Assembly (NCBI GenBank): GCA_965204725.1
Contig: OZ242005.1
Span: 5,280,001 to 5,344,000, forward strand
Source of the DNA: Candidatus Latescibacterota bacterium
GTDB taxonomy: Bacteria > Latescibacterota > UBA2968 > UBA8231
Length of the DNA stretch: 64,000 bases
Direction: 5' to 3'
In this document: piece by piece, positions 1 to 64,000 of the stretch
How the letters are laid out: each line of letters starts with the position of its first letter
Position numbering within the stretch: the stretch's first letter is position 1
Program-made: the position numbers and the translations under genes
The notes under the pieces: generated by a model
Seen by the model: the letters and a program-made list of their open reading frames with translations, nothing else
What the model was told of the DNA's origin: nothing
Database searches by the model: none

Positions 1-873
1 ATCGTTTTCCAACCAGCGCGAGCCTTGAAGAACGGCAAGCAGTTGGGGGGCAACGGGTATGTCGCGGCCTGCTGCTTGCAAAGAGCGAGCCAGCCAGTAC
101 GCCCCGGCCCAATCCCCGGCGGCCAAGAGGCTCCACCCTAACGATACCCAGTTTTCATCGCCATCCTCTCCTTGCAACAAGGTCGCGGTCACCTCCCGGA
201 CCGAGCGCAAAGGCCGCGGCTTTGCAGCGGCGGGCGGGGGCGTAGGCTTGCGTTCTTCTCGCGAGACTTTTTCCTCGGGGACTACCTCTTTGGCTGGGGT
301 GACGGCTTCTGTGGAATCAGGGGCATCACTAGAGGGACTAGGCGGTTCTGCGGGCGGTTGGCCATCCTCATCCTGTGGGGGCGTTGGGGCCGGCACGGAA
401 AAGCCTCGGTTGAGTTGGTCCAACCCAGCGCTAATCCGATCTTCCACGGCCTCCATATCCGCCCGGTGCTGGCGGGCTTCTTGGACGTTTTGGGGGACCT
501 GCTGGTCTAAGGTGCGGCGTTGGGCCAAGTGCTCCAGCAAGACTCTCACCCGGTCCGTCTGTTCGGGGACTTGCTCAATGGGGCAATGGTTCGCTTGCCA
601 GTGGGCTAGGTCTGAATCGCTGAAATTGAAAAACGCGAGATCGCTCTCGTGGTTTTCCCGCAGTTGCGTCAGTTCCTGTTGGAGCCGCTGGACCCGCCCC
701 GCCTCGTCCCGTTCTTGGTGCTTCTGCGAAGCCACCTGCTGGACTTGGTCTATAAACTCTTGGATTACTTCCCATTCTGACGCCTCGGCCGGCCATTGGC
801 GCATCTCTTCAATTAGACTAGCCCACTGAGTTTTCTGAAAGAGTTCCGGGGCTCGCGCTTTTTCAGCGGGCAT
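1..873 (-). CDS. Hypothetical protein, N-terminal 291 aa only (runs off the left edge); helical/coiled-coil region, Pro/acidic linker, then WSLLAAGDWAGAYWLAR
   Basis: Not in the ORF track. Read manually: ATG at 873 preceded by GAGGA, open frame to position 1 (MPAEKARAPELFQKTQWASLIEEMRQW...). The + strand ORF 59..829 is its antisense shadow. Confidence 0.75.
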   Translation of the reverse strand, partial: MPAEKARAPELFQKTQWASLIEEMRQWPAEASEWEVIQEFIDQVQQVASQKHQERDEAGRVQRLQQELTQLRENHESDLAFFNFSDSDLAHWQANHCPIEQVPEQTDRVRVLLEHLAQRRTLDQQVPQNVQEARQHRADMEAVEDRISAGLDQLNRGFSVPAPTPPQDEDGQPPAEPPSPSSDAPDSTEAVTPAKEVVPEEKVSREERKPTPPPAAAKPRPLRSVREVTATLLQGEDGDENWVSLGWSLLAAGDWAGAYWLARSLQAAGRDIPVAPQLLAVLQGSRWLEND

Positions 874-885
874 ATCGCATCCTCG

Positions 886-915
886 ATTCTAGGTCGTTGG
901 GTTTACACCTGTAAA
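886..915 (-). promoter_or_regulatory. Putative sigma70 promoter overlapped by a palindromic operator
   Basis: Minus strand TTTACA-18 bp-TAGAAT upstream of the ATG at 873; perfect inverted repeat TTTACA-CC-TGTAAA at 902-915. Confidence 0.45.
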
Positions 916-969
916 GAAGGACGCCACCTATCCTAGGTCAAACGTTCCACCGCGTCCGCGTCGCTCGCG

Positions 970-1983
970 CTATTCGGCGGGCGGGCGCAAGTACTTGGTC
1001 TCCAACTCGCCCATAATCTGCGCGGTGATGGCCCGGACTTCGTCCGCAAAGGTATCGACGTTGTCCTGGGTCACCAGCACCGTGCCCGAGTTGACGAAGT
1101 AGTGCTCGGGGTTGGCTTGCCAGCCGTCGAGCAGGTAGCGCAAGAGGGCGCACGTGATGTAACCGTGGCCGTAGGGGTTTTGCGACAGGGTCGCGTCGAT
1201 GGCCCCTTGGCGGACCGCGTCGAGTACCACCGAGTCCGTGTCGATGCCGACGAAGTGGATGCGCTTGTTGCCCGGGGTCTGGTTCCATTCGGATAGGATC
1301 GTCGCCGCGGCCACGGTCGGGGTGTACCCCGTGCAAATCACGCCGTCGATCTCCTCGATCCGCGCCGAGAGCGCGTCTTGGATTTTGGCCGTGCTGGTCT
1401 CAATCGACTCCATGCCGGCGATCTCTTGGACGATCTGGACCGCGGGGTATTTGGCCACCGCCGCTTCGACGCCTTCCTTGCGCAGGATGGTGTTGGGATC
1501 TTCGACCAACTCTAGCACGTTGAGGATCTGGCCCTCGCCGCCCATAAAGCCGATCAGGGCCTCGGTCGCCTCCATCGCCGCCTGCCGGACGTCGGTCGCC
1601 ACGCAAAACGAAGCCGGCGTCGGCAGCGTCGTCGGCGCGCCATAGCTGACGACGTAGGCCCCGTTTTGCACCAATTCCTCGTAGAGTCCGTTGGCCGCGC
1701 TGGCGTCGGCCGGATAAAGCGAGAAGCCCTTGTAGCCCTGAGCCGCCAGCGGCTCGACGTTGGCGTTTTCATTGTCTTGGGTCCAGTTTTGGCCGATCTG
1801 ACGCTTGATCTTGATCCCGGTGTCGCGCTCGTAGCCGATCACCCCTTTTTGCACCTCTTCGACGTAGGGATGGACCATCAAGGCGTACCAGACGATTTTT
1901 TTCTCCGAGGGCGCGTCGGCCGATTGGCCGGACCCGCCGCACCCCGCGACGACGAGCGCGGCGAAAGTTAGTAGTAAGCGCAT
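970..1983 (-). CDS. Sugar ABC transporter periplasmic binding lipoprotein (RbsB/Peripla_BP_4-like), no cognate permease in the window
   Basis: Lipobox VVAGC; motifs VATDVRQAA, FVGIDTD, IDATLSQNPYGHGY and SGTVLVTQDNV are typical of type I periplasmic sugar-binding proteins. Confidence 0.85.
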   Translation of the reverse strand: MRLLLTFAALVVAGCGGSGQSADAPSEKKIVWYALMVHPYVEEVQKGVIGYERDTGIKIKRQIGQNWTQDNENANVEPLAAQGYKGFSLYPADASAANGLYEELVQNGAYVVSYGAPTTLPTPASFCVATDVRQAAMEATEALIGFMGGEGQILNVLELVEDPNTILRKEGVEAAVAKYPAVQIVQEIAGMESIETSTAKIQDALSARIEEIDGVICTGYTPTVAAATILSEWNQTPGNKRIHFVGIDTDSVVLDAVRQGAIDATLSQNPYGHGYITCALLRYLLDGWQANPEHYFVNSGTVLVTQDNVDTFADEVRAITAQIMGELETKYLRPPAE

Positions 1984-2087
1984 GTAAGCGGTCTCCTCTT
2001 GAGTTTTTCAATAATAACCATCCCCGCGCCCCTTGAGCCAATCTCCGCTTTGGCCTACTTTGCCGTCCAACCCAAAAGGAGCCTATC

Positions 2088-2972
2088 ATGTATTGGATTG
2101 CGACTGTCGGCGTTTTGTTGCTGGCCCTGCCCGCCCTCGCCCACTACCCCGAAGACACCACCTTCAAGGTCTTCCAATTCCCCGACGACCACGTCCCGCA
2201 GATGAACGGCGATGCGGCCGACTGGGCCAAAGTGCCCGCCGAGTATTTCTACGACTACACCCAATACGCGGAACTCCACCGCGAGCGCGGCGCGCCCGAC
2301 ACCACGGATTTTCACGTGCGCCGCTCGGCTGTCGGCTGGAACAAAACCCACAATCGCCTGTACTTCATGGCCGAGGTGTACGACGATATCTGGCGGTTTC
2401 ACAAGGACATCACCGACTCGCTCGACACCCCCCATAGCCGCCTGACTGGGGCCCACGTCCACGGCGCAGATATTTGGGAAATCGTCATTGACGCCGATCA
2501 CGGCGGCGATAAGGTCATCCACTTCGCCGACTCAGCAGAAGCACCGCACGTGGAATTGCGCCACCGCAGCGCGTACACCCAAAACTACCACCTCTACATC
2601 CCGCCGCTCAACGGCCAGTACTGGCACTGGCTGTGGGGCAAGGCGCTGTGGACCAAGGAGGAACGCTATTCAGCGGTGGGATGGCAGGGCGCGGTCGAGC
2701 ACTTGTCGGCGGGCACCGTCACCTACGAATGCTACTTAACGCCCTTCGACGACCTGCACCCGGAAGGACCGCATCTGAGCCGCCGACACGCGCTGCAAGA
2801 AGGCGCGATCATCGGCCTCGGCTGGTCCTTTCTCGACGCGGACACCAAAGAAGACGACTTTGACGGCTTTTGGGCACTGACGCAACACCCGAAAATGTAT
2901 TGCAGCGGAGAATTTATCGGCGACTTCGAGCTAATGCCGCTCGAGGAAGGGTTGTTTGGCGACAGGGAATAA
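2088..2972 (+). CDS. Secreted CBM9/DOMON-like beta-sandwich protein (His-x-Pro family, copy 1, no SWGxIK tail)
   Basis: AGGAG RBS; signal peptide ...LPALA|HYPE; PQMNGDAADW, GWN...RLYF..EVYDD and DIWEIVIDADH are shared with 11537..12505 and 43135..44046. Confidence 0.7.
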   Translation: MYWIATVGVLLLALPALAHYPEDTTFKVFQFPDDHVPQMNGDAADWAKVPAEYFYDYTQYAELHRERGAPDTTDFHVRRSAVGWNKTHNRLYFMAEVYDDIWRFHKDITDSLDTPHSRLTGAHVHGADIWEIVIDADHGGDKVIHFADSAEAPHVELRHRSAYTQNYHLYIPPLNGQYWHWLWGKALWTKEERYSAVGWQGAVEHLSAGTVTYECYLTPFDDLHPEGPHLSRRHALQEGAIIGLGWSFLDADTKEDDFDGFWALTQHPKMYCSGEFIGDFELMPLEEGLFGDRE

Positions 2973-2976
2973 GTGC

Positions 2977-5550
2977 TCAGTACGCGACCGAGATCGTCCT
3001 GAGTACATGGGCATCTTTGACCTGCGCTCCCTCAATGTCGGTATCCACGCTTAGCTGCACCACATACAGCCCCGGCGGCACCACGCGCCCGCCGTCGTCC
3101 CGGCCATCCCACTCAATCTCATAGGGGCCGGTGCTAAAGGGGCGCGCTTGCGCGAGACGCCATATTAGGCGGCCTCCCAAATCGTAGATCTCGGCCGCTA
3201 CCGGGCTATCGTCGCCGACCCGCACGACATTGAAGGCAAAGACCGTGCGGTCGTTGATCCCGTCGCCGTTGGGCGAAAAGGCCGCTGGCCGCACCGCCAC
3301 ATCCATGAGCAGGGCGTTCTGCTCCACAGCCGCGACAATCGTCGTGGTGTTGCCGATGACCTGCGGGAGGGCCTCCCCGGGGTCAATCCGCTGCCAAGCA
3401 CCGCCATCTGCGCCGCTATTGCGTAGGGCGGCCTGCAACACCGCGCCGGTGACGAAAAGCGCCGTCTCAAAATCCAGCCTCAGCACTTCGGTCGAGCCAT
3501 TGGGCTGGATCGCATCAAAGCGCACGTGCAGGGAGTCGCGGCCCGTAGGCAGGACCTCGACCCCGGGCAGCGCGTTGGGCACCGTCTCGCCGTCGAAATC
3601 CGCCACTTGACCACCGTACAGGCCCACCATGGCTAGCTCCATGTTCGACGGCGCCAACAACAACAACTCGTCAAAACCCGAATCGCGGCGGTCAAACTCC
3701 GGCCGCACGTACAGGGAAAACGGCCGCTGTACCCCGAGTTCTTCTACCTCGAATGGGCCGATCTCGCCCAACAGACGCTGCGCCACGGGATTGGCGAAAT
3801 TGAGATGGACCGAGCGCAGCGTTGGGCTGAGCTCCGGGTCTTCCGACAGCAAGGTCGCCTGCACCGTGAGGAACTCCCGCGGCGATGGCGAGGAAATCGG
3901 GCTGCCGGCCGGATTCTCATAAGGCGCGCTCCAATTGCCCCAATCGCTGCCGGGCACTTGCTCGGCGACGATGTCGCCCCGGAACAGGGACAGCAGTTTG
4001 TTGTATTCGCTCTCGGTCACTTCGGTGCCGTCGTTTTTGAAATAGTGTAGTATCTCGCCCAATTCACTGCCCGTGCGCGTCTGAATCTGCACTTGGGTTC
4101 CGGGGGGCGTGTCGGCATCCCACTCAATCGACAACAGGTTGCGGCTGCCGCCCAAGCGAATGAGGTCGGACCGTAGCGAAACCTCCGGTTGGAAGCCTTC
4201 GCCGTAGAATTGCAACTCGGCTATATCGGCCGTGCGGGCACCAATGGCATTCAAGGTCCACTGAAAGCGGCCAAACCGCGCCTTGATCGGCTCGAACTCC
4301 TCGCCTTCAAACCGCGAGGTGGGGCGCGACCCCAGCGACGCCTTGGTGGTCCATTGGAGGCTGCCGTCGGGCGCGAGGGTGCCGTCGGAAAAATCCATTC
4401 GGTAGCTGGGGAACAAACCGCCGTTGTAAACCAAGCGGAAGGTATCGACCCAATAAAACGAACCCAGGTCGAAGACCAGCTCCAGCTCGGGATCTGCCAC
4501 CGCCGAGGAGACCCCGTAAAAGATGCGATTGAAGGTCGCCAAGTCGCCATCGACGAACTTGGTCAGGGCCAGCGGCTGCTTTGCATTGGTCGAGATGACG
4601 CCGCCGCGCGCGAGGATGCCGGCGGTTAGCTCGTCCCCTTCGTTCCAGACCTCCAGCTCGGCCAAGCGGGGCAATTCCCGGCGAAAATAGCGGACGCTGC
4701 CCCGGCGGTCCGCGTCCAATATGTCGTACAGGTCTGAGTCAACGGGCACCTCGCGGCCATCGGGCTGGCGCTTGAAGTACTGAATTGCCCCGCGCGTCTC
4801 TTCGCTGAGGGCGTCGTATTCAGCGGCCGATACTTCCGTGCCGAGCATCCCGTCGGTATCTGTGACCAAAATTTGCACAAAGCGCACGGCCGCGGCCTCG
4901 ACATTGGGCTGTTCGTTGGTCAGATCGACCGTAAAGACCCGCTGGCTCTTGTTTTCGCTCAAGGTCCGCAACACGGTCTTAAAGGCCGGGTTTTCGCTGT
5001 TTTGCAAGCGCGCTGGCTTGAGTCCATCGGAGATGAGCACCTCAAACAAGAGAAAGGGATCGCCCATACCCTCCTCGACGAAGCGCACCACGAGTTCTTG
5101 GGCAAAAACCACGCGGCCCAAGTCGATCACAAACCACCACTGCGAAGCCAAGTCGCGGTCGCCGGCCGGCGGATCGGGCTGCCAATAGGTGGCGAGGTCG
5201 CCGTCGAGCAGGTTGACCACATCGGCGACATTGGAGCCGCCCTTGACAGCGTCGGAGAGGACGATCTCAGCCGGCTCTTTGCCGCCGAGGGACGCCGGCG
5301 GATTAAAGCGCAGATAATCGACAATGTCGAACACGGCGTTGGTATTCTTTTGAATGCGCCGAGAGCGCACTTCTCCGTCTGGAGAAATCGTCAAGGTCCC
5401 CGGGGCAAATTCCCAGTTTTGCCAATGGTTGCGGCCATTGATTACGACCTGATTGCCGCCGACCCGGTGGCCGGCCGACTGGGCGCACACGGCGACCCCG
5501 GCCAATGAGACCGCTAGCCCCATGCAAAGGGCGCGTCCTAAGATAGTCAT
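2977..5550 (-). CDS. Secreted protein with two discoidin/F5-8-like domains and a C-terminal FlgD-Ig/type-B-CTD-like domain
   Basis: Signal peptide; LLDGDLATYW..WFVIDLGR and FVDGDLAT..FDLG..IAELQFYG; FSPNGDGIND...WDGRDDGGRVVPPGLY; ends ISVAY. Closest in-window paralog is 56706..59714. Confidence 0.8.
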   Translation of the reverse strand: MTILGRALCMGLAVSLAGVAVCAQSAGHRVGGNQVVINGRNHWQNWEFAPGTLTISPDGEVRSRRIQKNTNAVFDIVDYLRFNPPASLGGKEPAEIVLSDAVKGGSNVADVVNLLDGDLATYWQPDPPAGDRDLASQWWFVIDLGRVVFAQELVVRFVEEGMGDPFLLFEVLISDGLKPARLQNSENPAFKTVLRTLSENKSQRVFTVDLTNEQPNVEAAAVRFVQILVTDTDGMLGTEVSAAEYDALSEETRGAIQYFKRQPDGREVPVDSDLYDILDADRRGSVRYFRRELPRLAELEVWNEGDELTAGILARGGVISTNAKQPLALTKFVDGDLATFNRIFYGVSSAVADPELELVFDLGSFYWVDTFRLVYNGGLFPSYRMDFSDGTLAPDGSLQWTTKASLGSRPTSRFEGEEFEPIKARFGRFQWTLNAIGARTADIAELQFYGEGFQPEVSLRSDLIRLGGSRNLLSIEWDADTPPGTQVQIQTRTGSELGEILHYFKNDGTEVTESEYNKLLSLFRGDIVAEQVPGSDWGNWSAPYENPAGSPISSPSPREFLTVQATLLSEDPELSPTLRSVHLNFANPVAQRLLGEIGPFEVEELGVQRPFSLYVRPEFDRRDSGFDELLLLAPSNMELAMVGLYGGQVADFDGETVPNALPGVEVLPTGRDSLHVRFDAIQPNGSTEVLRLDFETALFVTGAVLQAALRNSGADGGAWQRIDPGEALPQVIGNTTTIVAAVEQNALLMDVAVRPAAFSPNGDGINDRTVFAFNVVRVGDDSPVAAEIYDLGGRLIWRLAQARPFSTGPYEIEWDGRDDGGRVVPPGLYVVQLSVDTDIEGAQVKDAHVLRTISVAY

Positions 5551-5628
5551 AGCGTTTCCCGTTGTGTTCTAAGGTGTTTTAACTCGTTCAGGGTACGGAA
5601 ATTGCATATCGTCCGCCAATCATTCCCG

Positions 5629-6857
5629 TCAATATACTAGGGCGGTCACGGCCTGCCGCTGGGTCGTTCCCTGATCGGTCTCTACCCGCAAGCTGACCAC
5701 ATACAACCCCGGCGGCAACAACCCACCCCGCTCGTCCCGACCATCCCATACCCCCACATACCGACCACTGCCCAACCAAGACGAATCCACCAAACCCACC
5801 CGACGACCCGACACGTCATACACCCAACACACCAACGACGACAAACCCGAAAGATTCAACACATCGCAGCCGATGGCAACTTCGTCGTTGATCCCATCGC
5901 CGTTGGGACTAAACACCCCCGGCTCCACCGACAACGAACCCAAAGGACCCGTGCCCAACCCGGTCAAATCCACCCGCAGCCCCGCGCTCGAAGGCTCCTC
6001 ATCCGCATCGCCTCCGGCCAATGCCTGCGGCACCTCGTGCGGATACGCGCTGTTGAAGACCCGACCCGTAAACACCGTGCCAAACTGGAACACCGACGCA
6101 TAGAAATCGACTTCGAGCACCTCGTCGGTGCGCTGGGCATCCATCTGCGGCACGGCCAGCACCACTCCACTGGCGTCTTGTTGGAGGACCTCAAAAGCCA
6201 CCGGCTGCCCCGACAGACGCACCGCATCCACCCGCTCCACCCGCGCCGGCGTGTCGATAGCCAAGCGGTCAAAGCCCAAGTCCCCGCTCGCCATCGACGC
6301 CTTGACCTTGTAGGTGAACGCTGCCGCCGCGCCCGGTGCCACCACCGAGGGCACGATCTCGGCGACCGCTTGTTGCGCCACCGGCGGGATCGACACCGCC
6401 AGCATCACCCAATCGAGCCGACCGCTGGCGCGCTGCTCAGAAGTAAAGTCGGCGCGCACCTGCACAAACTGGCGCGGTCCCGCGCCGGCGATGGCCCCTT
6501 CGCCGGCGGCAAACGCTTGGGCGGTACTCCAGAACGTCCACGCCGCTGTGTCGTGGGTGATGCCCGCCTGCGCCCCCCGCGCCAGCTTGTTGTACGACGC
6601 CAAGCGCAAGGGATGGCCCCGCTCGTCGAAGCGGGTGCGCTCGCCGCCGCGAAAGGTGTAGCGCCAGTACGTATTCGGATCGGCGTCGTGGCCGCTGCGC
6701 GTGCTCAACGCCAGCGTCGCCCCCTCGTCCTGCTGACCCGCCCACGTCAGGCGACCGAGGCTGGCAGGTGCGCCCAAGTCAATCACATTCGACACATAAC
6801 TGGCAAACGGGGCAAAGCCGCGACCGTAAATCTCCAACTCCGCAATCTCCCAAATAC
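5629..6857. repeat. ~1.23 kb near-identical direct repeat, copy 1 (3' two-thirds of the gene)
   Basis: Matches 9501..10729 at offset 3872; only 8 amino-acid differences over ~408 residues in the provided translations. Confidence 0.92.
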
Positions 6858-7554
6858 TCCCCGTGTTCTCCTTAGCGTAAAACAAAACGTAGCGGATGGG
6901 CTGATGCGGGAACTTCAGGTCGATGACGGGCTGGGTGTTTTCCACCACGTCATGCACAATATCAAAATCAAAATAAAATCCAGCGGCCCCCAAATTCTCT
7001 TCCCGCGTCCCATCCTTGAGCGGGTTGCCGTCGTTGATGCCGATTCTAAACTGCTGCACAAAGCGATCGGTGCGGTGCTGGTCGCGGGGAAAAAAGCGGA
7101 TGCGGTCGAGGAGGAGCGGCGCACCCAAGTCAAACGTCAGGGCCTTGATATACGGCCAATGCACGGCATAGCGCCCATCGCCCAGAAAGGCGGTCTTTAC
7201 GTCGCCATCAAACATCAAGGCATCGGTTTCCGTATGGGATAGCCAGCCATTCCAAGCAAACCTGAGCACTTCGCCCCCGCGTTCCTCAATCAGCGGGGTC
7301 AGGTTGAGGTCCGGGCTGAGCGACTGCGGGCGAATCGAATCCGGATCGAGCTGGATTAGGCTTTCACGGCCGTGTTGGGCCGCGTCAATCTCGCTCCAGC
7401 CGATTTGCACGAATTTGTATGGAACGTCCAGCGCTGGAGGCGGTAGGCTCTCGCCGCCGATCCGATAAATAGTCAGCCCGCTCGCGGCCGGCGCGTGGAG
7501 CAGGGAAGCGGCGAAAAACAGCGAGCCGACCCAATGTTTTGTCGGGCAAAACAA
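5629..7554 (-). CDS. Secreted discoidin-like + FlgD-Ig CTD protein (LTIYRIGG subfamily)
   Basis: Signal peptide; MFDGD..FDLG..RIRFFPR..WEIAELEIYG; FSPNGDGIND..WDGRD; ends TALVY. Confidence 0.8.
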   Translation of the reverse strand: MFCPTKHWVGSLFFAASLLHAPAASGLTIYRIGGESLPPPALDVPYKFVQIGWSEIDAAQHGRESLIQLDPDSIRPQSLSPDLNLTPLIEERGGEVLRFAWNGWLSHTETDALMFDGDVKTAFLGDGRYAVHWPYIKALTFDLGAPLLLDRIRFFPRDQHRTDRFVQQFRIGINDGNPLKDGTREENLGAAGFYFDFDIVHDVVENTQPVIDLKFPHQPIRYVLFYAKENTGSIWEIAELEIYGRGFAPFASYVSNVIDLGAPASLGRLTWAGQQDEGATLALSTRSGHDADPNTYWRYTFRGGERTRFDERGHPLRLASYNKLARGAQAGITHDTAAWTFWSTAQAFAAGEGAIAGAGPRQFVQVRADFTSEQRASGRLDWVMLAVSIPPVAQQAVAEIVPSVVAPGAAAAFTYKVKASMASGDLGFDRLAIDTPARVERVDAVRLSGQPVAFEVLQQDASGVVLAVPQMDAQRTDEVLEVDFYASVFQFGTVFTGRVFNSAYPHEVPQALAGGDADEEPSSAGLRVDLTGLGTGPLGSLSVEPGVFSPNGDGINDEVAIGCDVLNLSGLSSLVCWVYDVSGRRVGLVDSSWLGSGRYVGVWDGRDERGGLLPPGLYVVSLRVETDQGTTQRQAVTALVY

Positions 7555-7576
7555 GGCGGATGGCTCCCAATCGCGC

Positions 7577-9490
7577 TTAGTACGCTAGCGCGATGACGGC
7601 TTGCCGGGCGGCTGGCCCCTTGTCGGTCTCGACGCGGACGCGCAGAATGTACAACCCCGGCGGCACCTGCTCACCGCGCTCATCCCGCCCGTCCCACGCC
7701 CCTACGTACCGGCCGCTGGACGTCCAATCCGAACCCACCACGTTCAATAAACGGCCCGACAAATCGTACACCGACGACTCCACCTGCACCGGCCCCACCA
7801 AGTTGAGCACATTGCACTCGATCCGCACCGCGTCGTTAATGCCGTCGCCGTTGGGGCTGAACACCGACGGCATCAGCACCAAGTCGCCGATGGTCTGCGC
7901 CCCCAAGCGGGTCAACCCCACGCTCAACCCGTTGCTCTCGGCGAGCGCGTCCACATCCCCAGACTCTAGGCTTTGCGGCACCTCTCGCGGCTGCTCGCTG
8001 TTGGAGATCCGCCCGGAAAACACCGTGCCGAACTTAAAGATCGCGGTCTGGAAATCCACCTCGATGAGCTCCTCGGTGCGCTGCGCGTCAATCTTCGGTA
8101 GCTGCACGGCAAAACCGGCCTCGTCCAGCCGCATCACCTCAAAGGCCACCGGCTCGCCCGAAATCCGCACCGCATCCACGCTCTGGGCGCGGACCGGCGT
8201 GTCAATGGCTAGCCGATCAAAGCCCAAATCGTCGCTGGCCAAGGTCGCCCGCAGCTTGTAGGTGAAGGCCGTAACCTCCCCCGGCGGCACGGCCGCTGGC
8301 GATATTTCGGCGACCGCTTGCCGCGCCACCGGCGGGATCGACACGGCAAACTGCACCCAATCCAACTGCCCACTGGTCTCTCGGCTCGACGAAAAGTCCG
8401 CACGCAACTGCACGTAGCGCTGGGGGCCATCCCCGATCAACGCCCCCTGCCCGGCGGCGAAGTCGTAGCCGCCCCAGAACGCCCAATTCTCCGTGTCGTG
8501 GGTGATGCCCGCCTGCTCGCCGCGCGCCAGCTTATTGTACGAGGCCAGCGTCAGCGGGCGGCCCCTAGCGTCAAAGCGGGTGCGCTCGCCGCCGCGGAAG
8601 GTGGTCCGCCAATAGATGTTCGGGTCTGCGTCCAGCCCGCTGCGCATACTGAGGGCCACGTCGGCCTCCTCGGCCTCGCGTCCGGCCCACGTCAGTTCCC
8701 CCAAGCTCGCCAAGGCCCCTAAGTCGATCACATTGGACACGTAGCCCGCAAAGGGCGCGAAGCCATTGCCGTAGATTTCCAACTCGGCGATCTCCCAGAT
8801 GCCGCGCGTATTTTCTGCCGCCGAGAAGAGCAACCGCCGCACGGGTTCGGCGGGCAGGGGCAAGTCGATGACGGCTTCGGTATTTTCGGTTATGTCGTAG
8901 ATGATGTCGAAGTCCAACTCGCTGTTCCGCCGCCCAATGAGGAACTCGCGGGAACCATCCTTGAGGGGATCGCCGTCGTTGATGCCGATCTTGAAGGTCT
9001 CTACAAAGCGGTCGGTCAGGTGTTTGGTGCGCGGGAAAAAGCGAATCCGCTCCAACAGGAGGGGCGCACCAAAATCAAAGGCCAAGTACTTCTCCGGTGG
9101 CCCGTGCGAGGCAAAGTGACCGTCGCCGAGGTAAATGGTGTTCGGGTCTTGGTCGAACATGAACAAATCGTCCGCCTGAGGCGGCCCCCAGCCAATCCAC
9201 ACCAAGTTTAGAACTTGGCCGCCTTGCTCTTCGATGATCGGCACGAGATTGACCGCTGAATCGAACCGTTGGGGGCGCAAAAAATCCGGGTCGAACTCCA
9301 GCAACTCCGCACGGCCGTGCTGCGCCGCATCAATATCGCTCCAACGGATTTGCACGAATTCGTACGGCGCGTCCAACTCCGGGGCTGGCAGGCTCTCGCC
9401 GCCGATCCGATAGATCGTCAGCCCAAGTGCCGGACCGACCGCGCCGCCCCACAGGACTGCCCATACACACGCCGCTAAACGCCCAGCCAT
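7577..9490 (-). CDS. Secreted discoidin-like + FlgD-Ig CTD protein (LTIYRIGG subfamily)
   Basis: GGAG RBS; same architecture as its neighbours; ends IALAY. Confidence 0.8.
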   Translation of the reverse strand: MAGRLAACVWAVLWGGAVGPALGLTIYRIGGESLPAPELDAPYEFVQIRWSDIDAAQHGRAELLEFDPDFLRPQRFDSAVNLVPIIEEQGGQVLNLVWIGWGPPQADDLFMFDQDPNTIYLGDGHFASHGPPEKYLAFDFGAPLLLERIRFFPRTKHLTDRFVETFKIGINDGDPLKDGSREFLIGRRNSELDFDIIYDITENTEAVIDLPLPAEPVRRLLFSAAENTRGIWEIAELEIYGNGFAPFAGYVSNVIDLGALASLGELTWAGREAEEADVALSMRSGLDADPNIYWRTTFRGGERTRFDARGRPLTLASYNKLARGEQAGITHDTENWAFWGGYDFAAGQGALIGDGPQRYVQLRADFSSSRETSGQLDWVQFAVSIPPVARQAVAEISPAAVPPGEVTAFTYKLRATLASDDLGFDRLAIDTPVRAQSVDAVRISGEPVAFEVMRLDEAGFAVQLPKIDAQRTEELIEVDFQTAIFKFGTVFSGRISNSEQPREVPQSLESGDVDALAESNGLSVGLTRLGAQTIGDLVLMPSVFSPNGDGINDAVRIECNVLNLVGPVQVESSVYDLSGRLLNVVGSDWTSSGRYVGAWDGRDERGEQVPPGLYILRVRVETDKGPAARQAVIALAY

Positions 9491-9500
9491 ATTCGGCTCC

Positions 9501-10729
9501 TTAGTATACTAGGGAAGTCACGGCCTGCCGCTGGGTCGTTCCCTGATCGGTCTCCACCCGCAAGCTGACCACGTACAACCCCGGCGGCAACAACGCACCA
9601 CGCGCATCCCGGCCATCCCATACCCCCACATACCGACCGCTGCCCAACCAAGACGAATCCACCAAACCCACCCGACGACCCGACACGTCATACACCCAAC
9701 ACACCAACGACGACAAACCCGAAAGATTCAACACGTCGCAGCCGATGGCAACTTCGTCGTTGATCCCATCGCCGTTGGGACTGAACACCCCCGGCTCCAC
9801 CGACAACGAACCCAAAGGACCCGTGCCCAACCCGGTCAAATCCACTCGCAGCCCCGCACTCGAAGGCTCCTCATCCGCATCGCCCCCAGCCAACGCCTGC
9901 GGCACCTCGTGCGGATACGCGCTGTTGAAGACCCGACCCGTAAACACCGTGCCAAACTGGAACACCGACGCTTGGAAATCCACTTCAAGCACCTCGTCGG
10001 TGCGCTGGGCATCCATTCGCGGCACGGCCAGCACCACGCCGTTGGCGTCTTGTTGGAGCACCTCAAAGGCCACTGGCTGCCCCGACAGACGCACCGCATC
10101 CACCCGCTCTACTCGCGCCGGCGTGTCAATAGCTAATCGGTCAAAGCCCAAGTCGCCACTCGCCATCGACGCCTTGACCTTGTAGGTGAACGCCGCCGCC
10201 GCGCCCGGCGCCACCACCGAGGGCACGATCTCGGCGACCGCTTGTTGCGCCACTGGCGGGATCGACACCGCCAACATCACCCAATCGAGCCGCCCACTGG
10301 CGCGCTGCTCAGAGGTAAAGTCGGCGCGCACCTGCACAAACTGGCGCGGTCCCGCCCCAGCGATGGCCCCTTCGCCCGCGGCAAACGCTTGGGCGGTGCT
10401 CCAGAACGTCCACGCCGCCGTGTCGTGGGTAATACCCGCCTGCGCCCCCCGCGCCAGCTTGTTGTACGACGCCAAACTCAAGGGACGGCCCCGCTCGTCG
10501 AAGCGGGTGCGCTCGCCGCCGCGAAAGGTGTAGCGCCAGTACGTGTTCGGATCGGCGTCGTGGCCGCTGCGCGTGCTCAACGCCAGCGTCGCCCCCTCGT
10601 CCTGCTGACCCGCCCACGTCAGGCGACCGAGGCTGGCGGGTGCGCCCAAGTCGATCACATTCGACACATAACTGGCAAACGGAGCAAAGCCGCGACCGTA
10701 AATCTCCAACTCCGCAATCTCCCAAATAC
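9501..10729. repeat. ~1.23 kb near-identical direct repeat, copy 2
   Basis: Matches 5629..6857; identity ends at the IWEIAELEIYG codons. Confidence 0.92.
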
Positions 10730-11426
10730 CCCGCGTGTTCTCGGGTGCTTCAAATAGCAACTGCTGCACCGGCACGGCCGGCAAGGGCATATCAATGACG
10801 GACTCGACGTTCTCAAAGACATCGTACGAAAGATCAAAGTCAAAGAAGCTCCCCCGAATGCCCTGCGTGAATTCCCGCGTGCCCTTCTTGAGCGGATCGC
10901 CGTCGCTGATGCCGACGATGAAACGCTGCACAAACCGGTCGGCCAAAAATCGCTCGCGGGGGAAGAAGCGAATGCGCTCGAGGAAAAAGCGGCCCCCAAA
11001 GTCGAAAATCAGGGATTTCTGGCGAATGACGCCGTAATCCCCGCCCCAATCGCCATCGCCCAACAGCGCCGTCGTGGCGTCGCCATCGAACATGGCCAAG
11101 TCGTTGCCGCTAGCCGGCCCCCAGCCGATCCAACTCAGAGACAGCACTTGGCCGCCGCGTTCTTCGAGCATCGGCACTAGGTTGACCGTCGGATCCAAGC
11201 GCAGCGGCTCGACAAAGTTAGTATCTATTTGTACCAGTTCGGCCAAGCCGTGCCTTTTGGGGTCCACTTCGGCCCAGGACAACTGCACGAACTCGTAGGG
11301 GACCTCCAAGTCGGGCGGCGGCAGATCGGCCCCGCCGAGGCGAATTACGGTCAGGGCGGCAACAGAAGTTGGCCCACCCCAAAAACACCATCCCAATGCG
11401 AGGAGAATCCCAATGCGTTGTAGCAT
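9501..11426 (-). CDS. Secreted discoidin-like + FlgD-Ig CTD protein (LTIYRIGG subfamily)
   Basis: Start moved to MLQRIGILLAL (11426) because the ORF-track start lies inside the upstream terminator; ends TSLVY. Confidence 0.8.
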   Translation of the reverse strand: MLQRIGILLALGWCFWGGPTSVAALTVIRLGGADLPPPDLEVPYEFVQLSWAEVDPKRHGLAELVQIDTNFVEPLRLDPTVNLVPMLEERGGQVLSLSWIGWGPASGNDLAMFDGDATTALLGDGDWGGDYGVIRQKSLIFDFGGRFFLERIRFFPRERFLADRFVQRFIVGISDGDPLKKGTREFTQGIRGSFFDFDLSYDVFENVESVIDMPLPAVPVQQLLFEAPENTRGIWEIAELEIYGRGFAPFASYVSNVIDLGAPASLGRLTWAGQQDEGATLALSTRSGHDADPNTYWRYTFRGGERTRFDERGRPLSLASYNKLARGAQAGITHDTAAWTFWSTAQAFAAGEGAIAGAGPRQFVQVRADFTSEQRASGRLDWVMLAVSIPPVAQQAVAEIVPSVVAPGAAAAFTYKVKASMASGDLGFDRLAIDTPARVERVDAVRLSGQPVAFEVLQQDANGVVLAVPRMDAQRTDEVLEVDFQASVFQFGTVFTGRVFNSAYPHEVPQALAGGDADEEPSSAGLRVDLTGLGTGPLGSLSVEPGVFSPNGDGINDEVAIGCDVLNLSGLSSLVCWVYDVSGRRVGLVDSSWLGSGRYVGVWDGRDARGALLPPGLYVVSLRVETDQGTTQRQAVTSLVY

Positions 11427-11465
11427 AACGGCCTTGTGATTGGACTGAGGGGGCAAAAATATGAC

Positions 11466-11504
11466 AAAAAAGGACGGGTAGATCAACGAAGACCTACCCG
11501 TCCT
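11466..11504 (-). terminator. Rho-independent terminator of 11537..12505
   Basis: 11-bp stem AGGACGGGTAG/CTACCCGTCCT with an adjacent A-run on the + strand (U-tract on minus). Confidence 0.8.
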
Positions 11505-11536
11505 AAACTACGGATTTGCTGCTTTAAGCGGGTGGC

Positions 11537-12505
11537 TTATCGACCGACCGAAGCCTTGATATGGCCCCAGCTATCGTTCTCGACCGAAGTATCCGGCGCG
11601 TAATTTGCGAGCGCGTCTGCGTCGAGCGGCAGCAAGACAAAGTCGGAAAACGAACTGGCGTTGCCAAAGATGTCGGACTGGCCGCCCAACGTCCACTTGG
11701 CCGTCCACGGGTTTCTGTCTTCGGCGTCTTCCGGGCCGTTGTCGTTATCGACGACCTGCAAACCAGCGCCGACAATTTCCAACTCGACGAAGTCGTGCTG
11801 TTCGCTCAGCTCGGGACCCTGCCAGTTGAAATCGTCCCAGCCAATGGTGTACCACTCGGCTTGGAAATTGGCCTCCGCGCCGTGGACGCCGTCGAGGTTG
11901 AAGGAGTCGCTGCAGCACTGGTACGGCTCGTCGCCGTGCCAAGTCGAGCTGGACATCCAAAACCAGCTCCAGCCATTGGGATCGCTCCCAGACGTAATGG
12001 GCGGCCAGCGGTAATGCGAGGTCTGGGTCTGGCCGCCGGTGAAGAGCTTATTCTCTTCTTCGGTCAGGTCGCCAGCAATGCCCGCGCCGCCAGCGTGGAA
12101 CCAGCCACCGGAGTGGTCGGAGTCTAGGCCGATCTCAATCGAGTCGTCTTGGCCGCAGCAGCCAATGCCGCCGGCATCGCGATCCCAAACGTCATCAAAG
12201 CGGTCGAAGACATAGTAGATGCGATCCAATTCGTCGTTCCAGCCCATGGCAAAACGAAAGAACAGATTGGAGCGGTCTTTTTCGCGCCCGACATCGCCTT
12301 CGCCGACGATAATATCGGGATCGTCACTGTCGAGCCACACCTCGGCTGGCAGAATGTCCCACTCGGAGATGTCGCCATCGAGGACGGGCAGTTTGTCGGT
12401 CGGCCACTGGAAGGCACCAAAGACCCTTCCTTCGGGAATGTGGGCGAAGGCGGATGAACTCACCAAGCCCATAATAGCAGCCAACGCCGCAATTTTCTTG
12501 CTCAT
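11537..12505 (-). CDS. Secreted CBM9/DOMON-like protein (His-x-Pro family, copy 2) with C-terminal TSVENDSWGHIK tail
   Basis: Start MSKKIAALAA with AGGGGG RBS; ...SAFA|HIPEG; PVLDGDISEW; DSIEIGLDSDH; two Cys-Cys pairs. Confidence 0.75.
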   Translation of the reverse strand: MSKKIAALAAIMGLVSSSAFAHIPEGRVFGAFQWPTDKLPVLDGDISEWDILPAEVWLDSDDPDIIVGEGDVGREKDRSNLFFRFAMGWNDELDRIYYVFDRFDDVWDRDAGGIGCCGQDDSIEIGLDSDHSGGWFHAGGAGIAGDLTEEENKLFTGGQTQTSHYRWPPITSGSDPNGWSWFWMSSSTWHGDEPYQCCSDSFNLDGVHGAEANFQAEWYTIGWDDFNWQGPELSEQHDFVELEIVGAGLQVVDNDNGPEDAEDRNPWTAKWTLGGQSDIFGNASSFSDFVLLPLDADALANYAPDTSVENDSWGHIKASVGR

Positions 12506-12592
12506 GCTACAACCCCCTATGTTGGTTGAATGAGAAATGAGTGATGAAAAACGCCCCACAACTACAAAACGCATGAGGCGAAAGATTTTCAA

Positions 12593-12620
12593 AGAATGAA
12601 TGAAATACCTCTTTTGTCAA
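12593..12620 (-). promoter_or_regulatory. Putative sigma70 promoter for 11537..12505
   Basis: Perfect TTGACA, 16 bp spacer, weak -10 (CATTCT) in an AT-rich intergenic region. Confidence 0.4.
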
Positions 12621-12634
12621 GTATTTTCTCTTGC

Positions 12635-14370
12635 TCAGGAATCGCCTTTGAGCGGCGTTCCGGTGGCCCAAGGCATGGCACTAAGGCTCAAATCCTTCCG
12701 TTGCGCGGCGGCCTGCAAGTCGCGCGCCCGAGTCCAGTGCCTCTTTGCGAGGGGCTGATTGCCCATCTTTTGGTAGGTCTGGGCGAGGGCCAAGTGGGCG
12801 CGGTCGTAGCTTGCGTCTAAGGACACCGCGTTCTCAAACGCGCCAATGGCCTCCCCGAGCCGTTCCATTTTCGCGTATTCCACCCCCAGATTGAAATGGG
12901 CTTGCGCCAACTCGGGATCGAGCGCGATGGCCCGTTGGTGCAGGCAATGGCCGCCTTCAAATCGCCTTTGCGCGAATGGGCGATCCCCAAGTGTGTATAG
13001 GCTTGGGCATAGGTAGAATCCGCGCCAATGGCCTGTTGGTGGGCGGCGATGCCGCGGTCGAAATCCCCTTGGCGGCTATAGGCGATCCCCAAGTCGTCGT
13101 GGGCTTTGGCCACGCTCGGCGCCAACTCGGACAAGTATTCCTTGGCATGGACGTCCGACAGCGCATACCGAGCGTCGCTCCAAGCCAAGAAGAGGATGGG
13201 CACCCCGAAGTACAGCACCTGCTTGCCGGTCTCAAACCCGTAGGAGAGCACCGGCCACTGCGCCCGCGCATGCTGCCAGCGCGTCACCAGCGCGGTCCAG
13301 CTGCGGCGCGGTAGAGCCTCCTCGGCGGAATCGTCCTCTATCAAATTCCGTCGGATCTCTTTCTTGCCGACCTTCCACATGAATCCATCGTAGTAGTAGT
13401 GCATAAAGGCCGAGGTGGCGATGAGCACCTTGACTATATCGTAGATCAGAAAATTCTGGGTCGCCCGCGCAAGGGCCTCGATGCCGCCATACGCCAATAT
13501 CAGCACTAGATAGAACAGGACGATCCGCAAGCGTCCATCGGCGAACAGGAAGCGGAAGAAGGACCGCCCCAAGTCGCGCGAACGCCTGAGCACCCCGTGA
13601 TTGTAGATCCACACGATGGCGAAGTACTGAATGTCGTGGGCCAGCGCGGTGATCGCGTAGCCCAAGATGACGTCTTCAAGCACGATGTACGCGCAATAGA
13701 CCGTGGCGAACGTAGTCGCCGAAATCGCCAGCTTGGGCCAGACGATGGGCGCGCCGCGCCGCCTTTCGACGACCATGTTGCCCACGTAGATCACCGACAA
13801 GGCCAGCGCCAAGTACAACATAGCATCCCGCAGCAAAAAGACGTATTCGGGCTTGATATAGGTGTACAGCCCAAAGCCATAGCGATGGCAGCGCTCTAAA
13901 AAATTGATCAGATAGTGGGGGCTAGCCGCTATCACGTAGCCGAACCAGACGGCCGTCAGCCACCAGTCCAGCCGCGCACTCAACGGCGAGGGCCGGCGTC
14001 GCTTGACCTCGTAGATCCGCATGAAGCCGTAGTGCTGCATGAAGAAGTGCCACATGTCCCACAGAGCCAAGAAAATGAAAAACCCGAGGTGGCCGTTGAA
14101 CACGCTCCAACTGACAAAGGCGACTATTACCAGCGGAGCGACGATGAAGCGGGCCTTGTAGCGGCCAAATAGCTCCCGCTCGCCATAGGCGCGCATGAGT
14201 CCGGGCAGGTGGTGCCCCACCGCGAAAAAGGCCAGCACAAACAGGGCAATGTCGGCCGAGGTGAAGTAGTTGGCGGCGAGCAGCAGCGCCGCCAGTGAGA
14301 TCAGGGGGGTGCCAATGAAAAACAGGAAATCCCAGTGGCGGCTAATGATCCAGCCCTGCGGAGTCGTCAT
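12635..14370 (-). CDS. His-rich polytopic membrane protein with C-terminal TPRs; single-base frameshift near 12943
   Basis: TM helices with GHHLPG, WHFFMQHYG, HDIQY and MHYYYDG; TPR repeats continue in ORF 12635..12910. Adding one C (GCC TG to GCC CTG) restores IALHQRAIALDPELAQAHFNLG. Confidence 0.7.
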
Positions 14371-14381
14371 CGCTCCCCGCC

Positions 14382-17318
14382 CTACAATCCGGCAAAGACC
14401 GAAAGGAACACGAGGCCCGAGGTCTTCCGCTCCGCATCTCCGCCCTTAATCTCCAGCGAGCGCCGATCAAACCGCACCCCCACCTGAGTCGTCAGGTCGT
14501 ACCCGGCATAGGCGCGCGTGCTCGTCAGTTGGCAGGCCAACACCGTGCCGCGAAAATCGCCGGTCCGCTCTTGGGCCGCCAGTGGCCCTTCGTCGGTTTC
14601 GAGGTCGTAGAAGTAGCGTCCTTCAATGCCTACCTGCACCTGAGAGCTGTGGAGAATCGGGAAATTCGCCAGCACCATGTAGAGCAGGTCGTAGCTGCGT
14701 TCCCGCAACGCACTGCGGCTGAAGGGCACGCGGCGCGTAAATTCGCTCTTAATGCGCGGGGAAATGGCGACGGACTTCCACGAGAACGAATAGGAGACCT
14801 TGTCGATCAACCCGACAAAACTCGACATCTCGCGGCCATTGCGGCCCGCAGGGCCCAAGGGATCGAAGGCCACCACCGGCCCACCCGCGTCGTCCAAGAG
14901 CACCCGGCCCTGCTCGTCCCGGGCTAATACCGCCTCGGCCTCGCGCTGCTTCCACACCTCCATTTTGAAGCGGTGGCGGGTGCTCCAGCCGCTGGGGTTG
15001 TCGTACTCCCAGTCCGAGTAGAACGTGTTGATCCACGTATTTTCAGCGGCCAGCAGGTCGGGCACGGGCACATTGCTGCCCGCTGTCTCGCTGAATTGGC
15101 CGAACTCGGCGCGCGGCACGATCCACTGCACGAGGGGATCCTCGATATTGTCCTCGGCCCGCCGCACCATGTCGAAGAGCCGCCAGCGGCCCAGCGTGGG
15201 GTGGGTCTTGGTCAGGGTAAAGATCCCGTAGAAGGTATCGTTGTCGCGGGCGGCTTGGCGCATGGCTTGGCGCAGGCGGCCGACTGTGAGCCGAATTTCG
15301 GGATTGACTTGGACGCTGGTGTAAAAATTGTACCCCCAGTGGTCTTTCTTGTAGGGATAATCGGGCTCGTCGTCGTTTTCAAAGCGATCGACCCAGCCGT
15401 TGTTGTTCAAATCAATGCCAAAGAGAAACTCGGGCCGGTCCACCTCGTAGCGCAGAAAAGGCTCTTCGTAGTCCGGGAAAAAGTTCTGCCGCTCGCCGTT
15501 GCTGTTTTGGTTGAAGTCGGAAAGAAAGTCGCCGTTTTCGTCGTACCCGGGAAAAACCGCTGGATCGGCCACGCCGTTGGCCCGCACCCGAAACGTCTGC
15601 CCGGGAATGGGAATCAAGCTGCCCTGAAAGCGGCGCAACTGATCGGGATGCCGGTCGTTGTCGTCGTTGTCATCGACAAAGTCATAAGACTGGATGATGG
15701 CTTCGGGCGAATAGTCAACCAAGCCACGGCCATCCACGGGCCGCACGTTGGTGCTGTATCCGTCGTCCATCCCAAAGCCTTCGAGAAAAAATCGCCACGG
15801 ACCAAAAGCCCGCGCCACGTTGACCATGTAGGCCACGTCGTGCCGGTCGCCGACCGTGCCGGCAATGGCCTCGTGCTTCTTTAGGGTCGTCGTGGGGTAC
15901 TTGCGATACCGGGTGCTGACGTTGAACTCGCCGTAGAAGTCGAACCCGTACCAATCGCGCATCTCAGCGGTGAAGCCGTATATCTGGCTCGCGGTGGGCA
16001 GCCCGTAGTCAAAGGCCACCTCTTGCTGATTGAGGCGGTTTTTGATGTTGCCGGCCGCGCGCGCCACCTGAAGAAATTGCGGCTGATCTACCGGATTGGT
16101 CTGCCGGTCGGACGCGACTTCCACCCGGTAATCGTTGGCCAGAATGAGTCGAAACCGCACCTTCTTGATCGCGGTCACCGCATCCTCGGCCTCGGCCGAG
16201 CTCAGCCCCAAGCTCTGCTGCAATAGCAGGCGCAAGGTCCCTACTTCGTCTTCCCCGTCTTCGACCGCCAGCGGGTATTTGAGCGTTATGCGCTCCGGGC
16301 CATCGGCGGTGAGGAAGCCGTCGCGCACCTTGCCCCCTTCTCGCAACGGGCGGTAGCCTATGCTGCTGCCAGTGATGACCGTATCCCTCGGCACCAAAGC
16401 CACGCTGTCGCCGGCCGCCACCTCGCGCATCAAAGTCGTTGTGATCTCCACATCGTCGCTGAAGAGCACGGCCCCGCCCTCGCCGTCTTCGGGCGAATCG
16501 TCGGACAGCCGCACGACGAGCAATTCGAGCCGCCGGTCCAACTGGCCCGAGGTCAGCAAACCCGTAAAGGGGCTTTCCTGAAAGCTCTCCAAGGCCCCGT
16601 TGTTGCTGTGGGAATTGATAAAGGTCGTGCCCAAAGTCAAGTGATCGCCGACATCGGCCTCAAAGCGCAGGGCGGATAAATTGGTCGCGTTTTCTAGCTG
16701 CCGAGTCGGAAAATCTGGGCTGATGTCGATGATTGGCGACGAGATCCGCGAAAACAACCCGGTCCCCCGCAAGCGCTGGCTGGCCAAGCTAAGCACCACG
16801 CCATTGAAGCCGGTCTTGCGAAAAGTCAGGGGCGTGAGCGTCGTAAAAAGCTCGTCCCCGACCACGATCGAATAGCTGTAATCGCCGCTGGTATCCGAGG
16901 AGATGATGAGGCGGTTGAACCAGCTTAGGTACTCGCCGCGTTTGGTGACCTGATTGCTGGCGCTGGTCAGCGGTTGGGTTTGCCGCCAATCGTAGATGAG
17001 CCAGCCGCGGGTGATCAAATCGCCGTAGGGATCGTAAAAGTAGAACCCCTCTTGGCTGCGCGACACGTAGCGGAGAAAAGGCTCGCGCGCATAGTTGGTG
17101 TACTGCCACTGGCGGCGGCCGTACTCGGTAAACAGCTCCTGCGGCAAGTACCAGCGCTGAATGGTTGGGTCCAGCGCGTCGATCAGCACCGACCGGCCCG
17201 CGGCCGAGAACACGCGGCGTTCGTCGGCTCGGTGGCCGAGGCGATTGCCGTAGTCGATCTGGGCATGGACCGCACAGGCGCACAGGAGCAGCACCCATTT
17301 CGCTCGCAACGCGCCCAT
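14382..17318 (-). CDS. Large predicted outer-membrane beta-barrel protein of unknown family, copy 1
   Basis: Signal peptide VHA|QIDYGNRLG; many amphipathic beta-strands; acidic DDNDDNDRHPD/DENGDFLSD/DLNNNG loops; terminal strand LVFLSVFAGL; TAATG coupling to the upstream paralog. Confidence 0.7.
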   Translation of the reverse strand: MGALRAKWVLLLCACAVHAQIDYGNRLGHRADERRVFSAAGRSVLIDALDPTIQRWYLPQELFTEYGRRQWQYTNYAREPFLRYVSRSQEGFYFYDPYGDLITRGWLIYDWRQTQPLTSASNQVTKRGEYLSWFNRLIISSDTSGDYSYSIVVGDELFTTLTPLTFRKTGFNGVVLSLASQRLRGTGLFSRISSPIIDISPDFPTRQLENATNLSALRFEADVGDHLTLGTTFINSHSNNGALESFQESPFTGLLTSGQLDRRLELLVVRLSDDSPEDGEGGAVLFSDDVEITTTLMREVAAGDSVALVPRDTVITGSSIGYRPLREGGKVRDGFLTADGPERITLKYPLAVEDGEDEVGTLRLLLQQSLGLSSAEAEDAVTAIKKVRFRLILANDYRVEVASDRQTNPVDQPQFLQVARAAGNIKNRLNQQEVAFDYGLPTASQIYGFTAEMRDWYGFDFYGEFNVSTRYRKYPTTTLKKHEAIAGTVGDRHDVAYMVNVARAFGPWRFFLEGFGMDDGYSTNVRPVDGRGLVDYSPEAIIQSYDFVDDNDDNDRHPDQLRRFQGSLIPIPGQTFRVRANGVADPAVFPGYDENGDFLSDFNQNSNGERQNFFPDYEEPFLRYEVDRPEFLFGIDLNNNGWVDRFENDDEPDYPYKKDHWGYNFYTSVQVNPEIRLTVGRLRQAMRQAARDNDTFYGIFTLTKTHPTLGRWRLFDMVRRAEDNIEDPLVQWIVPRAEFGQFSETAGSNVPVPDLLAAENTWINTFYSDWEYDNPSGWSTRHRFKMEVWKQREAEAVLARDEQGRVLLDDAGGPVVAFDPLGPAGRNGREMSSFVGLIDKVSYSFSWKSVAISPRIKSEFTRRVPFSRSALRERSYDLLYMVLANFPILHSSQVQVGIEGRYFYDLETDEGPLAAQERTGDFRGTVLACQLTSTRAYAGYDLTTQVGVRFDRRSLEIKGGDAERKTSGLVFLSVFAGL

Positions 17319-20131
17319 TACTGGATTCCGGCGTACACGGTGATGAAGCTAGTCGTCGAATTGCTGCTTTCGCTGCCCTTGGCAAAGCCGCTGTCTTGCT
17401 CTAGCACCAACTCTTCCTGAGTGCGCCCGTAGCGCAGGCCGATCTGGGTCGTCAGGCGATACCCCATGTAGTCCGAGGAATTAGACAGTTGCACGGCCAC
17501 GTTTATGCTGCTCTCGTCGCCCGTTTCCGTGGTGATGCCGTTGGCGACCATGGCGTCCTCGTCGCGCATCAAGTCCCGCAGCAGCAGTTGCTCTACCCCT
17601 CCCATGAGCACGGTGTGCTTGAGCACTGGCAGTTGAGCCAGCAGCATAAAGCTGCCGGTCCACTCCTTGCGCTCGTCCTCTTGCACCAAAAACGGCGTGC
17701 GCCGCAAGTATTCGCTCTTGAACTTGGGCTGGAGGCTGAAACGACCCAAGTCGTAGGTATAGTCGAACTTGTTGATCAAGCCGAAGAAGCTCGTGTCGGT
17801 CCGCAGGCGGCGGCCGTCTATGTCGCGGGGATCGTCTTGGTTTTGGCGATAGAATTCGTACTTGAACTTGTTGATGATGTTGAGCCGCTCAATGCCCACG
17901 TAGTCGAACCCGAGCCACAGCGAATTGACCCAAGTGTCTTGGGCCGGCAGAATGTCGGGGACTAGGGGCTGGATGGCCGGGGCATCGACGTAAGGCGTGG
18001 GGGCGCGCCGGTCGTCTGGAATGGTGTCGGCGACCTTTTTCAGCGCGTCAAAAACTCGCAACCGCCCCACGCCCGGCACGTCGCGGTCAAAGGTAAAGAG
18101 CGCGTACTGGACGCGGCTCGAGCGATCGGCCGAGATCATCTGCTCGTCCGCCTGCCCCAAAGTCAGCCGCGTCCCCGGCACGATCTCGGCCCCGGCGAAC
18201 ACATTGTAGCCCTGCCGGTCGGTCTTGTAGGGATAATCCGGCAAGTCGTCGTCCTCAAAGCGGTCGATCCAATCGTTGTTGTTCAGGTCGATGCCAAAGA
18301 GGAATTCGGGCCGGTCCACCGCATAGCGCAAGAACGGCTCTTCGTAGTCGGGAATGAGGTTGTTGACCGTGCCGTTGTCGTTTTGGTTGAAGTCCGAGAT
18401 AAAGTCGTTGTTCTCGTCCCACCCGGGAAAGATGAGCCGGTCGTTGGCCGAACCCGCGCGGATCCAGTCGGGGTATTGGTCTTGGTCGTCGTTGTCCTCG
18501 ACGAACTCGTAGAAGTTGCGCTGGGAGTTGTCGTACTGGATGTCGCCGTTGGCATCAACCAAAAAAGCCGTGGTCGAATACGCGTCGTCCATCGCATAGA
18601 CCTCGCCGAAGAAGAACCACGGATGGAACTGACGGGAGAGGTTGAAAAACCAAGCGTCGGACTGCTCAGTGGCAATTTTGTGGTTCTTGCCCGCCGTAAA
18701 CAGCGCGGCGTTGGGATACTGAAAGTAGCGCTTGTTGCGGTCCCACTCTCCATAGAAGTCAAACCCCCACAGCCCCTTACCCTCCACCGTAAAGCCGCCG
18801 ACTAGGTTGCCCGTCGGCAGGCCGTAGTCAAATTTGACGAGTTGGAGGTTGGAAATGTCCTTCACGTTTCCCTCGGCTCGCCGCAGGGTAATCAGCGCCG
18901 GCTCGCTGGCGTCGATGGTCTCAGCACTCAGGGGTGCGGCCGGCATGGCGCGGCGGCCCGTCTGGCGGTCGGACCACATCTCCACCTTGAAGTCATTGCC
19001 CAAGACGTATTCAAATTCGACGGCCACGATCGCGGTGGGGTCTGGCCCGATGTAGGCCGGATCGTTGAAGTCGTAGTTGAGCACGATGCGCTCGTACCCG
19101 TCGGCGGCCGTGTACCCCTGCCGTTCAAACCCGCCGAACTTAATCGGCCACTCCGCGCCGGCGCGCACGACCTCCTCGGCCTCAAACACCTGCTCCTTGT
19201 TCGTCTCAAAGTCGCGGCTGATGATGCGCACCCGGTCGCGGAACAAAGCCGCGCCCCCCTCGCCGTCCTCGGGCGTGTCGTCGCTGAGAATGATGGCAAT
19301 GGCCGTCAGCGGCGTACTGCTCTGGCCGGAAGTGAGGCTGCCGGCGATCAAGTCGCCGCTGAACAGATCGAGCGTGGTGTTGGTATTGCGGGCATCCACT
19401 AGGGTCGCGCCCACCTCGATGAAGTCGCCGACCTGCACCGTGCCGCGCCCGCCGAACATGGTCGTGGTATTGGTGCGGGTCTCCGGCTCGCGAGTTTCGC
19501 CCAAAATGGGGTCGCTGATCCGCGAGGCGAGAATCGTGCCGGCGTATTTGTCGGCCATGAAGTCGATCTGGACGCCATTGAAACGAGGCCGCGAGAAGGT
19601 CAACGGCGTCAGGGTCGTGCGCAGCAGATTGCCGACCGTAATGGCATAGTAGTACTGGCTCTGGGAGTCGCCGCCAATGGTGACCCCGTTGAACCAAGAG
19701 TCGAAGCGGGCATTCTGAAAGATGCTGCTGCCGAGTTGGCCGGGTTGGTTTTGGCTCCAGTCGTAGATCAGCCAGCCGCGCCCGATGAAGTTGCCGTAGA
19801 AATCGTAGAAGTAGTCGCCTTCGCGGTGGATGTTGACATAGCGCCGAAACTCTTCCTTGGCGTAGTTCGAGTACTCCCACTGCCGCCAGCCGTATTCATT
19901 GAAAAGCTCTTGGGGGATGTACCATTTTTTAATAGCTGGATCGAGCGCGCCAAACAGGACCCCCGGTCCGCGCGGCTCAAAGCTGACCGCCCCGCCGCGC
20001 TGGCGGCCCAAGCGGTTACCATACTCTTGGGCTTGGGCTTCAGCCGTGCCGGCCAACAACGCCAGCGCGGCCCAACCAATCAGCCCCCACATTCTAAACG
20101 CTTGCAAGTCATCTCTCCCTAATTTTTGCAT
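17318..20131 (-). CDS. Large predicted outer-membrane beta-barrel protein, copy 2 (true start may be ~20107 or 20092)
   Basis: AQA|QEYGNRLG; ALDP..KWYIPQELFNEY..RQWEYSNYA; PDYEEPFLRY.VDRPEFLFGIDLNNN; ends SFITVYAGIQ. Confidence 0.7.
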   Translation of the reverse strand: MQKLGRDDLQAFRMWGLIGWAALALLAGTAEAQAQEYGNRLGRQRGGAVSFEPRGPGVLFGALDPAIKKWYIPQELFNEYGWRQWEYSNYAKEEFRRYVNIHREGDYFYDFYGNFIGRGWLIYDWSQNQPGQLGSSIFQNARFDSWFNGVTIGGDSQSQYYYAITVGNLLRTTLTPLTFSRPRFNGVQIDFMADKYAGTILASRISDPILGETREPETRTNTTTMFGGRGTVQVGDFIEVGATLVDARNTNTTLDLFSGDLIAGSLTSGQSSTPLTAIAIILSDDTPEDGEGGAALFRDRVRIISRDFETNKEQVFEAEEVVRAGAEWPIKFGGFERQGYTAADGYERIVLNYDFNDPAYIGPDPTAIVAVEFEYVLGNDFKVEMWSDRQTGRRAMPAAPLSAETIDASEPALITLRRAEGNVKDISNLQLVKFDYGLPTGNLVGGFTVEGKGLWGFDFYGEWDRNKRYFQYPNAALFTAGKNHKIATEQSDAWFFNLSRQFHPWFFFGEVYAMDDAYSTTAFLVDANGDIQYDNSQRNFYEFVEDNDDQDQYPDWIRAGSANDRLIFPGWDENNDFISDFNQNDNGTVNNLIPDYEEPFLRYAVDRPEFLFGIDLNNNDWIDRFEDDDLPDYPYKTDRQGYNVFAGAEIVPGTRLTLGQADEQMISADRSSRVQYALFTFDRDVPGVGRLRVFDALKKVADTIPDDRRAPTPYVDAPAIQPLVPDILPAQDTWVNSLWLGFDYVGIERLNIINKFKYEFYRQNQDDPRDIDGRRLRTDTSFFGLINKFDYTYDLGRFSLQPKFKSEYLRRTPFLVQEDERKEWTGSFMLLAQLPVLKHTVLMGGVEQLLLRDLMRDEDAMVANGITTETGDESSINVAVQLSNSSDYMGYRLTTQIGLRYGRTQEELVLEQDSGFAKGSESSNSTTSFITVYAGIQ

Positions 20132-20142
20132 AATCTGAGCAG

Positions 20143-22386
20143 CTAGTACGCCACCCCGACGACCCCGATTTTCCGCACTTGGCCCGTGCCGGCGCGTAGC
20201 GAGACGCTAAACGTGTAATGCCCCGGCGGCACGTACCCTCCGTCGTCGTCCCGGCCATCCCACGGCTGGGCAAAGCGGCCACTGATGGCCTCGCTATCGA
20301 CCAAGGCCCGCACCAAGCGGCCGGACAGATCGAAAATCGACACCTGCACTGGCGAGGGCCGCACGATATTGGTGATGTCGTACTGGACGAGGACGCGGTC
20401 GTTGGTGCCATCGCCGTTGGGCGTAAACACCGGCGAATTCACGGCCACATTGGCCAAGAGCTCCTTGCTGATGGGCACGGCCACCGAAAGATTTTCTTCT
20501 AGCGGAGTGCCCACCGGCTGGAGGTCGGAGTCGGCAAAGCCAGCCGCGCTCAAGTCGGCGGCATTGCCGGCCACGACGCCCTGCCCAATGGTCGTCTCGA
20601 CCGCACGGTTGAAGGCCCGGCCGACAAAGGTCGTGCCAAAGCGCAACACCCCGTTGTCGAATTCCACCTCCAAGACCGCCCCGTCTTCTTGGATGAGCGG
20701 GAAGGAAATGGCAAAGCGGTCGTCGCGCACTTCGTCGATGGAGATGCCATTGCTGGCTTGGGGCAAGTTCGCCAAGGACGCGCCGGAAAAATCCGCCTCT
20801 TGGACCGCGCCGCCGGGCCGCTCAATGCGCACGCGCCCGATGGCCTCGACTCGCAGGGGGGTCTCTATCTCAAAGGCGTCAAACCCGCGCTGCTGACCCG
20901 AGGACTTGTTGAGCACCGCGTACAAAAACCGGGTGTTTTTCCCCACGGCCGCGGAGCGCGGCGAGATCTCGGCGATCAGCTCTTGGGCAAAGGGCGGCGA
21001 AATCGCGTCGAAGGCCAAGCCGCCTACGGTGGCCGCCGACTCAAAGTCGTCGCTAAAAAAGTCAATGGAAAACTGGAAGTAGCGGCGCGGACCCGGCGAG
21101 CTAATTGGGACGCCGGCACCGTCTATGGGGAGCTGGTCTTGGCTGACGATGCCGGACGCCGAATAGGGGGGAGACCAGCCGCTCCAGTTGTTGACATCGT
21201 CGCGGATGACTCCTTTGTCCTCGCCCCGCAACGCGCTGTAATCGGCCTCGTCGAGGGTGACGAGAGCTTGCTGGTCCAGCGGCAGATCCTTGAACACCCC
21301 GAGGGCCTCGCGCACATCTACTTCGTCGTTGTCCAGCACGTTTTCGACGAGGGCCTTTAGCTCGGCATCCTCGATGTCTTCGGCCCGCTTCCACGGCACC
21401 TCCACATTGGCCGTTGAGGTGCCCGAGCGATTGCCCGCTCGAGCGCCGCCGCCCACGCGGAAGATGCGCTCGCCCGGACGGACCTTGTTGAATTCGACCG
21501 GGGCCGGATCGACGCCCGTCCGCGTGCGAATGCGCAAGCGGGACAGATTTGCGTCGCCTCGGGCGTCTTGGACCCAGCGCAAGTTGCCGAACAGGGCCAA
21601 GTCGCCAAAGTCGAAAATGTTGGACACATAGCTCGCTTCGGGCACAAAGCCCGTGCCGAAAATCTGGAACTCGGCCATGTCGAAGCCGGCCGCAGTCAGC
21701 ACCTTGAGCCGCACGAAGCGCACGTATTGCGGATCAATGCGGACATCGACCACGGGTTGGTCGTTTTGGGTCTCGACCGCGACGGTTTGCAAAATCGGCA
21801 CGCCTTCAAAGGAGTTTTCCGGCGTGCCATCGTTGATGAAAATCTCGTACCCGCGCAGGAATTCGTTTTGGAAGGGAAATTCGACCGAGGGGAAATCCGG
21901 GTCGCCGTTGCGCGGAAAGAATTTGAAGCGATTGAGGCCAAAGCGCGCCCCGAGATCCAAGTCGATGATCAGCCCCAGCACTCGAGCGCTTTGAGTGCCC
22001 CCAGAAGCGCGCATATCCAAAGCCGTGTCGCCGTCGTTGTCGATCAAATTGGACAACGCCGCCCGAATGGAGCGATTGTTCGGCGAATCAATGCGACCGC
22101 CGCGCAACGGCGAGTTGATGCCGACCGCTATGTTGCGGGTGGTATCGGCGCGCTGGGGTGCGATGAAATAGGGCAGGCCCTCGGGCGCAAAGTCAATGAC
22201 GCCACCGGGGGCGTTGGTTTTTTCAATCGCGGTCGCGCTGCGGATGACCACGGCCGGGAGATCGCCCCCGCCGCTCTCCCAAATCAGGCCCTCTTCGCCG
22301 CCGATGATCACGACTTCCGCAACCGCCGAGACCGCGAAAAACAAGAGGCCGGCCACGAGGCCGGCCGAGCGAAAAGCTGTGTGCAT
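20143..22386 (-). CDS. Secreted discoidin-like + FlgD-Ig CTD protein
   Basis: Start moved to MHTAFRSAGL (signal peptide); LDLGARF..FFPR..DMAEFQIFG; RTRTG; FTPNGDGTND..WDGRD; ends VGVAY. Confidence 0.8.
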   Translation of the reverse strand: MHTAFRSAGLVAGLLFFAVSAVAEVVIIGGEEGLIWESGGGDLPAVVIRSATAIEKTNAPGGVIDFAPEGLPYFIAPQRADTTRNIAVGINSPLRGGRIDSPNNRSIRAALSNLIDNDGDTALDMRASGGTQSARVLGLIIDLDLGARFGLNRFKFFPRNGDPDFPSVEFPFQNEFLRGYEIFINDGTPENSFEGVPILQTVAVETQNDQPVVDVRIDPQYVRFVRLKVLTAAGFDMAEFQIFGTGFVPEASYVSNIFDFGDLALFGNLRWVQDARGDANLSRLRIRTRTGVDPAPVEFNKVRPGERIFRVGGGARAGNRSGTSTANVEVPWKRAEDIEDAELKALVENVLDNDEVDVREALGVFKDLPLDQQALVTLDEADYSALRGEDKGVIRDDVNNWSGWSPPYSASGIVSQDQLPIDGAGVPISSPGPRRYFQFSIDFFSDDFESAATVGGLAFDAISPPFAQELIAEISPRSAAVGKNTRFLYAVLNKSSGQQRGFDAFEIETPLRVEAIGRVRIERPGGAVQEADFSGASLANLPQASNGISIDEVRDDRFAISFPLIQEDGAVLEVEFDNGVLRFGTTFVGRAFNRAVETTIGQGVVAGNAADLSAAGFADSDLQPVGTPLEENLSVAVPISKELLANVAVNSPVFTPNGDGTNDRVLVQYDITNIVRPSPVQVSIFDLSGRLVRALVDSEAISGRFAQPWDGRDDDGGYVPPGHYTFSVSLRAGTGQVRKIGVVGVAY

Positions 22387-22523
22387 AAACCGAAACTCTA
22401 CCAGTAGTAAGCAGGACGGGCCAACGCCGAATGCCGCTGCATTGTTGCCCAAAAATTCGTCAAATCCTAAATTAACTGCCCGTTAAATAAGCGAATAGTC
22501 CCCCCTAGAGCAAGAAATTTTCC

Positions 22524-24233
22524 ATGATCTCAACCCAGCCCTTTCGGCGCGATCGTCGCCTATCGCTCCTGTGTTTCTCCGTCCTTTTCCTCGCGTCCTG
22601 CGGCGGCCAGACCGACCCTCCCGAGGAGCCGGATGTCGTCTTGGCGACCGTAGCCGGCGACCCCATTACGCTCGCGGCTTTCACCGAGTTCAGCACCCTC
22701 ATCCCGGCGGGCATGAAAAAGGGCGACACCCCGCTCGCCAAGAACCGCCAAGTCCTCAACAGCCTAATCGACAAGCGGCTCTTGCTCGCCGAGGCCGAGG
22801 CCCTGCAACTCGCCGACGACCCCGCGATTCAAGCCGAGCTGGCCTTCTTTGCCAAAAACCGCTTGCTTGACTTGTACACGCACCGCGAAATATCGCAAAG
22901 AATCGTCGTTACCGACGAGGAGATGGAGGAGCACTATCGAGCCACGCACCGCGATCGCGCCCTCCGCTTCAGCGGCATCATGCTCAAGACCCGCGAGGAA
23001 GCCGAGGACATTTTGCAGGCCGTGGCCGACGGGGCGCAGTTCATGGAGCTGGCCAAGGGGCACTCGCTGCACCGCGATAGCGGCGAACAGGGCGGCGATG
23101 TGGGAGGCTACAAACTCAAGGACAAGGTCCTGCCGGCCATTGCCGAAGCGATCTTCCCCCTCGCCGTGGGCGAGGTATCCCAACCCATCCGCTTCCAGTT
23201 TGCCGGCGAGCCTCACTACACGGTCTTTCAAGTCACCGACGAGATGCCCCTGCCGCTCGCCGCGTCCGAGCGCAAGGTGCGGGAGGAAATTTTTGGCCGC
23301 AAGCGGGCCGCCCGCTACCAAGCCCTCCTCGATTCGCTGCAAGGCGCGTACGGCCCTGAGCTGCGCGACGAGCCGATTCGCGCCCTCAACCAGCACAGCG
23401 AGCAGGCCGCAGACGACCTATACGCCTTGCCGGCTGCGCTGGGCGACGAGGCCATCGTCACCTTTCGCGGCGGTCAAATCAGTTGCCGCGAGTTCCTCGA
23501 TATGGCGCGGCAAATGCGCGCCGGCCGGCCGGAACTAGCCGACTCCGCGCGCGTCGCCTTCCTCCTCAAAACCGCGATCATTCCGGCCTTTCTCTTTGCG
23601 ACCGAGGCCCGCGCCCTCGGGCTAGACCAAGACCCCGACCTCCTCAAGCGCGTCCGCGACAAGCGAGACGATCTGTTTCTCAACGCCCTGCGGCAGCGCT
23701 ACGTCGATCAGCACGTCACAACCACTCCAGCCGAGGCCCGCGCTTTCTACGATAGCCACCCGAAAAAATTCACCGCGCCGCTGACGACCGAAGTGGTAGA
23801 AATTCTCGTGGCTTCCGATTCTTTGGCCCAGCGGCTCAAGCGCGAAATCCTCGCCGGCGCCGATCCAGCCCCGCTGGCCCGCGCCCACACCCTCCGTCCC
23901 GGTGCCGACCACCACGACGGGCACCTGACCCTCAGCCCCTACACCAAGGCGTATTATCAGGGCATCTACGACTTGGCGCATTCCCTGCCCATCAGCCAAG
24001 TCGGCGGTCCCGTGCCGGTACAGGGGGGCTACTCGATCTTCAAGGTCCTCGACCGCCACGAAAAAAAGCATCCCTACGACGCCACCTCGCGTCGCCGCGC
24101 CACGGCGTACGTAAAGCTCGACAAATCCAAGCGCGGGTACGTGCAGTACGTGCGCGGCCTGCGGGATCAGCACCCGGTCGAGGAGTTTGCCGACGCCATA
24201 GAACGCGCCCTCGGCGCTCCGCCCCCTAACTGA
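22524..24233 (+). CDS. PpiC/parvulin-type peptidyl-prolyl isomerase foldase lipoprotein (PrsA/SurA-like, two rotamase-like domains)
   Basis: Lipobox FLASC; VLATVAGDPIT; FMELAKGHS..SGEQGGDVG..IFPLAVGEVSQPI; second domain VGGPVPVQGGYSIFKV. Confidence 0.8.
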   Translation: MISTQPFRRDRRLSLLCFSVLFLASCGGQTDPPEEPDVVLATVAGDPITLAAFTEFSTLIPAGMKKGDTPLAKNRQVLNSLIDKRLLLAEAEALQLADDPAIQAELAFFAKNRLLDLYTHREISQRIVVTDEEMEEHYRATHRDRALRFSGIMLKTREEAEDILQAVADGAQFMELAKGHSLHRDSGEQGGDVGGYKLKDKVLPAIAEAIFPLAVGEVSQPIRFQFAGEPHYTVFQVTDEMPLPLAASERKVREEIFGRKRAARYQALLDSLQGAYGPELRDEPIRALNQHSEQAADDLYALPAALGDEAIVTFRGGQISCREFLDMARQMRAGRPELADSARVAFLLKTAIIPAFLFATEARALGLDQDPDLLKRVRDKRDDLFLNALRQRYVDQHVTTTPAEARAFYDSHPKKFTAPLTTEVVEILVASDSLAQRLKREILAGADPAPLARAHTLRPGADHHDGHLTLSPYTKAYYQGIYDLAHSLPISQVGGPVPVQGGYSIFKVLDRHEKKHPYDATSRRRATAYVKLDKSKRGYVQYVRGLRDQHPVEEFADAIERALGAPPPN

Positions 24234-24235
24234 AA

Positions 24236-25696
24236 TTGAGCGGGGTCGTGCTCCTGTTCCTTTTGCTCGCTTGGGGCTGCGCCCGCGACGATCCCCGGCT
24301 AGCCGAGGGCCAGCAGCACTTCTACAACCGAGATTACCAAGCCGCGATTGCGGTCTTACAGCAAATCGTCCAAGGCCCGTCCCCCTCGCCAGCGGCCTAT
24401 CGCTATCTAGGGCGTTGCTACCTCCAAATTGGCCAGTACGACCAAGCGCGGGAAACAGCGCATGCCGGCCTAGCCCACGCTCCCAGCGATCCCGAGCTCT
24501 ACGATCTACTCGGGGCCATCGAGATGACCCGCGCATTCGCCGAGGCCCGGTACAGCGAGACCCATGCCGCCCTATCGGCCTTCCAACGGGCCATTGAACT
24601 CGACCCACACCGTGCCACCACCCACTACAACCTCGGCCTCGTGCATAGCTACCGCGACAGCACCCACCACGCCGAGCGCGCTTGGCTAGCCGCCTTGCAG
24701 GTGGATTCCACGCTCGCGCCCGCCCATAAGAAGCTGGGCCTGTACTACCGACGCCAAGGCGCATTAGACCAAGCCCTGAGTCACCTGCAACGCGCCGTGC
24801 AGTACGCGCCTGAAGACGCCGAAGCGCATTTCCATCTCGGCTTGCAGCACCGCGCTCGCGGGCACTACGACCAAGCTGTGGTCGCCCTAGAGCGGGCCGC
24901 GGCGCTCAACCCCTATTCGCCCCAAGTTCACTTCAATCTGTCTCAACTCTACTTGCGCCTCGGCCAGCGCGAGCGGGGAGAAAAAGCCCTCGCGAACTCG
25001 GAAATCCTCCGCCAGCACCAGCGGGGGATCGGCTCGGAGCAATCCCTGCCCGATGTGAGCGCGGTGGCCATTGGCTCGGCTACGGCCCGCTACAACCTCG
25101 CTTTGCACCTCTCCTTGCAGGGCCAATACGACCAAGCCATTCTCGAATATCAAAACGCCCTCGCGATCAACCCCAAGCTAAAAGACGCGCACAGCAGCCT
25201 AGGCGTCCTGTTCACCTATCAGGGCGATTTAGCCGCGGCGGCCGAGCATTTTCGCCAAGCCCTCGCCCTCGACGGCGAAGACCCGCTCAGCCACGCTCGG
25301 CTGGGGATGGTTCTCCTCAAGCAGCAACGCTATGCAGCGGCTCGGGCCAGCCTGCGGCGCGCGGCCGCCCTCGATTCTAGCTTGCACGAGGCGGCCCACG
25401 GGCTCGGCTTGACCGCGGCCCGCACGGGCGATTTGGCAGGGGCCATCGCCCACTTTGCCGAGGCCGCCCGACTCAGCCCCACGAGCGCACTAGCCCACTT
25501 AAACTTAGGGGTGGCCTACGCGAAATCGGCCCACTTTGCCGAGGCCGCCCGCGCGTATTCCCGCGCCGTTGAACTGGACCCCGCCAATGAACGCGCCCAT
25601 CGCTACCTCAGCGACGCGTACCGGGAGTTGGGCCACCGGGAAAAAAGCCGCGCCCACCGCGAAAAGGCGCGGCAGCTAGCGTCAAAGGCCCCCTAG
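24236..25696 (+). CDS. Tetratricopeptide-repeat lipoprotein
   Basis: LAWGC lipobox; repeated A..LdP....ahynLG TPR units. Confidence 0.85.
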   Translation: MSGVVLLFLLLAWGCARDDPRLAEGQQHFYNRDYQAAIAVLQQIVQGPSPSPAAYRYLGRCYLQIGQYDQARETAHAGLAHAPSDPELYDLLGAIEMTRAFAEARYSETHAALSAFQRAIELDPHRATTHYNLGLVHSYRDSTHHAERAWLAALQVDSTLAPAHKKLGLYYRRQGALDQALSHLQRAVQYAPEDAEAHFHLGLQHRARGHYDQAVVALERAAALNPYSPQVHFNLSQLYLRLGQRERGEKALANSEILRQHQRGIGSEQSLPDVSAVAIGSATARYNLALHLSLQGQYDQAILEYQNALAINPKLKDAHSSLGVLFTYQGDLAAAAEHFRQALALDGEDPLSHARLGMVLLKQQRYAAARASLRRAAALDSSLHEAAHGLGLTAARTGDLAGAIAHFAEAARLSPTSALAHLNLGVAYAKSAHFAEAARAYSRAVELDPANERAHRYLSDAYRELGHREKSRAHREKARQLASKAP

Positions 25697-25700
25697 CCCC

Positions 25701-27596
25701 GTGCCACGCATCCTCTACTCGGCGGCCTGCTGCCTCGCGGTGGCCCTGCCATCGCACGCGCTGACCATCTATCGCATCGGCGGGGCCGACCTGCCCAAAC
25801 CGGCGTTGGAAGCCGAGTACGAGTTCGTGCAACTGTCTTGGGAAGCGGTCGATCCCCAGCAGCACGGCCAAGCCCAATGGGTCGCGCTAGAGCCAGAGCG
25901 CATCGGCCCGTTGTTGCTAACCCCCTCGGTCAACCTAGCACCGCTGTTGGAATCCCTCGGGGGCCGCATCCTCGTCCTAGAGTGGAACGGCTGGCGGCAG
26001 TGGTACGAAGACGACATCCTGATCTTCGACGGCGACCCAGAAACCGCGTACCTAGGGGATGGGCGCTATCTCCGCGTGGCTGGCTACGGCCCCCAGCACA
26101 AGTACTGGGTCTTCGATTTTGGCGGGCGGTTTTTCGTCGATCGCGTGCGCTTTTATCCGCGCCCGCGCTTTGCGGACACCCGCTTTGTCGAGCGCTTCAT
26201 CTTGGGGACCAGCGATGGCGATCCCCTCGCCGACGGCACCCGCGAGTACGAGGTTAGCTGGCGCAACAGCACCCTCGACTTCGACATCGTCCACCGCATC
26301 CGCGAGAACACCCAAGCCGTCATGGAACTGGCCCTGCCCGACGAACCCATCCAGCAGGTGTTCATCGAGCTGCCCGAAAACAATCGCGGGATCTGGGAAA
26401 TCGCCGAATTCGAGATCTACGGGGCCGGCCCGGCCGCCTTCTCTCGCTATACCTCCAACCTCATCGACTTGGGGCAACCGGCCGCCTTGGGTGCCTTGAC
26501 TTGGGGCGGCCAGCTCGACGCGGAGGCCCGCATCGAGCTGAGTGTCCGCACGGGTGACGACGACGACCCCAACACCTATTGGCGGCGCACGTTTCGCGGC
26601 AGCGAGCGGACCCGCTTCGACGCGGCCGGCCAACCGCTCACCCTGCAAACCTACAACCAGCTACAACGGGGCGAGCAGGCCGGCTTCACCCCAGACGTCG
26701 AGGACTGGAACTTCTGGAGCGCACCCTTTGCCTTTGCCGCCGGTCGCGGGGTCATACCGGGCGATCGGCTGCGCCGCTACGCGCAATTTAGGGCCGAATT
26801 CCACTCGACCGCCGAGGCGACCGGCCATCTGGCGTACTTGCAGTTCAGCGCGTCCATCCCACCGCTGGCCTCCCAAGCCTTCGGGCACATCCACCCGCTG
26901 CGAGCACCGGTCCTAACCCCGACCCTCTTTACCTTTTATCTAGAGCCCCACATCGCAGCCGACGACCTCGGGTTTGACCACTTAGCCATCGCCACCACCG
27001 CCCAAGTGCAGGCTGTGGAAGCCGTGCGGATCGGCGGGATAGACGTTGCCCATATCGTTCAGCACACGGCCGAGGGGTTTGAAATGGCCTTGCCGCGCAT
27101 GGATCAGCAGCGGACCGGCGAGCAGGTCGAGGTCGATTTTTGGGCCGAGGTCTTCGCGTACAACACCCACTTTGCCGGGCGAATCCGCGACAGCACGCGC
27201 CCGTTTGAAGTGGCTCAGCCCGTGTCCCCGCAAACGACCAACAGCTTACAGGTGGCCTTGCTCAGCCTCGACCAGCCGCTCATCGGCCGCCTCGCCCTGC
27301 ATCCGCCGGCCTTCACCCCCAACGGCGACGGTCGCAACGACGCCGTGCAGATCGAATACGACCTTCTGTATTTAGTGGATGCAACGCGCGTGGAACTCGC
27401 CGTCTTCAACCTCGCCGGCCGCGCGGTGGGCGTCATCTACGACGGGCTTGCCACCAGCGGTCGCTTTGCCGTCGAATGGGACGGCCGCACTCTTAGCGGG
27501 GACCTCGTGCCGCCGGGGTCGTACCTCGTCCGCCTCACCGCAGCAATCGGCCGCGGCCAGCAGCGACGCCAAAGCCTCGTGTCGGTCGTCTATTGA
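25701..27596 (+). CDS. Secreted discoidin-like + FlgD-Ig CTD protein (LTIYRIGG subfamily, fourth copy, inverted)
   Basis: SHA|LTIYRIGG; collinear with the three genes at 5629..11426; FTPNGDGRND; ends VSVVY. Confidence 0.8.
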   Translation: MPRILYSAACCLAVALPSHALTIYRIGGADLPKPALEAEYEFVQLSWEAVDPQQHGQAQWVALEPERIGPLLLTPSVNLAPLLESLGGRILVLEWNGWRQWYEDDILIFDGDPETAYLGDGRYLRVAGYGPQHKYWVFDFGGRFFVDRVRFYPRPRFADTRFVERFILGTSDGDPLADGTREYEVSWRNSTLDFDIVHRIRENTQAVMELALPDEPIQQVFIELPENNRGIWEIAEFEIYGAGPAAFSRYTSNLIDLGQPAALGALTWGGQLDAEARIELSVRTGDDDDPNTYWRRTFRGSERTRFDAAGQPLTLQTYNQLQRGEQAGFTPDVEDWNFWSAPFAFAAGRGVIPGDRLRRYAQFRAEFHSTAEATGHLAYLQFSASIPPLASQAFGHIHPLRAPVLTPTLFTFYLEPHIAADDLGFDHLAIATTAQVQAVEAVRIGGIDVAHIVQHTAEGFEMALPRMDQQRTGEQVEVDFWAEVFAYNTHFAGRIRDSTRPFEVAQPVSPQTTNSLQVALLSLDQPLIGRLALHPPAFTPNGDGRNDAVQIEYDLLYLVDATRVELAVFNLAGRAVGVIYDGLATSGRFAVEWDGRTLSGDLVPPGSYLVRLTAAIGRGQQRRQSLVSVVY

Positions 27597-29218
27597 CGCG
27601 GCTCCACGACGGTCAGCACCTGATCGGCGGCCAGATCGCTCAGCACCTGAACCACCCCGCTGGGCCAGCGCACTTCGAGCCGCTCGACGCGCTCGGCCCT
27701 GCCCAAGCCAAAGTGTAGCCGCAGATCGCTGTGGGACAAATAGCTCCCCCCGCTCTGCACCTCGGCATGCTGGCTCCGCCCGCCCGCACTGAGGATCACC
27801 CTCGCCCCAATCCCGTCGCGGTTGCTCGCCGTGCCCACCAAGCGCACCAGCAGGTAGCGGCCGGAGTCGGAGTCGTTGTGCAACAGAGTGGGCGGGCCGT
27901 TGAGATTGAGGATGAATAGGTCGATGTCGCCATCGCCATCGTAGTCGGCGAAACTCGTCCCGCGACTGACGCGGCTCAAGGCAAAGCCTGGGCCAGCGGC
28001 CGCCGACACCTCCACCAAGTGCCCGTCCCGGTTCTCAAACAGCGAGTTGGTTTGTTCGTAGCTGGAGTTGACCCGGGGCAGGTCGGCCTGTGGATAGGTG
28101 TGGCCGTTGGCGACGAAAAGATCGCGGTCGCCATCGTTGTCGTAGTCGAAAAAGCCCGTGCCCCACGAGACCAATTCGGCCGGGGCCGCTCCGATCCCCG
28201 CCGCAAAAGACACGTCGGCAAAAAAGCCCCCGCCCTCATTCCTATACAGCGCGTTGTACTCGTCGGCAAAATTGGTGGCGAAGAGGTCAAAGAGGCCGTC
28301 GTTGTCGTAATCGCCCCAAGCGGCCCCCATGCACCCTTGCGCCACCCCTTCCCCGCTGTACGCCACACCCGCCACGAGGCCCTCCGCCGCAAAGCGCCCG
28401 TCTTGGCGATTGCGAAAGAGCAGATTGGGCGTGGAGTCGTTGGCCACGAACAGATCGGGCCAGCCATCGTCGTCGTAGTCGCCGAACAGGGCACTCATGC
28501 CGTAGAACGCCTCGCCCTGTAAGCCGGCCTCTTTTCCGTACTCCGCAAAGGTGCCATCGCCCTCGTTGCGGTAAAACACATCCGCGGCCGGCAACAGGCC
28601 CACCGGCCCGCAGTACACCTTCACGTTCTTCCACAAGCAGGGTATCGGCGACTCGTAGTCCAAGGAGAAATCCACGTAATTGGCCACGTACAAATCTACG
28701 TCGCCATCGCGGTCGTAATCCCCAAAGCTCGCACCCGTGCCCCATCCGGTATCGCCCACGCCGGCCGCGACCGTCGCATCGGCAAAGCGGCCCGCGCCGC
28801 GGTTGCGATACAGGGTGTTGCGGCCAAAGTTGGTCACGTAGAGGTCGGTGTGGCCGTCGTTGTCGTAATCGGCGGCCGCGCATCCCATCGACCAGCTCGT
28901 ATCGCCCACGCCGGCTGCGGTCGTCACCTCGACAAAGCGGCCGCGGTCGTTGCGGTAGAGCAGATTGGCCGGATGCTCGCCAGCGGCAAAGCCGGCAAAG
29001 GAAGAGCCGTTAGTCACGTACAAATCCACGTCGCCATCGCGGTCGTAATCGAAAAAGGCGGCCCCGCCCATCATCCCCTCGACTATGTAGCTTTGGTCGG
29101 TCCCCGAGACATTGGGCTCCGTCAGGCCAGCGACCGCCGCCTGATCGACGAATTGCGCGGCGAGCGGCTCGCTCCACCCGCTAACGGCCCCCACGAGACC
29201 CAGCAGCAACGCCCCCAC
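27590..29218 (-). CDS. CRTAC1-family protein (FG-GAP/VCBS repeats + ASPIC/UnbV domain)
   Basis: Repeated DYDxDGxxDLYV; C-terminal SNRDGIGARV..GGSYLS..LHFGLG..VRWPSG; GTG start overlaps the upstream TAG. Confidence 0.9.
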   Translation of the reverse strand: MGALLLGLVGAVSGWSEPLAAQFVDQAAVAGLTEPNVSGTDQSYIVEGMMGGAAFFDYDRDGDVDLYVTNGSSFAGFAAGEHPANLLYRNDRGRFVEVTTAAGVGDTSWSMGCAAADYDNDGHTDLYVTNFGRNTLYRNRGAGRFADATVAAGVGDTGWGTGASFGDYDRDGDVDLYVANYVDFSLDYESPIPCLWKNVKVYCGPVGLLPAADVFYRNEGDGTFAEYGKEAGLQGEAFYGMSALFGDYDDDGWPDLFVANDSTPNLLFRNRQDGRFAAEGLVAGVAYSGEGVAQGCMGAAWGDYDNDGLFDLFATNFADEYNALYRNEGGGFFADVSFAAGIGAAPAELVSWGTGFFDYDNDGDRDLFVANGHTYPQADLPRVNSSYEQTNSLFENRDGHLVEVSAAAGPGFALSRVSRGTSFADYDGDGDIDLFILNLNGPPTLLHNDSDSGRYLLVRLVGTASNRDGIGARVILSAGGRSQHAEVQSGGSYLSHSDLRLHFGLGRAERVERLEVRWPSGVVQVLSDLAADQVLTVVEPRQ

Positions 29219-31038
29219 TATTCCTGCTCCACGACCAATACCCGATCGACCAACGTGCGGTGCCGCTCTTGCACGCTGCCATCGGGCCACGTGATCTCAA
29301 TCCGCTCCACGAGCGCGCAATCGCCCAAGCCAAAGTGCAATCGGCCATCGCTCGCCGACAGATAGGTGCCCCCGCCAATCCGCTGGCGCGTTTGTACTGT
29401 GCCGCCGCAGAATACCCGCACCCGCGCCCCCACCGCGTCGCGATTGGCCCGCGTCCCCACCAGTTGCAGGGACAACCAGTTATGGGCCGCCCGCAGGTCG
29501 TTGCGGTACAGCCGCGCCGCGGCATTGACGTTGGTCACCAGCGCGTCCAAGTCGCCGTCGTTGTCGTAATCGCCATAAGCGGCCCCGCGCGACACTGCGG
29601 CCAGCTCAAAGGCCGGGCCGCTACGGGCCGACACGTCGGCAAAGGCACCATGGCCATCGTTGGCGAAAAGCTGGTTGGGCTGGGCGTAGCTCAACGCGGA
29701 GTCCTGCAAGGCAATGCGGTCGAGGACATGGCCGTTGGCTACGAACAAATCTACGTCGGCGTCGTTGTCGGCATCGGCAAAAAACGCACCAAATCCCAGC
29801 GGCAGTAAGGTCGCGCCCTGTAGGCCAGCGGCCTCGGTCGCATCGACAAAGCGGCCGCCGCCCTCGTTGCGGTACAGGGTGTTGCTCTCGCGGGAAAAGT
29901 TGGTCACTAACAGGTCGGCATCGCCATCGGCATCGCCGTCGCCGACCGCAATCCCCATGCCGGCCTCGGCTTGGCCGGCGTCGTTGTACGCGGCCCCAGC
30001 CGCCAACCCGGCCTCAGCAAACGTGCCGTCGCCGCGGTTGCGATAGAAAAAATTGCGCGTACCGTCGTTGGCCACATACACATCGAGATAGCCATCGGAG
30101 TCAAAATCAGCGGCCGCGACCCCTAGCCCCTTGCCAAAAGGACTGAAGACCCCGCTGGCCCGCGCCACTTCGGAGAAATGCCCGTCCCCCTCGTTGCGAA
30201 AGAGTGCGTCGGGCGCGCCGTTGTAGCGCCTCGGGCTGCAATAGGTCCGCTGGCCGGCCGGAACGCGCAAGGTGGCCCCGGCGCTGGCGACCGCGCCGCC
30301 GCACAAGCGGTTGGTGCCCGGCGTCAAGTCGAGGTAATTCGTCACGTAGAGATCGAGATCGCCGTCGTTGTCGCAGTCGAAAAAGGCCGCGCTCGTACTC
30401 CAGTGGGGGTCGGCCACGCCAGCCGCCTGCGCCCGCTCGGCAAAGGTTCCGTCCTCCTGATTCCGATAGAAGGCATTGCGGCCATAGTTGGTCACGTAGA
30501 GATCGGCGCGACCGTCGTTGTCGTAATCGCCGACCGCGCACCCCATGCCGTAGCCCAAATCGCCGGTCGCGGTTTGCGCGGTGACCTCGCGGAAGGTGCC
30601 GCCCGCATTCTGGTAAAGGCGATTTTGCGTCTGGCCCAAGCCGGGCGCTTGACGCCACGCCAGCACCAGAGTATCCACTCGGCCGTCGTAGCGCAGGGGC
30701 GGCCGGAAATCCTCAACGACCCAAGTGCCCGCTGAATCGCCAGCCACGAGATTGATCGGCGTCAAATGCTCCCGCCACGGCGACAGGTCGAAGCCATCCA
30801 CTAGATAGACATCCAGCCAGCCATCGTTGTCCCAGTCGAAAAAGGCCGCGCCGGCCCCCATCGTCTCAATCAGGAAGTAATCGCCGCTGGCGCCGCTGGT
30901 GTGGCGGAAATCCAGCCCGACCTCGGCCGCCACCTCAACGAAAAAGGCCGCGGGCTCGGGCGCAGCACAGCCGCAGCACAGGAGGGAAAAAACCAAGATC
31001 GGGAGCAAAGTGGATGGATAAGGGGCGTAGCTATTCAC
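29218..31038 (-). CDS. CRTAC1-family lipoprotein (FG-GAP repeats + ASPIC/UnbV)
   Basis: DWDNDGWLDVY and DYDNDG repeats; ANRDAVGARV..LHFGLG..ITWPDG. Confidence 0.9.
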   Translation of the reverse strand: MNSYAPYPSTLLPILVFSLLCCGCAAPEPAAFFVEVAAEVGLDFRHTSGASGDYFLIETMGAGAAFFDWDNDGWLDVYLVDGFDLSPWREHLTPINLVAGDSAGTWVVEDFRPPLRYDGRVDTLVLAWRQAPGLGQTQNRLYQNAGGTFREVTAQTATGDLGYGMGCAVGDYDNDGRADLYVTNYGRNAFYRNQEDGTFAERAQAAGVADPHWSTSAAFFDCDNDGDLDLYVTNYLDLTPGTNRLCGGAVASAGATLRVPAGQRTYCSPRRYNGAPDALFRNEGDGHFSEVARASGVFSPFGKGLGVAAADFDSDGYLDVYVANDGTRNFFYRNRGDGTFAEAGLAAGAAYNDAGQAEAGMGIAVGDGDADGDADLLVTNFSRESNTLYRNEGGGRFVDATEAAGLQGATLLPLGFGAFFADADNDADVDLFVANGHVLDRIALQDSALSYAQPNQLFANDGHGAFADVSARSGPAFELAAVSRGAAYGDYDNDGDLDALVTNVNAAARLYRNDLRAAHNWLSLQLVGTRANRDAVGARVRVFCGGTVQTRQRIGGGTYLSASDGRLHFGLGDCALVERIEITWPDGSVQERHRTLVDRVLVVEQE

Positions 31039-31163
31039 CGCAAAAAAATAAGCCCTACCCCAAGTGCGCGACAGTAAAATGGGTTCATATTGTTGGGCGT
31101 AATCCAGTCGATACGGTGGCGCGTAAGGGTAGATTACGGTACAAGGCGGCGCGGTCCTAGCCG

Positions 31164-32270
31164 CTACCGGCTAGCGTAAGGATCGGCTGCGTCCCGCATC
31201 CCATCGCCGACCACGTTGAAGGCCAAGACCGCGACGACCACGAAAAGCCCGGGCAGCAACAGCCACGGCGCCATAGCCACGGCCTGAAAATTTTGCGCCT
31301 TTTGCAGCAACACGCCCCAGCTAACTACGGGAGCCCGCAGCCCAATCCCCAAAAAACTCAGCGCGGTCTCGCCGAGAATCATGCCGGGAACCGCGAGGGT
31401 GGCCGACGTAATCACGTGGCTGAGGAACGACGGCAGCAGGTGCTTGAAAATGATTTTCAACTCGCTGGTCCCCGATAGGCGGGCGGCGACCACAAAATCC
31501 TCGTCGCGCAACGACAGAAAGCGACCGCGCACCACCCGTGCTAACCCGGTCCAGCCCATCAGCGAGAGAATGATGGTGACGCCAAAGTAAATCCGCAGCG
31601 GCGGCCAATGCGCTGGCAGCGCCGCGCTCAATGCCATCCACAGCGGCAGTTGCGGCACGGCCATCAGGACCTCGATCATGCGCTGCACCACCACATCGAC
31701 CCAGCCGCTGTAATAACCAGCCAAGCCTCCCAGCAGGATGCCGATGAGGAAGGTCAAGGCCACGCCGATCAGCCCAATGGTCAGCGAAATGCGCGCCCCA
31801 TATATGATTCGGCTGAAGAGATCGCGGCCCAAGTCGTCGGTGCCAAAGAGGAACAACGGCCCGCTGCCCGCGCCGAACAGGTGCAAGTCCGCGGCAAAAA
31901 GCCCCCAAAATTCGTAGGCCGGGCCGCGCACAAAAAAGCGGATGGGATACACGGCCTCGGTATCGACCAGATACTCGCGCTGCCACGGGCCGGCGGTCGA
32001 GTCTTGCCGCACGCCGTGGACAAAGGGACGCCAGTGAAAGTGCCCCTCGCCATCGAAGAAGCGGATCTCCTGCGGCGGGCAGAGGACGTACTGGGCGTGG
32101 CGCTGGTCGGGCTGGTAAGGCGAGATAAATTCGCACAGGGCCGCGAGCCCGTAGAGTGCGATCAGGGCCGCACTACCGGCTAGGGCCAGCCGATGGCGGC
32201 GAAAGCGCAGCCACATCAGCCGCCACTGCGAGGCGTCGGCCAGTTGGGCCGCGGGGCGAGCTTCACTCAT
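31164..32270 (-). CDS. Peptide/nickel ABC transporter permease (DppC/OppC-like)
   Basis: LFGTDDLGRDLFSRIIYGARISL; DFVVAARLSG; ETALSFLGIG; GDGMRDAADP. Confidence 0.92.
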   Translation of the reverse strand: MSEARPAAQLADASQWRLMWLRFRRHRLALAGSAALIALYGLAALCEFISPYQPDQRHAQYVLCPPQEIRFFDGEGHFHWRPFVHGVRQDSTAGPWQREYLVDTEAVYPIRFFVRGPAYEFWGLFAADLHLFGAGSGPLFLFGTDDLGRDLFSRIIYGARISLTIGLIGVALTFLIGILLGGLAGYYSGWVDVVVQRMIEVLMAVPQLPLWMALSAALPAHWPPLRIYFGVTIILSLMGWTGLARVVRGRFLSLRDEDFVVAARLSGTSELKIIFKHLLPSFLSHVITSATLAVPGMILGETALSFLGIGLRAPVVSWGVLLQKAQNFQAVAMAPWLLLPGLFVVVAVLAFNVVGDGMRDAADPYASR

Positions 32271-33246
32271 AGCGGATGCGCGGGTCGGCAATGGCCAAGA
32301 GAATGTCCGACAGCAGGGTGCCTATTACCGTCAGGACGCTGAGCACGAGGAGGAAACTGCCCGCCAAATACATGTCTTGGTTGCGGAGGGATTCGAGCAG
32401 CAAGGGGCCGGTCGTCGGCAGGCTCAACACCACGCTGGTGATGGCCGAGCCGGAGATCAGGTGCGGCAGCATCCAGCCGACTGTGCTGATAAAGGGATTG
32501 ATGGCAATGCGCAACGGGTACTTAATCACCAAGCGGACCGGGCCGAGGCCCTTGGCCAGCGCGGTCGTCACGTAGGGCTTGCCTAGCTCGTCGAGGAGAT
32601 TGGCCCGCATGATCCGCATCAGCCCGGCCATGCCGGCCGTGCCGATGACCACGGCCGGGATCCACAGATGCCCGAGCAAGTCGGCGAACTTGGCCAAGCT
32701 CCACGGCGCACTCGCGTATTCGGGAGAAAACAACCCACCCACGGCGATCCCAAACCACTCGTATCCCAAGTACATCAAAACCAGCGCGAGCAGGAAGTTG
32801 GGAGTCGCCAAGCCGACGAAGGCCGCGAGGGTGGCCGTGTAGTCGAGCACTGAGTACTGGCGCAGAGCCGAATAGACGCCCACCGGGAAGGCCACCAGCC
32901 AAGTCAACAAGGTCGCGGTCGAGGTGATCAGCAAGGTGTAGCCAAGCCGCTCCCAGATCAGGTTGTTGACCGACTGGCCGTACATCACCGAATAGCCCAT
33001 ATCGCCTTGTAGGAAGCCGCCCATCCACTTGCAGTATTGGATGAACAGCGGGTCGTCGAGGTGGTAGCGGGCGCGCAGGGCGGCGATTTGTTCCTCGGAT
33101 ATGTCTTGGCCCTCGGCCTGTAGCTCTTGCAGGCGCGACGTGATGATGTCCCCGGGCGGCAACTGGATGACGACGAAGACCAGCACCGAGACGGCCAGCA
33201 GCGTGGGGATCATAATCAGGACGCGGCGGATGATGTAGTTGATCAT
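32263..33246 (-). CDS. Peptide/nickel ABC transporter permease (DppB/OppB-like)
   Basis: MINYIIRRVLIMIPTL..QLPPGD; YVTTALAKGL; DILLAIADPRIRY; ATGA overlap with the binding-protein gene. Confidence 0.92.
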   Translation of the reverse strand: MINYIIRRVLIMIPTLLAVSVLVFVVIQLPPGDIITSRLQELQAEGQDISEEQIAALRARYHLDDPLFIQYCKWMGGFLQGDMGYSVMYGQSVNNLIWERLGYTLLITSTATLLTWLVAFPVGVYSALRQYSVLDYTATLAAFVGLATPNFLLALVLMYLGYEWFGIAVGGLFSPEYASAPWSLAKFADLLGHLWIPAVVIGTAGMAGLMRIMRANLLDELGKPYVTTALAKGLGPVRLVIKYPLRIAINPFISTVGWMLPHLISGSAITSVVLSLPTTGPLLLESLRNQDMYLAGSFLLVLSVLTVIGTLLSDILLAIADPRIRYE

Positions 33247-35219
33247 GGCTCCGTTTGCCGTAGATACCAAGTCTCTGGATAGTACGGCCAAGACCAGCGC
33301 GAATCCCACCCCCAATAGCCCTGTCGCGGGACATTGCGCAGCCGATTGCTAACGATGACGGGGTGTGGCCCTAGGCCGATGATGCCGAGTGCCCACAGGT
33401 TTTCAGCTTGGCTCTGGAGAATTTTCTTGCCCATAGCGATGCGCTCTTGGAGGTCCGATGTGCGGCGGAGCACCTCCCACCAAGCGATTAGCTCGCGGAC
33501 TTTGGCCGGCGGCATCCAGCCGCGCCCTCCGTCCGACAAGTACCATCGCGACCACTCCGGCCATTGGGTCACCTCCTGCCCCACGTGCATGGGCACGTAC
33601 CAAAAAGGCTCGATGGGAAAGAGAATGTCGGCGTTGCGATCGGCGTGCCAGATGCTCATGTCCATAACGCCGCCTCGGGTGCGGATGCCTTGCAGGGCGC
33701 CGCTTATTTGCTTGCGGTTGATGTGCAGCCCCACCTCTCGCCAGTGGGCCGTTACCAAGTCCACAGAGACTTGCTTAGGCGTCTCCCCAAGCGTGTACTC
33801 CAGCGTGATTTCGAGAGGGCGACCATCGGGATGCTCGCGCCGGCCGTCGCCGTCGCGGTCTATCAGCCCCATCTCGTCGAGCAAGGCGCGGGCGCGCGGC
33901 GGGTCGTGCTCGGCCCAAGCCGCGGCAAAGGCCGGCTCAAAGTAGCGGCTCGACGGTACGACCGTCAACTGCCGAGGAATGCCTTGCCCGTAATAGGCAA
34001 TGTCGTTGATCTCGGCGCGGTCAATGGCCAGCGAGAGGGCGCGGCGAAAGCGCACGTCTTGAAAAATTTGCCTGAGACGCTCATCGGGGTGGGTCATGTT
34101 GACCATCAGAGCCACGTCCGAGCCGTAGGGACGGGGCCAGAGGTACGTCGCATAGCCGTTGTCTCGTTCAAAGCGCTTAAACAGCGGGATGTCGGCGGTC
34201 TTAAACTGCCGCCCGGCAAAATCGACCTGCCCGGTGGCGGCCTTGGCCGCCATGATCTCGGAGCTGTCAACCCGCTGGACTTCGAGGTAATCTATATAGG
34301 GCAACTGGTTGCCGGCTGGATCGACTTTGGGGTAATAGGGGTTGCGGCGATAGCGGACCCGCGTCGAGGTCTTGCTGACCACCACATAAGCGGTCTGCAC
34401 CGGCTTGTGAAAGACCATTAGGTCGCGCGTATTGACAACGGCTTGGAAGTAGGTGCGCCAGTCTTGCAGGCCGAGCTCTGCTGCTTGGCGCGCTAGCTGG
34501 TCCGCATCGGTAAAGTCGGGGTGATAGCGGCGCATAAAGTGCGCCGGTGCCGACAGATGCGAGCTGTTGTGGGCGAGGTGCTTGACAAAAAGCGGCATCG
34601 GCTGGGGAAAGTGATAACTAAAAAGGTGGGGACCGTGTTTTTCGATGCGGGCCCCCTTAAAGCGGGGCGATACTACGGGCGTGAGGCTTTTGTTCTTATG
34701 GACGCGGTCGAACCAAAAGACAAAGTCGTCGGCCGTCACCGGGTGCCCGTCAGACCACTTGTGGCCGGGCCGGAGGAAAACCGTCAGGGTCTGCGCGTCG
34801 TTGTGGTACTCGACGCGCTCGGCAAAGTTGGGCAGCGTTAGCTGGAGCTGAGGGCCGGGGCGCAGGGTTCCTTCGGGCACGTTGAGGAGCTGTTCGCCGG
34901 CGAGGAAGAGCCGAGCGGTGCCCCCATAAGTCCCAATCCCGTCGAGGGGCTCGACGACAATCGGGTCGTCGGGGAGCCGCTCCTCCACCGGCGGCAACTC
35001 GCCGGCCGCTACCAGTTCGTCGAGCACGGGCGACTGGCGGAAGGTCGTCAAGCCGATTTCCGAGGCCGTGCGCGGCGGGTGGAACCAGCTTTCGGGCCAC
35101 GCGGTGCGCGGGATGTCGCCCCCGGCCGGCGGGGGCGACGCTTCACTTGCCTGACCGCATCCTACTAGGGCCGCGAGCACCAGCAGGAACCCGGCCTGCA
35201 CTGCATTTACAAGCGTCAT
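33243..35219 (-). CDS. ABC transporter substrate-binding lipoprotein, family 5
   Basis: LVGC lipobox; GELPPVEERLPDDP; KWSDGHPVTADD; RNPYYPKVDPAGNQLPYID; FRRALSLAIDR. Confidence 0.92.
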   Translation of the reverse strand: MTLVNAVQAGFLLVLAALVGCGQASEASPPPAGGDIPRTAWPESWFHPPRTASEIGLTTFRQSPVLDELVAAGELPPVEERLPDDPIVVEPLDGIGTYGGTARLFLAGEQLLNVPEGTLRPGPQLQLTLPNFAERVEYHNDAQTLTVFLRPGHKWSDGHPVTADDFVFWFDRVHKNKSLTPVVSPRFKGARIEKHGPHLFSYHFPQPMPLFVKHLAHNSSHLSAPAHFMRRYHPDFTDADQLARQAAELGLQDWRTYFQAVVNTRDLMVFHKPVQTAYVVVSKTSTRVRYRRNPYYPKVDPAGNQLPYIDYLEVQRVDSSEIMAAKAATGQVDFAGRQFKTADIPLFKRFERDNGYATYLWPRPYGSDVALMVNMTHPDERLRQIFQDVRFRRALSLAIDRAEINDIAYYGQGIPRQLTVVPSSRYFEPAFAAAWAEHDPPRARALLDEMGLIDRDGDGRREHPDGRPLEITLEYTLGETPKQVSVDLVTAHWREVGLHINRKQISGALQGIRTRGGVMDMSIWHADRNADILFPIEPFWYVPMHVGQEVTQWPEWSRWYLSDGGRGWMPPAKVRELIAWWEVLRRTSDLQERIAMGKKILQSQAENLWALGIIGLGPHPVIVSNRLRNVPRQGYWGWDSRWSWPYYPETWYLRQTEP

Positions 35220-35337
35220 ATTGGATAGAAGGTAGCGAAAAGCAAAGCCAACAGTCTAAAGAGAGCGCACTCGTTGCGCCAGAAGGCGCAGCGGCCTACC
35301 TTCCTTAGAGACTAACACAGCGCGAGGAGGTGGCGAT

Positions 35338-35676
35338 ATGAAACTGCTAATATGCGTAGTCCGGCCCAACGCATTAGACGCGATCAAAGAGGCGTTGAGC
35401 GGGTTGGGCATCCAAGGCATAACGGTCAGCGAAGTCAAGGGTTTTGGCCGCCAGAAGGGCCATAAGGAGATATACCGCGGTGCCGAGTACGTCGTCGATT
35501 TTACCCCCAAGATCAAGGTCGAAGTGGTGGTCAGGGACGACCTCGCCGAGCAGTGCTTGAGCACTGTGCGCGAGGCCGCGCAAACCGGGCGCATCGGCGA
35601 CGGCAAAATTTTTATGCTATCGGTGGATGAAGTAGTGAGGATTCGCACCGGGGAAACCGGCGACGCGGCTGTTTAG
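35338..35676 (+). CDS. glnB: Nitrogen regulatory protein P-II (GlnB/GlnK family)
   Basis: 112 aa; GFGRQKGH.EIYRGAEY T-loop; TGRIGDGKIF; RIRTGE; GAGGAGG RBS. Confidence 0.93.
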   Translation: MKLLICVVRPNALDAIKEALSGLGIQGITVSEVKGFGRQKGHKEIYRGAEYVVDFTPKIKVEVVVRDDLAEQCLSTVREAAQTGRIGDGKIFMLSVDEVVRIRTGETGDAAV

Positions 35677-35701
35677 CATCCGGCGACAGAGGTTCGACGA
35701 C

Positions 35702-35735
35702 GCGGCTGCACCCATACCGGGTGTGGCCGCTTTCT
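35702..35735 (+). terminator. Probable terminator after glnB
   Basis: Stem GCGGCTGCACCC/GGGTGTGGCCGC (G-U pairs) followed by TTTCT. Confidence 0.6.
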
Positions 35736-35915
35736 CCTAACAGGCAGGGCGTGAAAAGAGCAGAGAGCACAGGGATAGCATCCCGGCTTTCCGTCCGGGC
35801 CAGTTAAGAGAAGGCACTAGAGAAAATGCGGGACGGGCGGCCGTTGACCTTGCGAGGTCTGTCGGATCCGATCCCGAAATGGGCTTTAAGGGCCCTTCGT
35901 CAGAAAGAGGATAAG

Positions 35916-37088
35916 ATGGACGAAAACGGACAATCTTGGTTTGAAGATTACGCAGAAGACGCGGACGAGGTACAAGTCGAGGAGTACGACATTACCGTAT
36001 CTCCCAACGATTTCAACGTAATGACGTTGCACAGCTTCGTGGAATCTGGTGCGGTACGCATTCCCGGCTTTCAGCGCAACTTCGTCTGGGATTTAGGGCG
36101 TGCCTCTAAATTGATCGAATCCCTCATACTCGGCCTACCAGTACCACAACTGTTCCTTTACGAACAGGAGCATAACAAGTTTCTCGTCATAGATGGCCAA
36201 CAGCGCCTGATGTCGATTTACTATTTTATTAAGAAGCGGTTCCCGCGGAGGGAACGCCGAGTAGAACTTCGCTCTATATTTGATAGCAAGGGGGACATTC
36301 CAGAAGAAGTACTGAACGACGACGGCTATTTTCAGTCCTTCAATCTCCGGCTGCATGAAAAAATTCCCAATCATCCAAACAAGTTCAAGGGCCTGAACTA
36401 CTCCACGCTTGGAGACTACAAGCACCAGTTCGATTTGCGGCCAATAAGAAATATCGTCGTCAAACAGAACACGCCCGATGACCACTCTTCAATATATGAG
36501 ATATTTAACCGGCTCAACACGGGTGGTATAACCCTGAGTCCGCAAGAGATTCGCACTAGCCTATATCACTCTGAATTCTATAATTTACTGTACGAGATTA
36601 ACAATATGCAGGGGTGGAGGAGAATTTTGGGACAGTCCGAACCTGCTTTGCATATGCAGGACACTGAATTTCTTCTCCGCGGATTCGCCACGCTTGTCGA
36701 TGGTGAGAATTATGCGCCGTCCTTAGCCAAGTTCTTGAATCAGTTTTCCAATAAATGTAAAAATCAACGTCCAACGCAGAATGAGTACTGCCGAAAACTC
36801 TTTGAATCATTCCTAAAGGCATGCTCTAATCTGCCGAATGATGCCTTCAAAAATAAGAGAAACAATCGCTTCAATGTTGCGCTCTATGAGTCAGTTTTTA
36901 CGGTTGTCTGTGAGAAGGCATTTGCAGAACGACGCGTCGTCGCTGGTGAAATAGACATAGAGCACCTGCAAGCTCTCGAAAAAGACAAGGAGTTCGCTGA
37001 AGCGAGCCGAGCAAGGACTACGGACACCTCAAATGTGCATAAGAGACTGAACAGGGCACGAGAACTTGTGGGGGGAGCCGAATTCTGA
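35916..37088 (+). CDS. DUF262 (ParB/Srx-like, GmrSD N-terminal) domain protein
   Basis: Family motifs FQRNFVW, IESLILGLPVP, VIDGQQRL and IFNRLNTGG; start MDENG after AGAGG; visibly AT-richer than its flanks. Confidence 0.9.
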   Translation: MDENGQSWFEDYAEDADEVQVEEYDITVSPNDFNVMTLHSFVESGAVRIPGFQRNFVWDLGRASKLIESLILGLPVPQLFLYEQEHNKFLVIDGQQRLMSIYYFIKKRFPRRERRVELRSIFDSKGDIPEEVLNDDGYFQSFNLRLHEKIPNHPNKFKGLNYSTLGDYKHQFDLRPIRNIVVKQNTPDDHSSIYEIFNRLNTGGITLSPQEIRTSLYHSEFYNLLYEINNMQGWRRILGQSEPALHMQDTEFLLRGFATLVDGENYAPSLAKFLNQFSNKCKNQRPTQNEYCRKLFESFLKACSNLPNDAFKNKRNNRFNVALYESVFTVVCEKAFAERRVVAGEIDIEHLQALEKDKEFAEASRARTTDTSNVHKRLNRARELVGGAEF

Positions 37089-37663
37089 TGAGTGTTATTG
37101 ATGGCTTACACAAGGATTTCTCTGATATACTGACCTTCTTGTATAAGTCAGGCGAAATTTCATGGCGCAGTGTTGCAGATGAAAACTTCAGGAAAGTATT
37201 GTTAGTAGCTGCCGCGAGCCATTTTGAACGGTCTATGACGGAGGTAGTGGTCAATTTTGTGGAACAGGTTACTGCAAAAGATCATCCTATAAAGTGGCTT
37301 GTGCAAAACAAAGCAGTGAGTCGTCAGTACCACACATGGTTTGATTGGGAGAAGAAGAATGCCAATAGGTTTTTTGGTCTATTTGGAGATTCCTTCAAGA
37401 ATCACATAGCGGAAAAGGTGAAAATGAGTAACGACGTAGAACTATCTATACAGGCATTCTTAGAAATTGGCCGTGAGAGAAATCGTCTTGTTCATGGCGA
37501 CTATGGCAGCTTCTCACTTGAGAAAACCTCCGAAGAAATATATAAACTCTACTCTGATGCGAAGGCTTTCGTAGAATGGTTCCCAGATGAACTCAATAGG
37601 TTCACTGAAGAAGAATCACTGGACAGACGATTACCGCTTGCGGTGGGCAACCGTAGGCCGTAG
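37088..37663 (+). CDS. HEPN-domain protein (RiboL-PSP-HEPN/MAE_28990-like), putative RNase
   Basis: Helical; LVAAASHFE motif and Rx4H motif RNRLVH; TGATG translational coupling to DUF262. Confidence 0.8.
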   Translation: MSVIDGLHKDFSDILTFLYKSGEISWRSVADENFRKVLLVAAASHFERSMTEVVVNFVEQVTAKDHPIKWLVQNKAVSRQYHTWFDWEKKNANRFFGLFGDSFKNHIAEKVKMSNDVELSIQAFLEIGRERNRLVHGDYGSFSLEKTSEEIYKLYSDAKAFVEWFPDELNRFTEEESLDRRLPLAVGNRRP

Positions 37664-37687
37664 GTAGAAAGGCGATGAAGGAAGGCT

Positions 37688-39058
37688 ATGGCGATGCACA
37701 GCGAAATATACGCGGCCTACGCCGCGGCGCGCCCCCGGTCGCAGGAGTATTTTGCGCGCGCTTGCAAGGTGCTCGGCGGCAAGGCGGGGCACGACCTGCG
37801 CTACGCAACGCCGGTGCCGCTCTATATCGAGCGGGGGACCGGCGGCCGCAAGTGGGATGTCGATGGCAACGAGTACATCGACTTTTTGCTCGGCAACGGG
37901 GCCTTGCTCTTGGGACACGCGCCGGCCGAAGTCGTAGCGGCCATCGCCGCGGCGGTGGGGCGCGGGACGCACTTTGGCAACGACCATCCACTGCACATCG
38001 AATGGGCCGAGCGCATCCAAGCACTGGTTCCCTCGGCCGAACGAGTGCGTTTGGTCAATTCGGGGACGGAGGCGACCTTGCTGGCGCTGCGCTTGGCGCG
38101 GGCTTTTACGGGACGCCACAAGGTCCTGCGCTTTGCCGGCCACTTCCACGGGTGGCACGACGACGTGATGCGCGGGGTGCAGCCCCCCTTTGACGCGGAT
38201 GGCTCCTTGGGCATTCCCCCGCAGGTGCGCGACCACATAGTCTGTGTGCCGGCGGGCGATGCGGCCCAAGTCGCCGACATCCTCGATGCAGAGGGCGATA
38301 TTGCCGCGGCGATTATCGAGCCATCGGGAGGTTCGTGGGGCCGAGTGCCCTTGGCACCGGAGTTTTTGCGCGACCTGCAAACAATAACCCGCGCCCGCGG
38401 GGTGGTGCTGATTTTCGACGAGGTAGTCACCGGCTTTCGCTTCAGTCCGGGCGGTGCTCAAGTGCTCTACGGGCTGCGGCCGGATCTATCTTGTTTTGCC
38501 AAAGTGGTAGCCGGGGGCATGCCCGGCGGGGCTGTGGTAGGACGAGCGGACATTATGGAGCTCTTCGATGTGCCAGACGATTCCCGCCCGCACGTGACGC
38601 ACCAAGGGACCTTCAACGGGGCACCCCTTTCGGCCGCGGCTGGGATTGCCGTGCTCGAGCGCGTGGCCACGGGCGAGCCGATAGACCGAGCCAACGCCCG
38701 CGCCGCTGAGCTGCGTGCTGCTTGGGACGAAGTACTGGAACGCCGCGGTATCGCTGGGTACGTGTATGGAGTGTGTTCGACCTTTCACGTCTATTTTGAA
38801 ACCGATCGCCAGCGCGTACAAAAGGCCCATACCCGGGCGGATTTGCACACCACCGCAGCCGAGCGGCTCAAGGGGATGCCGGGGAAGCTGGTCGAAGAGT
38901 ACCAGCGCAATTTGCGCTTTTACGGGGTCGATAACATGAGCTCCACCGGGGGCGTACTCTCGTCTGCACACACGGCCCAAGACATTGAGGAAGCGACCGC
39001 GGCGTTTGCCCAAGCGGTTGAGTCGCTCTTGGCCCAAGGGCTGGTTCTGACGTTGTAG
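37688..39058 (+). CDS. Class III PLP aminotransferase (glutamate-1-semialdehyde aminomutase-like)
   Basis: WDVDGNEYID, NSGTEAT, HFHGWHD, LIFDEVVTGFR, FAK (PLP Lys), GTFNG. Confidence 0.88.
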   Translation: MAMHSEIYAAYAAARPRSQEYFARACKVLGGKAGHDLRYATPVPLYIERGTGGRKWDVDGNEYIDFLLGNGALLLGHAPAEVVAAIAAAVGRGTHFGNDHPLHIEWAERIQALVPSAERVRLVNSGTEATLLALRLARAFTGRHKVLRFAGHFHGWHDDVMRGVQPPFDADGSLGIPPQVRDHIVCVPAGDAAQVADILDAEGDIAAAIIEPSGGSWGRVPLAPEFLRDLQTITRARGVVLIFDEVVTGFRFSPGGAQVLYGLRPDLSCFAKVVAGGMPGGAVVGRADIMELFDVPDDSRPHVTHQGTFNGAPLSAAAGIAVLERVATGEPIDRANARAAELRAAWDEVLERRGIAGYVYGVCSTFHVYFETDRQRVQKAHTRADLHTTAAERLKGMPGKLVEEYQRNLRFYGVDNMSSTGGVLSSAHTAQDIEEATAAFAQAVESLLAQGLVLTL

Positions 39059-39136
39059 CACTGCGGCCTTGCCGCGCAACGCAGCCGTCTGTAGTTTTTT
39101 GTTACATTCTCTGCACATTTTCCGCGAGGTACGTCT

Positions 39137-40612
39137 ATGGCCGAAGTCGTTCGCCACAACTGTGGTCTGACCATAGCTCACTCTCTCCACGACGCCTACC
39201 GCTTTATTCATTCGCTCCAGCATCGAGGCCGTGAGGCGGCCGGCATTGCTGCTGTCGGCGACGACCGCATCGACGTGATCAAGTGGAAGGGCGGGGTTTC
39301 GCGCTTCGACGTAACCGATCTCCACAAAATTTTCCTCAGCCCCAACTACCACACCTACATGGCCCACGTGCGCTACGCCACCCGCGGCTCGAAGGACAAA
39401 ATCCTCGAGGAGGCGCACCCGCACGTCATCGGCGGCACGGTCGAACACCGCGACAACCACATCCTGATCTGGGACTGCGACATAGCGGCTGTCCACAACG
39501 GCCAAATCGACCGGGTCTTCTTTGAGGACTCGGCGCCCTTGCACTTGTATTCGAGTTGCGACACAGAGGCCCTGCTCTACCTCTACCGCGAGCGCGGCGC
39601 GTCCAACTTCCTCAAGGAAGTGCCCGGGGCCTATACCTTGGCCATTGCCGACAAGCGCGAGCGCGACGTGATCGCGATACGCGATCGCACCGGGATCAAG
39701 CCCGGAGTCCTCGGTTGGAAGGACGGCAAGTACGTGATGGCCTCGGAGGACATCGCCTTCCGCAAAAACGGCGGCGAATACGTCGAAGACTTGGAGCCGG
39801 GAGCGATCTACTATCTCACGCCCGAAGGGAACTACAGCAAGGAAGTCGTGGTCCAGACCAACCCCGCCTATTGCTTTTTTGAATGGAACTACATCACCGA
39901 CCTCGACTCGATCATCAACGGCGTCAGCGTGCGCCGCATCCGCGAATCCCTAGGAGAGATGCTCAGTGAGGAATTTCTGCCGCCCGACAGCGATCTAGTT
40001 ACGTATCTGCCGCGCTGTCCCGAAGTGGCGGCCCGCGCCTACGCCAAGCAGGCCGAATTGCCCTTTGAACCCGTGTTCTACAAGATGCGCGGCGAGCGCT
40101 CGTTTCAAGGTTCAACCGCTGACGATCGCAAGGACTCGATTGGCCAGAATTTGCACCTTCTGCCCGGGATGGCGCAAAAGCTCAAGGGCAAGACCGTGAT
40201 CCTGATTGACGACAGCATCGTGCGCGGCAACAATTCCAAGCGGGCCTGCGACCTGCTCTATGCGGAGGCTGGCGTCGAGCGGGCCTATTTGGTGAGTTAC
40301 ACGCCGCCGATTGGCATCATCGGCGACGATGGCGTACCGAGGGGATGCACTTTTGGGGTGGATATGCCGCCGGACCCGCCGCAGGGCGACGAGTTTATCG
40401 CCCGTGGGCGCACGGCCGAGGCCATTGGTGAGGCGATGGGAATGCCCGTGGTTTACTTGTCGCGACAGGGGATGCTAGCGGCCTTTGCCCGCGCTGGCCT
40501 GCCCGAGCGCGACTTGTGTACGTACTGCATTGGCGGGCGCATGCCCTTTGAAGCGGCTGGCTCGCTGATCCAAATCGGCGACAGGCCACAACTCGACTTG
40601 TGGCGAGCTTGA
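39137..40612 (+). CDS. purF: Amidophosphoribosyltransferase (divergent)
   Basis: Short propeptide then CG (Ntn nucleophile); LQHRGREAAG, HVRYAT, HNG, CFFE, IDDSIVRG, CTFGVD, LCTYC. Confidence 0.8.
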   Translation: MAEVVRHNCGLTIAHSLHDAYRFIHSLQHRGREAAGIAAVGDDRIDVIKWKGGVSRFDVTDLHKIFLSPNYHTYMAHVRYATRGSKDKILEEAHPHVIGGTVEHRDNHILIWDCDIAAVHNGQIDRVFFEDSAPLHLYSSCDTEALLYLYRERGASNFLKEVPGAYTLAIADKRERDVIAIRDRTGIKPGVLGWKDGKYVMASEDIAFRKNGGEYVEDLEPGAIYYLTPEGNYSKEVVVQTNPAYCFFEWNYITDLDSIINGVSVRRIRESLGEMLSEEFLPPDSDLVTYLPRCPEVAARAYAKQAELPFEPVFYKMRGERSFQGSTADDRKDSIGQNLHLLPGMAQKLKGKTVILIDDSIVRGNNSKRACDLLYAEAGVERAYLVSYTPPIGIIGDDGVPRGCTFGVDMPPDPPQGDEFIARGRTAEAIGEAMGMPVVYLSRQGMLAAFARAGLPERDLCTYCIGGRMPFEAAGSLIQIGDRPQLDLWRA

Positions 40613-40700
40613 TGAGCATGGGCGTTGTCTCCGGTCGATTAATTTTGCATGATAAGCCCTGAGAGTTGCACTATCAACCGCGAATCCGAGGAGTAGGAAG

Positions 40701-41432
40701 ATGGTAGTCGAAGAAGTACGGCTGTGGAAATTGACCCGCCGCCACGTGCGCGAGCGGCTCGAACAGGGCTTGATCAAGGGAGCGATTTTGCCCACTGGCA
40801 GCACAGAGCAGCACAACGAGCACTTGGCGATGGAGCACGACACCGCCAGCGCGGCGCATGTCGCGCACCAAGCGGCCTTACAGCTCTATCCGCAAGTGGT
40901 GGTGGCCACGCCTCTGTCCGTGGGCATCTCTGAGCACTGGATGGAGTTCCCCGGCACCTTGAGCTTGCGGCCAGAGACCTTTTTTGCCGTGGCCTACGAC
41001 GTGTGCGAGTCGCTCAAGCGACACGGGATTGAGCACGTCCTGATATGCAATGGCCACGCCGGCAACAGCCCCTTAGGCGGCCAAGCCGAGGATTTCAGCA
41101 AGCGGCTGGGGATGGACGTGCAGTTTTATTCGTACTGGACAGCGTATTCGGAGGAGTTGGTCGCCCAAGTGCTGGAGTCGGGGGACTGCCCGGCGCACGC
41201 GGCCGAGTTTGAGACCTCGTTTGCCATGGCGGCTTTTCCCGAGAACGTGCAGTGGAAAGGGGTTGATTACGCAGGGGCCAACCTCGACATCAAGAGCGAA
41301 AGCTACGCTCCGCGCGACCCGATCTACTTCAAGGCGGGCCGCGACTTGGCCACGCCCAAGAAAGGCCGGGTGATGGCCGATGTGGCCATTGACTGGGTCG
41401 CGGCTAAGATGCAGGCGATGATCGACGCTTAG
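40701..41432 (+). CDS. Creatininase/creatinine amidohydrolase family protein
   Basis: PTGSTEQHNEHLAMEHD, GISEHW..FPGTLSL, NGHAGN, HAAEFETS. Confidence 0.9.
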   Translation: MVVEEVRLWKLTRRHVRERLEQGLIKGAILPTGSTEQHNEHLAMEHDTASAAHVAHQAALQLYPQVVVATPLSVGISEHWMEFPGTLSLRPETFFAVAYDVCESLKRHGIEHVLICNGHAGNSPLGGQAEDFSKRLGMDVQFYSYWTAYSEELVAQVLESGDCPAHAAEFETSFAMAAFPENVQWKGVDYAGANLDIKSESYAPRDPIYFKAGRDLATPKKGRVMADVAIDWVAAKMQAMIDA

Positions 41433-41492
41433 GGAAGGCCGGGCTGGGCCTACGCAGTCGAACAGGGATTCGCAATCGCGTCGCTCAGTCCC

Positions 41493-41520
41493 TTGACAAA
41501 GACTGGCCGTATGGTACTGT
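41493..41520 (+). promoter_or_regulatory. Putative sigma70 promoter
   Basis: TTGACA-16 bp-TACTGT with TG extension; AAGGAG RBS before the ATG at 41558. Confidence 0.5.
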
Positions 41521-41557
41521 TGGGTATGACCTTAACCCAATAGGAAGGAGATGCGCT

Positions 41558-42106
41558 ATGACCGAGGTTACGGAGCGAGTTGCTCGGCTCGAAGGAGCAT
41601 ATAACCATCTGGCGACCAAGGAAGATATGGCCAAACTCAGAGCCGCCACAAAAGCCGACATCGCCGAACTCAAAGCCGCTACCAAGGAGGATATTGCCGA
41701 ACTCAAAGCCGCTACTCAAGCCGACATCGCCGAACTCAAAGTAGCCACCAAGGAAGATATTGCTGAACTCAAAGTAGCCACCCAAGCCGACATTGCTGAA
41801 CTCAAAGCCGCTACCCAAGCCGATATTGCTGAACTCAAAGCCGCCACTCAAGCCGATATTGCCGAACTCAAAGCCGCTACTCAAGCCGACATCGCCGAAC
41901 TCAAAGCCGCCACTCAAGCCGATATTGCTGAACTCAAAGTAGCCACCAAGGAAGATATGCAGGCGTTGAACGCCGACTTGACGAAAAAGATCGGGACTGT
42001 GGAGCAAGAGATCGCCGGCTTAAAAGGCAGTGCCAAGACGCTAGCAATAGCAATTAGTGTGGGGCTAGTTGTAGTTCAGCTTATTCTCAAGTACGCCCTC
42101 CCATAG
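41558..42106 (+). CDS. Membrane-anchored coiled-coil protein with 11-aa repeats (DUF1640/CCDC90-like LATKED motif)
   Basis: HLATKED followed by ATxxDIAELKx repeats; C-terminal hydrophobic helix LAIAISVGLVVVQLIL. Confidence 0.75.
   Translation: MTEVTERVARLEGAYNHLATKEDMAKLRAATKADIAELKAATKEDIAELKAATQADIAELKVATKEDIAELKVATQADIAELKAATQADIAELKAATQADIAELKAATQADIAELKAATQADIAELKVATKEDMQALNADLTKKIGTVEQEIAGLKGSAKTLAIAISVGLVVVQLILKYALP
41612..41974 (+). repeat. 33-bp coding tandem repeat, about 11 units
   Basis: Units such as GCCACTCAAGCCGATATTGCCGAACTCAAAGCC repeated head to tail, no spacers. Confidence 0.95.
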
Positions 42107-42125
42107 CCCCACATATTGCTCTAAA

Positions 42126-42262
42126 AAACAAACGCCCTGCTCCCCGAAGGAAGCAGGGCGTTTGCATACCCTGAAGAAGCGGTCGCAGCTTTTAGTACGC
42201 GGCCTTGATCTGGCCCCAGCTCACATCCTCGAAGGCTCTAGCCCGGCCAACACCACATCGTT
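42126..42262. repeat. Degenerate duplicate (copy A) of the 3' end and terminator of gene 43135..44046
   Basis: Matches 43065..43236 with a 31-bp deletion between two TCGA motifs, a 4-bp indel and a few substitutions. Confidence 0.9.
42130..42163. terminator. Hairpin terminator between convergent 41558..42106 and vapC
   Basis: AAACGCCCTGCT..AGCAGGGCGTTT stem with an A-rich left flank. Confidence 0.8.
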
Positions 42263-42277
42263 AGCCGCGGCCGACTG

Positions 42278-42688
42278 TTACCGCTCTTCAACCAAAAAAC
42301 CTTCAAGTGAAATCGCGGTCTCGGGAAAAGCCGTTAAAATTCTTCGATCTGAAGTGACCAGAGGTACACTTAAATTCTGCGCCAGAGCAACAAATTCGCA
42401 GTCATAAGCCGAGCATTTCGACGAAATTGCCAACTTCATAACCGACACAGAAGAAACTGTATGTTCTCGTTCCTGCATAATTTCTTCCGCATTTCTGAGA
42501 AGGTCAATCGCGTGATCTAAGTCGAAAATTTCCCGCCTAACGTACAACGACAAAAGATTGCGAAATTCACTGCGCCAGAGCAATGGGGCTGCCCATTCAG
42601 CATCCAGTCGCTTTACCGCTTCTGCCTGTTGTGTCCATTCGCCACTAATCAGCAAATAAGCGATTAAATTTGTATCGGCAACAATCAA
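42278..42688 (-). CDS. vapC: PIN-domain toxin (VapC/FitB family)
   Basis: MIVADTN, SEFRN, SAYDCEFVALA, LVTSDRR acidic PIN residues; TTG start overlaps the antitoxin TGA. Confidence 0.9.
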   Translation of the reverse strand: MIVADTNLIAYLLISGEWTQQAEAVKRLDAEWAAPLLWRSEFRNLLSLYVRREIFDLDHAIDLLRNAEEIMQEREHTVSSVSVMKLAISSKCSAYDCEFVALAQNLSVPLVTSDRRILTAFPETAISLEGFLVEER

Positions 42689-42933
42689 GGACGCCCTTCC
42701 TCTTTGGCTTCTCTCAAAAATTCATCCGTCAGAGGCGGCGCATCCGAAACTCGATTTCTCAATTCCTCTAATTTTTTCAGCAATTCTTCCGTACTCTCGC
42801 GCTGGCGGATCAAAACTTCCTCCAGGCAGCCGATTACCTCGCTGTTCATACTGCGACGATGTGCGGCAGCACGCACCTTTAGTTTTTCATAAAGTTTGGG
42901 CGGCATATTCTTTATCGTAACATTGATAGCCAA
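42685..42933 (-). CDS. Arc/ribbon-helix-helix antitoxin (FitA/VapB-like)
   Basis: Start reassigned to TTG at 42933 after GGAGGG; NVTIKNMPPKLYEKLKVRAAAHRRSMNSEV; ends EEGRP. Confidence 0.85.
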   Translation of the reverse strand: MAINVTIKNMPPKLYEKLKVRAAAHRRSMNSEVIGCLEEVLIRQRESTEELLKKLEELRNRVSDAPPLTDEFLREAKEEGRP

Positions 42934-43064
42934 AGCAACCCTCCGCAATACGACCGAAAAAGGAACCTTTGCAAAAGCTACGCGCTCAATGACTCCGGTC
43001 AACACGTCATGTCCATTGTAAAACGTTTGCTTCGCTGCGCTTCATCTCCTTGCCTCTGCCGCCC

Positions 43065-43236
43065 AAACAAACGCCCTGCTCCCCGAAGGAAGCAGGGCGT
43101 TTGCATACCCTGAAAAAGCAGTCGCACGCAGCTTTTAGTACGCGGCCTTGATCTGGCCCCAGCTCACGTCCTCGACCGAAGTCCCGGCACCTGCGGCCTC
43201 CATCGAAGGCTCTAGCGGAGCCAACACCACGTCGTT
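43065..43236. repeat. Intact copy B: 3' end of 43135..44046 plus terminator
   Basis: Direct repeat of 42126..42262. Confidence 0.9.
43069..43102 (-). terminator. Rho-independent terminator of 43135..44046
   Basis: Hairpin identical to 42130..42163. Confidence 0.8.
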
Positions 43237-44046
43237 GGTGGCCGTGCAGCACATTTCCGGCGACATGGTCCAGAAGCCTTGATAGCTTTCGAGCGCACAC
43301 TCGGTGCATGGCTCGTCGAAGTCGCCCACGGTCACAGACGAGTGGATGATCTCCTCTTCCGCGAGGTCGAAAATCACAGCCTGATCGGGAGTAGCCGACT
43401 CATCGTTGGGCAGCGAGGTGATTGGGGTGATGGCCAACTCGTAATAATAGGTGCTCTCGCCGAACTGCTCGCCGTCGTAACCCCAGCCGAAATCGATAAA
43501 GTCGCTGCCATCCACAAACCACTCCAGTGCGCGCACCGGGCGGTAGAACTGATAGGCCCCTTCCACCGGCGGCACGGCCCACTTGTAGCTAAAGTTGTTG
43601 GCCGGCTCGCCTTCGAGGTTGTGCTCCTCGGTCGGCGTGTGGTCCGGGTTGACCTCTACTTCCCAAGCGTCATCCTGCCAGAAGGCCGAGGGATTTTCGC
43701 GGTCTAGGTTGTGGACATTGTCGAAAACCTCGGACATGTAGTAGAGCTTGTTCGCGCTGTCGTTCCAGCCGATGAGGTGGCGGATGTTGATGTCGCTGAC
43801 ATCGATCTCGCCGCGGCCTACGGGCTGGATGTCGGCTACTGGCGAATAGAGGCGGTCGTTGCGGATCGTGTACGGATCAATCGGCACGACGTCCCAGTCC
43901 GACAGGTCGCCGTCCATCGTGGGGACGAGGTTGTCGGGGAACTGCACGGCGAAGTAGAGCTCGCCGGGAGGAGCGTGGCCAAAGGACGTACCGCACAGGC
44001 CCATGACCAAAGCTGCGGCTAAAACGAATTTGGTCCGTTCTTGCAT
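43135..44046 (-). CDS. Secreted CBM9/DOMON-like protein (His-x-Pro family, copy 3) with TSVEDVSWGQIK tail
   Basis: AAGGAGG RBS; ...TSFG|HAPPG; PTMDGDLSDW; GWND..LYYMSEVFDNV; DAWEVEVNPDH; CC and CxxC. Confidence 0.75.
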   Translation of the reverse strand: MQERTKFVLAAALVMGLCGTSFGHAPPGELYFAVQFPDNLVPTMDGDLSDWDVVPIDPYTIRNDRLYSPVADIQPVGRGEIDVSDINIRHLIGWNDSANKLYYMSEVFDNVHNLDRENPSAFWQDDAWEVEVNPDHTPTEEHNLEGEPANNFSYKWAVPPVEGAYQFYRPVRALEWFVDGSDFIDFGWGYDGEQFGESTYYYELAITPITSLPNDESATPDQAVIFDLAEEEIIHSSVTVGDFDEPCTECALESYQGFWTMSPEMCCTATNDVVLAPLEPSMEAAGAGTSVEDVSWGQIKAAY

Positions 44047-44081
44047 GACGAAAAACCCTCCTTAGGAGAAGTGAGAAATGC

Positions 44082-44148
44082 TGTATAAACAAATGTTTAC
44101 ACAAACTTTCACTAGGCTATTAATAGCTCAATTGTGAGCAAAGTTACA
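44082..44148. promoter_or_regulatory. AT-rich regulatory region with inverted repeats and a CRP/FNR-like box
   Basis: TGTATAAACA-AA-TGTTTACACA (44082-44103); palindrome GCTATTAATAGC; TGTGA-N6-TTACA (44133-44148). Confidence 0.45.
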
Positions 44149-44179
44149 AAAAAAGCGGCGCGGGAACAAGCCCCGCCGC
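44148..44179 (-). terminator. Probable terminator of 44211..46331
   Basis: Imperfect GC stem GCGGCGCGGG/CCCCGCCGC next to an A7 run on the + strand. Confidence 0.5.
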
Positions 44180-44210
44180 GCCCGATGTCCGAGTTTTTCC
44201 GCAACACCTG

Positions 44211-46331
44211 TCAATACGCGACCGCGAGGATGCCGGCGCGTTCCTCTTGCTCTTCTAATTGCAGCCGCCAGATATAGGTGCCCGGGGGCACGAGTTGCTG
44301 AGCGGCGTCGCGGCCGTCCCAGCGATGGGCAAATTCGCCGCTGCGTGCGGCAATGGGCGGCAGCTCGACCACGAGCTGGCCGGCGAGGTTGTAAATAGCC
44401 AGCCGCACCCGGCGGATGGCCGTAACCTCGCGCAACTTGTAGGCAATTTCCAAGGTCTCGTTCAGCCCATCGCCATTCGGAGTAAGCGGGTTGGACGTCA
44501 CCGCAATATCGACGAGGAGCCGGCCGCCAACGGGCGTGTTGACCGCGAGCGCATCGCCCGAAAAGCGAAAGGTGGCGTTGCCCGGGCGGATTTGCTGTTT
44601 GATCTGATCGGGGTCGTTGCTGTCGAAGACCCAGCCCGAAAACTCGGTGCCAAAGCGCAAGACCGGCACCACAAAGCGCACTTCGAGCTGTTTGAAGCTG
44701 TCGTCTTCGCCTTGCAGGCGGGGAAAGGACACCACGAGGCGGTCCGCTTGGATGTCGGGGACAAAGGCGTCCAAGTCGAGTCTGGTGCCGTCGCGTTTAA
44801 CTTCAGAGACGGATTGGACTTGGGCGTGGGTGCGGATTTCGAGCTGGTCGAAGCCCGTGTCTTCGGCGCTGAATTCCGGCCGGACGATGTACGTAAACTC
44901 CCTCGGCGCGAAGGAATCAACGGCAATGGGCCACACCTCGCCGAGGATTTCGCGGGCGGCCGGTGCATTGCCGAATTGGAGCGCGAGTGAGCGGATGCGG
45001 GGCGCGGTGGTAAAGGTAGAGAACAGGCGAAAGGAGAGCTGGATGTAGCGGCTCGGCCCGGGCGACAAAAGCGGCGTACCGTCGCGCCACGCCTCAGCCG
45101 GCGCCGCGCTGTCGCGCAAGCCCGCGGCAAAGTCGTAGGGCGGCGACCAGAAGCTCCAGTTGTCGGTGTCGTACACCGTGGGCAGGCGGCCAGACGGATC
45201 GAGCTTTTCATAAGCGGCCAAGGTGATGGGGCGGACGTCGCCGTTAATGTTTTCGGCGAAATAGAGGCTGGGGTCGGGCGAGTTACCAGTGCGGGTGCGG
45301 ACCTCAATGCGGGTGCCCTCGGGCACCTCGGCGTCCCAGCGAATTTTGCCCCAGTTGATCGGCTGGCCAAAGTCGAGAATCTGGGTGACGAGGACGGTCT
45401 CCTCGACAAAGCCCTCGCCGTACACCTCGAACTCGGCGACCTCCCAGTCGCGCAAGGGGAAGGCTTGGGCCGTGATCCAGCGGATTGACTCGGTGGGAAA
45501 GCGCAGTTCAACTACGGGCTCGAGGTTTTCGCGGTTGGATTCGAGCACCTCTAGCTCCGGGTCTTGGGTGCGGACCCAGCGCAGACCCTTGGTGACGCGG
45601 CTGACTCGGTCGCAGGAGCTGTTAGCAAAGCTCACGGTGTTATCGCCTTTACGGATTTCATACCAAGCGAGAAAGTTGCTGGCAAAGCTATCTACGCCAA
45701 AGGTTTCCAACAGGGGACGAGGCTCGGTGAATTCGTCAATGAGCAGTAGGTCGTCCTCTTGGCCGAGCCGGGGAAAGAAGCGGATGCGGTTGACGGGCAC
45801 GGCCGCCCGAAAATCTATGACAACCGCTTCTTTCCAGCCTTCGCCGGTGACCCCAGCGATGATCGTGCCGCCACTGAATATGCCTTGACCTGGGGTGAAG
45901 CGGCGGAAGTGAGCGGTGGTCACATCGCCATCGAATTGCTTCTTCACGGCGCGGATCTGGTCGTCAAGGGCCGAGCAACCGTCGGTCGTCAGGACCTCAC
46001 CGCCGATATAGGGCAGGGGAATTTTGATGGCCGAGGAATTGGGATCGGTCCGAGTCAGGTTGACCAATGGATCGATGAAGCGCGGCCCGATGGCATCGGC
46101 GGCAAAGTCGATGAGGGTGTCGGCGGCCGCGCCGTGGGGCGTGACGCCCACCAGTTCGGTGCTCGCACGCTGGCCCTCGGCATCAAAGAACCAGTACTCG
46201 CCGGCCCCTTCTTCCGACAGCAGGCTGGTCCAAGGATTGCCGTCGGCCCCTCCGACGCGAAACTCCCCGCGGCTGTGCGCCGGCACCATGGACAGGACGA
46301 GCAGGAAACACAAAGCGATGATGCGCTGCAT
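44211..46331 (-). CDS. Secreted discoidin-like + FlgD-Ig CTD protein
   Basis: Signal peptide; QFDGDVTT..NRIRFFPR..WEVAEFEVYG; RTRTG; LTPNGDGLNE..WDGRD; ends LAVAY. Confidence 0.8.
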   Translation of the reverse strand: MQRIIALCFLLVLSMVPAHSRGEFRVGGADGNPWTSLLSEEGAGEYWFFDAEGQRASTELVGVTPHGAAADTLIDFAADAIGPRFIDPLVNLTRTDPNSSAIKIPLPYIGGEVLTTDGCSALDDQIRAVKKQFDGDVTTAHFRRFTPGQGIFSGGTIIAGVTGEGWKEAVVIDFRAAVPVNRIRFFPRLGQEDDLLLIDEFTEPRPLLETFGVDSFASNFLAWYEIRKGDNTVSFANSSCDRVSRVTKGLRWVRTQDPELEVLESNRENLEPVVELRFPTESIRWITAQAFPLRDWEVAEFEVYGEGFVEETVLVTQILDFGQPINWGKIRWDAEVPEGTRIEVRTRTGNSPDPSLYFAENINGDVRPITLAAYEKLDPSGRLPTVYDTDNWSFWSPPYDFAAGLRDSAAPAEAWRDGTPLLSPGPSRYIQLSFRLFSTFTTAPRIRSLALQFGNAPAAREILGEVWPIAVDSFAPREFTYIVRPEFSAEDTGFDQLEIRTHAQVQSVSEVKRDGTRLDLDAFVPDIQADRLVVSFPRLQGEDDSFKQLEVRFVVPVLRFGTEFSGWVFDSNDPDQIKQQIRPGNATFRFSGDALAVNTPVGGRLLVDIAVTSNPLTPNGDGLNETLEIAYKLREVTAIRRVRLAIYNLAGQLVVELPPIAARSGEFAHRWDGRDAAQQLVPPGTYIWRLQLEEQEERAGILAVAY

Positions 46332-46475
46332 GGGTCTCTTCCTTGAGTTGCCGGTAATATAAAAAGAGAAGCGGGCCGTTTAGCAAGTTCAGATCTGGGC
46401 AGGGCGAGCCGCGCTCAACTTGATTTATGCCCGTACTTTGGTTGTCTTATGCCGCAAATCGCACGGAGGATTGCA

Positions 46476-48544
46476 ATGAAAGCGCATTGTGCTGTAGCCG
46501 TCGGCCTCGCCTTAGTCCTCTCGCAGCCCAGCGAAAGTTTGGCTCTCGACACGGTCTCGATTGGGGAGGGCGGCGACTTGGACTGGCAGGGCGAAGGCGC
46601 GGCGGTCGTCTCCACCCTCGACGCCGAGCACCGCTCGCCTTTGAACCCCAACAACCTGCTGGTGGGCAATGCGCCCGGCGACTTAATCGAATTCACCCGC
46701 GAGGGCTTTGTCCACAGCATCCTGCCCCGGCGCATTGCCGAGGGAGAAAACGTGGCCATCGGCACCATCGACCGCGGTGGCCACATCGAGTCGCCCAACG
46801 TCTTCGACTTCAGCGGCACGTTCAAGCCGCTCGACTTGGAGATGATGTTAAAGGAGCTGCTCTCAGACGAGCCGGGCGGCGAGTTGTTGGCCTTTGAGCG
46901 CAAGAACCAAAACTCCCTCGGCATCCTCGTGTTACTCAATTTAGGAGCGCGCTTCGGGGTGGAGCGGATACGCATCTATCCGCGCAACACGGTCGTGGCC
47001 TCGCCCTCAACCCCCTTCCAAAACGACTACCTACGGGCTTACGAGCTGTTTACCAACGACGGCCTAAACCTGACCAGCGAGGACACGCCAATATGGAAGC
47101 CGCTGATCGCCGAAACCGACAATCAAGTCGCGGTTATCGACGTGCCGCTCGACCCACCGCGCTACGTCCAGCACCTGCGCTTGCGGGCGACTTCGCCGGT
47201 GAATTTTGAGATTGACGAGATCGAGGTTTTCGGCAAGGGCTTTTTGTCGCGGGCCCAGTACGTGTCAGACATTTTCGACGCCGGGCAACCGGCCGTGTGG
47301 GGCACCCTGCGCTGGGTGGAAGAGGTGTTGGGCGATCCGCGCTTCTCCAGCGTGCAGATCCGCACGCGCACGGGCACGGACACCTCGCCCTTTGTGTACA
47401 CCCGCCGATTGCGCGGCAAGCAAAACGCCGAGGACATCCCTTTTTCGCTGGAAAACCCCGGGAGGAGATGGGCCTAGCCGAGTACCGCACCTTTCCCCAA
47501 AAGGCCGGTCAGACGCCCATTACCGATGCGGCGGGCCGCGAGTGGATGGCCGGGGCCGTGACCGACGACCTGATCAATTGGAGCCCTTTCAGCACGCCGT
47601 ATCCGGCGGACGGGCCTATTGTCTCGCCTAGCCCGCGCCGCTACATGCAGTTCGAGGCCGTTTTTAACAGCAGCGACCTAGAGGCGGCGCGGGCGATCCA
47701 GTCGCTGAGCTTCGAGCTGCTAACGCCGCCGTTTGCCGACGCCTTGGTCGGCGAAGTCTTTCCACGCGAGGTAAAAGTGGCTGAGGAAGTGTCCTTTACC
47801 TTTGCCGTGCGCGCCGCCATGGGTACGGCTGGCCTGCGCGGCTTCGACACCATTGAGATCGACACGCCGACGCGGGTGTCGAGCATCGACGCGGTGCAGA
47901 TCGTCGCTGGCGATGGCGCGATCGTGGCCGAGCACCACAACCTCGCCGACGCGAGCGGGGACTTCGCCATTGTCGAGGTTGCCGACGACCGCTTTGCCGT
48001 GCGCTTCCCCGTGGTGACCCAAGACCAGACGCAGGTGCATATTCGCTTCCAGACCAACGTGCTGACGTACAGCACCAACTTCACCGCTTCGGCCCGTCGC
48101 ACGACCGAGCCGAGCGCCGCCCAAGTCATCGACCCGGGCCATGTAGCCTTTTTGGGCGAGGGCGACGAGGATGCCTTTTCCGGCACCACAGTACTCAGCC
48201 CGTCCGTATTGGCTGAAGGGCAGCTATTGGGCCAAGTGCAGGCTGCGCCCAATCCGTTTACCCCCAACGGCGACGGCATCAACGACGAGGCGGTCATCCA
48301 CTACAACCTGCTGGCACTGAGCACCCCGCGGCCGGTTGAGGTCGCGCTCTACGACTTGAGCGGCCGGCGCGTACGCGTCCTCTTCGCTGGCGAAGAGGCC
48401 AATGGCCGCTACACAGACAAAGCGTGGGATGGCCGCGACGACCAAGGTCGCACCGTTCCCCCAGGCCTATACGTGGCCCGCGTCTTTGTCGTCGGAGATT
48501 CGGGCGACGCCGAGCAGAGCCGCGTCGTCGGGGTCGCGTACTAG
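46476..48544 (+). CDS. Secreted discoidin-like + FlgD-Ig CTD protein, split by a single-base frameshift near 47461
   Basis: GGAGGA RBS and MKAHCAVAVG. ORFs 46449..47477 and 47297..48544 join if one G is added (CCC GGG GAG GAG ATG). FTPNGDGIND..WDGRD; ends VGVAY. Confidence 0.75.
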
Positions 48545-48569
48545 CATAAAAAGTGCCGTGCAACGGAGA

Positions 48570-51500
48570 CTAACGACCCCCTAGCCGCGCCCTCATCCTC
48601 CGCACCCGCGGATCGTCCGGTCCCTCCTCCAGCACCTGCCGCGCCTTTTCCACTTCCCCCGTACCCCGATAGGCGTCGGCCAGTTTTAGCCGCAAGGTCG
48701 CGTCCTCGGGCCGCCGCTGTACCGCTTCCTGCAAATAGTGTTGCGCCGCGGCAAACTGCCGCTGCTTTAGAAAGGCCGTGCCGAGGTTGTTCCACACGCG
48801 GGCGTCGGTGGAGTCTATGGCCAAGGCTCGGCGAAAGACGCGCATTCCCTCGGCAAAGCGTTCCTGCATCAAGAGGGCGGTGCCGAGATTGTTGAGCAGC
48901 CCGAGATGGTCGGGCAGGGCCTTTAAGCCGCGGCGGTAGGTTGCGGCGGCTTGGTCGAAGGCGCGGTTGCGGGTGTGAATGGCTCCGAGGCGCAAGTGGG
49001 CGGCGACAAAGGTTGGCGCGAGGTCGGCCGTGCGTTGGTAAGCCGCGGCCGCAACGTCCCACTGCCGCAGGTGTTCGTGCAGTTCGCCCTTGCGGTAGTG
49101 CCCCACGGCGTGGTCGGGCAGCGCGGCGAGCAACTCGTCGTACCAGCGCACGGCCTGTTGGAAGCGGCCACGGCGGATGGCGTCTTCGGCCAGTTTGAAG
49201 CTCAGCTCGGGCAAGACACGCCGCACTTCTATGTCCTCGGGCCGCAGCCGAGCGGCTTTGCCCATCTGCGCGAGGGCCTCGGAGTACGCGCCGCGCCGCT
49301 CGTGCATCAGCCCGTCCAGCGCGAGGTGACGCGCCGTCCAAGCGCGGGTTAGCGGCGGCGGCGCGGCCGGATGCACAAAGCCCAAGTCAACGCGACGAAC
49401 AGCCGCTAGATCCGCGAGGGAAAACAGCCCGCGGCCGCGGCTTAGGTCGCGGTAGAGGCCCCGCGGGGCCGCAAACTCCAGCCGGGCATTGTCGTCGGTG
49501 TTGAGCGGGGCGTCGCCAGCCAGCTTTTTGATCCCTTGATCGCCCATGACATAAGAGCAGAGCACATCGAGTGCGTCGCCCCCGCCACTGCGCGCCAAGT
49601 CGCGCCGCACACCGGGCCGGTCCAAGCGCGTCGCGAGCCGGTCCAATCCCACTTCCACTGGCGAGGCCGAGCCGACGAGCAGATAGTCAATCCCGGGCAT
49701 TAGCTCCCACATAGACATATACGGGAAGGCGTCGGCAAACGTGGCGACAATGGTCTGCACGTCCTCTGGTTCTAGCGCGTAGGCTTGGAGCCAAACGCCG
49801 ACCAAGCCCCCCGGCGCGAGCTTTTGGCGGCAGTCGTGGAAAAATTCGCGGGTGAACAGATCCACCATGCCCGCAATCCACAAGCTCGAAGGCTGCGAGA
49901 TGATGACGTCGTAGCGGCCCTCGGAAAGCGCGAGGTGGTTGCGGCCGTCGCCGACGATCATCCGCGTGCGCGGATCGGCGAGCGCGTTTTGGTTGACCTC
50001 GCTAAAGAGTTCGGTCGCCTCCACGACTTCGGGCGACAGTTCGACGCAGTCGATGGCCGCGATCGGGTGGCACAAGGCCGCGCCCAAGCTGATGCCGCAG
50101 CCGAGGCCGATCAGCAGCACTTGTTGAGGATCCTCATGCAAGAGCAGCGGCAGATGCGCCAACAGCGAATGCGAGCGCAAATCCTTGCCCTGCGACGAGG
50201 CGACGACCTTGCCGTTGACCCGCATGAAACGCTCGCCGCGCAAGTCCCACGCGGTCACCGTCGCGGTCATGCCTTCTTTGGCATAGAGCAAGCGGCGATC
50301 TTGCCCCATGGCGTGAGCCACGCCTTGCCCGGCGAGGCGGGCCGCGTTCTGATACTGCCCGGCGTAGAGGTACGGGGCGCTGTTGAGCAAGGCCACGTCC
50401 CAAGCCGGAAGGCGCGAAACCGCTAGGGGCAACAGCAGCAGGCCGGGTGCCAGCAGGCGGACCAGCGGGCGGCGAAACGAGCCATCGCGCCAGAGGAAGT
50501 AAAGGCCCAACCCTATATTGAGGGTGGTGGCCGCGAGAATGCTGGCCTGCACTCCGATAAGGGGAATCAAGAGAAAGCCCCCGGCAAAGGCGCCCAGCAC
50601 GGCCCCGAGCGTGTTGGCTGCGTACGCATCGCCGACCGACTTGCCTACGGTGGCGAGGTTCCGGGTGTAGAGCTTGGCCGCGGCCGGGAAGATGCCGCCG
50701 GCCGCAAAAGTCGGCAGGAACATCAGGCCGAAGGCGAGGAGGAATTCGCTCAAATGCAGCAGCCCGAAGGAGCCGGCATAGCGGTTGACCAGCTCGACGA
50801 CCACGAGGGGCAGCAGGCCAAAGAGCGGCTCGACCAGCAGGGCCGTTAGGCCGACGGCCAACTGCAAGAGGGCGAGGGTGCCCAAGAGCCGCGCCCGGCG
50901 GTCGATCCAGCCGGCCAGCACCAAGCTGCCCAAGCCCAGCCCGCAGATGAAGGCCACCAGCATCAAGGTAAACGCATACACTGAGGAGCCAATGAGCAGC
51001 GACAGGGTGCGAGTCCAACTCACCTCGTAGATCATAGAGGCAAAACCCGTCAGGCCCAGTGCCCAGAGCGCGGCCAAGTCGCCTCGGCTCGCCGCCGGTT
51101 CGTCCGCAGGCGGGCGGGCGGGCGGCGCGTCCGTGAGGACAAAGGCCAGCGCGCCGATGAGCAAGTTGGCCCCGGCCGCCGCCCACAGCGTGGTCTGCAC
51201 CCCAAGGGAAGGGACCAATAGGAACCCGGTCAGCGCGGCCCCGAGCGCGGCCCCGAGCGTATTGAGCGCGTAGAGCCTGCCCAAGTCGCGCCCCATGCGT
51301 TCTAGGCGTTGGGTGGTAAAGCGGCTCAACAGGGGCAGCGTCGCGCCCATCAGCGTCGTGGGCAGCGCCAACAGGGCCGCCGACGCGACAAAGCGCCCCA
51401 CGCCGAGCCAGAGGCCGGTTCCACCCAGTTCGCGATAGAGCCAGCCATAGACCGGCTCCAAGGCACTAAAGGCCGGCGTCATGGCCAAGCCGCAAAGGCC

Positions 51501-51743
51501 GATGAACACTTCCAACCAAGCGTACACGCGCAACGGCCGGCCCGTGCGGTCGGCGAGCCGGCCGGCGAGCCAACTGCCCAACGCCAGCCCGGCCATGAAC
51601 GCGGTCAACACCGTAGCCGACGTAAAGACCGTATTGCCCATCGCCAGCCGGAAGAGTCGCATCCAAGTGATTTGATAGATGAGGGCGCAGGCGCCTGAAA
51701 AAAAGAACAGCCCGAAAACGGCCCAGCGGCTCGCGTTGTACAT
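48570..51743 (-). CDS. Fused membrane domain/spermidine-synthase-like SAM-binding domain/TPR protein
   Basis: FFFSGACALIYQITWMR membrane repeat x2; LLIGLGCG, CVELSPEVV, GDGRNHL, YDVIISQPS, NTDDNARLEF; C-terminal TPRs. Confidence 0.88.
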   Translation of the reverse strand: MYNASRWAVFGLFFFSGACALIYQITWMRLFRLAMGNTVFTSATVLTAFMAGLALGSWLAGRLADRTGRPLRVYAWLEVFIGLCGLAMTPAFSALEPVYGWLYRELGGTGLWLGVGRFVASAALLALPTTLMGATLPLLSRFTTQRLERMGRDLGRLYALNTLGAALGAALTGFLLVPSLGVQTTLWAAAGANLLIGALAFVLTDAPPARPPADEPAASRGDLAALWALGLTGFASMIYEVSWTRTLSLLIGSSVYAFTLMLVAFICGLGLGSLVLAGWIDRRARLLGTLALLQLAVGLTALLVEPLFGLLPLVVVELVNRYAGSFGLLHLSEFLLAFGLMFLPTFAAGGIFPAAAKLYTRNLATVGKSVGDAYAANTLGAVLGAFAGGFLLIPLIGVQASILAATTLNIGLGLYFLWRDGSFRRPLVRLLAPGLLLLPLAVSRLPAWDVALLNSAPYLYAGQYQNAARLAGQGVAHAMGQDRRLLYAKEGMTATVTAWDLRGERFMRVNGKVVASSQGKDLRSHSLLAHLPLLLHEDPQQVLLIGLGCGISLGAALCHPIAAIDCVELSPEVVEATELFSEVNQNALADPRTRMIVGDGRNHLALSEGRYDVIISQPSSLWIAGMVDLFTREFFHDCRQKLAPGGLVGVWLQAYALEPEDVQTIVATFADAFPYMSMWELMPGIDYLLVGSASPVEVGLDRLATRLDRPGVRRDLARSGGGDALDVLCSYVMGDQGIKKLAGDAPLNTDDNARLEFAAPRGLYRDLSRGRGLFSLADLAAVRRVDLGFVHPAAPPPLTRAWTARHLALDGLMHERRGAYSEALAQMGKAARLRPEDIEVRRVLPELSFKLAEDAIRRGRFQQAVRWYDELLAALPDHAVGHYRKGELHEHLRQWDVAAAAYQRTADLAPTFVAAHLRLGAIHTRNRAFDQAAATYRRGLKALPDHLGLLNNLGTALLMQERFAEGMRVFRRALAIDSTDARVWNNLGTAFLKQRQFAAAQHYLQEAVQRRPEDATLRLKLADAYRGTGEVEKARQVLEEGPDDPRVRRMRARLGGR

Positions 51744-51764
51744 CGAGAAGTCGCTTTCTGCGGA

Positions 51765-53975
51765 TCAACCGCCGAAAATTTGTTCGATCTGGGCTTCCAT
51801 TTCTCGGCGCACCACCTTTTTCAGGCGGTAGGCGCGCTGGCCACGGCTAAAGGCCGCAAATTGAGCAGCCGCGTCGGCTGGGCGTCCAGTGCGTTGGTAG
51901 AGGTGGCCGAGAAATAGATGGGCTTGGTAGTCGTGCGGAGCAATCTGGAGCAGGTGTTCAAACAGGGGCACGGCCTCTGCATAGCGCGCTTGGCGGGCGT
52001 AGAGCATCCCCAAGCTCCAGTGGGGATGCGCGGCCTTGGGGGCGAGGGCGAGGGCGCGGCGCAAGAGTTTTTCAGCGTCCGCCAGCCGCTCGGTCGCCCC
52101 GAGGGCCATGCTCGGCCCTTGTTCGAGTTGGATGAGCAGGTCGGCGAGGCGGGTTGGGTACTCAGGCACGTGCGGCTCGCGCTGCACGAGCTGCTCAAAC
52201 TCGTCGCGGGCCGCGCGGTGTTGCCCTTGCTCCGCGTACAGGCGGGCCAGTTGATAGCGCACGACCGTCGAGTCTGGGTTCAGTTCGAGCGTGCGGCGAT
52301 AACATTGGGCTGCGCGCTGGGGTTGGTCCGTCATCAGGAGGGCGTAGCCGAGGCCGCCGTGCGCCGCGGCCCAGTTGGGGCGCACGACCGCGACCTCGGA
52401 GTACGCGGCCGCGGCCTCGTCGTAGCGCCGAGCGAGCAGCGCGGTGTGCCCGAGGAGAAAGCGCACATCCGCGTCGTGGGGCTGCGCCTTGAGGTACTGC
52501 CGATAGAGGGCCATCGCCTCGTCGTAACGCTCGGCCTCGCCGTGGAGGGCCGCCAGCGCGAGGAGCGGCGCGGCGAAGCTGGGGTCGCGGACCATGGCGC
52601 GGCGGTAGTGGCGGGCGGCGTGGGCCGGCATGTCCCGTTCTTCGTAGGCGTAGCCGAGGTAGTAGTGCTCGTGGGCATTGCCCGCTGGGTCCATCGCCCC
52701 GGTGGCGACGTTGCAAAAGACCAACAGGGCGGCAAAAGCGGCGAGCCCGGGCCGAGGCCGGTGCCACAGGACGCGCACTCCACAAGCCGCAAACAACAAC
52801 AGCACGGGCACGGCGGGCAGGCGATAGCGCCCGGTGACGAAAAACAAAACGACGGAAAGCGCGTAGCAGGCCACAAAGAGCGCGAGCAAGCGTCCCTCGG
52901 GCGTGGGCGAGCGCACAACGCCAAAAAGCCCCACCAGAGCCAGCGGGGCGACCAAACCGAAGGGAAACGCCAGCCCCTTTTTCCACAGCAGGATCGACAA
53001 AAGCGCGGAGTCGTTGCGGGCGAAGTACAGGTCGCGGTTGCGCGGGATCTCGTCGCCGCGCAGGAACAGGTAGCCCTTGTAGGCCAGCAAGCCCAAGAAA
53101 TCGAGCGGCTCGGCCGTTATGTATTGCCAAGATTGGGCGAAAAAATAGCGCGACTTGGCCGAAGGCTGCTCAAGGCTGGCGTGGCGCTCGGGCATTTCCA
53201 CCAGCTCGGTCCAAGCCCGTCCCGGGCGGATGCGAGTCGTCTGCTCGGAGTCGGCGTTGTTGCCGATGTAGAAGTTGATGCCCGCGTTGTGCGAGATGAG
53301 CACCCGATCGCCGCCGACAGCCCAGTTGCGATACGCGACCGGCGCGATGACTAAGGCACAGCCCAAGAGCAGGAGAGCCGGCGAGCGGAGCCGACGCTGC
53401 CGGTAGTAGAGATAGCCCAACAGCACGGGCGCGCAGAGCAGCACGTTGGCCACGGCGAGCGCGGACAGGCCCAGCAGCACCCCGGCTGCTAGGGCGCGCT
53501 GCCAACCGCCCGCGCCGACTACGAGCAACAGCACGAGCACGTTGAGGCAACAGGCCAGCAGGGTGGGCAGCAACTCGCCGCCAAAGTAGATGAGCGGCCC
53601 GTACAACGCCGCGGCAAAACCCGCGCCCAGCCCGACCCCCGCGCCAAAGACCCGGCGCCCCAACAGGCTTATGAGGACGCAGACGAGTGCGCCGAGGACG
53701 GCTTGGATGAGGCGCGGTAGGTAGAGGTCGTCCCCGGCGAGGGCAAAGAGGACGCCGAGGAGCACGGGGTAGAGCGGCGGTTGCCAGAAGGGAGCGGCCC
53801 GCCCCGCAAAGGAGACATCGCTGAAGTAGCGCGCGTCCTCGGTATAGGTGCGAGCATCGACGACGGGCGCGGTGAAAAGCGGGCTGGCGCGTATTTCGTG
53901 GAGGTAGTACAGGCGCGCTGACAGGGCGAGCGCGAAGACGGCCACCACCCCATAGAACACCGAGCGTCTAGCCAT
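51765..53975 (-). CDS. GT-C fold glycosyltransferase (PMT_2/GT39/ArnT-like) fused to TPRs
   Basis: Start moved to MARRSVFYG; PVVDARTY..FWQPPLYP; GINFYIGNN; FFVTGRYRLP; C-terminal TPR array. Confidence 0.8.
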   Translation of the reverse strand: MARRSVFYGVVAVFALALSARLYYLHEIRASPLFTAPVVDARTYTEDARYFSDVSFAGRAAPFWQPPLYPVLLGVLFALAGDDLYLPRLIQAVLGALVCVLISLLGRRVFGAGVGLGAGFAAALYGPLIYFGGELLPTLLACCLNVLVLLLVVGAGGWQRALAAGVLLGLSALAVANVLLCAPVLLGYLYYRQRRLRSPALLLLGCALVIAPVAYRNWAVGGDRVLISHNAGINFYIGNNADSEQTTRIRPGRAWTELVEMPERHASLEQPSAKSRYFFAQSWQYITAEPLDFLGLLAYKGYLFLRGDEIPRNRDLYFARNDSALLSILLWKKGLAFPFGLVAPLALVGLFGVVRSPTPEGRLLALFVACYALSVVLFFVTGRYRLPAVPVLLLFAACGVRVLWHRPRPGLAAFAALLVFCNVATGAMDPAGNAHEHYYLGYAYEERDMPAHAARHYRRAMVRDPSFAAPLLALAALHGEAERYDEAMALYRQYLKAQPHDADVRFLLGHTALLARRYDEAAAAYSEVAVVRPNWAAAHGGLGYALLMTDQPQRAAQCYRRTLELNPDSTVVRYQLARLYAEQGQHRAARDEFEQLVQREPHVPEYPTRLADLLIQLEQGPSMALGATERLADAEKLLRRALALAPKAAHPHWSLGMLYARQARYAEAVPLFEHLLQIAPHDYQAHLFLGHLYQRTGRPADAAAQFAAFSRGQRAYRLKKVVRREMEAQIEQIFGG

Positions 53976-53986
53976 GCGCTTCGCGC

Positions 53987-56650
53987 TTATTGCAAGCCGG
54001 CGTAGATAGAAATGAAGATCTGATTGATAATCACGGCGTCCTCGCCCCGGGGCTGGCGGCGGTCGATCTTCATGCCCGCATGGGTCGTGACCTTGTAGCC
54101 GAGATAATCGGAGATATTGGACAACTGCAAGGCCCAGACTAGGCCGCTGAAGTCGTTGGAGTCGCGCTCCATGTCGTTGAGGAAGGTCAGCTCCAGCCCG
54201 CTCAGCAGGTTCGTGTGGCTGAGCAGGGGAAAGCCGAGCACAAAGCCGCCAATCTCGGCTAACTCGGTGCGCTCGTCGGCCGAAATCAGATCGCGGCTCT
54301 GGCGGCGGTACTCGCTTTTCCAGCGCGGCTCCACCCACAGGCGGCCCAAGTCGAAGCGGTAGCTGATTTTGTTGATTAGGCCCCAGAAAAAGTCGCGCTC
54401 GCGCAGGCCCAACAGGGCGCGCTCATTGGCGCTGAGCCGCGAGTGATACAGGTCGTATTTGAGGTAATTGGCCGTCAGCAGGCCGCGTAGCTCGTAGTCG
54501 TGGCCGATCCACAGGCTGTTGATCCAAGCGTCGCGGGCGATGAGCGGGTCCTCAACTTTGGTCGGCTCGCCGGTGCGGATATTGGCGTTGGGCAGCCACT
54601 GCAAGAGGTCGTCGGGAATGTCGTCGGTGGTGGATTTGAGCATCTCAAAGACGCGGAAGCGCCCCCAATTCGGCGTGTGGCGGTCGAGGGTCAGCAAGGC
54701 GTAATTGGCGTGGTTTTTCTGGTTGGAAGAAATAAGGCCCTCGCGCAAGACGCCGACCATCAGCCGCACCTCCGGCGTGAGGTGGACGCCGCCGTAGGCG
54801 TTGTACCCGCGGTGGTCTTTCTTGTAGGGGTAGTCGGGCAATTCGTCGTTTTCAAAGCGATCGACCCACAGGTTGTTGTTCAGATCAATGCCAAAGAGGA
54901 ATTCGGGCCGATCGACGTTGTGGCGCAAAAACGGCTCCTCGTAATCTGGAATGAGGTTGCTCAAGAAGCGGTTGTCGTTCTGGTTGAAATCCGAGATGAA
55001 GTCGTTGTTCTCGTCCCAGCCGGGGAAGACGCTCGGATCGCCGGTCTGCCAGTCCTTGCGCACGGTGTCGGGAAATTCGTCTTGGTCGTCGTTGTCCTCC
55101 ACGAGCTCGACGACGTGGATACGCTCGTCCTCGTAGTCGATAAAGCCATCGCCTTGGGCGGTGAACGTGCGGGTGGAGTAGCGAGGATCCATGCTGTATG
55201 CCTCGCCAAAAAAGAAGAAGGGAAACGCGGCCCGCGACAGGTTCATCATCCACGCGGCTGCGGCGCGATCGCCGCGGATGCCCGAAAAGGTGGTGTGCGT
55301 CTTGGCAACCACGTTGGGGTATTTGGTGTAGCTGTAGCTGAGGTCGTACTCGCCGTAAAAGTCAAAGCCGAGGACCTTTTTTAGCTCTAAGGTTCCTCCC
55401 CAGATCTGGGTGGAGGTCGGCAGGCCGTAGTCGAAACTGACGATCTGCAAATTGGTGTTGTCGCGCACGTTGCCCTCGGCTTGGGCGACGAGCAAGAGCA
55501 CGGACTCGCCGCCCGCATTGAGCTGGCGGTCGGAGGTGACCCATACCTGATAGTCGTTGCCCAGCACGAGGCGGAACTCGACCTTTTTGATCTCTTCTTT
55601 GGTCCCCGAAGCGCGGTTGACAAAGGCCGGGCTGTCAAAGTCGTAGCGCAGGCGGATTTCCTCGACGCCATCGGCCGACAGGAAGCCTTCCCCCACGAGC
55701 CCGCCCTCGATGATCGGCTCAAAGCGAATGGCCTTGCCGTTGTCTTGGGTTCCGTCGAGATAGGTGATGATGATGTCCGAGCCGGCGCTGAAGAAGGCCG
55801 CGCCGCCAACGCCGTCGGCCGGGCTGTCGTCGCGCAAGACGATCTCGATGATCGAGACGGTCTGGTTCTGATCAACCGATAGCTCGCCCGTGAAGGGGTT
55901 GCCGGTAAAGCCGTCGATGAGGGTGTTGGATTGGTGGGCGTTGACCATAGTCAAACCGAGCGTGGCAAAGTCGCCCACCTGCGCGGTGGCGCGGCTGCCG
56001 AACATGGACGTGGCGTTGGAGACCAAGCTCTCTTGATCGTTGGTCGACGTGCCGCCGGGGCGGCTGATGCGCGAGTAGATTAAGGTGCCTTGGTATTTGT
56101 CGGCCGCGTAGTCGAATTGAATGCCGTCCCAGCGCGGCTTGGAAAAGGTCATCGGCGTCAGGGTCGAGCGGATTTTGGTGCCGGCCGTCAGGGCGTAGTG
56201 GTGCTGGCCCCTAGAGTCGGCCGAGATGACCAAGCCGCTAAACCAGCCCTCGAATTTTTGCGACTTCAGCACTGAAGAGCCAAATTGCCGGGGCTGGGTC
56301 TGCGAGTTGTTAAAAATCAGCCAGCCGCGCGTGACGAGGTTGCCGTAGAGGTCGTAGTAGTAATCGCCCTCGTGGATCGCGCTGACGTAGCGCTGGTAGT
56401 GATCGCGGGCGTAGTTGGAGTATTCCCATTGCCGCCACTGGTATTCGTTAAAAAGCTCTTGCGGCACGTACCACCGGCGCTTGGCCGGGTCGAGAGCACC
56501 GAACAGGACGCCGGGCCCCTGCGGCTCAAAGGAAACCACCCCGCCCCTTTTGACCGTGCCCGTGCGCGAGCCGTACGTCTGGGCCTCGGCGGCCGCGCTG
56601 CCGAGCCACAGGACGGCTATTGCCATCTGGCCTATCCATCTCCGGTTCAC
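53987..56650 (-). CDS. Large predicted outer-membrane beta-barrel protein, copy 3
   Basis: GTG start after GAGGAGG; AEA|QTYG; same motifs as the two genes at 14382..20131; ends IFISIYAGLQ. Confidence 0.72.
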   Translation of the reverse strand: MNRRWIGQMAIAVLWLGSAAAEAQTYGSRTGTVKRGGVVSFEPQGPGVLFGALDPAKRRWYVPQELFNEYQWRQWEYSNYARDHYQRYVSAIHEGDYYYDLYGNLVTRGWLIFNNSQTQPRQFGSSVLKSQKFEGWFSGLVISADSRGQHHYALTAGTKIRSTLTPMTFSKPRWDGIQFDYAADKYQGTLIYSRISRPGGTSTNDQESLVSNATSMFGSRATAQVGDFATLGLTMVNAHQSNTLIDGFTGNPFTGELSVDQNQTVSIIEIVLRDDSPADGVGGAAFFSAGSDIIITYLDGTQDNGKAIRFEPIIEGGLVGEGFLSADGVEEIRLRYDFDSPAFVNRASGTKEEIKKVEFRLVLGNDYQVWVTSDRQLNAGGESVLLLVAQAEGNVRDNTNLQIVSFDYGLPTSTQIWGGTLELKKVLGFDFYGEYDLSYSYTKYPNVVAKTHTTFSGIRGDRAAAAWMMNLSRAAFPFFFFGEAYSMDPRYSTRTFTAQGDGFIDYEDERIHVVELVEDNDDQDEFPDTVRKDWQTGDPSVFPGWDENNDFISDFNQNDNRFLSNLIPDYEEPFLRHNVDRPEFLFGIDLNNNLWVDRFENDELPDYPYKKDHRGYNAYGGVHLTPEVRLMVGVLREGLISSNQKNHANYALLTLDRHTPNWGRFRVFEMLKSTTDDIPDDLLQWLPNANIRTGEPTKVEDPLIARDAWINSLWIGHDYELRGLLTANYLKYDLYHSRLSANERALLGLRERDFFWGLINKISYRFDLGRLWVEPRWKSEYRRQSRDLISADERTELAEIGGFVLGFPLLSHTNLLSGLELTFLNDMERDSNDFSGLVWALQLSNISDYLGYKVTTHAGMKIDRRQPRGEDAVIINQIFISIYAGLQ

Positions 56651-56705
56651 CTGCAATCCCTCCTCAGTGGTCAATGATAATTGGCCCCAAGCGTTCCAGC
56701 AATAA

Positions 56706-59700
56706 CTAGTAGGCCACGGCGATAACCCGCGCTTGCGTCGTTGGGACCCCGGTGGCGTCGGCGTCGAGCCGGACTTGGCACAGATACAGCCCGGGCGGCA
56801 CCCGGCGGCCCCGGTCATCGACGCCATCCCAACGCACCGCGGTGCGGCCGCTCAACACCATCTCCTCGCGCTGCCAAATCCGCCGCCCATTGAGCGCGTA
56901 AATCCGCACTTGGAGGCGGCGACTCGACGTCAGCTTGAAGATCTCTAGCGAGATTTCAGCCGCGTCGTTGATCCCATCGCCGTTGGGGGTAAAGGGGTTG
57001 GGACCGACGGCGAGGCCATGGACCAGCCCGTCGTCGATGGGGACGTTGATCGAGAGCGTGTTGCTGGCGACGCCTTCGTCGGCGTTACCCGCTTCAACCG
57101 CCTGCCACGCCACCTCGGCGTTGGCGGTTGCCGCGTGGCGCACGAACAGGCGCAAAGTAGTGCCGTTGAGAAAGACCGGGGCCGAAAGGCGCATGCGAAA
57201 GCGCGGACCCGGCCCGGCGACGAGGCCGCGCTTCGTCGCGGAGAGGCGGTTGTACGCGACCAAGTCGAGCGAGTCGCCGAGCGCATTAAAGGGGAACTGG
57301 GCGCCGTCGCCGCGCAGAATGCGGAAGTAGCGGATCGGGCCTTGCTCCGCGCTGGGCAGGTCTTGGTAGCTCGTTTGGTCAATTTCGCTGAGCCGGTCGC
57401 CGGTGCGGCGAAAGTAGCGGATGGTGCCGCGCTCGTCTTCGTCGAGGGTGCCATAGGCCGCGGCCGTAAGCGGCAAGCCGCCTTGCGTAACGGGCACCTC
57501 TTCGCCTTCGAGGGCAATGCGATGGTACGTGCGGCCGGCGGCCGGCAGGATGTTGAGCGCGTCGTCTAGGCGCACCCAGATCGAGTCGCCGCCATTGGCC
57601 AACAGCGCGATTTGCGCTTGATCGCTGGCCGCGAGCACGCCGCCCTCGGCGGGGCGAAAGACTTGTTCGCCGTCTGGGCCGCTGAGGCCAAACTCCACGA
57701 GTTCGAGCTGGTCCGAGGCCGGCATGGTCAGCAGGATTTCGTTGAAGCCCGTGCTGCGCGAGGCGGCGGGCGACTCAATGAAGTAGGGCTGGGCAAACAC
57801 GTCAAAGGTCTCCCGCACCCCGGAGGCCGCCACCGAGGCCGGCCACAACTCGGCCGCGATGCGCTCGGCCACGGGATGGAGCAGCTCGACGGAGAGCGAG
57901 CGGATCGATGCGGCCGCCTCGCGGTCGGTGGTGATCATCTCAACTTGGAACTGCATGTACTTGCGTAGGCCGGGGGAGGTGACCATGTCGCCGGGCTGCT
58001 GATAGGCGCGGCTCCAAGGGCTCCAGCCGCTGGTGGGTACGAAGGAGGTGTCGGCTGGCCCCTTGAAGCTGCCCAAGAGGTTTTTCCAAGCGTCATAGGC
58101 GATTTCGTTGCCCGTTTTGTCGTAGTAGCGCACGACCTTGCCCAGCAAGTCGCCGGTGCGGGTGCGGACGGCGACGGTCGTGCCCGGGGGCGTCTCGGCC
58201 TCCCAAGCGATGGCCCCAAAGTTGCGCACCCCCGGCAGCGCGATCAGATCGGAAGTCAGTTCGACTTGCGCTGGGTAGCCGGTGGAAAAAAGCTGGTACT
58301 CGGCAATGGTCGGCCCCGTGTTGTAGCCACCCCGGCGGCGCGGATCCGCCGAGAGGATGCTCACCTCGAGGAAGCGGAGCTTGGGGCTGGGGGTATAGGT
58401 ATCGACGATGTGCTCAAAGCGGTCGGTGCTATTGTCCTCGCGGGCGCGGGGGCTGAGACGCGCCCACTTAATTTTGCCGCGCGTGTCGCGCGAGCCGTCG
58501 GAGCCGCGGATTAAGTAGCCGTCGATAAAAGGCTGGGGCCGGGCCGAGGAAATCCGCATGGCGTCGAGCCAAAACGACGCGCCCATGTCCACGGTGAGCA
58601 CGCCGCGGTCGATGGTCGGCGACCAAACGAGGTGTAGGAAGCTGGTGTTGAAATCCGCGTCAAACGCCGGCCCCGGCAGAAAGCCATCGCCGGTCAGGTC
58701 GAGATGGCCGCCGCCGGCCACTAAGCCGCTGCTGATGTTGTCGCCAAACCCGTACACCTCAATTCCGGCTAGGCGCGGCCGCTCGCGCCGGTAGTAATCG
58801 AGGCGGCCTTGGCGCTGGGCATCGAGGCTTTCATAGACCGCACGCTCGACCGGCTCTTCAAAGCCTTGTTCGTCGCGGATGAAATAGACGATCGCGCCGC
58901 GCTCGTCGGCTGGCAGGGCCTGCCATCCCGCTTCGCCGATGAGCTCGCCGCGCTCGCCGCGCGTATCGCTGACCACGATGCGGATGGTCTGGACCATTTT
59001 GCCCCGCCAATCGGCGTCGGCGTCGAGCTGTTCGAGGCCAATGCGGAAGGTGCGTTGGTCGCGATTGGGGGCCTTGGTGTTGGCGACTCGTTCAAAGGTG
59101 ATTTTGTCGGCGTTTTCCCACACCGGCTCTTGGTCGGGCGCGGCGAGGACGCGGAACTGGAAGAAGGGGTCGCCCAACTCCTCTGCGACGAAGTGAATGA
59201 CGAGGGAATCGACCGCCACGACGCGGCCCAAGTCCATTTCGATCCACCAGTCGTCCAACGACGCCTGCGGGTCGGGCTCCCAGAAAGTGGTCGGGTCGTC
59301 ATCGAGGATGTGGGCAGCCGCGGCCGCGTTTGAGCCAACGCGGCTGATGCCCGGGCGAAAGAAATAGGAGTAGATGGGGTTGCCCTTGCGGTCGAGGATG
59401 ACTTCGCCTTTTACGTCGCGGGTCTGGGTGCTGTCGATGTTGAGGATGGCGGTCTGATTGCGGCGGCGACGCAGCTCGGGGATGGGGCGCGTGAAGGTCG
59501 CTAGATCGTCGAGCAGGTTGAAGTGGGCGCGAAAAAAGTGCGGCTCAACCACACCATCCGGCGACACCTTCACGGCATGGGTCGGCAACTGCCAATTCTG
59601 CCAGTGCGCGGCCCGGTTGACTTGGACGGAGCGGCTGGTGACGCGGTGGCCCTTTTGGGCGTGGACTGCGACCAGCGGCGTTGAGCAAAGGACGAGAAAC

Positions 59701-59714
59701 GCTAGGAGCCTCAT
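56706..59714 (-). CDS. Large secreted protein with two discoidin-like domains and FlgD-Ig CTD
   Basis: Start MRLLAFLVLC (ATGA overlap); VHA|QKGHRV..HWQNW as in 2977..5550; FTPNGDGIND..WDGVD; ends IAVAY. Confidence 0.8.
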   Translation of the reverse strand: MRLLAFLVLCSTPLVAVHAQKGHRVTSRSVQVNRAAHWQNWQLPTHAVKVSPDGVVEPHFFRAHFNLLDDLATFTRPIPELRRRRNQTAILNIDSTQTRDVKGEVILDRKGNPIYSYFFRPGISRVGSNAAAAAHILDDDPTTFWEPDPQASLDDWWIEMDLGRVVAVDSLVIHFVAEELGDPFFQFRVLAAPDQEPVWENADKITFERVANTKAPNRDQRTFRIGLEQLDADADWRGKMVQTIRIVVSDTRGERGELIGEAGWQALPADERGAIVYFIRDEQGFEEPVERAVYESLDAQRQGRLDYYRRERPRLAGIEVYGFGDNISSGLVAGGGHLDLTGDGFLPGPAFDADFNTSFLHLVWSPTIDRGVLTVDMGASFWLDAMRISSARPQPFIDGYLIRGSDGSRDTRGKIKWARLSPRAREDNSTDRFEHIVDTYTPSPKLRFLEVSILSADPRRRGGYNTGPTIAEYQLFSTGYPAQVELTSDLIALPGVRNFGAIAWEAETPPGTTVAVRTRTGDLLGKVVRYYDKTGNEIAYDAWKNLLGSFKGPADTSFVPTSGWSPWSRAYQQPGDMVTSPGLRKYMQFQVEMITTDREAAASIRSLSVELLHPVAERIAAELWPASVAASGVRETFDVFAQPYFIESPAASRSTGFNEILLTMPASDQLELVEFGLSGPDGEQVFRPAEGGVLAASDQAQIALLANGGDSIWVRLDDALNILPAAGRTYHRIALEGEEVPVTQGGLPLTAAAYGTLDEDERGTIRYFRRTGDRLSEIDQTSYQDLPSAEQGPIRYFRILRGDGAQFPFNALGDSLDLVAYNRLSATKRGLVAGPGPRFRMRLSAPVFLNGTTLRLFVRHAATANAEVAWQAVEAGNADEGVASNTLSINVPIDDGLVHGLAVGPNPFTPNGDGINDAAEISLEIFKLTSSRRLQVRIYALNGRRIWQREEMVLSGRTAVRWDGVDDRGRRVPPGLYLCQVRLDADATGVPTTQARVIAVAY

Positions 59715-62002
59715 GGTGCCCTCCTGAGAATCCGGTAGGTCGCCTCGCCTTGGGCGATGCGGATGCGGCAATCGACGGGCAGGTCAAAAAAGCGCTGGGG
59801 GGGCTGACCGGGCCAGAGCACGTGCAGGCTATCGACGCGGGTCGCCGCCCCCAGCCCGAGGTGCAAAAGCGGCTCGTTGCTGCTGCCGAAGCCAAAGCCG
59901 CTCTGGCGCTGGGCGCGGATGGCGCGGCCGGAGGCAAAGGCGGCGACGTGCGCGCCGAGCGCACTGCGATTGGCCTCGGTACCCACCAGCTCAATGGATA
60001 GATAGTGCTGCGCCGGGCCGTCGTTGCGATAGAGCGCGTTGTCCCAAGTGTCGGCGTCGTAGTGCCCGCCCAAGCCAGCGTACAGGTCCAAGTCGCCGTC
60101 TTGATCGAAGTCGGCGAAGGTGGCCCCGTGGCCCTTGCCGAGGCTGCCGGTGCCGGCCGGGACCGTAATATCGGCAAAGGTGCCGTCGCCCAAGTTGCGG
60201 AAGAGCGCGTTGGGTTCGAGGCGGGCCATTTGCGGGCCGCCGTTGGCGAGGTAAATATCGACGAAGCCGTCGTTGTCTATATCGCCCACGCCCGCGCCCA
60301 TACTGCCGAAAGAGCGCTTGAGGCCGGCCGCGACCGCGATGTCGGCAAAGGTGCCGTCACCCAAGTTGCGATAGAGAAAGGGCCGGTTCGGCTCAATGGC
60401 CTCACCGGTGACCATGCTGTTGAGGACATCGGGAAAGGCGCTCATAGTGGAAGCAAATAGGTCGAGATGCCCATCGTTGTCAAGGTCGAAAAAGAACGCC
60501 ACATACCCGCCTTCCACCGGAAAGAGCACGCCGGCGCGCTCGGCCACATCGGCCCAAGTGTCGTCGCCGAGGTTGCGATAGAGGCGGTTGAACTGGCCGA
60601 TGTTGACCGCGTACAAGTCGGTCCAGCCATCGCCGTCAAAGTCGCCCGCGGTCGTGCCAATGGTCTGGCCCGAGTCGGCGACCGCGGCCGCCGCGGCCAC
60701 GTTGAGGAACGCGCCGTTTTTCTGGTTGTGCAGGAGGGCGTTTGGCTCGCCCGAACCCGTGACGCCGTTGGCCACGTACAAATCGAGGTAGCCATCGCGG
60801 TCGAAATCGAGCCACGCGACCGTAAAGCTATCGCTGGAGTCGGCCAGGCCCGCGGCGCGACCCACGTCGAGGAATGCGCCCGCGTCGTTTCTGTACAATG
60901 AGTTGGGGGCGCGGCCCTCCCAAGCGTCGCGGCTGACGAAGAGGTCGTCGTCCCCGTCGTTGTCAAAGTCCGCGGCCGCCGCGGCCCAACCGCCACGCGC
61001 ATCGGCCAGCCCGGCCGCTTGGGCGACCGCGCGAAACTGGCCGCGGTCGTTGCGGTACAGCGCGTGCTCGGCTTGGATGCCAACGCTGAAGAGATCGAAG
61101 TCGCCATCGCCGTCAAAGTCGAGCCACGCGCTGCCACGGCCGCGATCGTTCTTGGCCACGCCGACGCGGGCGGCCACATCGACAAAGCGCACGTCGGTCG
61201 CTACGGGCCTAGAGGGGTGCTGGGGAAAGCGATAGCGCGGCTCCAGCGCGGGTGCCGCGTCGCCCTGTCGCTCGTGGGTCAGCTTGAGCAGCCACAGGGC
61301 CTCTAGCCGGTCGAGCGACTCCAACAAATCAACCGCTCTTTCGAGCCAAGGCCGGGCGCGGCCGTCGCCCGCCCAGAAGGCCGCTGTGCCCGCCAAGAGA
61401 TAGGCGCGGCCATCGTCTGGATAGGCATTCAGCAACGAGCGGCTGCGCTCCAAGGCTGCGGGAAAGCGGCCGAGGCGCAGCGTGGCTTGGAGCAAGAGGT
61501 AATGCGCGTCGCGGCGCTGAGGTTGGGCCGCCAGCGCTTGGCTGCACAGGGCCGTGGCACGTTCGAGGTTCATGGTCGCGGCGGCCTGCAAGTACAGCTC
61601 GGCCAGCAGCAGGCGGCCGTCGAGCGAGTGGGGATATTGGTCGAGGATTTCATTGACGGCGAGTTCGGCTTCGCGGGCAAAACCGCCAAACGCGAGGAGA
61701 CGCGCTTCGAGGAGGCGGGCTTCGGGGCGCTGGCGCGCCGGCACCGGCAGATCGTCGAGCAGGCGGCCCGCCCGCTGCCACCGGCCTTGGCGGAGCAGGG
61801 CTTCGCCGCGGCGGATTTGGGCAATCGAGCTGTCGGGTGCCAAGCGGACGACGCGCTTGAAGCGATCGGCCGCCTCGGAGAACCGCCCTTGGTGCAGCAG
61901 GCTCAGGGCCTCGGCATAGACGCGGTCGCTTTCGGCCTCGGGCGGGGCTTGGCAGCCGATGCAAAGGCCGGCCAAAAACAGGGCGCGGAAGCGACCCATC
62001 AC
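59711..62002 (-). CDS. TPR + CRTAC1-family (FG-GAP/ASPIC-UnbV) lipoprotein
   Basis: CIGC lipobox; N-terminal TPRs; DFDxDGxxDL repeats; ANRSALGAHV..LHLGLG..VLWP. Confidence 0.88.
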   Translation of the reverse strand: MMGRFRALFLAGLCIGCQAPPEAESDRVYAEALSLLHQGRFSEAADRFKRVVRLAPDSSIAQIRRGEALLRQGRWQRAGRLLDDLPVPARQRPEARLLEARLLAFGGFAREAELAVNEILDQYPHSLDGRLLLAELYLQAAATMNLERATALCSQALAAQPQRRDAHYLLLQATLRLGRFPAALERSRSLLNAYPDDGRAYLLAGTAAFWAGDGRARPWLERAVDLLESLDRLEALWLLKLTHERQGDAAPALEPRYRFPQHPSRPVATDVRFVDVAARVGVAKNDRGRGSAWLDFDGDGDFDLFSVGIQAEHALYRNDRGQFRAVAQAAGLADARGGWAAAAADFDNDGDDDLFVSRDAWEGRAPNSLYRNDAGAFLDVGRAAGLADSSDSFTVAWLDFDRDGYLDLYVANGVTGSGEPNALLHNQKNGAFLNVAAAAAVADSGQTIGTTAGDFDGDGWTDLYAVNIGQFNRLYRNLGDDTWADVAERAGVLFPVEGGYVAFFFDLDNDGHLDLFASTMSAFPDVLNSMVTGEAIEPNRPFLYRNLGDGTFADIAVAAGLKRSFGSMGAGVGDIDNDGFVDIYLANGGPQMARLEPNALFRNLGDGTFADITVPAGTGSLGKGHGATFADFDQDGDLDLYAGLGGHYDADTWDNALYRNDGPAQHYLSIELVGTEANRSALGAHVAAFASGRAIRAQRQSGFGFGSSNEPLLHLGLGAATRVDSLHVLWPGQPPQRFFDLPVDCRIRIAQGEATYRILRRAP

Positions 62003-63447
62003 GGCCCTTGGTCCAGTTCGCCCAGCTTGGCCCGGGCGCGTTGGTGATCCGGGGCGAGGGCGAGCACCTTTTGCAAGGCTTGCCGCGCTTGGTCCCGCTG
62101 CCCTTGCTGCACGAGGATCAGCGCCAACCCGTAGTGCGATTCCGCGTGGTCTGGATCGAGGGCAATGCTGCGGGCGAAATGGGCGCGGGCATCGCGGTAG
62201 CTCGCTTGGCGGATGTAAGCCAGCCCGAGGACATAGTGGGCGTCGCGGTGGTCGGGATCACGGGCGAGGGCTTGGCGCAACGCGGCGACAGCCCCGGCAA
62301 AATCGCCGCGTTTGAAACGCGTTCGGCCCAAGCCATAGGCCGCGGCAAAGGAGTGGGGATCCAGTGCCAAGGCGCGGCCAAAGTGCGCGGTGGCTTCCTC
62401 GAGTACACCCTCGTGCAAGTACAGGTCGCCCAACATGAGGCTGGCGTCGCGGTGGTTGGGATCGCGGGCGAGGACTTGCTCCAGCGCGGCGCGGGCGTCG
62501 GCAAAGCGCTTTTGCTGCGCGTACACAGTGGCGAGGCGCAGGCGAATATCGACCGAGGTCAAGTCGTTGGCGAGGGCGCGCTTTAGGGAGTCAATCGCCT
62601 TATCCCACGCGCCTTGGCGGATGTAAATGTTGCCTTGATTGAGGTGGCGCTCGGCCGCGCTCAATCGCTGGAAGCGGCCCTGCGCGGTGCGGGCGTCGTC
62701 CGGCCGGGCACACTCGGCGTAGGCTTGGGCGAGTAAGTAGTGGGGCGCGGGATTGTGGGGGGCCGCGGCCGCGACGCGCTTGAGCACGGGAATGGCCGCG
62801 GCGGGTTCCCCGAGGCGGATGAGCAGGTCGCCCAAGCCGAGGCCGCCTTGGACGTGGTCGGGATCGCGGGCGAGCAGCGCGACAAAACCTGTGCGCGCTT
62901 GGGACAACTGCTGGTCGCGCCGGAGGAGGTCGCTGTGGTAGTAGCGGGCCGCGAGGTGGTCCGGGGCGAGTTCAATGGTGCGTTTGAAGGCCGCCAGTGC
63001 CCCCGCAAAATCGCCGGTGGCGCGCCGCACCTCGCCCAGATAGAAGTGGTATTTGGGATGCTCGGGCGCGAGGGCGACGGCCTGCTCTAGATGGGTCGCC
63101 GCCTCTAGATAGCGGTGCTGGTCGCGCAGCACGGCGGCGAGGGCAAAGCGAGCGCGGGGCTGGCCGGGCTTCAGGGCCAAGGCGCGTTTGAAGGCCGCAA
63201 TGGCCAGCGACGGTTGATCGAGTTGGGCATGGGCTAGGCCCTTTTGAAAATGGGCGGTGCTCGACGCGGAATCGAGCGCCACGGCCTGCGCGAGCACCTC
63301 TAGGGCGCGGGCGGGCCGATCCTGTTGCAAGAAGAGCGTCCCGCGCTGGAGCAAGCGGCGGGCTTCTTCCGGGCGCGGCGCGTCCTGCGGGCTGGGCTGG
63401 TCGGCGCAGGCGAGCGCGGCCAAAATCAGCAACAGGCATGCGGTCAT
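61999..63447 (-). CDS. Tetratricopeptide-repeat lipoprotein
   Basis: ALAC lipobox; many LA.DP.H..AhyxLG units. Confidence 0.85.
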   Translation of the reverse strand: MTACLLLILAALACADQPSPQDAPRPEEARRLLQRGTLFLQQDRPARALEVLAQAVALDSASSTAHFQKGLAHAQLDQPSLAIAAFKRALALKPGQPRARFALAAVLRDQHRYLEAATHLEQAVALAPEHPKYHFYLGEVRRATGDFAGALAAFKRTIELAPDHLAARYYHSDLLRRDQQLSQARTGFVALLARDPDHVQGGLGLGDLLIRLGEPAAAIPVLKRVAAAAPHNPAPHYLLAQAYAECARPDDARTAQGRFQRLSAAERHLNQGNIYIRQGAWDKAIDSLKRALANDLTSVDIRLRLATVYAQQKRFADARAALEQVLARDPNHRDASLMLGDLYLHEGVLEEATAHFGRALALDPHSFAAAYGLGRTRFKRGDFAGAVAALRQALARDPDHRDAHYVLGLAYIRQASYRDARAHFARSIALDPDHAESHYGLALILVQQGQRDQARQALQKVLALAPDHQRARAKLGELDQGP

Positions 63448-64000
63448 TGGACCAGTGAGTCCGGTAGAGCGGCCTCAAGCGCTCGCTCGTCAATGTCAAC
63501 CCGGCTCTGATAGCGCTGGCGCAGGTCTTTGACGAAAGCGGTGAAGGCCGCATTTTCCCGCTCGCGGCGCAACAGCGCGTGGGCGCGGCGCTGGACCTGC
63601 TCGTACGGCTCGACCCGGCCGGGATTGCGCCCTTGGACGCGGAAAACGGAGTACCCGTCGCGGACCCGAATGGGGCCAACGAGCTGGCCCGGTTCGGCCG
63701 CATAGATCGCCGGGACTAGGCGCGGATAGAGCTTCTCGTCGCGTGGATGGAAGTGGAAGCGCGCTTGCGACTGGGCGGCTTGGGCGCGTACGCTGCGGTC
63801 GGCGAGCTCGGCAAAACTCGCGCCGGCCGCGAGTTGGTCGGCCAGCCGCTGGGCCTCGGCCGGGCTGGACGCGAGCAACTCTTCAACTTCGACGGACTCT
63901 TCGTGATAAAACATGTCGGGATGACTGTCGTAGTATTCCCACACCTCGGCGTCGGAGAGCATTTCGACGGCCGCGAAGCGGTTGCGCACGGCGTTGAGCA
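63444..64000 (-). CDS. PpiC-type foldase, C-terminal part (5' end outside the window), paralog of 22524..24233
   Basis: YYDSHPDMF..VEVEELL..GASFAELA..LVGPIRVRDGYSVFRV matches the second rotamase domain of 22524..24233. Confidence 0.8.
   Translation of the reverse strand, partial: LNAVRNRFAAVEMLSDAEVWEYYDSHPDMFYHEESVEVEELLASSPAEAQRLADQLAAGASFAELADRSVRAQAAQSQARFHFHPRDEKLYPRLVPAIYAAEPGQLVGPIRVRDGYSVFRVQGRNPGRVEPYEQVQRRAHALLRRERENAAFTAFVKDLRQRYQSRVDIDERALEAALPDSLVQ

Follow-up and report, generated by a model that had tools for sequence, protein, structure and literature searches.

A cassette repeated in Latescibacterota combines secreted, tail-bearing, sugar-binding-like proteins with a giant predicted outer-membrane barrel

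The window analyzed here is a 64,000-nt stretch of the Candidatus Latescibacterota bacterium assembly GCA_965204725.1 (contig OZ242005.1, positions 5,280,001 to 5,344,000 of the forward strand), in which 42 of the 184 open reading frames (ORFs) of ≥100 aa were taken as likely genes and compared by all-against-all BLASTP. It contains a left (2.1 to 31 kb) and a right (43.1 to 64 kb) gene cluster. Their genes are referred to below by family, i.e., the barrel (B), the C-terminal domain (CTD) cargo (C, with C0 for the ~750-aa cargo upstream of the barrel and G for the giant cargo), the CBM9-like SWGxIK protein (H), the parvulin PPIase (P), the CRTAC1-like FG-GAP protein (F), the TPR protein (T), and three membrane proteins with TPR repeats (M, the type encoded at 12635 to 14370; Y, PMT_2 plus TPR; and S, an MFS/spermidine-synthase-like/TPR fusion). 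On the same strand as the left cluster and immediately upstream of it is an SBP_bac_5 ABC importer, and positions 970 to 1983 encode a sugar-type binding protein.

The left cluster opens on the plus strand with a third H paralog (2088 to 2972), which has a signal peptide ending in ALA followed by H, is devoid of the SWGxIK tail, and matches the H proteins at 43135 (E 2e-21) and 11537 (E 2e-22) by BLASTP. The minus strand then encodes the 857-aa G (2977 to 5550), whose N-terminal region is discoidin-like and whose C-terminal domain is type-B-like (CHU_C 24.0, FlgD_ig 26, and F5_F8_type_C 25.1 bits, all slightly below cut-off); three tandem C paralogs (5629 to 7554, 7577 to 9490, and 9501 to 11486), 61 to 81% identical to one another (BLASTP) and matching CHU_C and FlgD_ig; an H protein (11537 to 12505) in which signal-peptide cleavage is predicted to leave an N-terminal His, whose C-terminal tail is SWGHIKA, and to which we assign the fold modeled for its paralog at 43135; and the polytopic M (12635 to 14370), with hydrophobic segments and a C-terminal TPR region, its only Pfam match. 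A reading-frame check places a frameshift in M near 12943 relative to intact orthologs of 578 to 617 aa. Next come two tandem barrels (17318 to 20131, then 14382 to 17318; 38% mutual identity) and, directly upstream of them across an 11-nt gap, C0 (20143 to 22452; CHU_C 29.5 and FlgD_ig 34.5 bits, both above cut-off). On the plus strand are P (22524 to 24233), with two rotamase domains (Rotamase_2 76, Rotamase 50.6 bits) and a lipobox-like LASC near the N terminus; T (24236 to 25696), with TPR family matches and a lipobox-like Cys; and a further C (25701 to 27596; CHU_C 28.7 bits), 46 to 49% identical to those at 5629, 7577, and 9501. Two minus-strand F genes (27590 to 29290 and 29218 to 31038; FG-GAP_3 175 to 177, UnbV_ASPIC 70 to 83 bits) complete the cluster.

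The right cluster is encoded on the minus strand except for one gene. It comprises H (43135 to 44046; predicted N-terminal His, tail SWGQIKAAY); C (44211 to 46331; CHU_C 44.9 bits); a plus-strand C0-type cargo (46449 to 48544) split by a frameshift near 47462 to 47477 (frame check), its two ORFs matching residues 80 to 323 and 414 to 769 of the product of 20143 (BLASTP); S (48570 to 51743; NF037959 148.8 bits, cut-off 40, plus Spermine_synth, MFS_1, and TPR); and Y (51765 to 53975), a GT-C (PMT_2) glycosyltransferase-like protein with hydrophobic segments and a C-terminal TPR region (PMT_2 30.8 bits, cut-off 26.1), whose ORF spans 51765 to 54338 with a likely start at MARRS, just downstream of the barrel. 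The barrel itself (53987 to 56640, the latter coordinate being approximate because the likely start is MAIAV) is 47% identical to that at 17318 (BLASTP). Directly upstream is G (56706 to 59771; CHU_C 32.2 bits; F5_F8_type_C_2 28.0 bits, cut-off 27.8). Beyond it are a TPR plus CRTAC1-like F (59711 to 62002; FG-GAP_3 161.5, UnbV_ASPIC 48.9 bits, TPR_19, lipobox-like Cys), T (61999 to 63447; TPR families, lipobox-like ALAC), and the C-terminal part of P, cut by the window end (63444 to 64000; Rotamase_2 77 bits). The C0-type gene, one of the two frameshifted cassette genes together with M, is thus away from the barrel and on the opposite strand, and G stands upstream of the barrel instead. The 31- to 43-kb interval, which lies inside the coordinates given by the initial annotation, is unrelated to the cassette: it encodes an Opp-type ABC transporter, GmrSD/HEPN defense genes, metabolic enzymes, and a PIN/RHH pair.

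Each left/right pair that had been proposed consists of real paralogs by BLASTP, except for the membrane-TPR enzymes. The giants 2977 and 56706, both with GHRV and HWQNW near the N terminus, are 33% identical over 741 aa (E 1e-101); the three barrels, 38 to 47% across ~940 to 990 aa (E 0); the SWGxIK proteins 11537 and 43135, 28% (E 1e-23); the PPIases 22524 and 63444, both with Pfam Rotamase domains, 31% (E 2e-15); and the FG-GAP/UnbV_ASPIC proteins 27590, 29218, and 59711, 35 to 42% (E 1e-46 to 1e-116). The TPR proteins 24236 and 61999 are ~30% identical (E 6e-16), a less specific likeness at the level of the TPR repeat. The membrane-TPR enzymes do lie downstream of the barrels, but only their TPR parts align, the left gene (12635 to 14370) being nonhomologous to those of the right cluster (PMT_2, 51765 to 54338; MFS/spermidine-synthase fusion, 48570 to 51743). 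The overlapping stop/start codons reported for the clusters are real (TAATG at 17318; ATGA at 61999 to 62002 and 63444 to 63447). Gene order is unlike between the clusters. Judged from these alignments, the two window copies are old paralogs (26 to 47% identity) with shuffled gene order.

To place the window in context, we surveyed 79 barrel loci, mostly from Latescibacterota MAGs and drawn from the best 80 of at least 614 matches; these loci are nonindependent samples, because they come from ~40 related MAGs that each carry several paralogous loci. Co-occurrence and conserved synteny of the components, on which the initial annotation had staked its reading, hold across many genomes. A count of two copies falls short: this is a multicopy family, with 2 to 4 loci per genome among the best 80 matches alone. 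CTD cargo is present in 76/79 loci, the parvulin PPIase in 56, the SWGxIK/CBM9-like protein in 47, a count that tblastn raises to 58, and FG-GAP/UnbV_ASPIC proteins in 28. Of the 89 barrel runs in these loci, 82 could be scored, the other 7 being at a locus edge. A same-strand CTD cargo gene directly precedes the barrel in 67, another 7 place the barrel after the PPIase within a C-B-P-B arrangement, and the remaining 8 have no cargo directly upstream and lie outside such a unit. This cargo-barrel linkage holds across barrel paralogs of 49 to 95% identity and ~35 gene-order variants. Genes of the cargo, PPIase, and SWGxIK/CBM9-like families are concentrated within 3 kb of the barrel (C genes, 106/132 cases within 3 kb of the barrel run), whereas unrelated genes are spread evenly (57, 86, and 108 at 0 to 3, 3 to 6, and >6 kb).

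The conserved core is the cargo, the barrel(s), the CBM9-like protein, and the parvulin PPIase. The initial annotation had also counted CRTAC1-like, TPR, and membrane modifier genes as components; these are accessories rather than core, because among 57 full-length loci F occurs in only 25, T in 24, M in 15, Y in 11, and S in 1. The core is operon-like, with C0 followed directly by one or two predicted ~930-aa outer-membrane barrels, and the unit usually adds a CBM9-fold SWGxIK protein, tail-bearing paralogs (some discoidin-like), and a parvulin PPIase. The window holds two diverged copies of a cassette that recurs many times in genomes of the uncultured phylum Latescibacterota, made up of secreted, sugar-binding-like, tail-bearing proteins and a giant barrel. 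In the loci we also found 17 M orthologs, 16 of them full length and ending in SAMPWATGT(P/A); a polytopic inner-membrane protein (DUF6785 plus DUF6784) in 25/79; and, in some, sulfatases, an FGE-type sulfatase maturase, and sugar-acid dehydratase-like, fuconolactonase-like, and neuraminidase-like proteins.

The PNGDGxND tail, finishing in V(A/V)Y, closes nine window genes. CHU_C (PF13585) exceeds its Pfam cut-off in six of the nine; TIGR04131 is below cut-off in every window protein (best 22.9 bits, cut-off 35). A tail HMM matched 192 ORFs of the loci, always ending ≤5 aa from the C terminus, and all 32 C0 orthologs carry CHU_C (at E ≤ 0.01) and FlgD_ig. In NCBI, close homologs already bear the name "T9SS type B sorting domain-containing protein" or [quoted passage not shown]. 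By sequence, then, the cargo tails match CHU_C, a T9SS type B signal. As to the cargo bodies, F5_F8_type_C_2 is above cut-off in 56706 and slightly below in 2977 and 5629; as a lead only, F5_F8_type_C occurs in 61 to 70% of the members of the Atlas clusters nearest the C0 body.

The AF2 model of H 43135 (pLDDT 86) superposes on the CBM9 structure 1i82_A (Foldseek E 2.5e-9, TM 0.74 normalized to the target) and more weakly on 2ivf_C and 7b04_C; sequence matches to CBM9_1 (17.7 bits, cut-off 23.4) and 1i82 are weak. His24, with which the mature protein is predicted to begin, is invariant in 44/44 H sequences, and the C-terminal tail TAVExxSWGxIK is conserved. The model indicates a CBM9 fold for the H proteins. 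Their closest known counterparts are CBM9 (1i82, 7nwn) and the related heme-b subunits of ethylbenzene dehydrogenase and nitrite oxidoreductase; unlike CBM9, H is a stand-alone secreted protein and not a glycoside hydrolase module, and it has the invariant His and the conserved tail.

Barrel family members are ~930 aa long, with a signal peptide and nearly all beta-strand (AF2 pLDDT 71, pTM 0.66). They have no Pfam, NCBIfam, or PDB sequence match, and with Foldseek the model finds only large outer-membrane barrels, the nearest being SlpA, MtrB, and LptD, at low TM-scores. The likeness to SprA is weak (E 5.5e-4, TM 0.22 and 0.11), and none to PorP/SprF was detectable with Pfam/NCBIfam. The barrel is accordingly predicted to be a very large outer-membrane beta-barrel of an uncatalogued family; its roughly 24 to 30 strands suggest a channel or translocon rather than a small anchor.

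PorP/SprF proteins have ~300 to 350 aa. The cassette barrel is about three times larger than these, has no family match, and often forms a tandem pair, yet the cassette otherwise resembles T9SS type B/PorP-SprF pairs in its cargo (an N-terminal signal peptide, a CHU_C C-terminal domain, and a weak TIGR04131 match) and in the barrel gene directly downstream on the same strand, with many pairs per genome. In Bacteroidota, type B CTD substrates have their cognate barrel gene directly downstream (PMC12618676), and PorP-like barrels are binding partners of type B CTD proteins (PMC9143113). The cassette differs from that precedent in its Latescibacterota host, in a tail under the TIGR04131 cut-off, and in the CBM9-like SWGxIK protein and parvulin PPIase as extra conserved parts. 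A second parallel is the solved extended T9SS translocon SprA-PorV-PPI-RemZ-SkpA-SprE (PDB 8gl8), whose entry title lists a PPIase and SprE; there, a large barrel, a PPIase, and the periplasmic lipoprotein SprE/PorW move CTD-bearing cargo. The cassette likewise has a barrel, a PPIase (likened at the general PPIase level), and TPR lipoprotein-like genes; by contrast, SprA is a chain of ~2,300 residues and a weak fold match to the barrel, and the TPR proteins score 43 bits against the PorW/SprE model, far below its cut-off of 250.

By analogy with these systems, we tentatively favor, at somewhat short of even confidence, a reading in which the tail-bearing proteins have their cognate outer-membrane partner in the barrel encoded next to them and would capture glycans once displayed. 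The cargo would cross the inner membrane by Sec and be kept competent in the periplasm by the lipoprotein-like PPIase and, where present, the TPR proteins; its C-terminal domain would be recognized by the adjacently encoded barrel, which would carry it to the cell surface and retain it there, as PorP/SprF-type barrels do for type B CTD substrates. Discoidin-like and CBM9-like domains could then bind glycans or other polymers, with Y, M, and S as optional modifiers. If neighboring barrels display glycan-binding domains in this way, each genome would therefore hold a set of modules with different specificities, as we propose. The paralogy within the window, the cargo-barrel linkage, the CHU_C identity of the tail, the type B precedent, the barrel model, the binding domains, and the parallel with 8gl8 argue for a cognate partner; the subthreshold TIGR04131 scores, the missing PorP/SprF likeness, the channel-like strand number, the misplaced C0 of the right cluster, the 8/82 runs with no cargo directly upstream and outside a C-B-P-B unit, the DUF6785/DUF6784 and catabolic neighbors, and the nonindependence of the loci argue against it. 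The initial annotation had described a surface-assembly or ligand-capture system with its own barrel family and no named match. The barrel, SWGxIK, and 12635 to 14370 proteins indeed fit no named family, but the concept has a precedent in the type B CTD/barrel pairs of Bacteroidota (PMC12618676). What is new here is the barrel family, the cargo-then-barrel concept being already known for type B CTDs. Literature searches on T9SS, type IX secretion, or FlgD combined with Latescibacteria/Latescibacterota or Gemmatimonadota gave no relevant match.

The main rival, which we consider rather unlikely, is an uptake locus resembling SusC/SusD polysaccharide-utilization loci (PULs), with the giant barrel as a wide pore through which polymers or oligomers are taken up or diffuse. 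The discoidin-like and CBM9-like surface binders would be placed by a separate, generic T9SS encoded elsewhere, and the genes would adjoin through a common substrate, like SusC/D/E/F, not through the barrel handling the tail. As in PULs, diverged cassettes recur at 2 to 4 loci per genome (best 80 matches alone) and join a barrel to surface carbohydrate-binding-like proteins, here the CBM9 fold of H and the discoidin-like matches of the cargo, and some loci adjoin inner-membrane transporters and catabolic enzymes. Giant barrels of the SlpA type are the best fold matches, and SlpA barrels function as porin-like channels. The window adds the SBP_bac_5 importer upstream of the left cluster and the sugar-type binding protein at 970 to 1983. 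The DUF6785/DUF6784 proteins (25/79 loci) and the nearby sulfatase, sulfatase-maturase, dehydratase-, fuconolactonase-, and neuraminidase-like enzymes fit uptake at least as well as display, although these catabolic neighbors vary by locus and lie mostly in the outer flanks. Unlike SusC/SusD systems, however, the window has no plug/TonB-dependent receptor domain, SusD, or TonB/ExbBD genes by Pfam/NCBIfam and no glycoside hydrolase in either cluster, and the surface proteins are not SusD-type lipoproteins but end in a secretion-type domain. Uptake also leaves the close and almost universal cargo-then-barrel order (67/82 runs) and the cotranscribed PPIase unpredicted.

Improbable in our judgment is an envelope coat, in which an SlpA-like barrel provides the base in the membrane for a surface layer or adhesive coat. 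Tail-bearing paralogs and CRTAC1-like FG-GAP proteins, glycosylated by the PMT_2/TPR enzyme, would build this coat, whose role would be to attach to particles, hosts, or other cells and not to capture nutrients. The Deinococcus-Thermus SlpA (8ae1, 7zgx; PF21620) is all-beta, of similar size, and the best structural match, Deinococcus SlpA/S-layer complex chains being the top three Foldseek hits (E 1e-8 to 4e-7), but at TM-scores of only 0.23 to 0.26. SlpA_C is found below threshold, at the same part of the profile, in 9/40 distant barrel-family members (best 30.2 bits, cut-off 35), but in none of the 52 closer barrels even at E ≤ 10, and a distant-member profile matched no PDB SlpA chain. The many paralogous large secreted proteins of the loci, the FG-GAP/UnbV_ASPIC proteins in 28/79 loci, and the PMT_2 plus TPR glycosyltransferase-like gene of the right cluster would suit a coat. 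Against it, the window has no SLH or coiled-coil domain by Pfam, which SlpA has in its N-terminal part, the genomic context differs entirely from that of SlpA, and a structural coat would not normally be encoded in several diverged copies per genome.

Finally, that the clusters resemble each other only superficially through promiscuous TPR, FG-GAP, and Ig-like tails, with no functional cassette, has a negligible likelihood: the TPR-TPR matches are indeed repeat level and the membrane modifier genes of the two clusters nonhomologous, but this reading is refuted by the full-length BLASTP alignment of the barrels, giants, CBM9-like proteins, and PPIases (E 1e-15 to 0) and by the synteny kept in 79 loci from other genomes.

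The left and right clusters of the window (62% G+C) are composed of common parts. From 184 ORFs of at least 100 aa, 42 likely genes were chosen and analyzed by a Pfam scan and all-versus-all BLASTP, and 29 cassette candidates by an NCBIfam scan. The main array of the left cluster (2.1 to 31.0 kb) lies on the minus strand and starts with a cargo gene of a conserved ~750-aa type, here called C0 (20143-22452), followed by two tandem barrel genes (17318-20131 and 14382-17318), a membrane/TPR protein gene (12635-14370), a CBM9-like gene (11537-12505), three cargo paralogs (9501-11486, 7577-9490, and 5629-7554), and, at its end, a giant cargo gene (2977-5550). A divergent plus-strand unit encodes a parvulin-type PPIase, a TPR protein, and a cargo protein (22524-27596), and the cluster also includes two CRTAC1-like genes (27590-31038) and a paralog of the CBM9-like gene without its characteristic tail (2088-2972). 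In the right cluster (43.1 to 64.0 kb), the minus strand carries a PPIase gene cut at the window end, a TPR gene, a TPR plus CRTAC1-like gene, a giant cargo gene (56706-59771), a barrel gene (53987-56640), a PMT_2/TPR protein gene, and an MFS/spermidine-synthase/TPR fusion gene. A frameshifted C0-type gene (46449-48544, plus strand), a cargo gene (44211-46331), and, last, a CBM9-like gene (43135-44046) complete the cluster.

The initial annotation had regarded the two clusters as copies of one cassette, and every gene pair that it listed in support proved to be truly paralogous by BLASTP among the 42 window genes. The barrels 14382, 17318, and 53987 are 38 to 47% identical over ~940 to 990 aa (E 0), the giant cargo proteins 2977 and 56706 are 33% identical over 741 aa (E 1e-101), the CRTAC1-like proteins 35 to 42% (E 1e-46 to 1e-116), the CBM9-like proteins 26 to 28% (E 1e-21 to 1e-23), and the PPIases 22524 and 63444 31% (E 2e-15); the TPR proteins 24236 and 61999 share ~30% identity at the level of the repeats only (E 6e-16). 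The overlapping stop and start codons that had been noted in the cassette were also found in the sequence. The matching did not extend to the "membrane-TPR enzymes" 3′ of the barrels, the left and right versions of which lack homology. Two genes are frameshifted. The membrane/TPR gene 12635-14370 (minus strand) is interrupted near position 12943, its downstream frame keeping the conserved C terminus ..SAMPWATGTPLKGDS; the 16 full-length orthologs are 578 to 617 aa long and all end in ..SAMPWATGT(P/A), and the frameshift is either an assembly error or the mark of a recent pseudogene. The C0-type gene 46449-48544 consists of two ORFs with a frameshift near 47462-47477 and, unlike in most loci, is distant from the barrel gene and on the opposite strand.

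Barrel 17318-20131 had 957 homologs at E ≤ 1e-3 among 8,000 candidates scored, none carrying a Pfam domain; the small number with a name appear as "hypothetical protein" of Latescibacteria or Gemmatimonadetes metagenome-assembled genomes (MAGs). Scanning a single genome per species yielded at least 614 confirmed matches; the 80 best were kept and correspond to 79 loci. These belong mostly to "Candidatus Latescibacterota" MAGs, with some labeled Gemmatimonadota, one Planctomycetota, and one Myxococcales. In several cases, more than one locus belongs to the same genome (e.g., four each on three chromosomes). At least five loci have a barrel 94 to 96% identical to that of the window, which most likely places the window in a related genome of Latescibacterota. 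ORFs were called in each locus with 10-kb flanks, 57 of the 79 loci being full length, and were then assigned to the window families.

Co-occurrence and synteny of the components across genomes, set beforehand as the test of the cassette, held in the 79 loci, with counts that rest on ORF calling in high-GC DNA of related genomes. A cargo gene (giant or other) was present in 76 of 79 loci and in all 57 full-length ones, a PPIase gene in 56 (46 of the full-length loci), a CBM9-like gene in 47 (58 by tblastn; 39 full length), a giant cargo gene in 46 (41), CRTAC1-like genes in 28 (25), TPR genes in 28 (24), the membrane/TPR gene in 18 (15), the PMT_2/TPR gene in 11 (11), and the MFS/spermidine-synthase fusion in 3 (1). 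The strongest fact is the fixed order of a tail-bearing cargo gene followed by a barrel gene. Among 89 barrel runs, 7 were at a locus edge, leaving 82 to be scored; in 67 of these a same-strand cargo gene, nearly always of the C0 type, lay directly 5′ of the run, and in a further 7 the barrel followed the PPIase gene in a cargo-barrel-PPIase-barrel unit. Of the nongiant cargo genes, 106 of 132 lay within 3 kb of a barrel run; unassigned genes, used as an internal control, numbered 57, 86, and 108 in the 0- to 3-kb, 3- to 6-kb, and >6-kb bins. The 79 loci are not independent, the genomes being related and the cassettes paralogous; the cargo-barrel linkage persists down to 49% barrel identity and over about 35 gene orders.

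None of the three window barrels matched a Pfam or NCBIfam family, a Pfam scan of 52 barrel homologs at E ≤ 10 returned scattered chance matches only, and a PDB sequence search with the profile of the barrel alignment (A1) gave no match at E ≤ 1. The AF2 model built on a 52-row alignment was of moderate confidence (pLDDT 71.1, pTM 0.66) and nearly all beta-strand, with ~30 strands of at least 7 residues. Model confidence for barrel 17318-20131 was low over a conserved N-terminal stretch (residues 31 to 104) and lowest at residues ~36 to 104 and ~540 to 635, the most conserved stretches of the family. The first contains the motif YGNRLG..WY.PQEL..W.QWEYSNYA; the second includes an acidic, Asp/Asn-rich segment (residues 546 to 593), DNDDQD..DENNDFISDFNQNDN..DLNNN.W.DRFEDDD, which looks like a calcium-binding motif. 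We class the protein as a predicted outer-membrane barrel of giant size. Its family, which is uncatalogued, has 969 clusters at 50% identity for E ≤ 1e-3 and 341 for E ≤ 1e-30. Foldseek retrieved large outer-membrane barrels only, all at TM ~0.14 to 0.26: first Deinococcus SlpA/SDBC (E 1e-8 to 4e-7, TM 0.23 to 0.26), then MtrB, LptD, ushers, and TonB-dependent receptors. An LptD/Mtr reading was dropped, these being generic large-barrel matches at TM ~0.2. The nearest named cluster in the ESM Atlas, DUF6029 at 0.89, is below the 0.9 level and is a lead only.

The nine window cargo genes have in common a ~95-aa C-terminal domain with PNGDGxND, ending in ..V(A/V)Y. This tail is C-terminal in all nine, in proteins with an N-terminal signal peptide, and, in the 192 ORFs of the loci that carry it, ends without exception within 5 aa of the C terminus. 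CHU_C (PF13585), by which Pfam models the type B signal of the T9SS, scored above cut-off, at 27 bits or more, in six of the nine window proteins and 24.0 to 24.6 in the other three, and both CHU_C (E ≤ 0.01) and FlgD_ig matched 32 of 32 C0 orthologs. The type B sorting profile TIGR04131 reached 16 to 23 bits in six of the nine, all below the cut-off of 35, and no match to the type A profile TIGR04183 was listed by NCBIfam for the window cargo. Close homologs bear the NCBI names "T9SS type B sorting domain-containing protein" and [quoted passage not shown] and PDB sequence searches with the cargo proteins recovered FlgD Ig-like domains only, via the tails. As to the bodies, F5_F8_type_C_2 was just above cut-off in 56706, discoidin was slightly subthreshold in 2977 and 5629, and the Atlas clusters closest to the C0 body, again a lead only, contain discoidin domains in 61 to 70% of their members.

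The model of the CBM9-like protein 43135-44046 (m02639eccb571; pLDDT 86.2) has the CBM9 beta-sandwich fold, matching 1i82_A with E 2.5e-9 and a TM of 0.74 normalized to the target, and 7nwn and 7nwo similarly; a weaker likeness was to the heme-b subunits of ethylbenzene dehydrogenase and nitrite oxidoreductase. By sequence, PF06452 scored 17.7 bits in 43135 against a cut-off of 23.4, precomputed PF06452 annotations appeared in 7 of 120 homologs among the matches listed, and the family profile matched PDB 1i82 at E 0.033. All 44 aligned sequences of the family (alignment A2) have a His after a signal-peptide-like A/G-x-A/G site, and this invariant residue is predicted to be the first of the mature protein. 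Because the CBM9-like fold is akin to that of heme-b subunits, the N-terminal His may serve as a ligand to a metal or heme; a copper "histidine brace" was considered for it, and the alignment has no second invariant His. The family ends in TAVExxSWGxIK. Among the ORFs of the loci, 45 of the 47 CBM9-like ones have this tail, as does one ORF of another kind. L024:14191-15573 (plus strand), a 460-aa protein outside the CBM9-like family, has a SWGQLK-type tail like that of the family; its gene lies between those for the PPIase and the second barrel in one of the 79 loci.

Among the accessory proteins, PPIase 22524 has two parvulin domains, and a lipobox-like Cys can be read in the sequences of the PPIase and TPR proteins. 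The PMT_2/TPR protein of the right cluster has an architecture that we take to be that of periplasm-facing GT-C glycosyltransferases. A polytopic membrane protein of ~650 aa with DUF6785 and DUF6784, which has no copy in the window, adjoins the cassette in 25 of 79 loci of several gene-order types (among them L014, L030, L038, L042, L056, L065, and L079) and may be an inner-membrane partner of some cassettes.

In its working, the cassette most closely resembles the type B CTD/PorP-SprF pairs. Type B CTD substrates of Flavobacterium johnsoniae need a cognate PorP/SprF-like barrel encoded directly downstream (PMC12618676), and PorP-like barrels are bound by type B CTD proteins (PMC9143113). The barrel of the cassette is different and much larger: where those pairs have PorP/SprF beside the substrate gene, here a new barrel takes the downstream place. 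PorP/SprF was matched by none of 52 barrel homologs (Pfam, E ≤ 10), by no window gene (Pfam and NCBIfam), the three window barrels having no NCBIfam match, and by none of 50 neighbor ORFs (Pfam) or 98 cluster representatives (NCBIfam) of the loci. As judged from these profiles, the cassette falls outside the type B pairs, because PorP/SprF is unmatched and TIGR04131 stays below cut-off. The T9SS core (SprA/Sov, PorK/L/M/N, PorV, and PorU) was likewise absent from the window genes by Pfam and NCBIfam and from the same 50 neighbor ORFs and 98 cluster representatives. A GldK candidate in the loci was a protein of FGE-sulfatase type; it scored 85 bits where the cut-off is 350 and is not a member. 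The literature covered, chiefly other than subscription journals, held nothing tying Latescibacterota or Gemmatimonadota to the T9SS and no account of the cassette, the same being true of the passages covered in PMC11205867. The 2015 Latescibacteria genome paper, in the passages covered, describes porins, TonB-dependent import, and a type VI system and does not mention the cassette (PMC4454575).

Because the cassette repeats the logic of a type B CTD and its cognate barrel, we tentatively favor, at a little short of an even chance, the reading that the barrel accepts the adjacent cargo by the tail and retains it on the cell surface. The cargo would leave via Sec; from that export onward, we infer that the neighboring cargo, helped in the periplasm by the PPIase and the TPR proteins, would be received by the barrel through the tail and kept on the surface, and that ligands would be captured by the discoidin-like and CBM9-like domains. 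Cofolding of barrel residues 36 to 937 with the C0 tail (residues 675 to 769) from separate alignments scored 0.00 in both runs, which speaks neither for nor against binding.

That the loci serve polysaccharide-utilization-locus (PUL)-like uptake is a doubtful yet serious alternative. It is supported by the neighbors in other loci, namely the DUF6785/DUF6784 membrane protein of 25 of the 79 loci and the genes for sulfatases, a sulfatase maturase, and sugar-acid dehydratase-like, fuconolactonase-like, and neuraminidase-like proteins, and the multicopy diversity fits as well; however, it leaves the fixed gene order unexplained, and plug, SusD, and TonB machinery are missing. A SusC/SusD PUL has a TonB-dependent receptor with a plug and a SusD lipoprotein, neither of which was matched by Pfam or NCBIfam in the window genes. 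Chaperone-usher pili were rejected as well, with no Pfam usher or chaperone match in the window genes or the 52 barrel homologs and ushers retrieved only as generic barrels (E ~1e-4, TM ~0.2). The cassette is neither a SusC/D PUL nor an usher system.

In a bolder reading, which we consider unlikely, the ~930-aa barrel would act as the translocon in its own right, within a self-contained system for secretion across the outer membrane and display; this system would have arisen in Latescibacterota next to the Bacteroidota T9SS or in its place. Every cassette would then supply a pore of its own (often two barrels in tandem), a periplasmic PPIase/TPR escort, and tail-bearing lectin-like cargo. The CBM9-like protein, which bears the N-terminal His and the SWGxIK tail, would serve the pore as a dedicated plug or as a subunit that binds a cofactor. 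If the genomes lack the T9SS core, this reading would apply and the cassette would represent a new outer-membrane export route.

More improbable still is an SlpA-like coat or adhesion system, to which the Foldseek matches and a subthreshold SlpA_C profile are weak leads. SlpA_C (PF21620, cut-off 35 bits) matched none of the 52 closer barrels and reached 19.5 to 30.2 bits in 9 of 40 distant full-length barrels; a PDB search with the profile of the distant barrels (A4) found no SlpA chain and two chance-level matches to one unrelated protein, and no window gene matched an SLH domain in Pfam. With scores below cut-off, no SLH, and low TM, bona fide SlpA membership was rejected; the barrel may be distantly related to SlpA-type barrels. 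Finally, that the two clusters are only superficially alike can be dismissed with near certainty from the BLASTP paralogy and the family assignments in the 79 loci.

Latescibacterota are widespread and uncultured. With at least 614 matches and 969 barrel clusters, the cassette is among the most expanded of their envelope gene sets, and no catalogued family includes the barrel, the CBM9-like subunit, or one of the membrane proteins. Should the barrel prove to be the cargo's cognate partner, the principle of a secretion tail with a private outer-membrane barrel would reach beyond Bacteroidota and PorP/SprF, and would offer a handle on polymer capture by these bacteria. Either way, the family merits Pfam and NCBIfam models of its own, the loci now being annotated as rows of hypothetical proteins.

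The clusters are separated at 31 to 43 kb by unrelated genes, including an Opp-type ABC transporter, GmrSD/HEPN defense genes, metabolic enzymes, a repeat protein, and a PIN/RHH pair. The minus-strand region 31164-35219, which immediately precedes the CRTAC1-like genes in their direction of transcription, encodes an SBP_bac_5 binding protein and two Opp-type permeases, with which no ATPase genes were seen; at the other end of the left cluster is a Peripla_BP_4 sugar-type binding protein (970-1983, minus strand). In a low-GC islet (0.488 at 36 to 38 kb versus ~0.62 overall), the gene for a GmrSD_N-domain protein precedes that for a RiboL-PSP HEPN protein (35826-37663, plus strand); the two look like an acquired defense pair. 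ORF 41558-42106 (plus strand) contains a 33-bp tandem repeat of 9.8 copies (41624-41947), equivalent to 11 aa in the protein, which has coiled-coil-type Pfam matches. Adjoining the right cluster are the overlapping genes of a PIN-domain toxin and a FitA-like ribbon-helix-helix antitoxin (42278-43005, minus strand).

Follow-up and report, generated by a model that had tools for sequence, protein, structure and literature searches.

Large predicted outer-membrane β-barrels encoded next to type-B-like CTD surface proteins in Latescibacterota: candidate cargo-specific carriers or anchors

The window analysed here is a stretch of 64,000 nucleotides from a Candidatus Latescibacterota bacterium (assembly GCA_965204725.1, contig OZ242005.1). 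It contains two loci in which genes for very large predicted β-barrels lie directly downstream of a gene for a secreted protein with a CTD, which we refer to as cargo. The genes and modules, all positions being those of the window, are the following.

2977..11486, minus strand: four more cargo-family genes (9501-11486, 7577-9490, 5629-7554 and 2977-5550)
11537..12592, minus strand: P0276, member of a secreted family of ~318 aa that has no Pfam match and 23 of whose 28 copies in the genome lie near barrels
12635..14370, minus strand: P0275, polytopic membrane protein ending in a TPR region, the next gene after the barrel pair
14382..17318, minus strand: barrel P0001, 978 aa, of the 'second-of-tandem' clade
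17318..20131, minus strand: barrel P0002, 937 aa, of the 'first-of-tandem' clade; signal peptide ending ..AEAQA|QE
18218..18496, minus strand: acidic block of P0002 (aa 546-638), where conservation in the protein is highest; modelled with low pLDDT
18842..19366, minus strand: inserted β-rich domain of P0002 (aa 256-430) with LSDDTPEDGEGGA, from the AF2 model and motif alignments
19688..20029, minus strand: N-terminal segment of P0002 (aa 35-148; ALDP..WY.PQELF..), conserved, pLDDT <50
20143..22386, minus strand: cargo P0004, 747 aa from M23, with signal peptide, CBM32/F5-8 type C domain, helical region, Ig-like sandwiches and FlgD_ig/CHU_C CTD
22524..27596, plus strand: divergent unit of a PPIC-type PPIase (22524-24233), a TPR protein (24236-25696) and a cargo-family CTD protein (25701-27596)
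51765..53986, minus strand: membrane protein of PMT_2 (GT-C-like) type with TPR, immediately following P0003
53987..56650, minus strand: barrel P0003, 887 aa from GTG 56650, of the clade 'single barrel with about 1020-aa cargo'
56706..59771, minus strand: cargo P0005, 1021-aa ORF with likely start MRLLAFLV (aa 19), F5/8 type C domain and CHU_C CTD
59711..63989, minus strand: genes upstream at the second locus, namely TPR with FG-GAP/UnbV_ASPIC (59711-62002), TPR (61999-63447) and a PPIase (63444 to the window edge)

The three barrels are paralogues with amino acid identities of 42% (P0001/P0002), 44% (P0001/P0003) and 48% (P0002/P0003). With P0002 as query, a search of the genome returned P0001 with E 2.8e-183 and P0003 with E 1.4e-255, far beyond chance. 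Their alignment contains every motif that a preliminary description of this DNA had listed: ALDP..WY.PQELF.EY..RQW.Y.NYA near the N-terminus, L(S/R)DD.P.DG.GGA in the insert, the acidic block FPG.DEN.DF.SDFNQN ... PDYEEPFLR..VDRPEFLFGIDLNNN.W.DRFE.D..PDYPYK.D, and a terminal [YF]AG[LI]. The tandem barrels overlap by one base, since base 17318 is common to the start of P0001 and the stop of P0002. The ORF of P0003 extends over 53987-56827 on the minus strand, and the start previously placed at 56650 is borne out by the position of the GTG 7 nt behind the Shine-Dalgarno sequence GAGGAGGG and by the signal peptide MNRRWIGQMAIAVLWLGSAAAEA that begins there. Both barrel loci were described as standing right after a CTD gene, and indeed the two upstream genes end in a C-terminal FlgD_ig/CHU_C domain; their stop codons (20143-20145 and 56706-56708) are separated from the barrel starts by 11 nt and 55 nt, respectively. 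For the majority of the other loci in the genome, the coordinates likewise point to short gaps or to overlaps.

The barrels display the general features of outer-membrane β-barrel proteins: a signal peptide, an antiparallel barrel and a C-terminal strand with an aromatic residue. The AF2 model of P0002 (pLDDT 70.8, pTM 0.68) has long antiparallel strands, and all 50 Foldseek matches with E<=0.001 are outer-membrane barrels. The matches found by VIA-align are likewise all membrane β-barrels, for the most part bacterial outer-membrane proteins, together with mitochondrial VDAC, Tom40 and SAM. As a prediction, the transmembrane barrel proposed earlier is thus supported by both the modelled strands and the fold matches. 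We predict that these proteins of ~880-980 aa form barrels of roughly 24 strands, the number of strands and the positions of insert and loop being read solely from the DSSP string of the AF2 model. The best structural match is Deinococcus SlpA (7zgx, 8ae1; VIA Z 14.6 for 7zgx_A, rmsd 8.4, 401 residues aligned; Foldseek E 3.3e-8), another outer-membrane barrel of very large size and comparable length. Unlike SlpA, the barrels described here have no SLH or coiled-coil part, and with 8-10% identity and a TM of only 0.21-0.26 the match would indicate no more than a shared barrel class.

Three conserved modules are added to this barrel. In the N-terminal segment, which by strand parity in the model would be periplasmic, the mean top-residue frequency over aa 61-120 is 0.70-0.71 among 34 paralogues. 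The insert, the strands of which (aa 277-387 of P0002) are modelled with block pLDDT mostly of 79-91, would by the same parity lie outside the cell. The acidic block reaches a conservation of 0.75 in the 34 paralogues, and its D/N/E columns are invariant in the alignments. It includes DLNNN.WIDRFE in P0002, which reads as an EF-hand-like loop by the usual motif definitions, and two further D/N-rich loops are found close to it; from its sequence, the invariant acidic loop looks calcium-binding. Most of the 34 paralogues carry F[IV]T[IV][YF]AGL at the C-terminus and most end 0-4 residues past this last strand motif. No cysteine is conserved among them.

No Pfam or NCBIfam model matched the barrel family, and searches of PDB chains by sequence and by family profile gave only chance matches (E >2). 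A Pfam scan of 41 barrel members at E<=10 was equally without a match, including Plug (PF07715) and TonB_dep_Rec (PF00593); by sequence, the barrels are neither ordinary TonB-dependent receptors nor ordinary porins. The PorP/SprF models PF11751 and TIGR03519 did not match P0001-P0003 at E<=0.1 or the 41 members at E<=10; a search of the whole genome with PF11751 found nothing, its controls being silent as well. The usher model PF00577 had no HMM match in the barrels, and usher, POTRA and DUF560 domains were all absent by Pfam. The SprA model TIGR04189 matched a sole locus elsewhere in the genome (C1:3034166-3039466) and no barrel. Judged by these searches, the barrels are not TonB-dependent receptors, ushers, LptD, SprA or PorP/SprF. 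An identity with DUF6029, proposed by the ESM Atlas with a score of 0.89, was rejected: PF19494 was silent in the genome and the 41 members gave no Pfam match. We found no description of the family in the literature; it is unannotated and so far present only in MAGs titled Latescibacterota or Gemmatimonadota.

The cargo proteins are better defined. The AF2 model of P0004 (pLDDT 81.8) contains a CBM32/F5-8 type C fold at about aa 80-248 that matches the CBM32 structure 4a42_B (Z 15.5, rmsd 2.1, 123 aligned), and residues 555-747, including the CTD, align to the C-terminal part of PorU (6za2_B, Z 12.7). The homology between P0004 and P0005 reaches beyond the CTD. Their CTDs score 29.5 and 32.2 bits with the Pfam model CHU_C (PF13585; cut-off 27), with similar scores for FlgD_ig, and stay below the cut-off of 35 with the NCBIfam type B model TIGR04131 (22.4 and 17.3 bits). 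The genome encodes 184 CTD proteins among 4209 ORFs: a cargo family of 102 members, which combine a CBM32 lectin with Ig-like domains and a type-B-like CTD, and 82 others, 71 of which match the type A model TIGR04183.

The coupling of CTD and barrel genes extends well beyond the two loci of the preliminary description. The barrel family has 38 copies at 31 loci of this genome; a CTD gene is found directly upstream on the same strand at 24 of these loci and at position -2 in 3 more, and the other 4 lack such a gene. The 27 CTD genes found upstream all belong to the 102-member cargo family, of which 73 members are encoded within 5 genes of a barrel, as compared to only 3 of the 82 other CTD proteins; the remaining 29 cargo genes are located away from any barrel. 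In other genomes, a barrel gene directly follows a CTD gene at 58 of 72 loci. Barrel and cargo genes have co-duplicated (Mantel r 0.66 and 0.59, reached by 0 of 2000 permutations), their nearest neighbours agree in 16 of 25 cases, and the tandem barrels fall into separate clades for first and second position, the topologies of which match closely. The two families also co-occur across the phylum: among 151 genomes surveyed, 96 have barrels and 76 have cargo, neither is found in any of the 50 genomes of families f2 to f4, and cargo without barrel is seen in no case in the family tallies and among the rows listed. Divergent relatives of the barrels occur without a cargo match at E<=1e-30 in four families (f10, f5, f7, f14) and two genera (g5, g18). 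For RNA, only small-share holders were seen, all from one study.

Operon neighbours can be merely co-regulated envelope genes, and the interaction with cargo is one that we infer. The barrels could therefore be porins or structural outer-membrane proteins whose only tie to the surface proteins is a common operon, without any specific partnership. This is very improbable, however, because the linkage concerns one CTD class, the clade topologies are mirrored in pairs that co-diverge, and both families appear together throughout the phylum. Partial correlations between barrel segments and the CTD or body of the cargo, calculated region by region, were all <=0.22, so that no interface can be named. 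A complex prediction for mature P0003 and the last 132 aa of P0005 returned a score of 0.00, which speaks neither for nor against binding.

The barrel loci share further genes. The seven largest recurrent neighbour families are the PPIase, TPR, FG-GAP/ASPIC, DUF6785/6784 and PMT_2-TPR families and two of unknown type. The PPIase family has 23 of its 26 genome copies at most 6 genes from a barrel, and 7 of the 10 copies of the PMT_2-TPR family are near barrels, five of those seven at +1. In the window, the longest ORF of the PMT_2-TPR gene extends to 54338 and overlaps the end of P0003. An apparent frameshift near 12930-12950 puts the TPR region of P0275 in a second frame that ends at 12635; in other genomes, this position is occupied by a gene of ~580 aa. 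A divergent pair of genes similar in size to those of the unit at 22524..27596 recurs in other genomes as well.

Such loci could be related to glycan capture and uptake, with the barrel as an import channel and the CBM32 proteins as glycan-binding partners, i.e. a TonB-independent analogue of SusC/SusD in ~31 substrate-specific copies. The two systems have in common a large barrel, a glycan-binding surface protein and tens of paralogous loci; the paired loci are heavily expanded like polysaccharide utilisation loci, a pore could be narrowed or gated by the conserved acidic loop, and the fold matches include TonB-dependent transporters (BauA Z 11.7, BT1762-1763 Z 10.5). TonB-dependent receptors are 22-strand barrels filled by an N-terminal plug. 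Unlike SusC, the barrels show no plug, TonB box or TonB_dep_Rec domain by sequence, these models being absent from the 41 members even at the permissive threshold, and their partner is a T9SS CTD protein instead of a lipoprotein. Catabolic genes do not recur in the barrel loci, and the Pfam matches of representatives of the seven largest neighbour families include no glycoside hydrolase, lyase, ABC importer or regulator. The transporter fold scores (Z 9-11.7) stand amid those of many unrelated barrels and are no better than these. We therefore regard an uptake function as unlikely.

How the cargo reaches the surface depends on the export machinery available. The genome encodes SprA (485 bits), PorU (623 bits) and PorV (PF19572, 62 bits), and the PorV homologue adjoins PorU. 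SprA is present in 146 of the 151 genomes, and its co-occurrence with the barrels is uninformative because it is nearly universal in the phylum. PorP (TIGR03519) is above cut-off in none of the 151. Two PorP-like genes with 44 and 43 bits, below the cut-off, were discarded; they are not beside CTD genes, the match to TraF_2 is weak, and one of them also shows a weak Toluene_X match. GldL and GldM gave no match in the genome in searches whose controls were silent too, and GldK gave partial matches (66 bits; cut-off 350). The T9SS may thus be atypical here. It may also occur in Gemmatimonadetes, according to PMC11285876.

An export pore independent of SprA has to be considered next to this machinery. 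Fimbrial ushers are 24-strand barrels in which the plug is inserted between strands 6 and 7. FimD and PapC resemble our barrels in having ~24 strands and an N-terminal segment; another domain is inserted within the first third of the barrel, and a periplasmic helper is encoded specifically for it. Both were also retrieved as fold matches (Z 11.0-11.8 over 319-330 aligned residues). If each barrel were a dedicated translocon, comparable to ushers, to Slam or to two-partner secretion, the cargo would be recognised by its CTD and escorted in the periplasm by the PPIase and TPR proteins, and the presence of one barrel per cargo set with its own PPIase indeed recalls chaperone-usher systems. The helper is, however, a PPIase and not an Ig-fold chaperone, the usher fold scores are unspecific and not above those of generic barrels, and the models of usher, POTRA and DUF560 domains are silent. 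Slam is also an outer-membrane barrel encoded beside the surface protein it handles and involves TPRs, but these are fused to a small DUF560 barrel, and its substrates are lipoproteins instead of CTD proteins. Further arguments against a dedicated translocon are the occurrence of SprA, PorU and PorV in the genome, the homology of the cargo CTD to T9SS CTDs, and the strand parity that would place the insert outside the cell and not in the periplasm. Together, these points make such a translocon improbable. We attach an equally low probability to the bolder proposal of cargo-dedicated protein conduits, in which CBM32 lectins would be exported or flipped through a ~24-strand pore, with the insert and the putatively calcium-binding acidic loop as its gate and a private SurA-like PPIase as helper, apart from the SprA route and ~31 times per genome; if true, this would constitute a secretion or surface-display pathway distinct from SprA.

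A close parallel in gene organisation is provided by PorP/SprF. According to PMC12618676, PMC9143113 and PMC12635249, type B CTD genes are directly followed by the gene of a cognate PorP/SprF-like carrier. The likeness to type B CTD genes upstream of far smaller PorP/SprF barrels, which the preliminary description had drawn, is real (PMC12618676), with barrels three times the size in our case. In both systems, a CTD cargo gene is directly followed by the barrel gene, each genome has many cognate pairs and some orphan cargo, and the cargo is a surface protein with a CTD that matches the Pfam type B model CHU_C. They differ in that the sequences are unrelated, the PorP/SprF HMM models have ~273-292 positions as compared to 880-980 aa, and the Latescibacterota barrels possess the conserved N-terminal, insert and acidic modules, occur as tandem A/B pairs and belong to a different phylum. 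SprF and its close homologues have a periplasmic C-tail with a Cys-x-Cys motif, as described in PMC12635249; in contrast, most of the 34 paralogues analysed here end too close to the last strand for such a tail, and none of their cysteines is conserved in a CxC motif or otherwise. PorV, the shuttle for type A CTDs, is likewise an outer-membrane barrel that partners T9SS cargo, but it is a single general shuttle related to OMPP1/FadL/TodX, whereas our barrels are cargo-linked, multi-copy and unrelated in sequence.

A barrel is nearly always encoded right behind a T9SS-tagged, sugar-binding surface protein and is therefore probably the docking partner of that protein. Of the readings considered, we tentatively favour that the barrels are cargo-specific outer-membrane carriers or anchors doing the job of PorP/SprF, a proposal that stops short of an even chance and in which T9SS dependence, direct binding of the cargo and its anchoring are what we infer. 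The cargo would cross the inner membrane by Sec and then leave through the SprA translocon, upon which its CTD would pass to the cognate barrel and the lectin would be kept at the cell surface; this role would equal that of the much smaller, unrelated PorP/SprF of Bacteroidota. The locus-specific SurA-like PPIases and TPR proteins may chaperone barrel or cargo in the periplasm, and the 'first' and 'second' tandem barrels are probably a fixed pair. Against a carrier or anchor, a channel would also fit a predicted barrel of ~24 strands whose acidic loop is strictly conserved. The size and the unrelated sequence also argue against it, as do the lack of an SprF-like C-tail and of a conserved cysteine, the TIGR04131 scores below cut-off, the possibly atypical T9SS suggested by the Gld searches, and the 4 of 31 loci and 29 of 102 cargo genes that are unpaired.

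T9SS biology is almost wholly based on Bacteroidota, to which Latescibacterota are a sister phylum within the FCB group. In Latescibacterota, SprA, PorU and PorV are accompanied by no recognisable PorP/SprF, and dozens of giant-barrel genes per genome are tied to one CTD class. A considerable share of such genomes thereby gains an annotation, in this one 38 barrel genes, 102 genes for cargo and 26 for PPIases. If the barrels are carriers or anchors, the principle of a cognate barrel per type B cargo would have arisen twice with unrelated proteins, and ~31 natural cognate pairs would be at hand for studying the specificity of recognition. The analysis also suggests that the display of lectins is a central feature of these bacteria, which are uncultured.

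The three large predicted β-barrel paralogs of the window are encoded by the following genes:

14382–17318, minus strand: ORF of P0001, barrel B of the tandem pair
17318–20131, minus strand: ORF of P0002, barrel A of the tandem pair
53987–56650, minus strand: ORF of P0003, the single barrel of the second locus, with a GTG start

The preliminary description had delimited the same ORFs, and all motifs that it quoted are found in their alignment. Its start for P0003 at position 56650 is correct; a GAGGAGGG sequence precedes the GTG by 7 nt. In pairwise comparisons, P0001 is 42% identical to P0002 and 44% to P0003, and P0002 and P0003 share 48% identity. The tandem genes overlap by one base. Both loci follow a CTD gene, as had been claimed: the upstream cargo genes P0004 (tandem pair) and P0005 (P0003), whose homology reaches beyond the CTD, the T9SS secretion tag, end in a FlgD_ig/CHU_C domain and stop 11 nt before the barrel locus in one case and 55 nt in the other.

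This arrangement extends well beyond the two loci of the window. A greedy ORF caller combined with a CTD HMM built from nine CTDs of the window detected a C-terminal CTD in 184 proteins among 4209 ORFs of the window's genome. The 38 barrels of this genome form 31 loci, seven of which are tandem pairs, and a same-strand CTD gene is located directly upstream in 24 of the 31, at position −2 in three and absent in four. All 27 upstream CTD genes belong to one single-linkage family of 102 members, homologous outside the CTD, of which only 13 match the type A model TIGR04183, and these marginally (21.5–25.8 bits); among the remaining 82 CTD proteins, 71 match it (median 34.6 bits). Within the cargo family, 73 of 102 members are encoded at most five genes from a barrel, whereas this applies to just 3 of the 82 others. 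Thus, the genome contains two CTD classes, and the tie to barrels is limited to the CHU_C/FlgD_ig-like class. The arrangement recurs elsewhere: of 72 loci in other genomes for which an upstream gene could be called, 58 have a CTD gene directly upstream, and several of the remaining 14 resemble artefacts of ORF calling.

An AlphaFold2 model of the P0004 cargo (33-row alignment, pLDDT 81.8) shows no catalytic domain and consists of three parts:

about aa 80–248: CBM32/F5-8 type C fold (structure match 4a42_B, Z 15.5, rmsd 2.1, 123 aligned)
between the CBM32 fold and the sandwiches: helical stretch
after the helical stretch: Ig-like sandwiches, of which the C-terminal part (aa 555–747) aligns to the PorU C-terminus (6za2_B, Z 12.7, rmsd 2.4, 100 aligned)

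Two further cargo paralogs of the window (5629–7554 and 9501–11486, minus strand) have near-identical C-terminal domains with few differences over 95 aa, which suggests recent duplication or gene conversion in the four-gene cargo array.

Barrel and cargo also share an evolutionary history. For 25 barrels and their upstream cargo, distances are correlated for both the non-CTD part (Mantel r 0.66) and the CTD (0.59), with none of 2000 permutations reaching the observed value for either part, and nearest neighbours are concordant in 16 of the 25. In a quick IQ-TREE phylogeny of 37 paralogs, from which one 737-aa paralog was omitted, the seven first barrels of tandem pairs fall into a clade of their own (SH-aLRT 97), as do the seven second barrels (SH-aLRT 100), with matching internal groupings and one unresolved fork in the second-barrel clade. 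Single barrels with a 1020–1086-aa cargo likewise form one clade, together with two further barrels, of which one has a 679-aa cargo and the other no upstream cargo. These data show that barrel and cargo modules were co-duplicated; binding does not follow from co-duplication alone.

A word-indexed search retrieved 957 barrel relatives, and an exhaustive search yielded 742 clusters at 50% identity. As far as seen, all relatives are named 'hypothetical protein' and derive from MAGs labelled Latescibacteria/-ota or Gemmatimonadetes/-ota; 78 loci from species genomes are nearly all titled Candidatus Latescibacterota. In the window's genome (5.43 Mb, 94% complete), the family HMM finds the 38 paralogs and a translated search 41 matching places. 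Across the phylum, 96 of 151 sampled genomes contain the family (E ≤ 1e-10), including all 64 of the window's own family and none of 48 in families f2 and f3. Cargo was found in 76 of the 151 (E ≤ 1e-30); judged by family tallies and listed rows, all of these related, non-independent genomes also appear barrel-positive, and neither partner was found in families f2 to f4. Four genomes (G060, G086 and G130 of genus g5, and G148 of g18) gave 117–184 first-look candidates with the barrel profile; in G060, G086 and G148 the best candidates reach E-values of no better than about 1e-66 to 1e-70, and no cargo matches at 1e-30. These four may contain a divergent subfamily that is larger still and has another partner.

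Neither Pfam nor NCBIfam models matched P0001–P0003, 41 family members had no Pfam match even at E ≤ 10, and no PDB chain was matched by a single sequence or by a 40-row profile. An AlphaFold2 model (41-row alignment; pLDDT 70.8, pTM 0.68) comprises mainly long antiparallel strands, and the block pLDDT of the strand regions is mostly 80–91. In line with the β-barrels of the preliminary description, outer-membrane barrels account for all 50 Foldseek matches at E ≤ 0.001 (SlpA, LptD, ushers, MtrB, TonB-dependent transporters, porins), with low TM-scores of only 0.13–0.26 against the query. An independent structure search placed SlpA (7zgx_A, Z 14.6, rmsd 8.4, 401 aligned) above a plateau of unrelated barrels (Z 9–12.5). 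The outer-membrane barrel is thus secure as a fold class, but neither search singles out a particular relative. At the HMM level, none of the proteins was assigned to PorP/SprF, TonB-dependent receptors or SprA; the usher HMM had no match either, and usher folds appear in Foldseek together with other barrel kinds.

By DSSP, about 24 strands (range 22–28) lie outside the insert. Topology was derived from DSSP strands rather than coordinates, by strand parity from the C-terminus and the alternation of short turns with long loops. By this parity, the N-terminal segment (aa 35–114) would be periplasmic, and the β-rich insert (aa 256–430) and the acidic block (aa 546–638) would face the outer side. 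Among 34 paralogs, conservation peaks in the acidic block (0.75), followed by aa 61–120 (0.70), and is lowest in the C-terminal half of the barrel (0.47). The acidic block contains DLNNN.WIDRFE, which looks like an EF-hand-type loop.

A dedicated translocon, one of the roles proposed initially, is a live reading of low probability. The T9SS translocon SprA is encoded in the window's genome (485 + 116 bits) and in 146 of the 151 sampled genomes, barrel-less ones included. PorU (623 bits) is also present and adjoined by PorV (PF19572, 62 bits). GldK gives only a partial match (66 bits), and GldL and GldM gave none in this genome, with control searches equally silent; the motor and ring of the phylum may be divergent or absent. 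In published work, type B CTD substrates of F. johnsoniae require a cognate PorP/SprF-like carrier encoded directly downstream (PMC12618676), the type B protein PG1035 is bound by PorP and SprB by SprF (PMC9143113), and SprF serves export and surface anchoring, its C-tail CxC motif linking it to GldK (PMC12635249). In contrast to SprF, the barrels lack a C-terminal tail and a conserved cysteine (34 paralogs), and PorP itself (TIGR03519) is above cut-off in none of the 151 genomes. The best-supported mechanism for the barrels, proposed tentatively and at somewhat below an even chance, is that they act as carriers and anchors in the way of PorP/SprF.

Several gene families recur within six genes of the barrels, given as near-barrel copies per genome copies:

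PPIC-type PPIase, about 567 aa: 23/26
secreted family without Pfam match, about 318 aa, including P0276 near the barrel pair: 23/28
FG-GAP + UnbV_ASPIC: 16/42
TPR protein: 12/27
DUF6785 + DUF6784, about 650 aa (e.g., C1:2422897–2424837): 10/28
family of about 254 aa: 8/9
PMT_2 + TPR: 7/10, 5/7 at +1

The distribution of the PPIases would suit one dedicated periplasmic chaperone per locus. An uptake channel, a role for which TonB-dependent transporters among the Foldseek matches offer parallels, is likewise a live reading of fairly low probability: the Pfam matches of the seven accessory-family representatives include no hydrolase, importer or regulator.

In the window, SurA/PpiD-like PPIC-type PPIases are located at 22524–24233 (plus strand) and 63444–63989 (minus strand). 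Downstream of the barrel pair, a membrane and TPR gene is split into frames 12817–14370 and 12635–13075 (minus strand) by an apparent frameshift near 12930–12950, which could be an assembly error or mark a pseudogene; TPR repeats continue in the second frame to 12635 and would restore about 580 aa, the length in other genomes. Downstream of the PMT_2-TPR gene of the second locus, 48570–51743 (minus strand) encodes a 1057-aa fusion of MFS-like membrane, spermidine-synthase-like and TPR parts. Elsewhere, a GmrSD_N (DUF262-type) protein followed by a RiboL-PSP HEPN protein forms a defence-like pair (35826–37663, plus strand), and a PIN-domain toxin accompanies a FitA-like RHH antitoxin (42278–43005, minus strand).

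Relatives of about 91% identity are present on contigs from four RNA-library runs of one study. The barrel B/barrel A junction is spanned by one contig (15809–18526), and another (18801–20171) crosses the barrel A start but extends into the cargo gene by just 29 nt. At most, these contigs give a weak hint, as libraries of this kind can include DNA and coverage by one contig is no proof of one transcript.

The association between barrels and cargo is thus larger than was apparent from the window. The barrels constitute a real, phylum-restricted and unannotated family that is heavily expanded and whose genes are locked to a single class of lectins carrying a T9SS tag.
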